A DNA stretch of 64,000 nt from contig JAAOMT010000648.1 in the NCBI GenBank assembly GCA_016748015.1, forward strand, positions 248,001 through 312,000, written 5' to 3'. The first letter of the stretch is position 1, and each line of letters begins with the position of its first letter. The notes under the pieces are model-generated. The model did no database searches, had not been told where the DNA came from, and saw only the letters and a program-made list of their open reading frames with translations. The position numbers and the translations under genes are program-made. Shown here piece by piece: positions 1 through 64,000 of the stretch. The DNA is from Geosiphon pyriformis uo1 (lineage: Eukaryota > Fungi > Glomeromycota).

Positions 1-482
1 CAAGATTAATTAAATTCATTTATCATTAATTGTTAAATTTGCCTTGAAATTTTATTGCCCATCAATCACTAAAGTATTTTCCTGAACAAAATACTTGGAA
101 AAAATCCAAATAGACTTTAATAGAATAACAGTTAAGTTGAAATAAATTTGAGATAAACATTTTTGTTGAAAATAAGAAATTCAATATATATTGAGCTTGA
201 AGATATGGATTGTTTATAGAAAACAAAACAATTCGTCGATTATGTAATTAAATTGTTATCAAGAAATTGGTAAGTCAAAGTGTAATTATTAGGTCTTAAT
301 TCTTTCTATCAAGTCTAAATATTTTGCCTGATGTTAACGTTACAACTTATCAATGTGTTGAGATTGCCTAATGGTAGCGGTACAACTTATCAATATTTTG
401 AGAATAAACTGAATATAAATTTTCTTTTTTATGGAAGTCAAGACCATTGAATTTTTCAAAATCATTGACTATCTCTTTTAAA

Positions 483-1883
483 ATGTTCATAGGATTGATC
501 TTTTTAATTTTTTTAATTTGTTCGAGCTTGAAATTAAAGCTCGAAAATGAGCATAATATATTTGAAGTTACCAAACGATATGAAAAAATTGGTACATAAT
601 TATTTAAAAATTGAAGGGTAATCAAATAATTATAAAACTTAAATTATAATTCAATTCTTAGAAATAAAACAACATGAATTCACTTTGAAGAATGGATCAA
701 AATATGAAAAAAGAGATGATAAAATGAAGTTATTGACACAAACATCAATTCTCAGATATTTGGCTGATGTTGCTTTTTACGCTCATCAAACTTATTGTTT
801 ACAAAAAGATGGTGGTTTTATAGATTTGGGCATTTATGGTAAAGTTAGAATTAATCTAATGCTATTATTTCATAAAAATTTGAATTTTTCTTTTAATTTT
901 CATCTCTTTCCTGATTTTAAAGTTTGGGTCTCCACTACCTCTGAACCATTATCATTTAAAGATGGACCTGCAAAAGCAATTATTGTTCAATTAAGAGGCA
1001 TCGATTTAACTTATGATTTAATGGAAGGAATTTCTAAGGATTTATCAATGATTAAATATTCTTTCAAAAAAAATATTATGGTAGCCAAAGCATTTTATAT
1101 TGAACCGTATAGAGAAAATGCCAAAAACAAAATTTTGTTTATGCTTTCTACATATTTAAAAAATAATATTTATAAACAACATAAATTCGTCTTTACAGGA
1201 CATGGTTCGGGTGGAGGTAAGGTACTATTAATGATTCTTTTTGGCCTTTTTTTTTTTAATAGAATCTGTGAAAAATGCTGAACATTCTCACCCCAAATTC
1301 AATGATGGAATATCCCCAGCCCTAGCTGTGTACGCTGCCTTAGATTTTCGAAACTTTCTAATTGAAAATAAGTCTAAAAGGGATGTTGAAGTTGTAACTT
1401 TTGGTGAACCTCGAATTGGAACAAAATCTTTTTCAATATTTGCTGACTCAATGCTAAGTATTGCACGAGTCACTTTTGCTGACGATTTTGTACCATTGTT
1501 TTTTGCGGAAAAGTTGACTCATCATAATACTGAATTGTGGATTCCTGGGGATGATCATGAATGTAATTGTCCAGATTCTTTGGATGAACCTCGAAAGTTT
1601 CCATTAATTTATAATTGTGTCGTTGTAAGAGGGGATGAAAATTCGGTAAATGAAGATATTATTTTTGAAAAAAGCTTTTTTTTTTTTGCTTCAGTCATTA
1701 AATAATTGATTATATTTTTTTTTGATTATAAATTCGATTTCAAAGATGTGTAATAAACAATTTCACCAGGAAGATACAGCTTCAGTAAAAAAACCTCTTG
1801 AATCACGTGTTCATAACGGACCATACTTTGGCTACATTATGGGACAATGTAGTAAAAAAAGAACAAATTGGATAGAAATCTAA
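483..1883 (+). CDS. L1: class-3 lipase-like protein, nucleophile Ser->Gly (GHGSGG); 5 exons
   Basis: Hydrophobic start MFIGLIFLIFLICSS (483-591, GT-AG intron 592-661 joins in frame to the 685 ORF); AHQTYC; FTGHGSGG|ALA across intron 1218-1319; TFGEPRIG; ADDFVP; CNC; last exon HNGPYFG..MGQC, stop 1881-1883. Confidence 0.85.
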
Positions 1884-2860
1884 AGAAAACTCTGATAATA
1901 GGAAGTCAAGATTAATAAGTTTAGGAATTTTTTTCTTTAATTTTTAGAGATAAATTTTCCTAGTTTAAAAATATATAGGCAATAATAGATTATTCTCTGC
2001 ATTTACTTATTCTATATCTAGGCTAAAAAGAGATTTTATTTAATTGCGATTAGTTTTTAAGATAAAATTATTTCTCAGGTTAATTTTCCAATATCAAAGC
2101 TTTTGATGTTTCTTATCGAGAAATTATTGAATTCAAGTTAAAAAGATATGCTCTTAATGAGTTAAGAAAAAAATTCAGTTTTTGAGACAAGGTTTTAAGG
2201 AATTTTTTTGTGAAATGAATACATCTAGATACGGTAGAAATAATGAAATAGTTTATATATTTTGAAATTAAAAGATTTAAAATACAAACTTTAGAATTAT
2301 CACAAATGGATCTTTTCGAAATTTTTAAAGAATCAAAATTTTGAATAGAATGAAATATGAAGTGTGAGGATTTTTATGTTTCGAGATTTTTATTATTTTA
2401 GTATGACTTTTTTCCTAAAGAATTATCCTGATATGGAATGTTGAACTCATTCTGACGCACCACTGAGACCTTAACCAGTAATTTGAGAAATTAGGTGTTT
2501 GATTCGTTTTCACGACCATCTGAAAAAAAATCAGAATCAACATATGACACACGATCTTTTGATAGATTCGGGAAGTTCAAACAAATAACCAAAAAAATCA
2601 TTGAAAACTAAACAATAATAGACAGAAATCTATCAATGATCGATTCGTAGAATTTTGGCCAAATTTAATAGTTTATTATCAAAAACACTGAAATGATTAT
2701 GTAAGTAAGTGTCCAGAAAAAAACTTTTTTCAACAATGAACGATTCATAAAGTTTACCTTGAAAAAATGTCCTCGATTCTCAAAATAAAAATTTTAGAGA
2801 ATGTAAACACAACCTTATATATATTTCCGAGACGTTGATGCTTCTTTTTATTTTTATTAC

Positions 2861-2875
2861 AATAATAACAACAAC

Positions 2876-2923
<48 letters not shown>
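2861..2923. repeat. (AAT)n microsatellite with a few AAC units
   Basis: Directly visible trinucleotide run upstream of the UPF0014 gene. Confidence 0.95.
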
Positions 2924-2925
<2 letters not shown>

Positions 2926-3051
2926 TCGAACGTATTTTATAGGCCTATAAAACCATTGGGTGATTATGAAAGTTTACTTGGAGAGTTTCTGATTTTGAGT
3001 TACATGATTTTCATTCATGAAATTTTGTCGACTTTTATCACATTATAAACA

Positions 3052-4731
3052 ATGTCTCATCAAGCGATAATACATAATTCAACAGTAACATTTCAAAACA
3101 CTCGTTCCCAAGATGATGTTTCCCATATTCAGTGGTCTAATGTGGGGCTGGCCTCACTTTTCATCTTGGTGAATGGTATGATATGCTTGCTTTGCATTTC
3201 TAAATTTAAATTTGAACTTTTAGATTTAAATTGTCACAACCTGATTACTTTGATAAATTTTAAAATTATGCTGACCAGGAGGAATTTCAATGTGGTTTGG
3301 CCTTGGTTTAGAAAAATCATTATTTATTAGTGCCGTGAGATGCATAATACAATTGACAGTAATGGTAAGGGATAGAATTTTTGGCTATTTTTTTTCTCTT
3401 TGATTCTAATGTTTTTGCTATTAATAGGGTTCCATTCTTGAGGATGTATTTAAAACAGAAAATCCCATATTAATAGTGGCTGTGACTCGTGAGTTTTTTA
3501 AAATTATTTTATTTGGGAGTTTCATTGGTTTTCTTGCAATCTTTAACCCTAATATTTGCCTCGTATGAAAAAAGTACTTTTAACCCTCTTTGGAGCAAAT
3601 GAAATTGTCTTCAATAAAAGTAAACGAAGATTTTCGGGAATGGTACCTTTTTTGATACTTAATAATTCCAAAGATAAATAATATCCAAGAAATTAAAACC
3701 AAAATTTTAAATTTACTAGTTTGTTATTGCATTCGTTTCACTAGCTTTTAGTGGTCTAATAGTGGGAATTATTGGTAAGTTGTCAGTTCATGTTATTGAT
3801 GGAGTCCATCCGGTCATAATTTAATATTTTCCTTTTCTATACAAGGAACACGTTATGCTATGGCACAAACACCATTCTGGACCCCGTACAAGTTTGTTCC
3901 AACAATGGGAATGTTACTTGGAAACTCGATGTCCGGAATTGCTGTTGGGATATCTTGCTGTTTATCACAACTCAGGTAATTCAATTTAACAATCTCTAAA
4001 TCTTTATTTTTGTTTGACCAGAAAATTTAAACCAATTTTCATTTAAGCGAGCAAAGAGACAAAATTGAAACTTATTTGGGATTTGGAGCGACAAGATGGG
4101 AAGCTGGGCGTCCCGTTGCAATAGAAGCTATAAGAATCGCCATGTTACCAACCATTAATGATATGAGGTAAGGGATTCTCTACCTTGGGATTTCACCATG
4201 GAAAATAAACTCGTTGAGCTTTTTAATCTTTTTTAAAGTGTGATCGGATTGATTTCAATCCCTGGAATGATGACCGGGCAAATAATTGCTGGGGCACCGA
4301 TCATGGCGGCAGTCAAATATCAGCAAATCATCATGTTTATGATAACAGCCTCTGTAGCATTAGGTGTCCTTTCTTCAGTTTGTGTGAGTATAAACAAATT
4401 ATTGACTATTATTATAAACACAAATCGTTTAACTAATTTATTTTCATAATACAGCTTTGTATCTACACTTGTATTGATAGCTCTCATCGGCTGCGTACGG
4501 ATCGAATCACCGATGCTGAGCCATGGATATTCGTAAAAATCAGGAAAATGATAAATGGTATGTGGGCAATTAAGATTTTTCATGAACATGTTTAAATATC
4601 TTTAAAAAATTATACAAATCCTTATAGAAACTTTCGCCTACGCAAGAGACACAACCTATGGAGTCTACACGATGATTGGATCAAATTATTCAAATAGTAG
4701 TCAAGACTTGAACGAGAAAATTAGGGTCTAG
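3052..4731 (+). CDS. UPF0014 family membrane protein (YbbM/FetB, plant STAR2/ALS3-like ABC permease), multi-exon
   Basis: Spliced translation gives SAVRCIIQLTVMG, FVPTMGMLLGNSM, IETYLGFGATRWEA, AMLPTIN, GLISIPGMMTGQIIAGA..AVKYQ, which are characteristic UPF0014 motifs; several GT-AG introns. Confidence 0.9.
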
Positions 4732-5122
4732 TTTGTATTTTTTAGAAAATTGAATTGAACGTAAATAAAATTAGGCAAAATTTGGGTATGTCTACAAAAA
4801 ATAAATTAGGCTAGCCACTCGTCACTTTCAGGTGAATCAAAGGCTAAAAATATTTAACGTCCATCTCCTAATTCAAAAACGTGTAAATTTTACGGAAGAT
4901 CCTTTAAAACCATGATAATAACAAAACTAAATGCCAAATAAAAATTAAAAGATAATTCTGGTGTTTTCTATCTTTCGAATAAAAGTTTTCCCATACCTAT
5001 TTTGTTATTGTTTACGTCATTAACCAGTAGATAAGATGCTATTTAAAAATTTTCGGAAAGAGAAATTTTTTTGTTTCTATTTTTAAAAAACATTGATTAG
5101 AAAATCTCGTAACAAAAATCAA

Positions 5123-6648
5123 ATGAAGGAAAAGAAGAATCTTTGTCTTCAATTTCTGTTACCTCTTTTCATAAAATTTGTTGTACCTATTACAATTGTG
5201 ATATTCACAATTGAGAACATTCAAAAAAATGGTCAATTTTCGATAAAACTTAAAAATAAAAAAGAATTTCAACAAAATTTCAATATACCTTATCCAAAAG
5301 AGATTGATTACAAGAATTTCACCGACAAATTTCTTAAAATTCATATAATAAAAAAGAAATTAAAAAATGAGGCTCTATCTAAAATCTGGTCAGTTAATAA
5401 TAAAGAGTCATTTCAAGATCCAAAGATTTTTCACAAATCAAGTTCAAAGATAAAAGGTCGAAGTTGGAGCTTTAGGTCAGAAGAAGAAGACCCTCAAGAG
5501 ATAAAAATTTTGGATTATTCAGATATTGATTTTATTGAAATTATTTCTCGGTTTGCTCATTGGTCAAATCAAGCTTATTGTAAAGCTGATGTGAACTTTT
5601 ATCAGGTGGTCTCAATTCGTGGAGCACTAGGTACTCTGTTCATTATTCAAGTGTAGAAAATTTTTTGATTATCTCTTTATCAAATCTGTAAACTCTTTTT
5701 TACTTTTGTACTATTTCAAAAGCTAAGGTATTTTTTGAACCAGAATTCAGAGTAATAGTAGCATCTTTTCAAGGGCAAATTTTTTCTAGCCTGCAATGGA
5801 CCAAGAGAAAATCTAATTTAGTTGCATACAAAAATGGTGGTCAACTTATCGATCGTGATGCAAGAGTCGATGAAATATGGTTTCAAGATGTAGAAGCAAT
5901 GAAAGATTCATTGATTTCTTTGATCAAACACTTGGTTTTATTAAATTTACAAAAGGAAGAGATATTTATTTGGCTTACTGGTCATGGAATTGGTGGTGGT
6001 AAGTGTTGATATTAAGCAGAGAAATCAAATTATTTTTTTAATATTTTTTCAAAAACTTTAACCAAAAAAACAGCATATGCAGTATTATCCGCTTTGGCAC
6101 TTGTATTGGATGGAAAACTCTCTTTTGAATTAGATCGTGATCAATTTAATATTCACTTTTGGACGATAACCTTTGGGCAACCGCGAATAGGGAATTCGAA
6201 ATTCAGTCAATTTGTTAATGATGAGCTTCAAGTTATTCGTGTCACTCATACAAATGATTACGTCCCACATTATCCTCAATTTTCATTTCACCAACAAATT
6301 TTGAAACATCACCAAGAAGAACATTGGTTGGCCCCACCGCCTACATGTGATTGCGAAGAATTGGACAAGATTCCGCTTTATGCTGGGTTAGCCGTTTACG
6401 TATGTAAAGGAATAGAAGAAAACAAGGTATTTTTTTTTTTTTTTTTTTTTAAGAAAAAAACCTCTGTAGAATATGTTGAGAAAGAAATTCTCTAATTTAA
6501 ACCGTCATTTCTGAAAATTCAATCGCACTAGAAATGTAATGCGGGACAAGTACAGACCGTTAGGAGCTCAATTTCTCATAACGGACCGTATTTCGGAGTA
6601 AAAATGCGGGATTGTCGCTCCTATGTCGACCGATTATATAGTTTATGA
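5123..6648 (+). CDS. L2: class-3 lipase-like protein, Ser->Gly (GHGIGG)
   Basis: N-terminal hydrophobic segment; NQAYC; LTGHGIGG|AYA; TFGQPRIG; TNDYVP; CDC; SHNGPYFGVKMRDC; stop 6646-6648. Confidence 0.9.
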
Positions 6649-8871
6649 TATATTCTTTGATGTAATGTGATTCAAAATCAACTTAAAAAAAATTGTTTTT
6701 ATGCAATGATATCGATAGTAAAATTCATAATGATCAAAGATGGGTTACACAATCACTGATTTTATTATCAAGATCCAAAATGTTTCTATTAAAATAAATA
6801 AATTTTTGTAAATGCACAGAATTTTAAAAATAAAATTAGAAATGGTGACTGATATCTTAATTCGAACTTAATTTTAAACAGAAATTGCTAACTATACATC
6901 CAAGAGTCATTATAAGTTTTACAAGATTCATTAAAACTTTGCAGATAGACTTTTGCAATAAAGTTGAATACTAAAAATTCCCAAAAAGTATAAGAATCAT
7001 TATACTGTTTACATTTTCAAAAAATTTGACCGATTAAACTGTAACAAAGAAATCTCGACTTATTTAATGAACGTTTCCATATATTTTTATCTGAAAAGAG
7101 CACCATTTCAAAAAATTTCTTTTTCATAAAATAAAAATGAAACAATATTATTAATTTAGAAAATTCTATTTATGAACCAATGTGATTTGAAAATACATTA
7201 TATAAAATTATATAAAGTATATAAATTATTTTATTTTAATTAATTATTTTAAATAAATTATCAAAAAAAAAGTTTAAACAAGAAGCTTTATTCCAATGTG
7301 GTCACGAAAAATTTTAAATTCCTAGCAACTTTTATTACTCAAAAACCAATATTTACAAAAATATTTTATCAAAAATTTGTATTTCTACCTATACCAGAAT
7401 TTTTAATTGACAAATTTTTTCTACAATTTTTTCAAACAATAAAAAAAAATGTAATTCAAGATTTCTCTTGCTTTCTTCTTTATTTGCCTTTTGTTTTTGT
7501 GACAGATAAAACCTGGTTTGATGACAAAAATGTTTTAACAAGTTTATTGACAATAAATAAGTCAATTATTTAAATGTTCTAATAAGCAAATGTTGAAACA
7601 AAAAAACAAACGAAAAAGTAAACAATCATAAATAAGTCCCTATAATTAAAGCTATAACATGAAAAATTCCAGTAAGACGTCAAAATCAGGGTTTTTTTAA
7701 TTTGATGTTTATGAAAGAAATAATGGAAAAAAATAATCTGTTGAAATATTGTTTATATTTTTCATTCATTGGAAGTGAAAACTTGTACTCGAATGTATTT
7801 GAAAGGTTGTTTAATAAGGATAAGAGTGGCGAAAGGGGATTAGGAAAAGATATGAATGAAAAAACATGGTTGAAACCATAAAGATGGGCCCCATTCTGTT
7901 TTTATACATTTTTGAGCATGTCATTAATAGGGTCGTGGAAGAAATTGCAAGTATGTTTTATTCTTTGTAACACAGTCTTTATTCAAGTATTATTTATACC
8001 TTTCTGAATGGCTTTAAATCACATTAGTAAAATGAAAAAAGAAAGGTCAAAAAGGTAAACGCAGAGAAAAAAATAAATTATTGATTTAATATTTTAAAAC
8101 GAAAATATCATGTGAAATTCAATGTTAATCAACTTCTTAAATTTATGAATTGTAAAATTGTTTGTATTTAGATTATTAAAATTTTTTTTAAGTAAAAAAG
8201 AACCATTGCTTTAAAAGTCTAATTAGCAATAAAAGATTTTCGAATTAAGGTTGTTAGAAAATTTTGGTATTCTAGAAATAACTTTAATGTATCATGTTTT
8301 ACGTAAAATTTTATTTTATAATAGGTTAGTCTTTTTCTTTAAAGCCTAAAAATGACCCCAATAAAATTTTAGAAAATTATGGAAAACTAAGGGAAATAAA
8401 TTATAACGAATACTACATGTATCATTTTTAAGAATTAATCCTAAATAAATTATTTTGGGTTGAGACTTAGAAGTATATGATTAGAATTCTTATCACATGC
8501 AAATGTATCATATAAACAAATCTTTCCTGAAAAAAGCTGCTTTAAATTATTCAAACTTCAGGTACTTGTCTACACTCTTTCGAGATTTTTATAAAATTCT
8601 CAATGAATAACTTTTCATTATATTTGTAAAGCTAAATTTTTTTGCCAATATATTTTGTTTTAAATTGTTGAATCTGTGGTCAATAGATAAAAATTGTTAT
8701 ACTATGTGTTATATTATTGAAAAAAAATGGAAAATTTGATAAATCTGTAACTTTTTAGCTTTCTAATAAACTATTTTACATGTAATTTTGGGTTTAATCA
8801 TTGTGGAGTAATGATTAAATGATTTTTGTCCAGACTTTATTAACACACTGCATGCATCTTTTTTATCTTTT

Positions 8872-10265
8872 TCATTTGCAGTTCTTCATGAAAATGTCAA
8901 AATAAGGTCCAAAATGAGGTGAAGGGGTATGAAGATCTAATAAATTTTGTCCTAATAAACCTTGTCCTTGATTGCATTCCTAAAAAAAAAAAAAATAGAA
9001 ATTTGGCAAAATAGAAATTATTATTTACTTTTTACAGTGAATCTACAATTGGATTTTTTTTAATAAATTTCATACCAAATTTTCACCAAAAATAGATTTA
9101 TCTTTATAATACCCTGGACATCTATATAGCTCAAAATAACCTTGATTTTCTGAAAAAATTGCATATGGATTTCTGCAATCGCAATCTGGATGTGAAATCC
9201 AGAATTCAGTTTCATGATGTTCGTAAAATTTTTCTCGTGGTGGGAACCGTGGAACGTGATCATTGGTATGTGTAATGCGATAAACGTTCAATACTTTGTT
9301 AATGTGGGCTGCCAGGACTGGATTACCAATTCTTGGTTGACCAAAAGTGACTACGACTATCCTCACATATTTATATAATCTTGTGAGGAGAATGTGTTTT
9401 CTGAAGCTTAGCGCTGCCAACACAGCGTACGCTGGATCGGTAAATTTTTTAATTTTAAAATAATTTCGAGAATAAAATAAAAGTTTAAAAATTTTCTAGA
9501 TTATCGTTAAAACTAATTTACCTCCACCAATTCCATGTCCCGTAAATGACATTCTCTTTAGACCATGTGGTCCAGGAGAAAATAAAGGAATTGAATCTTC
9601 CAGTAATCTAGGCATTATAAATTCAACTTGATCGTACCATGTTTTGTCTACGGATGCTCCTGAAACAAAAGGATACTTTATTAAGTAATTCTCTCTCAAA
9701 CTCCATTGCTTCGGAGAAAGGGCTCTATTGGTCCCGAAATAGGCAACTACTTGGTAGGATGTTTTATCGAGAAATATGTCGGCTAAATTTTGAACAAAAT
9801 TTTTTAATTTTAGCCAAGTGATCATTATAAAAATAACAGATATTCTTTTTTTAAATAAATAAACATACCAACAAAGTTGAGAAAAACTTTGCCGTAGTCG
9901 TTTGAATTGTGACAATATGCAAGATTTGCAAATTTTGCAAATTTCTTGAAAACACTTTTATAAATTGGATGGGAAATATTTTTCTTATGAGGATACAATG
10001 GATATAATTCGCCTATGCCAGTACCCAAATTACTTGATAAAGGCTGTACATTAGCAAAACTTTGGAAATTTCTATTTTCACGCTTCCACATCAAAATTAC
10101 ATTTTTTTGATTAAATCCTCCTACCCATCCAAAATATTTATAAAGGGAAAATAGTCCAAGAATGAAAATCCATAAAAAGATTAATCTCTTTAATCGCCAG
10201 TCATGTTTGATAAGAGAATTAAAATTTTCAGGTTTCCTTTTGAATGTGAAACAAAAAATTGACAT
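8872..10265 (-). CDS. L3: class-3 lipase-like protein, Ser->Gly (GHGIGG)
   Basis: ORFs 9825-10265, 9496-9915 and 9070-9423 plus last exon ECNQG..PHFGPYFDIFMKNCK*; ANLAYC, FTGHGIGG, TFGQPRIG, TNDHVP, CDC. Confidence 0.9.
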
Positions 10266-11122
10266 TATTAAAACGTGAAATACCCAGGGGTAATTAACAG
10301 ATTATAAAGATTAAACTTTAAAAAAAATGTTCATTTTTCTTTGTTTTAATCATTTTTATTAAGTGAATAAAAAGATAATTTTTTGTTTTTTTATTACAAA
10401 TTATTTTCTCTTTGATGTTTAAATTATCAGTAATTAATTTTGGATTTAAATGAGATATTTATTATCAGTTTTGGTTATTTGAGATGAGAGCTTCCATTTT
10501 AAAAAATTTTTGTCGATATGTTTAACCCTGCTTTCTGGTATTCTTACTCAAAATAGTTGTTTTAAAAATTAAGCTTAATCCCGATTAACTCTCATAAATA
10601 GAAAAATTTTTTGCGAAAAGCGAGACATGTGATATCCTATGTTTGTGTAAATGAAAAACACCACCCAAGCTGATCGGCATCATCATCGATGTGCCCAACT
10701 CATTCGCTAAATTAAAATTTCATTACTACCCACCATATAAAATTTTCATTATTTAAAAGTTAATACTTGGCGCAAAGAAAAGATTGAGATTTCGAATCAA
10801 AATTTTTTATCTCTCTCTCTCTCTTTGATAATAGTACATCCTCAACTTGAAAATTGAAATAAGCCGAGATTCAAAAAATGTGACTACAAAATTCCGGAAT
10901 TTGCTGAAATTAACTCTTTGACTGTTCAAAGTTCAATAGGAAAAATAGAGCGAGAGCAAAAATTTGGTTTCTTTATATGAAAGAGAAGATTTTGATATTT
11001 AGCAAAAAATTGAAGCCATTCTTTAATTTTTGAACTATAAACTTGTGGAACATGTATTTACATACAGTGTTGTTTCTATTGAACACCAAACTAAAAATTT
11101 TTTTCTAATGCTTTAACGAATT

Positions 11123-12692
11123 TCAACGATAATTCTTTCTGATGTTATTTAAATTTTGTGGGCCACATTCACTCATTAACACATTGAAATATGGACCATA
11201 ATGAACTGAAATGTCTCCGCTGACTGTCCCTGCAATACAATCCTAGAAAAAAAAAACCAAATGACTATCTTAAGATAGCTGAATTGTCTAGTGAAATGTT
11301 TTGACAATACTCTCACTTACAGGATTTTCACCGACAGAAATTCCAAGCTCATGTTCCCAAACGCCTCGACATTCAAATAATTCTACATCTTTTTGTGATT
11401 TTGGAATATTCGTACAATCACAATCCTGTAAAGCAATCCAGTATTCAATTTCATGGTGCTTAAACTCATCACTATCTCCGGAATTTATTGGAAACAAAGG
11501 AACGGGATCATTTTTATATGTCACTCGATAGACTTGATTTTTCAATAGATTATTCACATAATTTGCAAATTCTGCGTTTCCTATGCGTGGTTGTCCGAAT
11601 GTCACAACTGCAATGTCAACGTATATTTTTCCAAATATTTGGGTAAATTTCAAATCTTTCATGTATTCTGCGAAGCTAATAGCCGCTAGAACAGCATATA
11701 CTTATAATCGAAATAAAAAAATTCAGATTCATTAATTAATAGTTAAAATGAAAAATTAGACAAAATTTCACATACCACCACCAATTCCATGACCTGTAAA
11801 ACGCATTTGAAGAATTCTCAATTTCTGAGATTTGAATAAGTCTTCAATTTTTGAAATCATTCTTTCAATCATGGCTTCTACTTCGTCATACCAAATCATG
11901 TCCACAAGTAAATTTTGAATTCTCTTATACGATACCATTTTTCTTCTTTTCGGTCGGTTGGAAGGCTTCATTCCACGAAAGTAGGCAATCATCTCTGTTG
12001 TTCCTGGATCAAATACAATGTCAGCTAATTATGAAGGCAAAAATTCTCAGGTTTAGATAAATTTTCGAGGTTGGTAGATAAATTTTGATTGGAAAAATTT
12101 ATATAATTTTTTTTTTACCTATAATACCACTCTGAATTGCAATTTGACCTATTTCATTATTATTAGAGCAGTATGGATAATTTGCAAATTTAGCCATCCT
12201 GCCCAAAAACCCCAAAATCTCTGATTCTTTTACTAGTACTTTTGGGGGAGCTGGCCTTGGGAACGCTCCTAATGTCTCAATTGGATTAATTGAAATAAAA
12301 TCAGTACGTTTATTAATGGTCAACTCGGATTTTCCTCGGCGTGTCTCATCTCTGGTAACTTTGAATATATTATTTTCATTAAACTCTACAGACTTTGAAC
12401 GTCTTGTTAATATGCTATATTTGAGTCTATTTTTTGGAATTATAGGTTGTGAGATATTTTGTGAGATAGGTTGTGAGATATATTGTTCTAATGAAATATT
12501 TGTACGTAAAAAAATTTGCTCTCTTTTTTCAATATTAGCCGCAGTAAAATGGGAGATACAATTTGTGAAAATAACTGAAACCCATAAAGATTTCATAAAT
12601 CTTATTATCGAAAAGGAAAACAAAAAATAAAGATAAATATAATTAAGCGGTTTTATCAAAGGATAAATGATTTGCAAGTTTATCTTCGACAT
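11123..12692 (-). CDS. L4: class-3 lipase-like protein, Ser->Gly (GHGIGG)
   Basis: ANYPYC, YFRG, FTGHGIGG, TFGQPRIG, KNDPVP, CDC, last exon DCIAG..VHYGPYFNVLMSEC; start may be the downstream Met (MKSLWVS). Confidence 0.9.
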
Positions 12693-13377
12693 TGTAAGCG
12701 ATTAATGCAAAAGAAACTAATATTAGAATATCTCCTGGCATAAACAAATGTAATAATTCTCTTTCAATTTATCAATTTTTCAAAGAGTTTCAAATATAAA
12801 TAGCTGTGATTGATGATTGGGTGAAGATTTTCCGTTTCAAGTATTTTCTCCGAAAAAAAGTTTTCTTATCATTATTTAATCAAAAAGCAGATGAAAAAAA
12901 CTTTCCTTATTTCAATAATTTTGTTGCGGGAAAAATTTAATTTTTGAACGAATGATATTCATTACTCTTTGACATTAAATTTTTTTTTTCAATAAATTCT
13001 AAAATCTTGTTCTACAATTATCTTGAACAAAATTTTCCCAATATATTAATGTAACATCTAAACCTTTTTTTTATTATGCTGTTCGAGTAAATTTTGTTGA
13101 AAATTTTGCTTGTTAAGTTGTAACTAAACGAATAGTTTTTCCTCGGAGACTAATATCGGAACAAAAAGAGCTTGTGTTTAAATTGAAATAAACTAAATAC
13201 ATGTACTAAATTATATCAAGAAAACAAGTTTTGGCAAGTTTAAACATGAAAGATGAAAAGATTCTCATTTCAATTTATATCATTATCAAAAAGGTTTTTC
13301 CATATCTTCAAACTCGTTTTGTAAACAATTCGTTGCAACTTAATAAATAATTTTCACTTAGTATCTTTAAATTTGGT

Positions 13378-14824
13378 TCATAATTGAAAATCCTTACAAT
13401 TATTCATGGTAGTTCCAAAATACGGGCCAAAATGAGCTAATGAATTCCCAGGTGAAGCTCCAACATTGCAATCCTAAAGAATTAAGCAATTAAAACAATC
13501 AATCCGAGAGTAAAAAATCGAAAATCTTTGTAAAGCAAGCAAAGAAAGCAAGCAAGAAAGAAGAAAGAAAGAAAGAAAAAAGTAATCGTACCGGATTTTC
13601 TCCTACAGCGTTTCCAATATCATGTTCCCAAATACCACGACATTCATATAAATTATAGCTTGAATCTATCTCTGTGAGTCTTCGAGTTGTTTCACAATCA
13701 CAATCTCTTTTCGAAATCCAAAACTCTAATTCATGATGTATAAAATAAGGTAGGTCATCAGAATTCATAGGAAAACGTGGTATTGGATCATTTTTATTGG
13801 TGACGCGAAATATTTTGTCCTTTAAATTCAAATTAATATAGTTGGCAAGTTGTGGATTTCCAATACGTGGCTGACCAAATGTTATGACAGAAAAATCGAT
13901 TTCTAGATCTTTCCAAAATCCGAATAAACTTCCAGTATCTTTCGTCAGCTCTGTCCAAATTAAACCCGCTAGTACTGCATAAACTTTGGGAAAAAAACGT
14001 TAGAGTCATTTAATATTTTAGCGATTAATTCACATATAGTACTTTCGAAAACTTACCTCCACCAAGGCCATGACCAATGAAACAAAGTTTGAATTTTTTT
14101 ATTCCATGAGATCTTATCTCATATCCAATTTTTAACGTTAGAGATTTCATTAAAACCTTAGTCTCATTAAACCATATCTTATTTACGTAGAGACCTTTAT
14201 GGTTATTGTATTGAGACATTCCCTGCCAATCTATTTTCTCTCTTTTCAGATTCATATCTCTTCCCTTGAAATATGCAACTAACTCTTTAAACTTTTTGTT
14301 CCAAATAACGTCAGCTAAAGAAATAAGAGAATAATTTGGTCTTTTGAATTTTAATTTAAATATCTCACGAATTAATGGTGTGTCTTAACTTTGAAAAAAA
14401 ATTTACCAACAGCTCCTGGTACACCAAATCCAATATCGTTATTTTCAGGGAAGCAGTAGGCCATATTAGCAAATTTTGCCATCCTTGACAAGAAATATAA
14501 AATCCTGAACTCATTTACATTGATAACCGGGGGTGAAGGTGGTGAATTTTTTCCCCAACGATCTTTTGGAGCCGTTGCAATTTTATCTTTTCTGTTTAAA
14601 ATTTGACGTTTGAGAATCCGTTCTTGAATCTTTTCTTGTGATTGTGAATCAAGATTTATCAATTGAGAAAGTCCGTCTGTGTATGATTCTTGTTTTAGAA
14701 ATATATTTTTTAAACTAAAAGAATTTAAAGATAATGAATAAAAGTGAAAATTTATTGTCAATGTCAACAACCAGAGAATAACCAGGATTTTTTGAGCGAA
14801 AATTTTGGTAAACATATGAACCAT
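13378..14824 (-). CDS. L5: class-3 lipase-like protein, Ser->Gly (GHGLGG)
   Basis: ANMAYC, YFKG, FIGHGLGG, TFGQPRIG, KNDPIP, CDC, last exon DCNVG..AHFGPYFGTTMNNC. Confidence 0.9.
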
Positions 14825-15601
14825 CGTCAATAGAGATAAACATGATTTCAACTGTTAAATTCTGCTACGCCTACTTTTAAAATCAAAATACAGAAATGAT
14901 AATTTTGCTCATTAATTCTGACCTATGACTGATGGATAATGGGTCTCTTGATTTTTTTTTTTTTATCGATCAAACAAAGGATTATCTATCGTATTTAATA
15001 TCCCTTCATTGTTAGAATGTTTGTGATTGACGGATCCGAAATTATCAGATGTCGCTTTGAATCGACCTATTTAGCAAGTTTTTCTAATTGTAATTGAGTG
15101 ATTGAAATTAATCGGTACTATAAATTAATTTTAAACTCCATCAACTCACCCTTTTGCTTTTGAAAAAATGATGATTTTTTTGATTGCCCAAATAAAGATT
15201 TTCTAAATATCTCATAATTGTGCACCGAGTAATCGATAAACCTGAATAACGTCAAATTTCGAAGCAAATTAATGTTTTGTTGATTGGCAATTTTAGAAAA
15301 AGAAATGGCCTTTTATTTTTGAAATTGAGGTAATAATATTTTGTAATAAACATAACTCACCGATCACCCGACCTCAGACTTTAGTGAAATTTTGCTTTTC
15401 AATGATGGAAGCTTTAGATATTCTTTTCCTAAAATAATAAAAAATCTTCCGAGTAAACCAGCTTCTTCTTTGCAGAGTTCAAAAAATTCCTTTCTTGAAA
15501 ACCCACGTTCTCGCTTTAAAGGTCCACAAAAATTGTAACATTTTTGACAAAAATCTCAAAAAGGCAACCGTAAATGATAATCAGAAAAAGTTCTTGCCAC
15601 A

Positions 15602-17031
15602 ATGAGGTTCAATTTTTTTTATATATCTTTAACAGTAAAAACCCAAAATCAATTCGCTCAAAAAGCAAAAAATATTAATAATAAATCCTCAGAAATCATG
15701 CTTAGTGATCACCTCGACCATTTAAAAATCAATGTTTTAGTCATATCATCATTATTACTGATATTTCTCATTGTGCTATCCAAAGATTTTGCCTGTCGAG
15801 AACCTCGTCTAATGCAAGAAAAAACATCTTCACTTTTAAAAAAGCAAAAAGGAAATCCCGTCATCAACTTTTTACCAGATAATAAATCGTCTATTATTCC
15901 AAATTCCACATTTCCCAAGGCTCAACGAATAACGCCTTCCATTATCAAAAGAATACAAATATATCCTTTAGAACGAATCACCGATTTCACTTTGCTGCAT
16001 AAATTACAAAGAGCCGCATTCATAGCAAGTTTGACATATTGTTTAAACGAAGATACCGATGAGGTTTCTCCGAGTATGTTAGGTAAAATAATTCCAAACG
16101 ATTATTTTGCATGACTTGGCTAATTCTTTGCTCACATTTTATCCTAAATTTCCGAGCTTAGCTAAGGCTGAAATTATCCAAGGAAAAGCAATTAACTTTT
16201 TAATCAGAGGAATCGATCCCAATGATCTTGATAACTGGGCATTTCGGACATTTAGACTTGAATCGAATTCGAAATTTTTCGAACCTAATGGTGTTAATGG
16301 ACGATTGGAAGCTACATTTTCCCAACAAATGTATCTAGCCTGGGAAAAAATGGATGAGAAGTTAAAAAAGTCCTTAAAGGAAATGAATCCTTATAATTTA
16401 ATTGAACGCAATAAAATAAATTTGATTGGTCATAGTTTGGGAGGAGGTTAGGTGGCCTCATTTTTCTTAATTTTGAGCTTATATGCAGTAGATCTAGCCG
16501 TTTGAAAAATAATTATTTATTTATTTGATCAGTATACGCTGTACTTGCTGGGGTTAAATGGGCAATAAATATGCCAGATGTCAAGTTCACGGTGTATACA
16601 TTCGGGCAACCTCGTTTAGGAGATCTCGAATTTGCTAAAACGATCAACATGCTCACTAGAAAAAATCTTGGTATTTATCGAGTAACTCTGAACGATGACT
16701 CTATTCCAAGGTTACCGTTGGACAATATACCACAAATTTTTCATCATCATCAAACTGAATATTGGATATCACGGGAGTGCAATTGTAATGGCGATCCGGT
16801 TGTATACAGGTGTATTGGTACGGTCATAGATCCCTCGACTGGTTATGTTCGAGAAAGTCGGGTAGGTTATTAAAAAAGAGACGTGATTTTGAGAATCATG
16901 AAATTTTCAAATGGCAAATATTAAAAAATTACGTTTAATAGGATTGCAACAATCGTTACACAACGCCAACAACATTATCACATAATGGGCCCTATTTTGG
17001 ACACACCATGGGTTCTTGTCCTTCTTTATAA
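15602..17031 (+). CDS. L6: class-3 lipase with intact Ser-Asp-His triad (GHSLGG)
   Basis: SLTYC, LIGHSLGG (Ser codon AGT 16434-16436), TFGQPRLG, NDDSIP, CNC, SHNGPYFGHTMGSC; start could be Met at 15698. Confidence 0.92.
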
Positions 17032-18240
17032 TGATCTTATTTTGTTTCCAAAAAATATCCTATAGTATATCACACATTGGATAAGATTTAAAAAAATAAT
17101 AGATAAATTTTGAAGGTAAAAGAAGCTTCAAAGATGTCTTTTGAAAAATGTTGCAAAGTGCATAGCGAATTTTGTGTAACAAGCGATTATACTCAAAAAA
17201 AAAATTAATAATTCCATTTCGTAGACAACTTTTAGATATTAAGATTTTTATTTTTATGGGAAACAAAATAAGGATGTGTTGATATCTTGAATATTTTAGA
17301 TAGGTGGGGGATAAGTTGGAATAAATTTTGTTTGAAATATGTGATTGATATTGATTTGGAAAGGAATCAAATTGAAGAGCAAGGCTTTTGGTAATTTTGG
17401 CTGCCAATTATCAAGATTAGAAATATTAAAAGTATTGTTTTGAAAGACAAATTGGTGAATATTTTCTTCATTTGTTTATAAATAACAAAGGTTTAATAGT
17501 TTTGGGAATTACCTTCATTATTTATAGTATTTCAATGCAAAATATTGAATTTTGAGCTACGAAAATGTTTAATTTGAGTTAATAACCCAATAAAGGGCTG
17601 TAAATTACTAAAATTTATGTACTTTGCAAGTCAAGGTTTTTTTTTTTTTGGGGGGGGGGGCTAATTATGAGAAAGTTGAGTTGATTTATTTAGAACAATC
17701 ACGTGTAGTTAACAGATACCTGATAAAATCAAAGCAACATCCACATAAATGTGATAGACTTGATTTCCACTATTTCCAAAGTGGAATTAATTTCAGCTTC
17801 ACATTAAAAATGAATCTGTCGGTCAAGGAGCGTACCAAGGAAAAGTTAATCTACTTCTGATGTTAGGGTGAAATGTTCGTCGCAAGAAGATTACGGGGGT
17901 CAAAATGTTCATAAAAATTCTTTGTATTTGCAAAAAATTGCTACTAAACTAGATACAGAGTGAGTAAACATTTCATGTCCCACGGTTGGCAAACATTTAA
18001 AATCACTTGGATATACCAATTACTACCTCCTCAATGCTGACGAAAATTCACTTTAATAATAAACAACTAAAAAAATTTTTATTTTATGATACAGCATTTC
18101 AAACAAGTCGAAAATCTGTGTACAATCATTATGTTGATCAATTTAGTCGCAGTTGATAAATTTTATATCTTTATATCAATAAAATCAGGAACTGTGATCA
18201 AATTTGTGTATTCGTCCAAGACAATTTTATGTAAATCATT

Positions 18241-19202
18241 ATGAATTCTGAAGACACCAGTTCAATCCCCCCTCTGAATATTCAAAAATTACATGATTAT
18301 TTTCATTATGAAAATTTTGGTACAGACTCAAAAATCATTACCAAATGGGTTCAAATCATTATAGAATCTTACAACGAACCTCAGCGTCATTATCATACTT
18401 TAAGGCATATCGACAGGATGTTGACACTGTATGAAGAAGTCAAAAATCAAATATTAGATAAAAGAGCTTTTATTTTAGCAATTTTCTTTCACGAGTAAAT
18501 TATGAAATTTCATATCACTCAAAATTTTTTGAGTACAAAAACTGAGTACAAAAAACCTTGCTAATATATTCTTATGTTTTATTGGGCTCAAGTATCATTT
18601 ATGATCCAAGAAAATATACAGATAACGAGGAAAGAAGCAGTAAATTATTTCAACAATATGCAAATGAAGTTCAATTGGTAAAATTACTTGTAAAGATCAA
18701 AGTCAAAGCAAAAAAGAAACTATACTTAAAATGGTCTTCTATTCAGTCTTCCTCGGATATTGAGAAGGTTTCACTTTACATTTCTGCAACAATAAGACAT
18801 GAGATGGTCAAAGTTCCAAAAACTTTATTTTTGGCAAGAAAACCAGATTTCGAGAAAGATATAGAACTTTTTTTGGATTTGGATTTGGAAGTCTTGAGTT
18901 GGGATGCAGCTGGTTTGTTCAAATCTTTAAGCCTTTGATATATATATATTATTATAAGAATGATTTTGTTTCCTTTCCACAATTTTCATGCAGATTATGA
19001 TAAATATTCAGAGCAAATACGACAAGAATATATTCAATATTCATATAAAGATTTTGCAGCTGGCCGAGTGAATATACTTGAAAAGTTTTTGAAAAGAGAA
19101 AGAATCTACTTTTCGGATGAATTCTATAGCAGACGTGGATGTGAGACGCGTGCACGGGAAAATTTAACAAGAGAGATTCAACGACTAAAGGGAATGATTT
19201 AA
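18241..19202 (+). CDS. Metal-dependent HD-superfamily phosphohydrolase (COG4339-like), 4 exons
   Basis: YNEPQRHYHTLRHI, LAIFFHD|IIYDP, DNEERS, ATIRH, FLDLDLEVL, YSEQIRQEY, ARENL motifs. Confidence 0.9.
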
Positions 19203-20182
19203 AACGCTCATGTACACAAAATTAGGACCATTTTCTCAAGACCGTAAAGAATTTTAAAGATTTTAGTAATATTAATAACCTTAAAATTCCATCCACATGT
19301 TTAACTTTAACTAAATAGTGAATTAAACAAAGACGAATGTCTTTTTTTATTAAAGAGCGAACTGGAAATTCGAAATGTGTACACAAATGGGTAACCAAAA
19401 ATATCTTATTAAAAATGAATTTTAAATAGTAAAAATGAGGTATGTCGACCGCAAAAATTGTGCGCATTATTGAATGGACCGCCAAATTGTGTTAGGAATT
19501 ATCTTAAACGACTAGAATTAACAAAAATATTTATTATTTTAAAAAGAAATATTTTTAATGGTCGAAAATCTATTATTAATAAAAAAATCCAGGAATAAAA
19601 AAGATGTCAAAACATCTGCTTACTGCCGGAATCCACATCTAAAATCTAAACTCCTATGTCCTTCTAGAACTTTAACGAAAACTCTGAAAAGAAGCAATAT
19701 TAAATCATGATTAATAAGGTAAACCCGAATCAAACGGCTAAATCGGGCTAGAAGCTACAAGCATTGGATCAAAGAGAATTGGCGACGCGTTCTTTATGGA
19801 AATTTTCGTGTACGGGATGTACCCCTCATGTATCACTGGTGAAGCATATGGAAGCCAATGATTATGACCGCGAAAGAAATAGTTCAGTAATATAACGCTT
19901 CAATTCACAAGTGCAAGACTCCAAGATAATCTTAGAATTGTGAGTTTGGAATGACATAGATCTTGGTTCAATAGAAAATATGTGGAAATAGACCATTCTT
20001 CAATTTATTGACTCAATCTTAAAGAAATGGTTATGCGGACCAATGGTAGACGTTTATTTTTCAATAATAATCGCACATAATCAGTTAAATTAAACTCACA
20101 GGCCACACGATTTTTGTCCTATCTTGTTTCAACCCATAAAGGTCTCGTTTGGGTAGATAACCTTCCTCTCATTTCTAATATA

Positions 20183-22641
20183 ATGACTGACCAAACTGAA
20201 AACTCGACAAGTCAACTTGTTTTTCCTGAAGTAACGCACTTTTTCCTTGAATTAAATAAAAACAACACAATACTTTTCAACTAACTTCTAGTTTTATGAT
20301 TTAGATAACTAAAAGTCATAAAGCACCTTATCTAAGCCATATATCACTTATTTTATTGACCCATCTTGGTGAATGGGTTCCAGGTTTATCAAAAATTTTA
20401 TTTCATAACTCTGGCTTAACCTCGTTGAGAAGCCTAAACTTTGAAGAGCGACCTACATTGATTCCACTTCCTTTGCCTAAAGAAAAGTTTGGTGTCACTG
20501 AGGTTATTATCATGTCAGTTATTCTTGCATTCATTTGCTTTTTAATAATTTTCCCGCGCTTTTAAGTATTAATTTGTCTCTTATTCAAAGACTCTCATTC
20601 AAGGCTTGGAAATTTTTGATCAAAAAAGTTCAAGCTATGATCAAAATGGATCTACTGGTTTTTTGACAGTTTGGCACTTACGTGAAGCATACCTTAATGC
20701 AAAAACTACACCTTTAAAAGCAAGTATTAAATTATGTTCTTAGAATGTAAATTTAAATTATAATTTAACTGAATACTATGGCCCTTTCTCTAGGTTGCTG
20801 AAGATTTGCTTCAAAAGATCGAAATAGCTCACAACTCTACCCAGAGTTATACTTCATTAGGTGGCTTTCACATATATGACCGGGAAGATATTCTAAAACA
20901 AGCTGAAGCTTCAGCTACACGCTATGCACAAAGGAAATCACTTGGGCCACTTGATGGTATCCCTATTGGAATTAAGGATGAGATTGACGTGAAGGGATAC
21001 GAGACACGAGTTGGAACCTCATTCATTAACCTTGGCCATAAGGCTCAACGTGACGCATTTGTAGTGGAAAGATTAAGGGAGCATGGGGCAATAATTTTGG
21101 GGAAGACTAATATGCATGAGTTTGGATTGGAGTAAGTTTACAATCATTCTTTTGGGACACTTCTCGACTTTATTATTGATCCAATTTTTATAATTCTTTT
21201 GTTAAGTATTACTGGCAATAATCCTGTTGCCATTACCCCAAGAAATCCATATAATCAAAAGCATTATTGTGGTGGATCTAGTGGTGGTAGTGCTGCGATT
21301 GTTGCTGCTGGTTTGTCCCCAATAGCTATTGGATGTGATGGTGGTGGATCAATCAGGTATATTACCGAATTCATTTATAAAAGTTCTCTTTCAAATAATT
21401 AAATCTAATTAATAAATTGGTTATTCCTAATTTTCATAGATTGCCGTCAGCCTTCTGTGGTATTTACGGATTGAAACCGACTTGTGGGAGAGTATCCTCA
21501 AGGGGAATATGTATCAAATCACATTTCATATAAAACCTTTATTTAAGCGTTGATTGGTACAGTCTTTCTTTTTATTGAAATAACTTCACGATTCTCATTT
21601 AGATCCTTTATGTTGGTCTGTTGGTTCAACTGGTCCAATGGCTGCGAGTGTTGATGATTTAGCTTTAGCATACTATGTAATGGCAGGGAAAGATCCAGAG
21701 GTAGGTAACCTTTTTTTTTGAATATCTCGATCTCCACCAATCCTTCATTGATTACTAAACTCATAATAGGACACGAATACCTATTTTCAACCTTCTCCTT
21801 CTCTCTATGGCTTTTATATGACAAACACCTTATCAGATTTAAGAATTGGTATATTTCCAGCTTGGAATTACCAGGTGAAAGATTCTGAAATTTCCGCGGC
21901 GCTTGAAGAATTCAAAAATGCATTTCAACTTCGTGGAGCTGAATTTATCGAAATTGACATTCGCGAACTAGAACAAGCTCGAGTGGGTCATCTTATATCC
22001 ATCGGCTCTGAAGTGAACTCATCTATGAAAAGATTCAAAAAGGAGATGCATAAAATCAGTTATCCAAATAGAGCTACCCATTTGGTCTTGGATCATATTA
22101 CAGCTAGCGTAAGCACAGATCTAGTATTTTGTAAACTCCTTCCTAAAAAAAATGAATTTAACTAATTGTTATCCATCTTGATTTACTAGGATTACAGTTG
22201 GGTATAGAATAATGGAATTTTTTATTCAAAAAGGTTTCTACAATTTATTATCTCTTTTCTTCACTAGTTCAAGCTCAACAAGTTCGTACGCGGGTTATGG
22301 AACATCTCATGAGTATCTTCTCAGATGTAAATCTCATACTTACCCCTTCTTCGGGAATTACTGCACCGTATATACACCCTTACGCTTTGCGCCATGGTGA
22401 ACTGAATTCCTCAGTTACTGCGGATGCTATGCGATTTGTTTCTTTGGCAAATTTTACCGGTATACCTGCGATTAGTGTGCCAGCGGGTTACGATGCAAAA
22501 GGATTGCCCATTGGATTACAATTTATAGCAAAATGGTATGATGAAGCAACGTTATTAAGGGCTGCAAAAGTATCGGAAGAAATTTTAGGTAGTAGAAGAC
22601 GGAAGCCAAGTGAGAGCCGATGGTTTGGTGATTGGTTGTAA
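20183..22641 (+). CDS. Amidase-signature family enzyme, fatty-acid amide hydrolase (FAAH)-like, many exons
   Basis: [10 protein letters not shown] (catalytic Lys), [67 protein letters not shown]; Lys-Ser-Ser triad intact. Confidence 0.93.
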
Positions 22642-23813
22642 TCGGAAAATAATTTATCTTGCTAAATTGATGAAACTTGTCGTTACCAATATTCCTAAAG
22701 ATTTATTTATTCCATAAGCCAAAATCTATAGGGGTTAATTGTTACCTGTTAACTGCATAATATTTTAATTTTCATAATCATCTTAAAATAGCAGAAAATG
22801 GGATCATTTGATTTCCTCCGTTTACGTAATAAGAAGCTGCTGATCATGATTCGCAGCTTTTAGATCAATTTCTCCATCATTAAAGACTTGACAGTTGATC
22901 CATTCCCTCGGTAATATGAGGATCTTAGGCAAAAGTAGATTTTTGGATTTACTCTCACTATGCCGTGGGATTTAAATATTACAGGTTCCATCTGTAAATA
23001 CAAACAAGATCGTATTTGCAAATACTGATTACAAGAATAAATCTACATCTAACCATTTACCATTGAATTTTGGCTCCCCAATCTTTGAATAAAAGATTTT
23101 AAACCTAGTTTTTTTGGCCAATTATTCTCTCCAAATTTGAATCAAGCAATGGGCGCAAGTTTTTTTGTATGCCTAAATTTTGTTGAACAGGAAACTTTCC
23201 ACATGAAAAGCCTTGTTTGCCTTCCAACTTATTTTGGTTTGATATTTGAAATTAGTGCCAGTGGCACAAAAAATTGACTTCATTTCTTTTTCATAAATGA
23301 GATTTATAATGAAAGCGCCGAAATATCTTTTAAAGCAAAAAAAATAAAAAGATTTATTAATCAGGTATAATTAATTTTTGTTTTTTAGATGATTTAATAC
23401 ATCAAAAAATCCAAAGTAACTACTAATTTAACAAAAATTCTGTTAAGGCTGAAATAGGAAAAACCATGTCTTTTCGCTCTCTTTCCAAACTTCCTGATTA
23501 TCACTACATCAAATAGTAACGCGATCTAAATATTTTCCACGTATTTATTTTGATTATCAGGTTAATCAAAAAAAACATAAAATTTTTGCCTTTTTTTTAT
23601 GTTAGCAGAAAACTCCTCTAAATTCTTATACGTTTCGTAATTCTGACCTCCCAAAAATTCAATATATTTCATAGACCTCCGTCCACATGTATTATAATTT
23701 TTTTTTCCCAGCTTATTATTCGATTTGTCCTTTAAGATATTTTCAATGCATAGCACGATGCACCCGACATTTTTTCATGATTTTTTTTTGAAAAAAGAAT
23801 TTATGTTTCTAGA

Positions 23814-25263
23814 ATGCTTTATATAGGATTAATGACAATGTGTCTATCACTTCATTTGTTTCTCGTATCTTTTAATGTTCAGCGAGAGTATGCAACTATA
23901 TCATTACTCAGAAATGATAGCTTGTCAATACCAAAGAGTAATTTATACCTCCCTCATCAAACTGACATCCCTTCCTTACAATTCGAGCATGGCATAACTT
24001 ATTCAATAATATTATCTGAATTTACGCGTTGGATGAATTCTTTTGAACATGGTGAAAATTTATCACCACAAAAGAACTTTTCTAGGCGAAGTTATGACAC
24101 CAAATCAGCAATATATTCGTCTATTTCCCTTGGGAGCCGGAATCCACCTAATCCTCCACTTGTACCAGTGACAGAAATTAAAATTTACGGTCTTTTAGCC
24201 AGAATGGCCAAATATGCTAATTCGCCACATTGTGGTTCTATTTTAAATCACAAAACATGGCGGGGAAAAGAAATTGTTTCACCAATGGGTACGAATCAGA
24301 TATATGAATGCAACATTTTTTTATAAAAAAATTTCTGGCTTTAATCGGCTCAATTAGGTGATGTCAGGATTGACTTTCCAACTGGTGATATTGTCGCGTA
24401 TTTTGGTGCTAAGAGGATGGATGTTGGATATGTTTTGACTAGCCCACCAGTACTCATTTCATATAGAAATATACCAGATGCTCGGGTTCATAAGGAGTGG
24501 TTTGAAGAAACAAACGTTCTTCTACAGAAGATCTCACCATTAATTATCGGAGCAATAATAAATCGAAAAGCTTCTGTCATTCGCTTACGTTTCACTGGTC
24601 ATGGAGTTGCGGGAGGTATTTAATTGAATTTCGGCTTCAAATATAATTCTAAACCTAACTCTTTGTAATTGCAATTAGCGTACGCATTATTAGCTGGTCT
24701 TTTATGGGCAGAATTTTTGCGATCAGAGAAAATAAAACCCAAACTAGGAGGGAAAACACTAAAACTTGCCGTAGTCACATTTGGACAACCTCGTGTCGGA
24801 AATCATTACTTTGCCAATTACGTGAATCAAATAATGGGTAACAATTTATATCGAGTTACCTATCGAAATGACTTTATCCCACAATTACCTCCAAGGAAAG
24901 AATTTGATGCCGGATTTATTCACCATGAAGTAGAATATTGGATTTCGGATCCAGATTGTGATTGTCTGAATAGTGGAAGATATCCTGGTAGTTCTGCAAA
25001 TTACGATATCTTTGAGTGCCGAGGAATTTGGGAACATGATCGTGGAAAAGCTGTCAGGGAAAACCAGGTATTTATTTTCGAATTTCAACGAGATAAAAAT
25101 TCTCAAAATATGTAAAAATCTCACATCTTTTAATTAAATACGTTACTGATTTTAGGATTGCAATTCAGGAGTTTCGCAAGCTGATTTCAGTGTTCATAAT
25201 GGCCCTTATTTCGAAACAGTAATTCATGATTGTCGCTCATATTCACCGGTAGTTTTTATGTAA
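23814..25263 (+). CDS. L7: class-3 lipase-like protein, Ser->Gly (GHGVAG)
   Basis: Signal-like N-terminus; ANSPHC; FTGHGVAG|AYA; TFGQPRVG; RNDFIP; CDC; VHNGPYFETVIHDC; stop 25261-25263. Confidence 0.9.
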
Positions 25264-25501
25264 ACGCTTCAAATGGATTAAAAAAAGTACTTTGAATCAG
25301 ATAAATTATTGTTCAATAAAGTGTGAAAAACCAATGATTTTTGATGTTTTCTTAATGCGTTTTTAACCTTAAAAGTCTATATAACAAAAGCGTGACTATA
25401 AAACCTTGTTTGCAAGCAAAATATGGCCATAATTAATAATCAAACTCGAAAGTTGCAATAATTCTCGGATATAGGGAGTTTGTTATTTTATCCATGTTAT
25501 T

Positions 25502-25970
25502 TTACTCCTCATTATTTCTGCAATCATTTAATCCTGACTCCGAAATATGTGCAGCTACCCTCACTTGTTCTGGTCCATTCTGACTTAGGTTGCATTCCTT
25601 AGGATATAATAGAGATAAGGTTTTTAAACTTTTTTTAAAGTCTTTTTTTGATGATACTGATGGCTTAACATTTTTGAAGTTTTCCGTTCCATGATTCCCA
25701 GGAAAAAATTGAGAATCTTCGATATCACTTTGGTTAATATTTTGAATGTTTGTTTTTGTCCAACTTTTAGATAATTGGATTGCTTGGATACATATCTTAG
25801 AACTACTATCGATATAAACAGAATGATTGTTAAATAAATGATAAAAGAGTTTGTTGAATTTGGCAATTATTGGGGCGTAATCTTTTTCTGAACAAAGTCC
25901 AAAGATCAGGAAATTTTTAGCCTCAACTAAAAGGTTCTGATTTAGGGAACACAGAAAAAATTGATTTCAT
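25502..25970 (-). pseudogene. Internally deleted lipase-like relic (N-terminal exon fragment next to a damaged terminal exon)
   Basis: Hydrophobic segment FIIYLTIILFISIVVL followed after an AG acceptor by ECNLSQ..AAH, then YFGVRI in a shifted frame and NDC; no core exons between; no clean ATG-led frame. Confidence 0.6.
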
Positions 25971-28715
25971 CAGTTTGAAAATCTCATACTAAACTTGTAA
26001 TATATACAACATTTTCCAATAAATCTTTTGAAGCTTAATCCACAAATTTCTCAGCTGTTGAGTTAAAGCGAAGCTGATTAAGATATTTGACACATACAGA
26101 AAAGTTAAGATATAACTGTAAGAAGATTTTTTTTTACTATGTATGAAAGTATTTTATTAAAATATGATAGCATATGCAGTATTGGAAGCTGATATATATT
26201 ACATCTCTTTAAAAATTATTCATTTTTTGATTAAATAGTTTTTATATTGACACCATTTAATAAATTTAGATATTTTATTTATGAATAATCAAGAAATAAT
26301 TTTACGAGTTAATTAACGATGGGACTACGCTTGCAAGGTAAGCCTACAAATTAAACACTTATGAATAAACCTTTTAATGTATTCTTTTTTAATTTGAGTA
26401 GGGTAAACGATAAAAACATAGGTGATAAATTTTTTCCTCTATTAATCAAAAAATACACTAAATATTTATTTTTGTATTGAATCGCATAAATTATAATTTT
26501 ACTAATAAAAATCAATCGGGAAGATATTATACAAATTTTGATATTCCCTGTGGTGATAATAGAAGATCCATTATTAATTTGAATTGCTGAAAAAGAACAA
26601 AGAAAATGATTTAATTTTTTCACCTCTTTACAGATCAAAGTAACATCTCATTCAATGAATAAGTTTTATCTTCAAATTGTTCCCAATTTCAATCTTTTTA
26701 ACCATATTTATTTCTTGGAAAATGAATTTTCTACCCCAAATTTAACTTGATTACCTCTATGGTGATTTTTTTTACACTTATCCAGCTTTCAATTAGTTAA
26801 AATAATGGTTAGCTGTGGCCAATATCAAATATTAAACGAAACATATTGTTAGATGCTTAGAGTTTCAAGGTTCATAAAAACCATAAAATTTTTTATCATC
26901 ATAAATTCTTTAGAGTTGGTGACTTTAATTTTATAAAAAATTAAAGAATGGCTGAAATTCAACAATAAATGAAATTCAAACAAAGAAAATAAAATGATAA
27001 ACATACAATCAATGTCTTATTGAAATTAAATATAAAATGAAGTTATAACTGATTTGTTTAAAAATATTTTTTACAAATTTATTATGAATTGCAAAAAATT
27101 AAAGATAAAAAATTTATTTCAAAAATTTTTTTTTTTTAAAAAATACTTTTTAATATTGAATCTTTTTTGAAAAAAAAACTTGAATATAATAATTACTTAT
27201 TATAAATTATTTTGATGAATTTTACTTTTATATACCTAAACCACTTGAAAATATAAATTAAAAACTAATGTTTTTTATTTTATATTAATTAATTTTTTTC
27301 AGAAAAGTAAAAATCAAAAGTAATTATATTGAATTCAAATGTACATACATTATAATTGTTTATAATACAAGTAAAATAATTATTGAATAGAAAAAAAATG
27401 CAATTGATTTATTTTGTAATGTATATAAAAAGCTTCAAAGTAAACATAATATTATTCATGAAAAAAAAACCCCCCATTTAAGCATTACATTTATTTATAA
27501 TTTAACAATTTAAATTTTTTAATTATAAATTGTAAATTTTCACAAAAAATCTATTTATCTTTTAGATAATATTATCATAAGCTGGCTAAATAACTTTGTA
27601 AAAACTATTTTAAGGAATAGTTAAACATGAGCAACAATGTATTGTTTTTTAAGACCCCTAGAGCTATGTAAACATTATTACATTTTTCGCTTTTGCTAAC
27701 ATTAAATTAGGAATGTGTTGGTTTTAATGTATGCGTTTTCAATGGAATTCTCCTAAAATTTATTGAATCGTGTCAATTTCTGTTCTGAACAATAATTAGT
27801 CTCTTAAGTTTTTGTTCATAAAATTACTAGATTGATCAAATTTCCTTTCCAGGAATACAAATATTTGATCAAAAATATTAATGCCACAAAATACGGGAGT
27901 CGAGAAAATCTTTTAAATGTTACATGTGTATTACACTAATTAGAAAATAGGATCTTTATTTAGTTTTGATTAGGAAAAAGATATTAAGACAAATATTTGT
28001 TAAATATTTCCATTTACACCAGTTTATTTGTAATATTTAACCATATTCATTCACTAAAATCTAAATTATCATAAAAATTCACAGAATGAGTTCTGCATGG
28101 ATATTAGATTCTCTAATTAATATCAGATTCTTTAAAATATATGATCGAAAAGCTTATTATAATTTGTTTGTTTGGGTTATAAATTTAATTGAATTTGGCT
28201 TTTAAGGTCACTCTAACAAAAAGAAATAATAGGGATTTATTTATCAAGGAGACTTATTAGGTGAATTTCATCGGCATCAAGTTTCCCAAGTCCTTTTCAC
28301 GAATTTTCATAGGCCTAGAATTTTTCAAAAGAACAATTAGGTCATCAAATGGAAAGTTTTTTTAATCGTCTTGTATTTTTTTTTAGTGAAAATATGATAG
28401 ATTTATTTTTCCTCTAATATGATCTTAAACAATTCTAAAAAGAAATGAATGGCGACAAATTGGAAATCCAATTTTCCAGACATTAAATAATGATAATTAC
28501 TATATGTACCACGCTTATTTTTTTTTAAACTAAAAGTTTGGGAATAAGCCTGCCTGACTAGAATTGAAACGTTTCAGCCGTTTCTGTAAATAATCATCAT
28601 CTTAATCTATATTTTTACTCTTAAATAAGATAGAAACTTGATGGGGAAAATTATAATTACATGAGAATGGCAATACAATAAAATGTTCAAACTTGTTCTG
28701 AATAAAAATCTAAAT

Positions 28716-30290
28716 TCATGTATCCAGAAATTGGGCAACCTCTGGGTTCTTGCTACAATCTCCCATTACAATGTTCACATAAGGTCCCAAGTGTGCAGAT
28801 TTACTTTGAATTTCTTCAATTTCTTGTCCAGCATTACACAACTATTTATAAAATTCAAAATGCCATTATCAAAAAATTGGTTTAATTTTTTTTAGCAACT
28901 TTCAAAATAGGTTAACATTAAATGTCTATTAAACTAACCTTATTTTCAGATTTATCTGTTCCTCTTGGGCAGTAGTAAAGCCCATAAGATTCATAATCTT
29001 TTTGTGAATCATAACCAGAATCTGGCCCTGGACAATCACATGATTCATTAGAAAGCCAAAATTCACTGCCACTGTGTTGAAAGGTATTTTTTTTGGGGGG
29101 AAATCTGGGAACATAATCATTGGTGTGAGTTATTCGAACTACTGTGATAACTTCATCCACAAATTCAGCGAAATATCGGTTCCCTAGACGAGGTTGGCCA
29201 AACGTTACTGCTACCGCATGAACGCTATTAGGGTTACGGGTTCCCAAAGGGGATATTGTATGGTATTTTAGTTTAAATGCCAGCCCTGCAAGAACAGCAT
29301 ATGCTAATTTACAATTTGTAATTTATAAAAAGATTAATCATATTATTCTCAAAATTAATTATAATTTCTGAAATTAAATTTTTTTAATTGCTTACCCCCA
29401 CCAATTCCATGTCCCACAAAGTGTAATCTTTCAGCAGAATACGGTGTTATACGATTAGCGAATTTAACCATTTTCCAAATCTTTTCAAAAAGTCTTGGTT
29501 TCATTGTTTCGACGTCTTGAAGCCAACGTTCATCAACTAAATTCTTTGGATCCCACTTCCACATTTTAGCGTTTTGTGGCTCAGGATATTGTGTCAGACA
29601 TATCGTCCTCGTCTTCCATTGGTCCAGATTATAAATTGCACCTTTGAAAAATACAATTATATTTTTGGTTTTTTGGTCACGGAAAACGTCAGCTTTAGAA
29701 ATATTTTTAGAAATATTAACTTTTTAGTCAATTTTTCATTATATTTTATTTTTTTTAAAAAAAAAGGATAAAAGTTTAATATTATTCGAACCTTTGACTT
29801 CAGACCGTTTGAGGAGGGCTCCAATTTCATTATGAGAAGTACAATAAGCGTAACTGGTATCAATAGCAAATCTTGCTATCCTTTTGAAAGAAACACTATT
29901 TCGTGGTAAAAAATATTTTTTTGCAGGATCTGGATTTTCATGAAATATCTTTTGAAATAGGTTTACATTCCGAATCCAAGGAAATAAGGTGGCATTGTTG
30001 ATTCTTGGTATCCTTTTAGATAATTGATGAGAGGTATAACTCGTTGAAGATGGTTTAGAATGGGTAGGAAGGAAATTTAGAGTTGAAAATTTTGAGGGCT
30101 GTGATGCAGTATGGCTAAAAAATTTTTCTCCATAGGCCCTTTTTAAATTAACTATAAAATTTTTATTGCTTTTAACTAAATTATTTTTTAAAAGTTGACC
30201 AATTGTAAAAGAAAGCGACAAAAAAATTGCAAGAAAAAACAATCTGGGTATTAATTTTGAGTTGAAAAGTGAGTGTGTTTTTGATGACAT
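28716..30290 (-). CDS. L8: class-3 lipase-like protein, Ser->Gly (GHGIGG)
   Basis: SYAYC, FFKG, FVGHGIGG, TFGQPRLG, TNDYVP, CDC, last exon LCNAGQ..AHLGPYVNIVMGDC. Confidence 0.9.
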
Positions 30291-32619
30291 TTTAAATTTG
30301 TTCGTAAAAATAAAAAAATTGGTTTTAATTTTTTTTGATGAACACTTTAATGATCCCCCCACCCTTTTTATTTATTTTTGAAAACGGAAAATGTATACTA
30401 GAATCTTTAAATGTTAAAAACAAATGAAAAATTTGATAAATTTAATCAGCGTAAATCTTGAGCAAATTTGTTAGCCGAATCATACCGGCCCCCTGAAGCT
30501 CCCAATTCATTATAAACAATGATATATGATTACTAAAAAAAGAGATGAAAGATTAATTAAAAACAAAAAAACATTGGTCATAAAATATTCCTGTAATTTT
30601 TTAAAATTTAGCAAAAGTTTTCTCCAATAAGCTAAATTTTTATTGGCATGTGTAAACTTTAAATTCCCAATTCTAAGTGTGTCCAATTTAGCATCATTCA
30701 CTAACAGATGAGATTAATTGGTGTACAATTTTTACATTACTCATATTCGATAATATCAAAAAATTTTATTATTGTCTGACCGAACAAAACTTTTTTTAAG
30801 TGGTGGATCTCATTCTTAAATCAAATATATATTGCAAAGTTCAAATTTAGTAATTCTCAAATAATATAAAACTTAAATTTGTTTATTTAGATCTCCTTGG
30901 ACAAAAAAACACGTGTAATAGTAAAATAGGATCATCTTCATTCACGAAATTATATAGTCATCCCAAAAATTTTGTCATTCGGAAAGCTTATTCAGAGTTT
31001 ACGTTTAGTTTACGGATTATCAAATTCCCAATCATATGAGTTTCCATTGAAATGTGAAAAGACAATTGGTTCTGAAATGAACTTTTATTTTGATCGAAAT
31101 ATTACTATATTTTAATGTTTTCTTCTGTGACTTTTTAATCAAGGAAAAATACTTGCCGTTTTAATTCGAGATTCTTTGAAAGTGGAAGAGTAATAGAAAT
31201 TTGCAGATCATACAAATATTTTTTCAACTCAATGGTTGATTGAAATAGTGACAGATTTTATTATTTTAGTTTGACGTCATGATTTATTGACATATTTTCA
31301 TGAATCTATGTTTTAACCAGATCCATTTTCCCAAGATTTCTTGTATTAAATTTTAAAGGAACAAATCAAACTTAAAACTATTCATCAATCTCTTTTTAAG
31401 ATTGTGTGAACTTTTTCGTTCATTCTTTAAATGATCTTCTAGATGACACGAAAAAACGTGTTGAAATTCATAAATTTATAAATCCTTTTTTTGATTGAAA
31501 AACAGTAATTAAGAAAACAAAGGTTCTTCAACAATAGTAAAAAACTGGGGAAAATGTTTTCAAAAATGAGATTTAGATTATCAGTGAAACTCGATGGTGG
31601 TCAATAATTTTATCCGTAATAAAAATTATTTCCGGAACTATGATCTCTAAAAATAATGAGTTTTACACATTGGGTTCTGATTTCATGACAAATAAAATCT
31701 ATATTTTTTTTCATGAGCTTTGATATTAGACAACAAATTAGGTTTGGTCTAATATAATTTTGATACCTTTTTATTAATCTTCTTAGATTTTAACAAATTA
31801 AAAGCAAAATAATGTTTTTAAAATTATCTACATAAGCTTTGTTGAACTTTTTCAATTTTCTCTTTGGATTAATGAATATCAAATATATAAATTATATATA
31901 TATTTAATTTTTATTTTTTAATTTATTCAAAAAATTTTTAAAAGAATTTTTAAATAAAAGAATTATTAATGAAAAATTATTTAATAATGAGAAAATATTT
32001 TTTTTTATTACTGTTTTGAAAATAACAATTTTTAAAATAAATTTGAATCAAAATAATTATTATATTTTTTAAAATAAAATAAATTTTTATTTAAATTTAA
32101 TTAAAACTTAAATAAAGGTTTTAAATTTTAATTTTAATTTAATCAAAAATTTTTTTAAAAAAATTAAATTTCAAATTTTTATTATGTAAATGTTTTTTTT
32201 TCTTTTAAAAAAATTGTTTTAATTAAGTGAAAATATTTCACTATCAACTTTAATGTTTTTATCAATTTTTAAATTTCAAATTAATTTAAATATGCAAATT
32301 AAGCATTAAAAATATTCAAATTAAACTCTTGAGTGATTACTGAACTGAATCGAATTGTGATACATGAGAAAAATCTCTTATATTATTGGTCAGAAAATTT
32401 TTATAAATATTTTCCCAAACATGAATCTAAAGCAAAAAAATTGTTAGCATCAAAGCTCATTACCAGATTAGCCTTAGGGAAAATTTTTAGAAAAATCTAT
32501 TTTTTGCCATATATATACTTTTCTTGGAAATTGGGTTTGCTCTTGTTAAAAATTTATTTAAGCTTTACCTTTTTTTGAGGGGTACCAATAACCAGAAACA
32601 GAATCTTTTAAATTGAAAC

Positions 32620-34149
32620 TTAAAAAAATATCTTATATGGAGATCCTCTTTCCAAACTGCATTCCCCTATATTGATTCCAAAATAAGGCCCTTTGTGTGC
32701 TTTTAATTCTTCTTCGAGGGTACCCTTTTGACCTAAATTACATTGCTATTTTTAAAGGATAAAAAACTTTAAATTAGACACCCAAAAATTCTGAATATTC
32801 TAAACCTAATCCAATACTAACCGGATTTTCAAAAAAGCCAGCAGGTTGAGGATATTCTCCATTGCAAAAATAAATCTGAAAATCTTCAGCGGACTCGACT
32901 GTTTTAATTTGACTTTTATATGAACAATCACAAGATTGATTTGGTATCCAAAACTCATTCCCACTATGTCCAAATATATCTTGATTCATGAAAAGCCTTG
33001 GAATAAAATCATTGCTATGAGTGATTCGGTGTAAATTCTGTTCAAATTTTGCGCTTGCAAGTTTTGCAAAGTCTTTGTTGCCCGTCCGTGGTTGTCCAAA
33101 AGTGAACACTGTGACAAGTATATCCACATCTAAATCATGAAATGTTGGGCCTTGTTGATCATACTCCTCTTGCAAGGCTAAAGCGGCAATTACTGCATAT
33201 GCTGGAAAAATGAGAAATAATGTTATTGAGGAAAAATGGAATTTGGAAATTTTAGCAAAGAAACATACCTCCACCGACACCATGACCGACAAATCTTACG
33301 TTTACATATGGAATGAAATCGTCCCATAAATGAGCAATACTATCACTCCAAGTTTTAAGTAGAGATCGAATCCTGTTGAAGAGTCTTGGTTTCATTTTTT
33401 TCACATCAGAACTCCAACTTTTATCAACTTTGGCTTTGGTTCCGATTTTATAATTTTTAAGGGAAATATTTCTTGCTTTCCATTTTTGTAATGTTAATTC
33501 TTGTCCTCGAAAGTATGCAACTATCTCTTTGTTTCGACTATCAAGAAACACATCGGCTGAAAGTTCAAAAAAATACATTTGAAAAAATAGAAATTTTTAC
33601 AACTTTTTTTAATTTTCAAAATTTACACCTACCGACTACACCTTTTTGCTTAATTCCCACTCGATTTTCATTGAAGCAATAAGCAAAATTAGCAGCCCTA
33701 GCCATTCTTGGAAATGGTTCCAAAACATATTGATTAATCACCAGGTATTTTTCTGGATATCCATCTTTTAATGGTTTTGTAAATGTTGTTGATGATTTAG
33801 TTTGCCGTTTGAGCTTTGTTTTTGAGCCATGAAACTGATGAAAAGGTTCACTATTATTTAAATTTTGTGATTTACTTGACTTTGAGGTTGTGAATGAATA
33901 ATTAAGTTGGCTAAAATTTTTATTTTCGTAGCTAACTCTATAATACATTAAGACTGAATCATTAATAATAAACTTTGGTTCAACCTTTGCCATTAGAATC
34001 CCAAATTTGTTCAAGTAGATTGTGTAAAACACTAAGAATACCAAAAATAAGTAGATCAAAATTTCCAGAATATATTTGAGTAAATATCTACTTTCATACT
34101 TTCGCTGAGATGCAAGTAAATTTCTCTCTGATCTTGGCTCGTATCTCAT
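32620..34149 (-). CDS. L9: class-3 lipase-like protein, Ser->Gly (GHGVGG)
   Basis: ANFAYC, YFRG, FVGHGVGG, TFGQPRTG, SNDFIP, CDC, last exon QCNLGQ..AHKGPYFGINIGEC. Confidence 0.9.
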
Positions 34150-34882
34150 CAGTTAAAATTTTATTTATTTTACTTTGGGGTTTTCAAAAAATTGGTTCAA
34201 TAAAACTTTTCAGACTCTATTTAAACACACATGAGATCCAATAAAATAAATATAAACAGATTAATATTTTTTTTTGACGAACAAAAATTTAATAAAATTT
34301 ATTTATACGGAGAAACCAAATTTTCTTTTCCTTAAAGTTATCCTATGTAGAAAGACTTTTTACTGTATATATCAGATTATTTTGAAATTAGTCGGGATTA
34401 ATTATGATAACACGAAAAAATTTTAATATTTTATTAAAAAAATCAATAATTTAAGTTCAATTTCCTTTTCATTTGAATTTTTTTGCGAGTTCCGAGTTTC
34501 CTCGCAAATCCAAAAGATCGATGTTTGCTTTTTTTTGAGAAAATTGTTTTCTAAAGTACGAATTTGATGGCAAAACTTCTGGATTAGGGATTTGCAGGCA
34601 AAGATTTTATTGATATTGGGATATAATTTAGATTTTTATGATAAATATTAACTTGAATAGGAAAAGGAAGGTAAATAAAACAAAATTCCTTTGAAATTCA
34701 GAGTAATGAACTAGTATAGCAATCACCATAATTCTTACGAGTCATTACTATAATTAATATATATATTCAATAAATCTTGTCCCACGGAAACTTTTAAATC
34801 GATATGTATTTTGAACATCTAGAGGAATCAATCTATTAGACTATTTCAAAGCAAACTATATCAACCATGAATGGATTAAATA

Positions 34883-34954
34883 TTCTCCCCTTCTCCTTCT
34901 CCTTCCCCTTCCCCTTCCCCTTCCCCTTCCCCTTCCCCTTCCCCTTCCCCCCTT
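34883..34954. repeat. Polypyrimidine (CCCCTT)n/(CTCCTT)n hexamer repeat
   Basis: Directly visible; minus strand reads (AAGGGG)n. Confidence 0.95.
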
Positions 34955-35155
34955 AAAAGCTTTAATAGATGCAAAATGTAAACTTTGATTTTTAATTTTT
35001 TTCGATTCATTATTTGAGCCAATAAATTTCATAGAGAAGCCTGAGCTGGTACTTCTTACACGCAATGGGATATATTAAATAGCCAGAATAGTTGTAACGT
35101 TTTTCAATCCATATCATTATAAAATAAAAATTTAAAGCTTAAATTATTCAGAATT

Positions 35156-36726
35156 CTATAGATGAGGGCAAATCATCATATAACTAAAGTACGGCCCATA
35201 ATGGTTTAATTTAGAGTCACCTTTCAAGTTGGGTACAGAATTATTGCAAAGCTTAGAATAAAAAATTATTTGGAGAGTTAATTTAAGTTGTAACTTTAAA
35301 AGTGTTAAAAATTATAAAAAAGTTAATTACCGTGGATTCGTTTACACCAGAATTCAAGCTAATGTCTTTACACTCAAATACTTGATAAATCTCTGGACAG
35401 TCACATGAAAAAGAAATCCAGAACTCTGTTTCATAATGCACGTAACCTGCTCTTCCTTTCTTTTCAGGGAACTGAGATACGTAATCATCGGTATGCGTGA
35501 CTCGATAAATTGTTCCAAGTTTATTCTTTACATGTTGAGCAAAAAAACTATTTCCAATTCGAGGGCTTCCAAATGTATACACCTTCACCTCAAATTCATG
35601 TGTAAAGCGAGGGATATATTGAAGTTCTAAAGCAGTAAATGTAGCATAAACTAGAAGAATGACAGAGTAAAAATAAGCAGAATTTTTAGGGAAAATTTTT
35701 CAAAAAATTTTACAAATCAGAACTCAATATCAAATAGCTTTAAAAGAGGAGAAAACAAAATTTATATATATATATTTATAATCCAAACCTCCAGCTATTC
35801 CATGCCCTATCAACGTAATCTTTTTGTGGCTGTACAATAAATCTTTAATTTTTTCTTTAACTTTGTGTGATACATTTGAATAATCTTCCCAAAAATAGGC
35901 GTCAACTAATCCGAGTTCCAAATAAGGATAATTAACCATTTTTTGGGGTCTGCCTTCCCATTGCATTTTGTTTAACTCCAATTCTTTAAAAAAAAATATA
36001 ATTTCATCGGCAATCACCTCAGCTTTCCCTAGATAATTAATAAAACTTTTTTTTTTTAATTTCATATTATTTGAAACTTTACAATAAAAACAATTTACCA
36101 TATAATCCTTTCATCAACATGTCATCTGCACTTTCCAGGCAATAAGCTTTTTGTGCATAACTGGCGTAAAATCGAAAATCCGCAATCAGTTTTTCATCAG
36201 TGACTAAATTTTTATACTGAGAATTTATATCTGTGATTCTATTATCCTTTAAATCATCTCCATAATCATATTTCGACCTTTTTTGCCACGAAATATTTTC
36301 AAAGGATCTTGTAATATTAGATGAAATGACTTTTTGGGAAAATCTTTGATGTTTATTTGTAAGTTCCTGAGGTTTTCTAAAGCTTTTGTTATCATTTTGC
36401 GATATGTTAAAATAAATTTTGAAAGGTTTTTTTTGAAATGTATTGGATATATTTTTTTTGAAATCCCTCAAAGGCTCTTGTTCTGCTTCAACATTTGAGG
36501 TGTCCCTTCTCGTATGAAAACCTGGTTTAAATTTTATTTCACCAGAATACCCAGAAGAAAACAGTATAAAGAGTAACCATCCTAAAATTAAACTTTTTAA
36601 GATAATAGGAAATTTTTTCCAAAATTGTTGCTTATACGAAAAAGATTCAAATATGAATTGCTTCCTATTTCGATTTGAAGCAGGGTGAGATTTTGTAAAA
36701 TCCAAGCAAACAAAATGCTTATTCAT
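35156..36726 (-). CDS. L10: class-3 lipase-like protein, Ser->Gly (GHGIAG)
   Basis: AQKAYC, LIGHGIAG, TFGSPRIG, TDDYVS, CDC, last exon LCNNS..NHYGPYFSYMMIC. Confidence 0.9.
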
Positions 36727-37746
36727 TGAAAATGATTTGCATAGTTAGGAACTAAATTTTGTTTATGGGGGATTATTATATATATATATATGTACTTATA
36801 CTTTTCTAAACTTCATTCAAGAAGGAGAAATGTTAGATTGATTATCTGAAGAGGTTTTTATCGGGAAATTTAATGATTCGTTTTAGATGATCGACCATTT
36901 CGTGAGAAGGAAATTTTTACTTTTGAAACGAGTAGTTAAGTTTTCATGATTGTTGATAGCCTTCTCTAACAAGTTTTTTTAATTAAAAATAAGTGAAAAA
37001 TTTTTTTTTTTTAAGTGAATAAAGATCTTAAAAAGTTTTAAGCAACTTTCTTTAAATAATAAAAGGGATTAAATACATCAACGCGATTTTAAGAATCATT
37101 TCTTTTTGATTTTAAATTTTAATATTGATTGACCTCCAATGTCTTTTGGGAATAATTTCATTTGATGAACGTGAATAAATTTAAGTGAGAAAAAAAAATA
37201 TGATTCAATTAATAAAATATTAATATTAATTTGTGAATATATCGATTGAAATACCTAGAAAAAAGTTTCAAATTTTGAACTTTATTAATAAAAAATAAAT
37301 TAATTCAAGAACCAAAGTAAAAATTAATTAACAATAAATAAAAAGTGTGTGAAAAAATTTTTGCCTAAAATTAAAAATTCAAATGAAAAGTTTTTAAGAT
37401 TTTGTTTTCGGTCATTTCATAGACAAAATTTCATGTTAAATATTTTACTGGTTTTTTTTTTAAATATAAACAGATTGCTCGAATGTAATAGTACATTTTT
37501 TATCTGAAAAAAATTTTTATAAAAAAATATATATAATATATTATTATTATTTATATTTATAATTTCTTTTTGAAATTCTTTTTTTTTTTTTTTTTCAGTA
37601 ATTATTTTGATGATTTAATTTATTTTTTTATTTTAATCATCTTTTATTATTATCTTATTAATCTCATTACATATTTATTTCTTTATTTTGTTTACTAATA
37701 TATTAAATATGTTTATGAAAAAACTGTAAAAAGGAATAAAATAAAG

Positions 37747-37777
<31 letters not shown>

Positions 37778-39068
37778 ATTAATTAATCCCCTAATTTATC
37801 AAATTTTCAATAAAAATTATACATTCTTATTTTATATCTCAAAAAAAAATTTTAATTTTTAATCTTTATATATTTATAATTCATTTTTTTACAAAATAAT
37901 TTTATATAAAATAAATTTACTTATTAATTTCAAAATCTCATTTCAAAGACATTTTCTGAACATTTTTAGAATCTTTTTCATAAAGTAGACTTCAAAAATG
38001 TATTCATTATTTTATGATGAATTCTAATGAATTATATATATATATATATATATATTTTTTAATATACATATATTAATCATTTATTCAATTCACATTACAA
38101 AAAATCTTAACCTAACTAAGTAAGTTATGTTTTAGTAAAAATGGGATAAATGATTATTAGAAAGTAAAAGAGATATTTATTCAACCGCTAATAATATAAT
38201 GATAAATGAGTGTCTTATCGTATGAATAAAGGCCCGAATATAAATCTCGTAGTTTCACATTTTATTTATTAGAGGATCAACAATAAATATTACCAATAAA
38301 TCAAAAATTCCCAAATCAAAATCTTAAAATGTGAAACTAAAGCCCATATTTCCAATAAAGGTTTATACGGTTCAATATTTTCGGCAGCATGACCATAAGA
38401 TGGCTATAGTATTTGTACAAATACCTTTTGTTGTGTCAGATTTTTCACACAAACATAGTAAAACTATATTTTTATGATCAAATTTTAATTACGGGATTAG
38501 CTTGAAAAATAAAACATTTACTTGATAACAAGTAATAAGCCATATTTTTTACTTTAAACATTCTTGGGAAAGAAATTTTCTGTAATTTTATTTATTTTTC
38601 AATTCGGAAAAATAATTCCCTTATTTTAGTTTAAAAATTTTTTCTCATTCGTTTTCTGAAATGGAAACTTCTAACCACGTTAAATTATTGTATTTTGGAA
38701 ATAATTTAATGAATTAGAAAAATAAAAAGGTCGAGAACTTTTGTCACATGGTTATATCATCTATAATTTTTTTTTCTTCTCCACAATCCATCTATCATGC
38801 TAATTGAGACAGGATTTTCAAACCATTTGATTCAAAGAAAAAGTATTCATGAATAGCATAGTTTTAATGAGAATGAAAAATATTCGTTTTATGGTAAAAC
38901 CAAATTTTGACGTACTCAGTCGAAACATGAGGAGAAGATTTTTAGCCAGAAAGTAAAATAATTTACATTTTAAGAACTTGTATTTCTTCTTCAATTCGAA
39001 AAAATTTCATTTGACTTATTTTGCTTAAGCGTTATAAATCTTCATAATTGGTTATTATTGATTTAGCT

Positions 39069-40652
39069 TTAAAGGCAGTCACCCATGGTAACCCCAAAGT
39101 AAGTTCCTCGATGTTCTAAAAGACTTTTCTCCTCAGTCCCTGCCACCTGTCCAGCATTGCATTCCTTTAGAAAATTTTTGAAAAAAGTTAAAGATTAATT
39201 TTTCCTCATAACTTCTTCAATTTCACAGCTTAAACTTCTCACCGGATGTTCGCTCTCAAAATTTCCTTGCGCTTCCAATTCGGGGCATTCCCAAAGAATA
39301 TGACCATTTAAAATCTCTGGGACCGTCTCGTCATCGTTATATTGAGGACAATTACAGTCAAACTTGGCCAACCAATATTCTCTTTGATGATGTCTCCAAT
39401 CAATAGGAGATGAAACTCGAGGAATTGGGTCATTGGCGTGAGTTACACGATATACATTGAGAATTTTATTTACAAACTTTGCAAAAATTAAGTTTCCCAT
39501 CCGAGGTTGGCCAAAAGTGATTGCTTCGACGAAGAGATTTGAAGCAGGAAAACTAGTATCTCGTTTACGGAGTTCTTTTTCAAATTTTATAGCGGCTAAT
39601 ACTGCATAGGCTGTGAAAGGTGACAAGAAAAGTAAACTTTTACATTAAATAGCAGATTAAATTTATAACACAAATTATCATGATAATATAATTGAAATAA
39701 TATTTACATCCTCCTATTCCATGTCCAGTAAATCTAATTGGTAAGACTATATTTGATCTTTTAAATGACTTCAAAAGTCGTAGAACTTTTTCCAAAATTT
39801 TTGGCCACATTTTTTCCACTGCTCCATTAACATAATAATCCAGTATTCTGTCTACATCTTCAAAGCTTACAGTTAAAGGTATAGCTTTTTGATCCCTGTC
39901 TATACTAGTGAATGGAGCCCCCTTGAAATATACAACTATTTCTTTGTTGGATGAATCCACAAAAGCGTCAGCTTTAAATGATAATGAAGGGAATAAAAAA
40001 TGAAATTTCATCAGTTTTTGAATTTCTTCCATTGTATCCCAGAAAATTTAAAACAATCGAACTTACCAACTACATTTTTTCCAGGCACAAGTTTTCCTAT
40101 TGCATTGTTTTTTCGACAATAGCCAAAATTTGCATACGTTGCGAATTTGGCCAACATCGTGATAATATTAATATCTCGTACAATGGTCTTACCAGGATAT
40201 TGTGAGCCAGAAGTTTGTAATTCTGAGGGAAGAAATTGAAAGTTTCTTTTCTTTTCTTTTTTGGAGGGTTCAATACTGTTCATATTATAATTTTCATTAT
40301 TTTTTAACAAGCTTTTCTCACCTCTTTGGCTTTCATCATTTTCTTTACTTTGATTTCTTGTCACACGTGAATTAATGTCTACATTTAATTGAAGTGGTTG
40401 CTTGCGTTGATTCCAACTCTTCTGTTGCAACATTTTATTTTTCTCGGCTTCTATTAAATTCACACTGTATTGTGAGGAAAAGATTAACGAACACAACCAT
40501 ATCGAAAATATTACAATAAAACAAATTGTAGGAATTAAAGTATGTTTCGGTGGGTTATCGATGAATTTTCTAGGTCGAGGATGCAAAGAAATTGGTTTCT
40601 GAAAATGTTTAGAGGCGAAAGTGTAATAATCAGAACCACGATTTTTTTTCAT
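39069..40652 (-). CDS. L11: class-3 lipase-like protein, Ser->Gly (GHGIGG)
   Basis: ANFGYC, YFKG, FTGHGIGG, TFGQPRMG, ANDPIP, CNC, last exon ECNAGQ..EHRGTYFGVTMGDC. Confidence 0.9.
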
Positions 40653-41343
40653 GCTGACTCAAAATGAGAATTCAGTCTAAAATGGAGAAAATTGTAATAA
40701 AGGCTTGAAATTTACATTTACTATTTCGAAAGATGAAAACTTTTTAGGTTTGATCTGTTTATAAAAACCTTTTTGGTCAAAGCTGCTAACTTGAAATTTT
40801 TTATTAAAAGTTATCCATGGTTGAGAGTAACAACCAATAGAAAATCCGGCAACCGTATAGTAGTCAGGCTGATTGAAGCAATCACATGATTTGGTTAATT
40901 CCGAACCTCGCTTTAGATATAAAAATAAAAATAATGAAAGCCAAGGATGGCAAACGTATTAAGGGACAAAATCAAGTAGACATTATATATTTCCAGAAGA
41001 TATTTACTTTATAAAGATTTTTAAATCTTTCTTTCTCTCTCTTTCATTCATAAATCACCGGAATTATCAATTAGAATTTAATTACCGAAATTCAGTAATT
41101 TTCATGAGTTTCACGTAATGATAGATTTGCAATCTAAAATTTATAAAATTTATAATCAATGAAACTAATGCCTTATCATGAAAACAAACATAAATCAAGT
41201 TCTTGAGATTATATAAATTTAATTGCGAAGAACTTTTGAATCCATTACTTTTAATCTTTCTTAGCTTTCAAATATTTCAAAAGTTTATTATAGTTTACTT
41301 TATTGAATTATAATAATTCAGAAAGAGTGATCACTTATCAAAA

Positions 41344-43050
41344 ATGTCTTGGTCTTGTAATTTACACAAATCCTATAACTTTGTAAAGTTTATCGGATAT
41401 GAAACTAGAAAAAAAATAATAGGAATTCACCTATTTCTTGCCCTTTCTTTCGTCTTTTTGATGTCTCACATTAAAGATGTAAACGCCATCTCATGGAAGC
41501 TAAAAAACTTCATTCAGAAACGACAAAATGAAATTCTCAGTGAAAACAATATTTCATTGGACTTTGAACCAATTCCTACTGTTAAATCATTTGAATCAAA
41601 TTTCCTATATCCAATTTATAAAGAAGAAAATATCTCAAATAACAGGAAATATTACTCTTTGAATTCAAATGGTTGGTCAGATTCTATTTCTAGGCAAGAA
41701 TCTGAAAAAAATTTTGATGACTTAAGCGATGAGTTTTTGGGTACTGAGACTGCAAGAAAATTTGAAACCTCTGAGAATATTTTAACAAAAAGCCCATTTC
41801 CAATTGAAACTCAAAAATTTGACATCAATGGCAATTCATTGATTCAAAATGAAATATCTACAAAAGAAGTTAACTCAATGAATCCATTCGTCGGTTCTAG
41901 TATGTTTAATTATGAAACGAATCAAGAAGGAAATTCGTGGTCAATTGCAGAGGATATTATTGATAATCCAAGCATAGGAAATGAAAATTCTATAAACTCA
42001 ATCAATCCGAATACCAAGATATTAGAGCGGTTTAAGTTGTTTGCCAGATATTCAAAGATAACTTGGTGCAAAAATTCTGGCACAAAATATTTTAATAAAA
42101 ATGTTTTAGGTAATTTTACCTCTAATCTTAAGTAATAATAATTCCCAAATAAAAGTTTAATTTATATATTCTTTCTCATTTAAATTTTTATATTTAAGGA
42201 AATGTATTCTTTGAACCAAAAAATGACGAAATTGCAGTTATACTAGCTGGTAAGGATCAAAACGCCTCTCAGATGTTGGCAAATAATACTTATCTAGAAT
42301 ACCCGGGCAAAATCGGATTTCATGTGAACAGGGCTTTATACGAAACTTATGTGGGGGCTGAGAATAAAATAATTGAACAGTTGAGCCAATTATTGAATTC
42401 CGACCCTAAATCACCCATAAATCTGGCAGGCTGGAGTCTTGGTGGAGGTAATTTTTTTTAATGAATATTTTTCATTTTCGGGATTAATAAAATTACACAA
42501 TTTTTACTTATAAAATTTATTATTAATGAAATGACAAATTAATTTAATAGCCTTTGCGGTTTTTGCTGCGATTTTTATCAACATAAAATTTCCAAACAAT
42601 CAAGTGAACGTATACACCTATGGCCAACCACGTATTGGATTAAAAAATTTTAAAACGTATCTGAGCTCTCGTAAAAACCTCCGAATTTACCGCATGACAA
42701 CAAAAAATGACCCATTTGTAGATTTGCCCATGCGTTTTCCGTTAGGATATGTGCATACTGGTCAAGAGTATTTGACCAGCACCATTAACAAGATGGAAAC
42801 ATTCGAATGTCCTGATGGTCCTAATTCTGAAAATACGGTATTTGATGTGTTTTGGAACTTTTGATACAGTTCAACTGCAACATATAATAATACAAGAAAA
42901 TCTTTTTAATCATTTTATTTCGCTTCATTTTAGCAATGTGCAAGTCAGTTAAACTTACCTGCTGCATTCAGACTTCGTAATAATGAATACAAATTATCAC
43001 CACATAGTGGTCCATTTTTCGGGTATAATATGACCAATTGTAATTATTAA
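41344..43050 (+). CDS. L12: class-3 lipase retaining nucleophile Ser in a variant GWSLGG elbow
   Basis: Long acidic propeptide; KITWC; LAGWSLGG (AGT 42435-42437); TYGQPRIG; KNDPFV; PHSGPFFGYNMTNC; stop 43048-43050. Confidence 0.9.
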
Positions 43051-43729
43051 TTACAAACTCTCATTCGGAACTTGCTCACGGGAGGGTTATTGTTAAAATA
43101 ATTTCAGGCCTAGCGTAAAATATAAACCATTTTTAATTCAATAAATAATTTAATTCATTAATTTTTCGAAAAAATGCTGAAACTCAAAATCAAAATATTA
43201 AAATTTGAGGAATAGCGTTTAAAAAATAGTAAAATTTCAATGTAACCAAAGGGTTCCAAAATTTCGGAGCTTTTAGTGACGCAGGAGTTTTTATAGCGAA
43301 AATAAACTCGAAAATTTAAAGCAATTCATTGATACAAATAAATAAAAAGATTTCAGAATTTTCAATTGTTTCATGTAATGATATCCATTCAGTTGCTGCT
43401 GAAATTTGAATCAAAGACGAAGAATAATATTGAAGTTAGAAAAAATCCTTTGATACTAAATTTATTAACCTTAGCATTCACTACGAATTTTATAATACGA
43501 AGAAAACTAATGGAAAGAAATTTTCAAGAAAATTAAAGTTAATACCTAATCTCAACTAAATTTATAAAAAGGTCATTTACTTTGGAGTAATTTCCACTTT
43601 TAGCAACGGGTTAGCCGAAAAAGAGACAAAAGAAGCGTCAAATACCTGAATTATGAGATATGTAAAAGCCCCGATTAAAGTCGTCACGTGATAATTGATT
43701 TCGCAAATGTTGATTAAATAAATCATAAA

Positions 43730-45305
43730 TCAGGGAATAAAAATACTGTTTGGCCAATACTCGAAGTGACATTGTCCCATTTTAAAATTAAGGTATGGGC
43801 CAACATGTGGATGAACCGGATTTTCGTTTTCGGCATTTAGTCTAGAGCCAGATTGTGATTGAACCGAATTGGCACAGCTCTATAAAAGTGATTGCGAGAA
43901 GCATATTATACAATCTTAATTAATATCATGTTATAATTATAAACAATTCTTAATCCGAATAACTTTCCTCACTCTCAACTCCAGGACTAGTGTCACATTT
44001 GTACACCGTATTAGCTGAATCAGCAATCCAATATTCTAATTTATGATGTGTATACCTGGTCTCCGAATCGCTGGCCGGCATTTGTACAAATGGATCAATT
44101 GTATGTGTAAAGCGATATATTTTAAAGTTTTGAATATTATCAACGTATTCAGCAAATTCTTTGTTTCCAATCCTTGGCTCTCCAAATGTGGTGATTATTA
44201 TTTGTTCGTCTTGAAATGTGGGAATATTTATCAGCGCTAGACCTGCAAGCACTGCATAGGCTATAAGGATAAAGATATTGAACTCATTTTGGAATTTAGA
44301 AGAAATCTCAATAAAACACTTTTTATGATGAGAGAAGTTTATTTATACCACCGCCGAGACCATGTCCAGTCAAAACAAATTTCCATTCAGGTCTTATTTT
44401 TTTTATTCTCACAAGGTTTTTTAAAATCTTGACTTGAGCACCATTAAATCTTTGATACAAGCCAGCATGAACTTTTGCGAAAGAAGAAAATGCAGCAGTA
44501 GGAGGATAATCGATTTGGCGGGTATTTTTTTTAAATTCAATTGGATGTCTTTCAACACCGAGAAAATTGAAAATAATTCGTTTCTTTTGTGGTTCCAATT
44601 GAGCAGAACCTGGAATGGATTAAAAACGTTTAAGTTTTAGAATCAATTTCATTATTCCCAAAAATGCCAAATGACCCGAAATTTACCTAAGATATCATTT
44701 GAAAACTTGGAGGTTTGGTCATTTAATTTTAAGCAATATGCTAATGCAGCCCATCTAGCATATTCTTCTAAACCTTTCAGTTCTTCTATTGGCACGAGTG
44801 TTTTCAAAGTGTCTGTTTCTTGTGTTGATTCTACGGCAAACAATGAATTTATTTTTCCTTGTATTTTATTTGAAGAGCCTGAGTTTTCAATCGAAAGATT
44901 TACTGGAAATGCAATATAGTTAGATTTGTTGTCATTTGTGTAATTTGAGCTTGTAAAAATCTCATGAGGGTAGTAATTGTCAATCCTCGAGTTATCCAAA
45001 TATGAAGGTTCTTCGTTGAACGAGGACATTAATGGGACCAAGGGATCTACTGCGGTCATTTCTGTTTCGAGAGAACCAATAACAAAAATTAAAAAAAGCA
45101 TTATTTTTTCAACTAAAAACGAGTTCTGTCCTTGCTCACCAACTAGAATATCTTGATCATAATCATTATTCTCATTTGAAAACTGATCTAAAATTTGTCG
45201 CGTTAGCAATCGTTGAACAGGTTTAGCTTGAATCAGACATTCATTAAGTAGGCCAAGAAGCAATAAATAAAGGATGAAATGTTTCGAGCCCCGCTCTAGA
45301 ATCAT
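43730..45305 (-). CDS. L13: class-3 lipase-like protein, Ser->Gly (GHGLGG)
   Basis: Signal peptide-like start; AALAYC; KVHAGLY; LTGHGLGG; TFGEPRIG; TIDPFV; last exon SCANS..PHVGPYLNFKMGQC. Confidence 0.9.
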
Positions 45306-46455
45306 TTTTATGGGGTGGAAAAATATGAAGAGTAAAACGAAATTTTAGTAATGTCTATCTTATATCAGTAAATGGAAGGGGTTTATTTTCGAAACGCGCT
45401 GATTTTTGTTTGCTTTCCCAAAAATACAAGATTTTCAGTGGGACTTGATGTGCGAAATATTGATAAAGAATGTTAATGAAAATAGATTTGATAAGTATCT
45501 AATTCTTTTAACATAAAACTCAATACCTTTTAGAATAAATTTTAGCTTATTTATTTTTGAATTATTCAGAAAAATTTAGCTGAAATTTAAAATTGATAAA
45601 TATTATCTAGATCTAATTGACAAAATTTTCCAAGTTTTTAAACAAAATATTATTATTTATTTTATATTTAAAAATTTAAATAATTTTTTACATAATTAAT
45701 TTCAAATAAAAATTTCTCAGCTTTTAATTTATTGTAAATATATAAATATTAATGACAAAGTTAATTGAATTTTTTAATTTTAACATTTTTTATAATTATT
45801 GTTAAAGATGCTCACAAAATTTTTTTTACAAAAATAGGCTTAAATATTAGTTCAATTTCTAAAAAATTTTTAAACTTGAATTAGAAAATTCGAGTTTTCA
45901 ATACAAAAAGATTACTAACTTATTAAATGGCCATATTAATAATATTTTTTGAGAGACTTATATTAATTCTTAATGAAAGCATTTTGAAAAATTCTCATAT
46001 CTCTAATTTTTTCTGCAGAAACAACTATAACATATAAAAAAATTTACTATTTATTTTCAATATAATAAAATTAAAATAATTCTTTAATATTAGTGATAGA
46101 TTATAAATTTTGCAAATGGGTTATTTTTCAAAATACATTGAAAAATTGAAACTTCAAACAGATCAAATTGATGTTGCGAAAAAATACTGTAGATCAGTAA
46201 AGGTTTATTTTGGTTAATTGTAACACAATATTATTTAATTGTTGGTAAGGTTTCATCCTAGTTTCTTCTTGAATGATTTGTTATCGTTTCGAAGTTGGAA
46301 TGTTTTTTGTTTTCTGTGATCAAATTAAAAAATGTGGTTTTAGCATCATAAAGAGAATTATCAAGTAATGATTTTATTTGATAGATAAAATATAAATACA
46401 TGTACTTTACCTTGATTCCTACATCACAAGTGGCAAAGGATTTTTAATTTTGAAA

Positions 46456-48143
46456 ATGCTCCATAATCTTTTGACAATCAAGGTGGCTTTATTATGCCCA
46501 TTTATTGTAAAGCTTTTGCTCATTTTCCCATTACTAACAAGGGCAAGCCCAATTGCCGAAGAATATGCCGAGGAAACACAGAATTTACTTTCACAAAGTA
46601 ATGGTTTCATGAATTCAGAATCGAATTTAATTTTACACGACATGAATCTCGATGAGTTGTCATCATTTGAAAAAAGCGAGAAAGATATCGTAGATTCAGA
46701 TGAGATTGAAGCCTCTATTACATTACCAGAAGTTTCACAAGAGCAACAAAATTTAAACGAGAATCAAAACCTATTTGACGAGGTGGCTAAAAAATTCGAT
46801 TCACTTAATCTAATTCCTGCTGAAGGAGGTTTAACTGATGAATTAAGGGAAGAAAGTGGCTCAAATATCGACGAGATAGTTTCATATTCAACGGAGGAAC
46901 CAATATCAGGACCTTCCTTTGTTAATATAAAAAATGCTAAAACAAAAAAAGGGATGCTTGACCATGCGCGTGATTTCATTTTTGATGTGCTACATCATCG
47001 ACAAGTTTTAAGCAAAAAAGATAAAAATATCAGCGATCTACAACTCTATGCAAAAGTTGCAAACGTTCCTTATTGCCAACCATATAACCGAATTTCAATA
47101 AGCTATTTCGGTTCGTTGAATCTAATCACTTTAAAAAGTTTACAAGTTCTAATTCTTTGAAAAATTTTTTCATTTCTAAGGAGCTGAGCAAACCAGACAA
47201 TCAAATGTTAATGTCATCGTAGTGACCTTTGGAGCCCATAAAACAAGTTTACACGATTGGAAACGTGATAATGTCGTAATGAAAACTTTATATCCAGCTT
47301 ACGTAACAGAAAAAGAATTTCATCGAAAAAATTTTTTCGACTGGAAAAACGAAATGGTTCATGGAGAAATGTATCGCGACTGGTGCCCCCATCAAAGAGA
47401 TTTTTTAAACGAAATGAAGAAATTGGTTGAGAAATATCCTAACCATGGCATTCGGTTTGTTGGTCATGGATTAGGCGGAGGTTTGTCTCGTATTTTCTAA
47501 CAAATTTATTGTCAAATTTAAGCTTTTTTAATCTTTTATTTTAAATTCTCTTCAAAGCATACGCAATATTCGCGATGCTTGCGTTCATAATAAATTATCC
47601 AAAAAGTAGGGAAGTAGCGGCTTATACATTTGGCCAGCCACGTATTGGGAACCGAGCATTTGCCCGATTTGTCAATGAAATGATATTTTTGAAAACAATA
47701 AAAGTTTATCGTGCCACTATATTAGGTGACCCAATTATTCTTTGGCCTGATACATCGAATATGTCCGAAACTTCCCAAATAACGCCATTTCAACATCATG
47801 AAACGGAATTCTTTATCGATGAGGAAAACCAAGTGGTTCGTTGCCAGAGTGAAAATGATGAGGGTACTGAAAACAAGGTAAATTTTCCAAACCATTAAAT
47901 GAATTGTTTTAAAGCTATCAAGTTTTTAGCGAAAATTCAATATTGTAGAGTTGTTCTGCTGGTCATAATCAACAAAACACTGTAGATAAAAATACTGGTC
48001 CATATTTTAGCATTCCAATGGGAACTTGCATCGAGCCCCAGTCCATCATAATTCCGGAGACTGGCCAAAATTTCATCAATCATTATTTTTATGTTGAATC
48101 TAGTGATTATAAACACAACATTTTACATAGAAGAAAGTATTAA
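46456..48143 (+). CDS. L14: class-3 lipase-like protein lacking both catalytic Ser (GHGLGG) and His (KNTGPYF)
   Basis: Signal + acidic propeptide; ANVPYC; FVGHGLGG; TFGQPRIG; LGDPII; last exon SCSAG..DKNTGPYFSIPMGTC with extended tail. Confidence 0.9.
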
Positions 48144-49679
48144 TTTTAGTAAAACAGGCATGTTTTTTTTAGCTAGAAGGATATTTATCAAATTTAGAGA
48201 GTTCGATTTATGATAAAAACGCAATCATCAGACATGAAACCTTTTATCACTCAGAGAAAAAGTGCGGGAACTTTCTATATACCAAAGATTTTATAGGCTT
48301 AATTTTCGAAATTAATTCTGTTATTTAAAAGGCCAAAGTCATTAATTTTTTAATTCAAGCCTTCTTGTTGAATTTTTGCCAACAGGTCAGTTTTTGACTT
48401 CATATATTAATAATAAAAACACTATCTGGGATGTTGATAATTAATGTTTCACATTTAGAATTTCTCGGAATATTCTACTTATTACCTGTGAAACATATTT
48501 CAATACAATACATGTAATTTGAATTTGTTTTATTATTATAATTTCCGTAAAATCATTTTGATATATTGCCAAAAAGAAAAATCTTTATCACACATATTTT
48601 TATAAAGTTGAGGATTAATGTTCAAATCTATAATCTTTCTGTGTAAAATAAGAGGCCAATTTTTTATTCACAAAATTATCTAAAGGTGATTGATATTGAT
48701 TCAAAAATAAAATACTTTGAAGCAAATTCCTTTCCTAATGAGAACTCTTTTTAAATGTTGGCTTGCTTTCTTCCATCTTTTTCTCTATTCATTGAAAAGT
48801 GTCATTTTTTACTTTTTAGCAAATTTCATTAGTTTCATTTGTCATCATTGAATCAATTGATCTGTTGTTAAAAGCTCTCTAATTTAAAATCATAATTTTA
48901 AACTTTATTTTCACTTGTTAATTTTATGCTAACCTATATTTACATATGTTACTCATTGAGAGCTTTGTTTTAATATTATTAAAATTTATTAATTTTTATT
49001 TAACTCAATTTACTGGAAAAAAACAAGTTTTAATACTTTAGGTTTTAGGATAAAGTTAAATATTAAAATCATTCAAATATTATCATTGAAATGATTTTAT
49101 CCTTAAGAATTTGCTTTTTTGCATTTCAGTTTCTGAAGATAAAGGTTTTAAATTTTGTTTCTACTTGTACTCATATGAGCAGACTTGGAGTCTCTTATTT
49201 CTTGAAGAATTTTCTACAAATTTGGTAATATTATTATTAAAACATTTTTCCGTTGAGAATTTTTATTTGAATGAAAATTTAAAGATAGACTTTCTTTCAA
49301 AGAAACGAAATCTTTTAAAAAGAACATTTTGCTCGTATTAAAGTTATGTCAATTTCCCAACAGAAATTTGCAATATTCTTTTTTATATTATTATTATTAT
49401 TATTATATATAAAAAGTCATCTAATTCAAATGATTTAATATTCATTATTTTCGGAAATTTATTTTAAAAGTTTCAAACAATTATAAGAGGGTGTTCATAT
49501 TCTAATCCGAAATGAGTTTTTATAATTTTTCCGATTAAAATATTAGACCCTAAAAGCGAACTTATCGAATCCCAACAAGTATAAAACCAAAAAAGCTTTA
49601 AGCTTTTGGAGGGAAAAACTTTTTAATTGAAATTTCCTTTTCATATAAATACCAGCTAGTCGAAAACTGAATTTTCCCC

Positions 49680-51450
49680 ATGAAGTGTTTAAATATTAAT
49701 AATTTGCTAAATTTCCAAAAAAAGCCAAGAGTTTCAATAACAGAAACGTTTCATGCACTGACCTTAGTTTCTTTCATATTATTTACGTTTTCTTTGAGTT
49801 ACCTTGTCACTTTCGCATATTCTTCACCTCTTTTAACAAATAACAACTATGATAATCAAAGACGACAAATAATGAACCTAAATTTTGATTCTGAATTTCA
49901 AGATCCACTTTTAGCTTCTTCAAGCGAAACAGAATTCAATGAAAATTCTCAACAGTTGGAAACAATAGATTCTTTAACTTCTCAGTCTGAATTATCGAAT
50001 AATCAAATTAAGCCTCAGGAGTTTAGTTCGAATCTTTTAGGAACTGAACAGGGAGAGTCGATAGATATGCAAGTACCTGATTTATTCGCAACAGCTGATA
50101 TAAATAATAACCCTGCAAGTGGCTTACGTGAGTTATGCTGTAATGTTTTTATAATTTAAAGTTAATTCTCTTGACCATTAATACCTTTCAACTTTCAATT
50201 GAAAGAAACATCAATCGATCAAGATGTGTTCGATAACGGAGGGTCTAATCCAACAAAAGTTTCTTTCGAATTCGGAAAATGGACTGAAGAGCACGTGAAA
50301 GATGTTAATTTCGTTTCAGGGAGCGATGCGGTTGAAGACAATTTAGCGTTATATGCTCGAATGGCAAATACGGCTTATTGTTTCAAAGAAAAAGTCTCTG
50401 CAAGATATTTTGGTAGGTCATGACTTTTCTTTACCATTTAGTTTTTGACATTTTTTTTTAACGCAGAAAATGGAATCAACTATTTCCATTAGATTTTGTT
50501 TTTTCTCAAGTTTGGACTAAATTTCCCCTATCTTCTTTCGTCCTTAGTCAATGAAAATTTTAACTTTCGGTCTCTCGTAACAGTTTTTAGCGGGCTCGAA
50601 TCTGACTTGCATGAATACCAGAGTACAACCAAAATTGATATAACTACATATCCCGAGAATAACTTGCTAAAAGAACTTGAATTTCGTTCAAATGTTTGGT
50701 CAGATGGATCAAAGAATCCACATGTTCACACTGAAATTTATCGTAATTGGTTGAATTACCAACCAGAATTTTTGAACCAAATGAAAATAATGGTTTCAGA
50801 TAATAAATATGCCGTATTTCGGTTTGCTGGGCATGGATTAGGTGGTGGTATGTTGTGTTTAATTGTGAGCTTGATCTTGGGATCTTTTGGTAAATGTATT
50901 TTAATAATTTAAACGTTTAAAATATTTGTCGCAGCATATGCAATCTTTGCTACACTCACATTTATGGCAAATTACCCAAATAATGACGTGAATACTTACA
51001 CCTACGGAGAACCACGTATTGGTAATAGAGAATTCGCAAAATTTGTTAATACCCTAATAACTAAGAAGATGTTATATGTATATCGGGCGACAAAAATCAA
51101 TGACCCAGTTGTTCTCTGGCCCAATATTCCTCTATCATCAAGAGGGGATATTTTGCCCAATCCACCATTTTCTCATCATTCTACCGAATATTTTCAGGAT
51201 GAGAACAATCGTGTTATGAAATGTAACCGAGGGGAGCAAGTCTTGGAAAATAAGGTTTAATTCATTTTACTAAAGGAATAACTTGAAATTTAGAGATTGT
51301 GAAAAATCTTTCGATAATTTTTATTCATGCAAATATTTTTTTCCTTCATAGAATTGTGCAGCAGGCAGGAGATCTGCTTTCAACGATCATAACGGGAAAT
51401 ATTTCGGTGTTAAGATGGGTGAATGTGTGGAGTTTAATATTGGTAACTAA
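49680..51450 (+). CDS. L15: class-3 lipase-like protein, Ser->Gly (GHGLGG)
   Basis: Signal + acidic propeptide split by an extra intron; ANTAYC; FAGHGLGG; TYGEPRIG; INDPVV; DHNGKYFGVKMGEC. Confidence 0.9.
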
Positions 51451-51852
51451 TTTCAAATTCTCATAAACTATTTAATAAACGAGTTTCTGTAGAAATTAAA
51501 TTTTTTTCCATATTCTTCACGTTTTAGGATCAGCTTCAGACCCGCTTACTTTCGTAAAATGAAACTATTTCAACATAAGATTATTTGGAAAGTAAAATGA
51601 GATATTAGAAGAAAGTCAGGAAAATTTTTAGCATTGAAAAAAAAGAACCGGTGATTTTGTTTTTATTAAGAGAGATATCAATAAAAAGCGTGTTTATACA
51701 AAAATTAGTGGGGAATAAAACATGTTTCAATTTATAATTAAATTGGAATAGGAAATACATGTGATTTTCCTTTAAATATGTAAATTTTTTACGTTTTCAT
51801 GGGAGTTTAGAGATTTTGATTGATTTTTATATCTTGAACATTGAACTTGAAT

Positions 51853-53495
51853 ATGCATCTTTTTATTCTCGATTTTTCATCTTTCAGATTACCATCATTG
51901 AGCTGTAAGGCTTTGATGTTATTTTTTTGGTTATTTTACGTATCATTTCCAATAGCAGATTCAAATCCGATTTTGTTTGGAAGCGAGCTTACATTTGAGA
52001 ATGAAAAAAAAATGCCATATCAAATGTCAGCAGGATCTGACATTTCCCCTTCTAGGAAAGATTATATTCCGTTTGCTAAACCAACTATAAAATCATCGAA
52101 TAGTATTCTCGGCAATATTATTATTTCCCCAGATCTTGAAAGACAATCGGAGGATGAGAATACTTTGAACCCAAATATCGACATAGCTCAGTCCCAATTT
52201 AATGAAGCATCGGGAATTTTGGGAAGAACTCATTTAGCTCCAAATCTTGACAATACATTCCAAGAAATAAATCTTTACGCTGAAAATAATAAAATTCAAG
52301 AATTTGATATTGAAAGTGAACTTCTTGAAAATATTAAAGAATCTATGAATCTTCGTCGACGAATTTCTTCCGAAAATTCTCTTATCGCAGATTTCAGGAA
52401 ATATGCACGATTCGCAAAATTTGCATATTGTATTTCGGAAAATTCTGCGGCATATCTTGGTAGAATCAAAATACTTTTCCTTTCCCAACGTTGAAAAAAT
52501 GTTTTTTTTCATATATAAAAAATTCCTGCGAGAATTTTTGCTAATCGTTTTTCTAACTTTGCATTTTCAAATAGTGTCAAAAAAAGCAGAAAAAAACTCA
52601 ATAATCGTAACATTTCACGGTTTAGAACAGGATTTAAAAGATTACATGTCAAAAAACATCACCAATTTTGAATCATATCATGTATACGATGACATAAAAT
52701 TTCATGACAAGTTTTCATACTCATGGCAAGAGCAAAAAGTACACATGAAAATATATGCGACTTGGAGAGGAATACAAGATCAATTTTTGACACAAATTAA
52801 GGAGATTATAAATCTATATCCCGATTACCCTATTAATTTGACCGGTCATAGTTTGGGTGGAGGCAAGATCTCTGAATATTTCTTGCATAACAATTTTTAA
52901 TTCATTAAAAGTTGAAAGATTCCGATTTTATTATTATTATTATTATTATTATTAGCTTTCGCCATATTTGCATCCCTCGCTCTCGTTGAAAATTTTTCAA
53001 ATCATCTTCAAGTTACAGTTTACACCTATGGTCAACCGCGATTAGGCAATGATGCTTTTGCAGCCTACGTCAATACTCTAATGACCAGACGTAAAATAGA
53101 AATATTTCGTATAACAAGAGCAGATGATCCAGTGGTTCAGTGGCCACAATTACCAAAAGCTACTGAAAAAGGAGCAAAAATATTTCAATTCAATAGGAAT
53201 GAAAATGATAATTCAATTTTTAGGCATCACGGCAATGAATATTGGCTTACAGAGAGTGAAACAGTTTATGAATGTTGGATGAGTAATGGTGGGGATGAAA
53301 ATCCGGTTTGTGTTTTTTGGATTTAGGCCTTATTTAAAAGTTAAAATGTTTTAAATTGGATATTTTTCTTTTTAAACCTTCTAGAATTGTGCGAATGGTC
53401 AAATCCCAGGTCCTTTCTATAAACATCAGCTTCAATATTTCGAGATAAGGATAGATCAGTGTGAAAATTTCAAGAAACTTGAGTTGAACCAATGA
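51853..53495 (+). CDS. L16: class-3 lipase with Ser-Asp-His triad (GHSLGG)
   Basis: AKFAYC; LTGHSLGG (AGT 52850-52852); TYGQPRLG; ADDPVV; last exon NCANGQ..YKHQLQYFEIRIDQC. Confidence 0.9.
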
Positions 53496-54147
53496 CCTAC
53501 GCATAAAACTTTTTATTTAAGTTTTTAAAAATCAAACTTATATAATGGTATTGTATATTATATTTAACCCAATTTATAAGATAAAAGAAACTACGTCACG
53601 AAAATTTACTAATAAATTTTCCTAAACATTTTTTAAATTAGAATCCTTAATATCAATCAAAGACAGGATTCAAGAAAGTACCCAAGGCTTTTTTTTCCAG
53701 TTTGCGAATAAAAAAGTATCAATTGCTTCTTTTAGTTTCAGTTAATATCTAATTTGTTTTACAACATTTTTTAATAACATAAATAGGCTAAAAAATTTCA
53801 AAAATATTATAATTTTTTCCGATAAATATATGATATTTTTTCTTTTTTAAAAATTCTTTTCTCAATGCTCCAGAAATAAATGAAAGAATTTATTTGTCTG
53901 GTTAAAAATAATTCAAAGCTAATATTTAATAGCACATCTTGAATTGGGTCAGCGTTTTTTTAAATCAGATAAAAAATCTCTGCCTTCAAAAACCATTATT
54001 TTAAATTTATCATTACCTAGCATTGATGAGAGACTATTATTCAAGCAATCTATAGATAATCAGAGCTGTGTCATTTTAAAATAATTGACATGTCATTACA
54101 AACTTTTGTATGTATGTCGGTTTAATGGTGGAAAATGAAAATCAATT

Positions 54148-56146
54148 CTAATGATAACCATTATTTGGTACTTCCTTTGGTGGTTCTTTTTTACGAAAGA
54201 TAGATGGTAATTTGATGTTTTGAACCGGCGCTACATCTAGTGGCAACTTAATTTCAACACATTTTCCCATTTTTACTTTGAAATATGGTCCCGTATGGTT
54301 AGCAAAACTTTTAGCGTCTCGACCAGTTGCTGCGCAGCTCTAAAGGAACAAAGAATAAAATTTAACCGATACGAGAGTGTCTCAAAACAATAAATCTTAG
54401 CAAAACTGTTTATTTGAAAAGGCTTTTTTAAAGGTCACGAACCTCATTTTCCAATCCATTATCTTCCGGTCTACATTCAAATGTGTTGTTGCCATCCGAC
54501 CAGAATTCACTTTTGTGATGGAGAAAGGGAGGCGCATCTACAATTCCTGTAAATCTATTAGGCTCTTCAGAATTCGAACTAAGAGGTGGCCAGTGTATCA
54601 TGGGATCTTGAGCAACTGTAGCACGGAATATTGTAAATCGACCAATATCGATTACAGCCGAAATAAAGTTTCCAAAATCACCATTGCCAATACGTGGTTG
54701 ACCATAGGTGAAGATACCAAAATCACGGCGTCCCGATGATCTAATCACAAATGCTATTGCGGCAAAAACTGCGTATGCTACAGACAAAGAAGAGATTTAC
54801 CAAAAAAGAAATAGTTGATGATTTTCTAAGTAAACTTGTAAAATTTTTCACATACCCCCACCAAGTCCATGTCCGACAAATCGGATAGGCGAATTTGGAT
54901 TTTGATTAGCGAGTGGTTCAAATGTATTGAAGAATTTCTCTTGATAACCCATCCAGTTTGTATAAATTTGTTTATGAACCTTTTCTCTCTTCCATCCATT
55001 TGAATACCATCTTTTATGAAAAGTTTTCTCCTTATCAATAACAGGATAACTCATTTGATCGACTATCCCCTTTTTCATGTAATCTTCTAGCTCAGTCTCT
55101 AATCCGGCAAACGCCACAACAACAATTTTTTTTTTATTTTTTCGTCCCAATGCATTCGCTGGAATTAAAAAGATTAATCAATAATGTCTTGAAAGGAAAA
55201 AGAATTAAAGGAAAAAAGAAAATTCTTCTTACTATAAAACCGAGTTGAAATTTTTTCTTTTTTGCAATAAGCGGCGTTGGCCATATGTGCATATAATTTG
55301 AGATTAATAATTTTTGGATCATTTGGAAGAAGATAGGTTCTTTTTAACATGAAGTTCTGTGAAGGGTCTGTTTCACCACCTTCCATTCCACCTTCTCCAT
55401 CACCACCTGGGATTCCATCACCACCTGGGATTCCACCGCCGCCTGGAAATCCACCACCGCCTGGAAATCCACCGCCACCTGGAAATCCACCACCACCTGG
55501 AAATCCACCTGGGAATTGAGCGAGAATTTTTTCATCAGATTGGGTATTTTTAGCTGAAATTGACGTTTGGGGGTATGCGTCCTCAAGATTTAAATTCAGT
55601 TGTGATTCTTCGTCATTTTCATTTATATCTATTTATCAAATGACCTGAAGTTATTTAGTTTTGAAATCAATGTTCGGCTATGAGCTCACAATGTTATCAA
55701 ACAAAACTGAAAATGGTATTACCAAAATTTGTGTCGAGATTACTAGATGCTGTAAATTCGAATGGATTTGATGATGATGATGATGTTTCTTCGATAAATT
55801 TAGAATTAATGTATGGCTGCGAGTCCATCGAGCCTTGATCGTACAATTCTCCATGGTTAAAATCACCTGCTGCGGGGAGAGCACTTTGATATTCTATAGG
55901 TATGGATTCCAAATCATTGAAGTCAAGTTCATTTTCATTTAATTGGCGTTTTTCGGTTTTAAATCTGGCCATTTCGTTTGGCTCTTTTCCCCAAAATGAG
56001 TAATTTGCGAGAAAATAGCCAAAAAATGTGACTAAAATCAGAAAGGAAATCTTTTGTTTTAAAGACCATTTGGCCCGATTCCAGTGATTATTTAATGCTG
56101 GAGATGAGGAAAAAACTAATGAAAGGGGTATCGACTCAGTTGGCAT
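54148..56146 (-). CDS. L17: class-3 lipase-like protein, Ser->Gly (GHGLGG), with FPGGGG repeat in propeptide
   Basis: TM/signal; acidic propeptide; ANAAYC; FVGHGLGG; TYGQPRIG; AQDPMI; last exon SCAAT..NHTGPYFKVKMGKC. Confidence 0.9.
55397..55515 (-). repeat. Coding 18-bp tandem repeat (FPGGGG x4, IPGGDG x2) in L17
   Basis: ttt cca ggY ggY ggt gga units, in frame with the downstream MEGGETDPS...ANAAYC ORF. Confidence 0.9.
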
Positions 56147-58975
56147 TTCGAAAATATTTTTCTCAGATAATTCGTGAAAAAATCAAAATCAATTCTTGTT
56201 AAATGGCATCGTGTGTTGGGATTTTTATTTGAATGATTAGCAGTTAAGAGAGATAGGATAAAAAAAAACAAAGATCAAAGTTTTCTATATTTCGGGAAAA
56301 CTATAATTGAGATATTTTGAAAAATCAATTTAATCAATATTTTGGCAATAGAATATCTATCAGAACGTATCAAATATCATTTATGAAAAAGTAGAAGGCA
56401 CTTTACATGTTCGTTAGTTTGTTGTCTTATTTTCTAATTTAGAAATTACTTTTAATTGTTATTGATTGAGTTTTTTAATATTGAGGGAAAAGTATTTAAA
56501 TTTACAACATTTTGTAAATTGTTTAGTCCTAATTTAAAACTAGTACTCTTCTTTATGCTACGCTTTTTTATTGAAAATATTTATTAAATGACTTGAGATT
56601 TCAAGTAAATGTAACCGATAACTATATTCTTTATCCTAATATTTTGTTGTATGAACATCATTTTAGAATTTGAATAGGTAATTTTTAGCATTTGATATCT
56701 TTCAATAAATTTTGTAAACATTTAAAAAATCGGATAAATCGTGTGCCTGTTTGTACACTTGAAATATAAATATTGACTATTTTGTGAATTGTATGTGGTC
56801 AATAAGTTACCAAACAAAACTAATATAGTTCCGTAGAAATTTTTAAAGTTAAAGTTTTCTCGTGGAATTAGTTGATAATAGTTATTTAGTGTTTTGACTT
56901 GAATCAATACCTACAACATTGGAAAATTATTAATCCAAAGTGAATTATTTTGCTACTTTTTGAAATTAGGAATCTTTTAAATAAGAAATTTGCAAAATTT
57001 ATTTCATCCCAAATAATATCTAGGAGTAATAATTTTAAATTTTTAAAAAAATATCAAAATAAATTTGACAAATTACTTTATATGAATTTTATAAGCTTTT
57101 ATTTAAGCAGTTTTTTGAATTATTATATTGTGCTTGGACGAGTTATAGAATGCAAAGAGAATTGTTTTAATTTTTCTATTTGTGTATTTTATTCAACATA
57201 ATACGTATATGTGTAAAGAATAAAAAGTTTTTTTTTCAAATTGAATAATAAATTTTGTGAAGCTAAACCAGAATTTAAATTAATGTTACTTTTTTAAATT
57301 ATATAAAAAAGCGTTTTTCATTGCAATTTCTTTAACAAATAATTTTTATTGAAATTAAAAATTAAGCATTTATATAAAATGAAATATTTTTTGACTGTTC
57401 TAAAGAATAAAATATATTTCTCAATCAAATATTTATCATTTGAAAGTTATAACCTTAAATCTTTTTAAGAACATTCTTAATATCAATAAAAAATTTTACA
57501 TGGCAATGAAGATGTTTATTACAAATTTCCCCATTTTACAAGTGCCACAATTCAGATATTAAGTTTCTTGAGAAAAATTTATAAAAAGCTTACGTCTCCA
57601 AGAATCTCAAACTTGAACAAAGTAACGATCTGATATTTTTAATTCCTCTTTTAAACAAATTATTTCTATCAATTACTTGCCTCAAAGTTACAATTACAAG
57701 ATTATCTTGGAGTTCTTCAAAAAGCTTGTACTTGTGAATCGGAAATATTGCTTCATTGGGGTCATAATAATTGGTTTTCATATGCTTCAACAGTCACACT
57801 TGAGGGTTACATGATTGATTCACGTACACTTTTAACGGTTGTTCGTGTAGGATCAGGGTTATCTTTGAAAATATAAATAAATAAGGAATGATCAGGCTAA
57901 CTATTACGTAAAATGTAATGACTGCTAATATTAATATATTGATAACATATGAATAAAGAATTAAGAATTTTTTAAAAACATGTACAAAATGAAAAAAGTG
58001 ACTAATGATAATTAAAAAATCATGTATAAAAATCAATTAAAAAAAAATAATCATATAATTTATTGTGAATAATTTAGAATTTTACTTAAAGAAAATATAG
58101 TTTTTTTATAGTAAAAAATATAAGTTTCTCATTTACTTAAAATACTGTTTGTCAAATATAATTTTTAAATAAATAAAATAAAAATAATTATTTCGTAAAA
58201 ATTATTTTTTACTAATATATTAATTAATGTTTCATCCATAAAACTTTTTATTTAATTTAACATTTTTAAAAACTTTCAAAATAATCTATCTAAAACATTT
58301 TTAAACTCTTTTCATGTATGAAAATTTGATTTTTAATTTTTTTATGTATGAAATAATGGTTTAATATTTATTTTTTTAACTTATTTGTAACTTACATAAA
58401 TAAAACCTTCAAACAGTATTCTTTAATATCAAAATGTTTCAGAAGAAATATCTTCAAAAAAGTTTTTGATATTAAAATTAAATTTAATAATGAATCTTAC
58501 AATGCACTTGACAAAAGCAAATGAAAATCAATTGGGTACATTGTTAAAATTATGTCTGGTGCCATTCAACTTCCAATTGATTATACACATCTGTCATGCA
58601 GTAAGCCAATAAAACTGGGAATTTTTTTTTTTATCAGGTTTGATATTTAAAATTTCAACATGAAAAAGCACAAAAAGTATATATAAACTTATTACACGTA
58701 TATCATGTTGAAAAAATGAAGGGAAAAACAACCTGGGCGATCAAGTAGAATATGTAATGATGTTACACATTAACTCATTAATTGGCTTCCACTTTTTAAT
58801 TATAAGATAGTGTGTGTCGAAGTTTTAATCACCAAATGGAAAGATGTCATTAAAAAAAATTATAATTTTCTGCTCGTACAATAAATCAATTAATATTTCT
58901 TACTTTTTGCGCAAATTATATTTTAATATTACATTAAAAGATGAGAAAAAAAAACGAAAATAGATATTACACTCA

Positions 58976-59220
58976 CCTATATTGAACTGTTTTCAAATGT
59001 GCTCAAAGCTTCTTCCTGGTTGTGACTAAAAATTGTTTCGAATATTGGAACTAAATACGTTTTCAAAATCATAAATAAGAAACTCATCATTTCTATATGA
59101 GTTATTTGTTTATTATTTATATTAGAATGAGACATTATCAAGTTCTTCAAAGGTCTCATGATAAGTGAAAAGATATTCATATTCAGGTAACAGATCATAT
59201 CTGAAATTCAAAAAGTTCAT
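58976..59220 (-). pseudogene. Possible decayed first exon of an unknown gene
   Basis: ATG-led protein-like frame MNFLNFRYDLLPEYEYLFTYHETFEELDNVSF... with 5 in-frame stops, ending at an AG|GTGAGT donor. Confidence 0.3.
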
Positions 59221-59294
59221 TTCCTAAAATCATAATTACCAAGACTATATTTGGTCCCCTTTCCTAAAACCAAAAAAAAAATTTTTTTTGTGAG

Positions 59295-59954
59295 ATGAAA
59301 ATGATTGGTGGCAATAAAGCCTTCCTTTTATGGTTCAAAACCACTATTGTCACTCATTATATGAAATTTTCGATGAAATATCACCTACACTTGAATCCTT
59401 TCAAAATATTATCACTTTCTTTTTTTCTTTTACCCTTGATTCTTCTTTACTTTAACATGTTAAGTTTCCATGAAATTGCTCCCATTTTTGAAACTCCAAA
59501 TTTGATACGGAATCTCGAAGTCATACCCAAATCTTTTCAGAAACGGCAGACAAAATTAGTTTTTCCAGAGATAAGGTTTAAAGCTTTGAACCGAATTGAG
59601 AATTCATTCTATATTAAGGGTAATCCTACTTGGTCTAAACAAACAAATGCAGAGTCTTCTTCATCTGTACCAAAAGAAACTGAGAAACAAAACCCTGAAC
59701 AAACAAATTCAGTGTCTTCTTCGTCTGTACCAAAAGAAACTGAGAAACAAAACCCTGAACAAACAAATTCAGTGTCTTCTTCGTCTGTACCAAAAGAAAC
59801 TGGGAAACAAAACCCTCCTAATGGACAGTCATTAAAAGACCCCTCAAATAACTATTCTCATCCTCATTCTCATAAAACTCAAAACCCAGATAAAAATAAC
59901 CTTGTAATTGATTGTGACTGCCAAAATAAGCTACAGCGAAGCTTAAAACTTTAA
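59295..59954 (+). CDS. Predicted secreted/type II membrane protein with three 20-aa repeats; resembles the lipase-family prepro region without a catalytic domain
   Basis: Hydrophobic ILSLSFFLLPLILLYF, QKRQ dibasic site, (QTNSVSSSSVPKETEKQNPE)x3; 3' end and splicing uncertain. Confidence 0.6.
   Translation: MKMIGGNKAFLLWFKTTIVTHYMKFSMKYHLHLNPFKILSLSFFLLPLILLYFNMLSFHEIAPIFETPNLIRNLEVIPKSFQKRQTKLVFPEIRFKALNRIENSFYIKGNPTWSKQTNAESSSSVPKETEKQNPEQTNSVSSSSVPKETEKQNPEQTNSVSSSSVPKETGKQNPPNGQSLKDPSNNYSHPHSHKTQNPDKNNLVIDCDCQNKLQRSLKL
59638..59817 (+). repeat. 60-bp tandem repeat, 3 near-identical copies, coding
   Basis: Unit aacaaacaaattcagtgtcttcttcgtctgtaccaaaagaaactgagaaacaaaaccctg seen on three consecutive lines. 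Confidence 0.95.
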
Positions 59955-60593
59955 ATTATTCTAATTTTTTTGAAATGGAAATAATAACTAAATGGAAATG
60001 ATTTCTCAGATGGCAAAGCTGGTGGTTTCTAAACTCAAACTTTATAAATTCTAGAGATTGTCCCGTCAATTTTAAAGCATAATATAGTTTATATTCAAAA
60101 AAATGGTTGCATAATTCAAAAATATTAATATTTTTTATGATATTAAAATATAATTTTCCAATTTCATATTTGACATATTCAGAATATGTAATAAAAAGAC
60201 CTTATAACTTAAAGAAATCCCTTTCATTTAGAGCGTTACTATTTTTTAATATTTTTTAATGAATAAGAAAAAATTCATTCATTTTTAAAATAAAGTTTCT
60301 TTGAAATAAAAATTTTAATTTTAATTCACTATGTCAAATAGTACAGTTTTCTATGAAAAAATTATTTCTAATTTATATATACATTTACATGTATTTTCAA
60401 TTATGCTCAAAGATATATTTGAAATGGTTAAATGGGGATTGCAATCGTCGGGAAAACCTTTTTTTTATTTTTTTTGTTATTGATGTCTGAATTGATAAAC
60501 ACGTGAAATCTTTTTAAGACATTGAATTTTTTCAAAATGTCCCCACTGCAATAGCAGCCCTTTGGTCAAAAGAGAAAGCTATTCAAGTCACCC

Positions 60594-62077
60594 ATGAAAG
60601 TCTTGTTGAAATGCGAAAAATGTATCTGGATATTTATCTTAATTACCACGGTGTTCGATAAATTTACAATATATTGCCAAAAAATTTCTTCCTCCTCCTT
60701 AATAAACCAAAAGACGCACTCTAAAAGGAATAATTCAAACTTGGAAATTCTACCAATAAATTTTATTCCCGTTTTAAAAAGTGAACATTTAAAATATGAA
60801 AAGTTTCCTTTATACGTTCGTGAAAATAAATTATTGATCCTGGCAACTCAAGGATTTGGCAAATACACAAAATCATCACCGCCAAAAATCATAGTCAAAG
60901 ATCCCGAAATTATAACTTTATTCACATCAATGGCACAAATGGCTAACATTCCATTTTGTAAAAACAGTGATACGATGACTATAAAGGAAAAGGGAATTAT
61001 AGGTAATTAATTTTTGTTTTGATTAAATTAAATTTTTATCATTAATTGCGATGCTTATGTTTATGTTCAAAACACGATTTTCTTTTTTAAGGTAACATTA
61101 TTTCAGTAGAAAAATCTGGAAAAATTTTTGGGTACTTTCGAGGTATAGCTTTTCTTTGAATTTTTGATTCTTTCAAGATATAAAACTATCCTAAAACGAA
61201 ATTTCTTTACCCAAGGTCCAGAAATGAATGCAAAGGAATGGGCTCGAAGAAAATCAGATTTTATGAAATTTAATATCGCTCCGAAAGGCTGGTCAGTGGA
61301 TAATACCTGGGCAAAACCATTTTTAGCATTAGACGGCCCATTTGCTACAATTTTATCAAAAATTATTCACTACTGTGAGCAGATGAAAAAAGTTGAACCA
61401 GAGATATATTTAACAGGTCATGGAATTGGAGGAGGTGAATTTTTATTGCAAATTGAATTTAAAATTTCGAATCTGGTAATATATATATATATATTACCTT
61501 TTCATTCAATTTTGTAGTCTATGCTCTTTATGTTGGAATACTATTGCACGGTTCAAGGTCAATATTTGAAAAAACGATCCCAGGTCAAACTCGGCACTTG
61601 ACGATTGTTACCTTTGGACAACCAAGACCAGGAAATGAAAAGCTAGCGCAATTCATTCAATTCAAAAAGAAAAATTTTAAAGTTTACAGAGTAACTAATA
61701 AGGACGATATGGTACCTCACTATCCCATAAAATCTTCTCAGGGAAAACGATACTCTCATGTTGGGAGCGAGTATTGGATTAGTGATATTAGTTGCGATTG
61801 TTCAACAAAAAACCCAAAGACAAAGGATTCCTTGTCATTTGCTCTTTACGAGTGTCCAAGTGTCTTTTCAGAGGATTCAGATGGTGTTGGAGAAAATATG
61901 GTAATTTATAAAGAAACTTTCAAAAAGGGTTAATAAATTCTGATATCAAAATTTTTTTTAAATTTTTAGAATTGCAATCTAGGAACACTTGGGACAAGTA
62001 CTTCCACACACTATGGTCCCTATTTTGGAACTACATTTGGAAGATGTGAAGATTATCAACCAAAAATTGGTGAATAA
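60594..62077 (+). CDS. L18: class-3 lipase-like protein, Ser->Gly (GHGIGG), one additional intron
   Basis: ANIPFC; YFR|GPE across an extra intron (about 61144-61215); LTGHGIGG; TFGQPRPG; KDDMVP; CDC; THYGPYFGTTFGRC; stop 62075-62077. Confidence 0.9.
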
Positions 62078-64000
62078 ATGATCCTTTTTCCAAAAATCAA
62101 GAAAATTCTTAAAGGTAAAGCAAAGTTTTTGATGAAGAATTCAGGTAAATAATATTTCCTAATATTTTGCTGCATCTTAAGATTTTCAAAGCTTGTAATC
62201 AATTTTGATGCCTGGTTGTGATTTCTTTTATTTTATTCCATTTTAATTCTTTATTTTAAGAATTAGGACGGTAGGGGGAATTCACGGGATCATGGAGTTG
62301 AAATTTAGATTGAAAGGTTTATATAAAGATTCAGTTAATTGAAATTTGATATGGAAACAAAGTTTTCCGAAAATTTAAAGTATAGTTTTTTTGAAAATAA
62401 ATATTATTTTATTCGTTTTGCCTTAAGTTTTTAGAAATGATTTGAACGTCAATATTTTTTTCATTAAGGTTACTAATGCTAAAAATCAAATTACCTTTAA
62501 ATAATAAAATCAATGCTAAATTACAATTTGTAAATACAAATTGATCAAAACCAGTTATAAATAAAAATTTCCTTTAAACTCGGAAACATTTTTCTTTGAG
62601 TACGCTTTTATTTCAAAATATTTTTTTTAATTGGTGACTGAGACCATCTGCTACTTTAGTTTCTGGTCAAAAAATTTCTCTATCAACTGATCAAACGAGA
62701 TATTACCAGTAATAAAGTCTTAAAATCGATCAAAGAAATCAATCTATTTTATTAATCAATTTTGAAAATTTACATGGATTAGTAACCGGAAAATAATTAA
62801 GATAGAAATAAATAAATATCAATGATCTCTTAGAGATTATCCAAAAATTCCTCTCAAAATGTCCGGCCGATCCGAATATAGTAGATAAAAAATAAAAAAA
62901 AATTTTAATTTTAACAAGTGATTGATTCCGAACATTATTTTCATTGCTACTTATCGTTCTGCGTCATTTATCCTTTTTGCACACCCACTTATTATAGCTT
63001 TAAAAGATTGTTGGAAAAAATAAGTTCTTTCGATGAAATTTTTATTCCGAGAATACTTTTTTAATGGTCTTCTTTGTCAGTGATTATATTAAAAACTTTT
63101 ATTATCAATCATATAAATTAAATTTTTAGTGAATTATAAATCAAATGGCAAACTTCAATAATTTCTCTGATATAACTTGGGATCACCCAAATGGTACATC
63201 AAAAACACAATTAAAAACCTGAATCGCAATGCGAAGGATAAAACTGCATTGAAGACAAATATATTTTAGCATGAAAGCTTTGTTTATCAAGATTTCCCGT
63301 ATTTTGGAGGCCATAGCTAAAAAAAAATTTGAGTGACTTCACTTTAATTAACCATTCATTCAAAGCTAGAATAGCTAATAATAAAGTGAATTAAAAGATA
63401 GGCATTATCAGGAAGTATTATTTTAGGATATCAATTAAGCCTCTAAAATCAAGAATCAATAATAAAATTCCATGCTTAATTTATTTAGATTATTTTAAGA
63501 TTTGCTGGTCCAAGAATAGAATATTGCTTTAAATAACTTGATTTTTACACTTGACCATTATTTTTTTTTTCTGATTATAAAAATATTTACACAAATTTTT
63601 GAGTAAAAATTTAACTGATTATTCAGAATTTTCAATAAAATTGGATTCAAATTTTATGCATTTATGAATTCAAAAAAAGAATTGATTATATTATTGTATA
63701 TATACAGTATAAAATTTACCATTATAAAAAAATTTAAATTTTATTTAAAAAAACAAAGCATTATTAATTTGATAATTAATACATTTCTTTTTAAGTAAAT
63801 ATTCTTTTTTTTTTTTTGGAATTTTTTGAATATATTGCAAATATTAATCTTAGGTTTCTTTGTGGAAATTATAAATTTTTTATTCATAAAATAATTCAAT
63901 CGACTGCATTTATAAATTGTATTAACCATAGTTGATAGTACAGGCATTGCTAAAATATTTTTCATAATAGGAATTACTAATATTTTATTTTTAAGCATTA

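Follow-up and report, generated by a model that had tools for sequence, protein, structure and literature searches.

In a 64,000-nucleotide stretch of the genome of Geosiphon pyriformis, a fungus with cyanobacteria inside, we found exactly 18 class-3 lipase (PF01764) genes, all of them intact, 15 of which encode glycine in place of the nucleophile serine. That these glycine proteins are non-catalytic, selected and secretory is well supported and, since the nucleophile is absent and selection maintains the family, binding of some kind, not digestion, is their most likely role. The 18 genes of this stretch (C590:248001-312000, hereafter the window) belong to a family of about 440, whose products have a class-3 lipase fold and pass into the secretory pathway, and the glycine members are probably non-catalytic binders whose groove is likeliest to take an acyl or lipid ligand.

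Eighteen intact genes in one array

A six-frame scan of the window gave 18 elbows, and a family HMM run over all stop-free segments of the window gave 18 loci with no extra fragments. Both agree in every detail with the original prediction of 18 class-3 lipase paralogues, 15 of them with glycine, and the scan returned the listed elbow motifs with identical residues, in the same order and with none beyond that list (Table 1). The glycine codons at the nucleophile position are GGA, GGT or GGC, while all three serine codons are AGT. A further copy in the same array, with alanine, lies 5.3 kb to the left of the window, and no member of the lipase-fold family was found in the 10 kb to its right.

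Table 1. Class-3 lipase genes of the window, in window coordinates
Gene	Span	Strand	Nucleophile position	Elbow motif	Elbow	Exons	GenBank model and remarks
L1	483..1883	+	Gly	GHGSGG	1198	signal-peptide exon ~483-596; core 724-838, 923-1216, 1326-1645, 1746-1883	P0154, one model fused with a UPF0014 neighbour; first-exon join and intron 1 donor (839 or 815) uncertain
L2	5123..6648	+	Gly	GHGIGG	5980	5123-5630, 5723-5998, 6074-6426, 6532-6648	
L3	8872..10265	-	Gly	GHGIGG	9523-9540	10265-9869, 9782-9522, 9431-9076, 8979-8872	
L4	11123..12692	-	Gly	GHGIGG	11777-11794	12692-12119, 12024-11776, 11700-11321, 11242-11123	P0002, whose C-terminal part is largely matched by L4
L5	13378..14824	-	Gly	GHGLGG	14058-14075	14824-14407, 14314-14057, 13983-13592, 13473-13378	P0021 (G9A89_006754), 343 contiguous residues match
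L6	15602..17031	+	Ser	GHSLGG	16428	15602-16082, 16162-16446, 16533-16861, 16942-17031	P0037 residues 1-362; rest of model continues into downstream DNA
L7	23814..25263	+	Gly	GHGVAG	24597	23814-24288, 24358-24615, 24679-25067, 25156-25263	P0023 (G9A89_006757, 401 aa), identical to our residues 9-409
L8	28716..30290	-	Gly	GHGIGG	29397-29414	30290-29792, 29692-29396, 29303-28939, 28841-28716	P0026, matches over C-terminal 306 residues
L9	32620..34149	-	Gly	GHGVGG	33270-33287	34149-33633, 33556-33269, 33201-32822, 32745-32620	P0004, fusion of L9 and L10
L10	35156..36726	-	Gly	GHGIAG	35790-35807	36726-36099, 36028-35789, 35650-35331, 35251-35156	P0004 (see L9)
L11	39069..40652	-	Gly	GHGIGG	39709-39726	40652-40067, 39971-39708, 39610-39243, 39164-39069	P0032, identical over 331 residues; Ser from split codon after elbow
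L12	41344..43050	+	Ser	GWSLGG	42429	41344-42109, 42199-42447, 42551-42837, 42934-43050	P0149 (G9A89_006761), lacks last exon
L13	43730..45305	-	Gly	GHGLGG	44350-44367	45305-44687, 44609-44349, 44260-43980, 43879-43730	P0053, reads through intron 3; donor of this intron (GTTGAG) less secure than any other splice site in the 18 genes
L14	46456..48143	+	Gly	GHGLGG	47462	46456-47110, 47181-47480, 47558-47877, 47949-48143	
L15	49680..51450	+	Gly	GHGLGG	50829	signal-anchor exon upstream, within 49680-50156; core ~50175-50412, 50548-50847, 50935-51254, 51352-51450	
L16	51853..53495	+	Ser	GHSLGG	52844	51853-52459, 52575-52862, 52956-53305, 53385-53495	
L17	54148..56146	-	Gly	GHGLGG	54857-54874	about 56146-557xx, 55629-55233, 55158-54856, 54777-54443, 54339-54148	
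L18	59457..62077	+	Gly	GHGIGG	61416	core about 60594-61002, (61091-61144 in GenBank model), 61216-61434, 61518-61900, 61970-62077	P0030, start 59457; long, repeat-bearing N-terminal linker

At each of the 18 loci the family HMM placed four core exons at the same profile positions, separated by three introns at homologous positions in phases 1, 1 and 0. The spliced frames are uninterrupted in every gene, and the splice sites are GT-AG throughout, except for a GC donor in intron 2 of L16 (52863). Exon 3 of all copies holds an invariant set of residues (T, G, P, R, G, the catalytic-position Asp, H, E and C); the Asp and the cysteines are present in all 18 copies and the last-exon His in 17, L14 being the only copy with Asn at this position. 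The proposal that the glycine copies keep their frames, splice sites and conserved residues (His in 14 of the 15), and are otherwise strongly divergent, was thus borne out, with core identities between window copies of 23-43%. Their open frames run to 250-490 codons each, in DNA of 29% G+C where stops interrupt a random frame about once in 12 codons. All 18 proteins begin with a hydrophobic segment, assigned as signal peptide or signal anchor by eye and hydropathy, and long, variable, repeat-rich linkers join this segment to the domain. The expectation that automated pipelines would call these proteins 'lipases' failed: GenBank names them 'hypothetical protein', and several of its models are fused or truncated.

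Splicing as modelled was confirmed by RNA for one glycine copy, L17, from a single data set (run X1) that covered three genes, L15, L16 and L17. Contigs on L17 skip 54340-54442, 54778-54855 and 55159-55232, exactly the modelled introns, each bounded by CT..AC, which reads GT..AG on the minus strand. Another contig covers 55273-55629 and is spliced to the first exon of L17. No contigs of this run were found on L15 or L16.

A lipase fold with the nucleophile replaced

Gly and Ser copies alike score above the Pfam Lipase_3 cut-off (65.9 bits for L5, 78.9 for L6 and 74.1 for L12). An AF2 model of the glycine copy L7 (pLDDT 80, pTM 0.81) has as its best structural matches the Rhizopus, Rhizomucor and Thermomyces lipases and feruloyl esterase A. 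Profile alignment to the Thermomyces lipase places the glycine at Ser146, the Asp at Asp201 and the family Trp at the lid Trp89. With glycine at the Ser146 position the canonical acyl-enzyme mechanism is impossible; the 15 glycine copies are not lipases of the canonical kind, as the acyl-enzyme intermediate cannot form. The serine copies are probably real hydrolases, judging from the complete Ser/Asp/His triad of L6 and L16 and the presence of both Asp and His beside the serine of L12.

The resemblance to the lipases of Rhizopus, Rhizomucor miehei and Thermomyces lanuginosus and to Aspergillus feruloyl esterase A extends well beyond PF01764 and the lidded alpha/beta-hydrolase fold. The motifs can be aligned residue for residue all along, with AYC near the N-terminus followed by the FRG strand, the Trp of the lid, G-H-x-x-G-G, G-x-P-R-x-G-N, N-D-x-V-P and the C-terminal H-x-x-x-Y-F-G...C, and secretion and disulfide cysteines are common to both. 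Unlike these secreted fungal enzymes, the Geosiphon family has glycine for the nucleophile in 15 of the 18 window copies, carries insertions of its own (Cys-Asp-Cys) as well as an N-terminal linker that is long and variable, and reaches about 440 copies in a single genome.

Across the whole genome there are 436 matches to the elbow-plus-donor pattern, compared to 10 in a reversed control, which excludes a chance origin. These elbows comprise 300 with Gly (about 70%), 49 with Ser, 42 with Ala, 10 with Asp and about 35 with rarer residues, among them Phe, Tyr, Ile, Cys and Asn; Ala, Asp and the rarer residues together make up about 20%. The earlier statement that the replacement is always Gly and never another residue therefore holds inside the window but not across the genome, nor even for the neighbouring alanine copy. 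The nucleophile elbow is strained and accepts only small residues, so that a spectrum of Gly > Ala > Asp is expected, as observed. Serine copies use an AGY codon in 40 of 49 cases, and the dominance of Gly may reflect a single A>G transition from such a codon together with its fit to the strained elbow. As these two factors would suffice, an open pocket maintained to trap ligands, which had been proposed from the glycine, becomes superfluous.

The expansion is huge, clustered and lineage-specific. All non-Ser relatives that we looked up came from Geosiphon and the best 80 metagenomic relatives have Ser elbows only, and the family appears confined to G. pyriformis in public data. On the tree, Ser and Gly copies are interleaved (AU p=0.002) and switching between the two is repeated; L16, for example, is sister to the glycine clade L14/L15/L17 (support 97/93).

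Selection on the glycine copies

Among young Gly-Gly duplicates elsewhere in the genome, dN/dS was 0.66 (bootstrap 0.55-0.81; seven independent pairs), and 0.69 for exons 2 and 3 alone of the same pairs. A single Ser-Ser pair gave 0.70, and the glycine copies are therefore no more relaxed than that pair. The average is nevertheless high, with values of about 0.9-1.0 in some young pairs, and some members of the family may be subject to drift. Omega differed strongly by region, being low at the elbow (0.39), the Asp strand (0.15) and the stretch between the Asp loop and the HHxxEYW motif (0.37), intermediate in the last exon (0.51), and high in the lid (0.85), in the helix that precedes the elbow (1.0) and in the loop that follows helix C (1.5); the Cys-Asp-Cys insert is also among the fastest-evolving surface elements. 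The core (0.15-0.4) is under purifying selection, and the lid and surface (0.85-1.5 in lid and surface loops) change rapidly. With dN/dS below 1, intact genes and glycine at the Ser146 position, the prediction of a non-catalytic repertoire stands, and its further suggestion that the proteins are exported is reasonable because the proteins start with a signal or anchor segment and conserve the cysteines for disulfides.

Probable binding without hydrolysis

Loss of a nucleophile with retention of the fold has precedents. The structural matches include ligand-bound nucleophile mutants, S146A lipase with oleate (1gt6) and S133A FaeA with ferulate (2bjh), as given by their entry titles, which set a precedent for binding without cutting. 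In neuroligins (Ser to Gly) and dipteran yolk proteins, which are extracellular, the nucleophile is lost and the fold is kept for binding or adhesion; these are small animal families of carboxylesterase type B and pancreatic lipase type, unlike the Geosiphon family. The RNase-like effectors of powdery mildews are an expanded, secreted, catalytically dead enzyme-fold family of obligate biotrophs, and resemble the Geosiphon family in their lineage-specific expansion: in both, secreted paralogues number in the hundreds, lie in clusters and evolve fast, and the core of the fold is preserved where catalytic residues have gone. Fold and kind of symbiosis differ, however.

Precedent also exists for a rather different role, which we consider possible but clearly less probable than lipid binding: the glycine proteins would be protein binders, decoys, regulators or effectors, with the fold as a stable scaffold only. 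They could associate with the Ser paralogues as partners or inhibitors, or form a surface repertoire facing the Nostoc partner or other microbes. Plant EDS1, PAD4 and SAG101 use a class-3 lipase-like domain in a function independent of hydrolysis and are among the fold and profile matches; EDS1 and PAD4 act through protein contacts. The concentration of change at the surface (lid, helix before the elbow, loop after helix C, Cys-Asp-Cys insert), the lineage-specific clustered expansion and the variable linkers likewise favour protein binding. In contrast, the strongest constraint lines the former active site (elbow, Asp strand and His exon), the Trp of the lid is retained, as is the hydrophobic residue that follows the nucleophile position, and a Pfam search found no added domain for interactions comparable to the EP domain of EDS1. 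EDS1, PAD4 and SAG101 are intracellular, possess this C-terminal domain and form heterodimers that bind nucleotide-derived signals (in part from PDB entry titles), whereas the Geosiphon copies have a signal or anchor and disulfides and belong to a family hundreds of times larger.

It is improbable that many glycine copies are functionless by-products of rampant tandem duplication, intact through youth or slow decay. The high average dN/dS with near-neutral young pairs, the missing transcript contigs on L15 and L16 in the one run, and two of 20 extra Gly loci sampled elsewhere that fitted no gene model under the rules used are consistent with such a view. However, all 15 glycine copies of the window retain open frames, three splice-site pairs, invariant fold residues and cysteines at 23-43% identity, dN/dS in the young pairs is below 1 with a constrained core (0.15-0.4), and L17 is a spliced RNA, which supports the conclusion that they are not decaying pseudogenes. 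Retention of Asp (18 of 18) and His (17 of 18) could alternatively mean residual or altered chemistry; yet non-canonical enzymes (using His-Asp-activated water, another nucleophile or transfer chemistry) seem improbable as well, despite Asp in 15 and His in 14 of the 15 glycine copies and an Asp strand that is the most constrained region, given that the Thermomyces lipase and FaeA Ser-to-Ala mutants were solved with intact ligand, that the oxyanion-position side chain after the FRG strand is variable, that Ala, Asp, Phe and Tyr at the nucleophile position point to no one alternative chemistry, and that no class-3 lipase is known to work without Ser.

Lipid binding by the glycine copies is plausible because they retain the Trp of the lid, the hydrophobic residue that follows the nucleophile position, the Asp and the His, along with the disulfides. 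The proteins would act on the extracellular or lumenal side, secreted or held by a signal anchor, and binding would take place in the former substrate groove, where an acyl or lipid ligand is the most plausible. The quickly changing lid and loops may in turn provide diversified recognition between paralogues.

The array and its gene models

A six-frame scan of the window, which spans C590:248001-312000 of the Geosiphon pyriformis assembly and has a G+C content of 29%, bore out the original prediction of 18 class-3 lipase-like genes (L1 to L18, numbered from left to right), with every residue at the nucleophile elbow, G-x-S-x-G, as predicted: Gly in place of the Ser in 15 copies, and Ser in L6, L12 and L16. 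Gly is encoded by GGA, GGT or GGC, and Ser by AGT in all three Ser copies. Run against every stop-free segment on both strands of the window, a family HMM that was derived from 39 public members matched these 18 loci, each with four core exons at common profile positions, and revealed no 19th family locus. A further family member, with an Ala elbow (GHAVGG), lies 5.3 kb to the left of the window, at G000:C590:242701 on the same contig of the Geosiphon assembly, and the array therefore extends leftward of the window. The 10 kb beyond the right edge of the window and the intervals 208-218 kb and 228-238 kb of the contig were free of family members, which places the right end of the array at L18 and its left start between 238 and 243 kb. 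Other genes and repeats found in the window are listed in the table.

Genes and repeats in the window, with the RNA-supported introns of L17
Feature	Position in window	Strand	Remarks
Simple repeat	2763-2947		Downstream of L1; long AAT/ATT-type run
UPF0014 membrane-protein gene (PF03649)	3049-4446	+	Multi-exon; 62 and 35 bits on two exons; between L1 and L2
L4 linker repeat	12400-12480	-	I-S-Q-P units
Three-segment open frame	18235-19199	+	H-Y-H-T-L-R-H-I motif, reminiscent of HD-type phosphohydrolases; first exon without a Pfam match
Amidase-signature gene (PF01425)	20794-22638	+	87 and 63 bits on first and last exons; splits the array between L6 and L7
154-codon open frame	25505-25966	-	Just downstream of L7; without a Pfam match
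Simple repeat	34859-35074		Downstream of L10; purine-rich, dinucleotide-like; reads as G-R or G-E repeats
L17 introns	54340-54442, 54778-54855, 55159-55232		Skipped by spliced RNA contigs
L17 linker repeat	55380-55520	-	G-G-F-P-G-G-G-G units
L18 linker repeat	59600-59830	+	17-residue unit, three times

All 18 loci share three introns: intron 1 (phase 1) falls about 10-25 residues past an N-terminal A-x-x-A-Y-C motif, intron 2 (phase 1) immediately after the elbow, such that the third 'G' of a straight translation is a split codon plus the GT donor, and intron 3 (phase 0) after an E-N-x motif. The 54 core introns that we modelled are all GT-AG except for one GC donor (L16 intron 2, window position 52863). 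The predicted integrity of frames and splice sites was upheld throughout, with all 18 spliced models uninterrupted between ATG and stop codon (modelled lengths, 256-489 codons), and was checked independently for two of the Gly copies. Spliced contigs from a public RNA run (X1) skip the introns of L17 in exact agreement with the model, and an additional contig joins L17 to an upstream first exon, while the L7 model is identical to the GenBank protein G9A89_006757 over all 401 residues of the latter. X1 is the only run that covers this DNA; L15 and L16 had no contigs in it, which is no indication that they are silent. Because the L17 transcript holds the GHGLGG exon and is spliced directly after it, a misplaced splice site cannot account for the elbow Gly. 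Restoration of Ser by A-to-I RNA editing was likewise ruled out, given that editing changes A to G and the change needed is G to A.

The GenBank proteins G9A89_006752 to 006761 could be placed on the window. Their models fuse L9 with L10, join L1 to the neighbouring UPF0014 gene (model P0154), extend L6 into downstream DNA and lack the last exon of L12 and L13. In L13, on the minus strand, intron 3 is not preceded by an E-N-x motif, and the sole in-phase donor is GTTGAG at window position 43980, through which the GenBank model reads to a stop; our last exon for L13 is provisional. The expectation that automated pipelines would label these proteins lipases proved wrong, the GenBank name being 'hypothetical protein' for all of them.

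A lipase fold with Gly at the nucleophile position

Gly copies (L7 and L5) and Ser copies (L6 and L12) alike matched Pfam Lipase_3 (PF01764), with 62-79 bits against a cut-off of 22 bits. An AlphaFold2 model of L7, computed from an 89-sequence family alignment, reached a pLDDT of 80, above 90 in the core, and a pTM of 0.81. Foldseek placed this model in the alpha/beta-hydrolase fold of the Rhizomucor/Thermomyces type (6a0w, 1uwc, 1tic, 1tgl, 3o0d and 5ap9; E-values of 1e-13 to 1e-9 and TM-scores of 0.6-0.78, normalised to target length), with Rhizopus lipase, Aspergillus feruloyl esterase A and the Rhizomucor, Yarrowia, Malassezia and Thermomyces lipases in the top ranks. In phmmer and profile alignments the elbow Gly corresponds to Ser146 of Thermomyces lipase, the family motif N-D-x-V-P to the Asp201 motif, and a conserved Trp past the F-R-G strand to the lid residue Trp89. 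Pfam matches, alignment and structure prediction thus all supported the predicted lipase fold, with Gly at the position of Ser146. The plant immune proteins EDS1 and PAD4, to which the original prediction had likened the family together with SAG101, ranked far lower; unlike these three, which carry a C-terminal EP domain, the window proteins contain Lipase_3 alone in a Pfam scan of the full-length models and stop 25-65 residues beyond the His motif.

Among the catalytic features of class-3 lipases, the nucleophile Ser is found only in L6, L12 and L16, the catalytic-position Asp in all 18 copies and the His in 17, with Asn in L14. Exon 3 also contains an invariant T, G, P, R and G (T-[FY]-G-x-P-R-x-G) and an invariant H, E and C, and the last exon carries the motif C-x-x-G ... 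H-x-G-P-Y-F-G ... C. In all but one of the 15 Gly copies, the nucleophile position is followed by Ile, Leu or Val. Pairwise core identity among the 18 copies is 23-43%, and they fall into two subgroups. One, L1-L11 plus L18, is marked by a Cys-Asp-Cys insertion (which reads Cys-Asn-Cys in L1, L6 and L11) and by six conserved Cys; the other, L12-L17, has four conserved Cys and no such insertion. Every copy has an N-terminal hydrophobic segment, on an upstream exon in L1, L15 and L17; judged from sequence, roughly half of these look like cleavable signal peptides and the rest like signal anchors starting 25-50 residues in. The linker between this segment and the lipase domain is variable and often repetitive.

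Elbow residues, switching and selection across the family

A strict DNA pattern for the elbow and its donor (G-H-X-x-[G/A]-G followed by G|GT) occurred 436 times in the 128-Mb Geosiphon assembly, compared to 10 times for a reversed control, and of 783 candidates in a genome-wide lipase scan, 163 were scored exon matches. Position X was Gly in 300 cases, Ser in 49 (40 AGY and 9 TCN), Ala in 42, Asp in 10 and another residue in about 35, with Phe, Tyr, Ile, Cys and Asn seen. The claim that the replacement is always Gly and never another residue therefore describes the window sample and fails for the family as a whole. Small residues (Gly, Ser, Ala and Asp) account for 92% of elbows. The backbone of the nucleophile elbow is strained, and the residue spectrum fits two simple constraints, namely a small residue at the strained elbow and the single transition that separates Gly from AGY.

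With the nucleophile column masked, a tree of 136 family members required at least 14 changes between Ser and Gly, or at least nine when only well-supported branches were considered, compared to about 21 with shuffled labels. In a second tree, of 17 window copies (all except L1) and outgroups, the Ser copy L16 was sister to the Gly copies L14, L15 and L17 (support 97/93), L12 was paired with the Gly copy L13, and L6 with the Gly copy L10. Constraining the three Ser copies together was rejected (AU test, p=0.0016), as was constraining them together with the Ser outgroups (p=0.0035). These pairings and rejections indicate several independent Ser/Gly switches inside the array alone; repeated loss and regain of Ser are indistinguishable by parsimony.

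Since the window copies are too divergent for meaningful dS, selection was estimated from young Gly duplicates in four other clusters of the genome. Seven independent pairs gave a dN/dS of 0.66 (bootstrap 0.55-0.81). Because the last-exon rule mis-called some extra loci of cluster C378, we repeated the estimate with exons 2 and 3 alone, which gave 0.69 (0.55-0.87). The one Ser-Ser pair available as a baseline, the modelling rules having failed on many Ser-type loci elsewhere, gave 0.70. Along the protein, dN/dS was lowest in the Asp-bearing strand (0.15), followed by the stretch from the Asp loop to the H-H-x-x-E-Y-W motif (0.37), the elbow with helix C (0.39) and the last exon (0.51), and rose through the Cys-Asp-Cys insert (0.75) and the lid region (0.85) to the helix before the elbow (1.0) and the loop after helix C (1.5, from few codons). 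Thus, in young pairs from outside the window, the check on the Gly copies returned 0.66 overall and 0.15-0.4 in the core: the scaffold of the dead active site is conserved, and the entrance and surface diversify. It is possible that the family is partly drifting. Against neutral decay, all 15 Gly copies are open despite sharing only a quarter to two-fifths of their residues, in a base composition at which random frames would meet a stop about every 12 codons. The combination of a lost Ser, intact frames and splicing at such identities, an omega below 1 and a spliced L17 transcript is that of pseudoenzymes.

Taxonomic range and possible function

Searched with a profile, a set of 1.84 billion representative proteins yielded 7327 matches. 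Recognisable elbows among the best 150 of these comprised 91 Gly, 18 Ser, 5 Ala, 4 Arg, 3 Asp, 2 Cys and 1 Phe. Twenty-seven proteins with a residue other than Ser at the elbow were traced to an organism, and each was a Geosiphon singleton; the three traced GHSLGG-type matches belong to a fly, a mushroom and an entomophthoralean fungus. In metagenomes, a four-sequence alignment retrieved ordinary lipases as its best 80 loci, which share T-F-G-Q-P-R-I-G or R-V-T-x-x-N-D motifs; every recognisable elbow among them had Ser. Word-index protein searches (with a single protein, an 89-sequence profile and the region from the elbow to H-H-x-x-E-Y-W) found Geosiphon proteins only, by a method that cannot reach other taxa, and ESM Atlas matches were to generic Lipase_3 clusters only. 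In the public sequences the family appears confined to Geosiphon, provisionally so, because sister lineages are poorly represented in the collections searched. We found no description of it in the literature on Geosiphon lipases and Glomeromycotina class-3 lipase expansions, the Geosiphon genome paper aside.

Taken together, the genes form part of a huge, clustered family of secretory lipase-fold proteins, most of them without a nucleophile, which looks lineage-specific in public data. The Gly proteins probably bind instead of cutting. A lipid or acyl group would be the most economical guess for the ligand, because the elements of the groove are kept (the lid Trp, a hydrophobic residue following the nucleophile position, and the Asp and His) and because nucleophile-less mutants of the class-3 fold, found among the Foldseek matches, hold ligands in crystals (1gt6 and 2bjh). 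Possibly, the Gly proteins are instead protein binders or effector-like, or keep some residual, non-canonical chemistry. For the lipid-binding proposal, a putative role in the handling of lipids together with the cyanobacterial partner is attractive, since fatty acid synthase is absent from Glomeromycota genomes, including that of Geosiphon, according to work cited by PMC11134847. We regard as unlikely the more specific proposal that the family is a diversified repertoire with which Geosiphon captures or recognises lipids where it meets its Nostoc endosymbiont. Under that proposal, several hundred lipase shells, incapable of hydrolysis and varied in their lids, would retain or ferry cyanobacterial acyl lipids, and paralogues would be toggled repeatedly from cutting to holding or back by one A/G change at the nucleophile codon (AGY/GGY).

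Although alpha/beta hydrolases have known non-catalytic relatives, none is known on this scale, with about 440 genes in one fungal genome, some 70% nucleophile-less, in a family that so far appears only in the one fungus that houses cyanobacteria inside its cells. The repeated, single-transition switching between Ser and Gly offers a natural series for the evolution of enzymes into binders, and possibly the reverse. If the Gly proteins are lipid binders, they would bear directly on the way in which a fungus auxotrophic for fatty acids acquires or perceives the lipids of its bacterial partner; if their ligand is another, they would represent a new effector-like repertoire in a mutualist.
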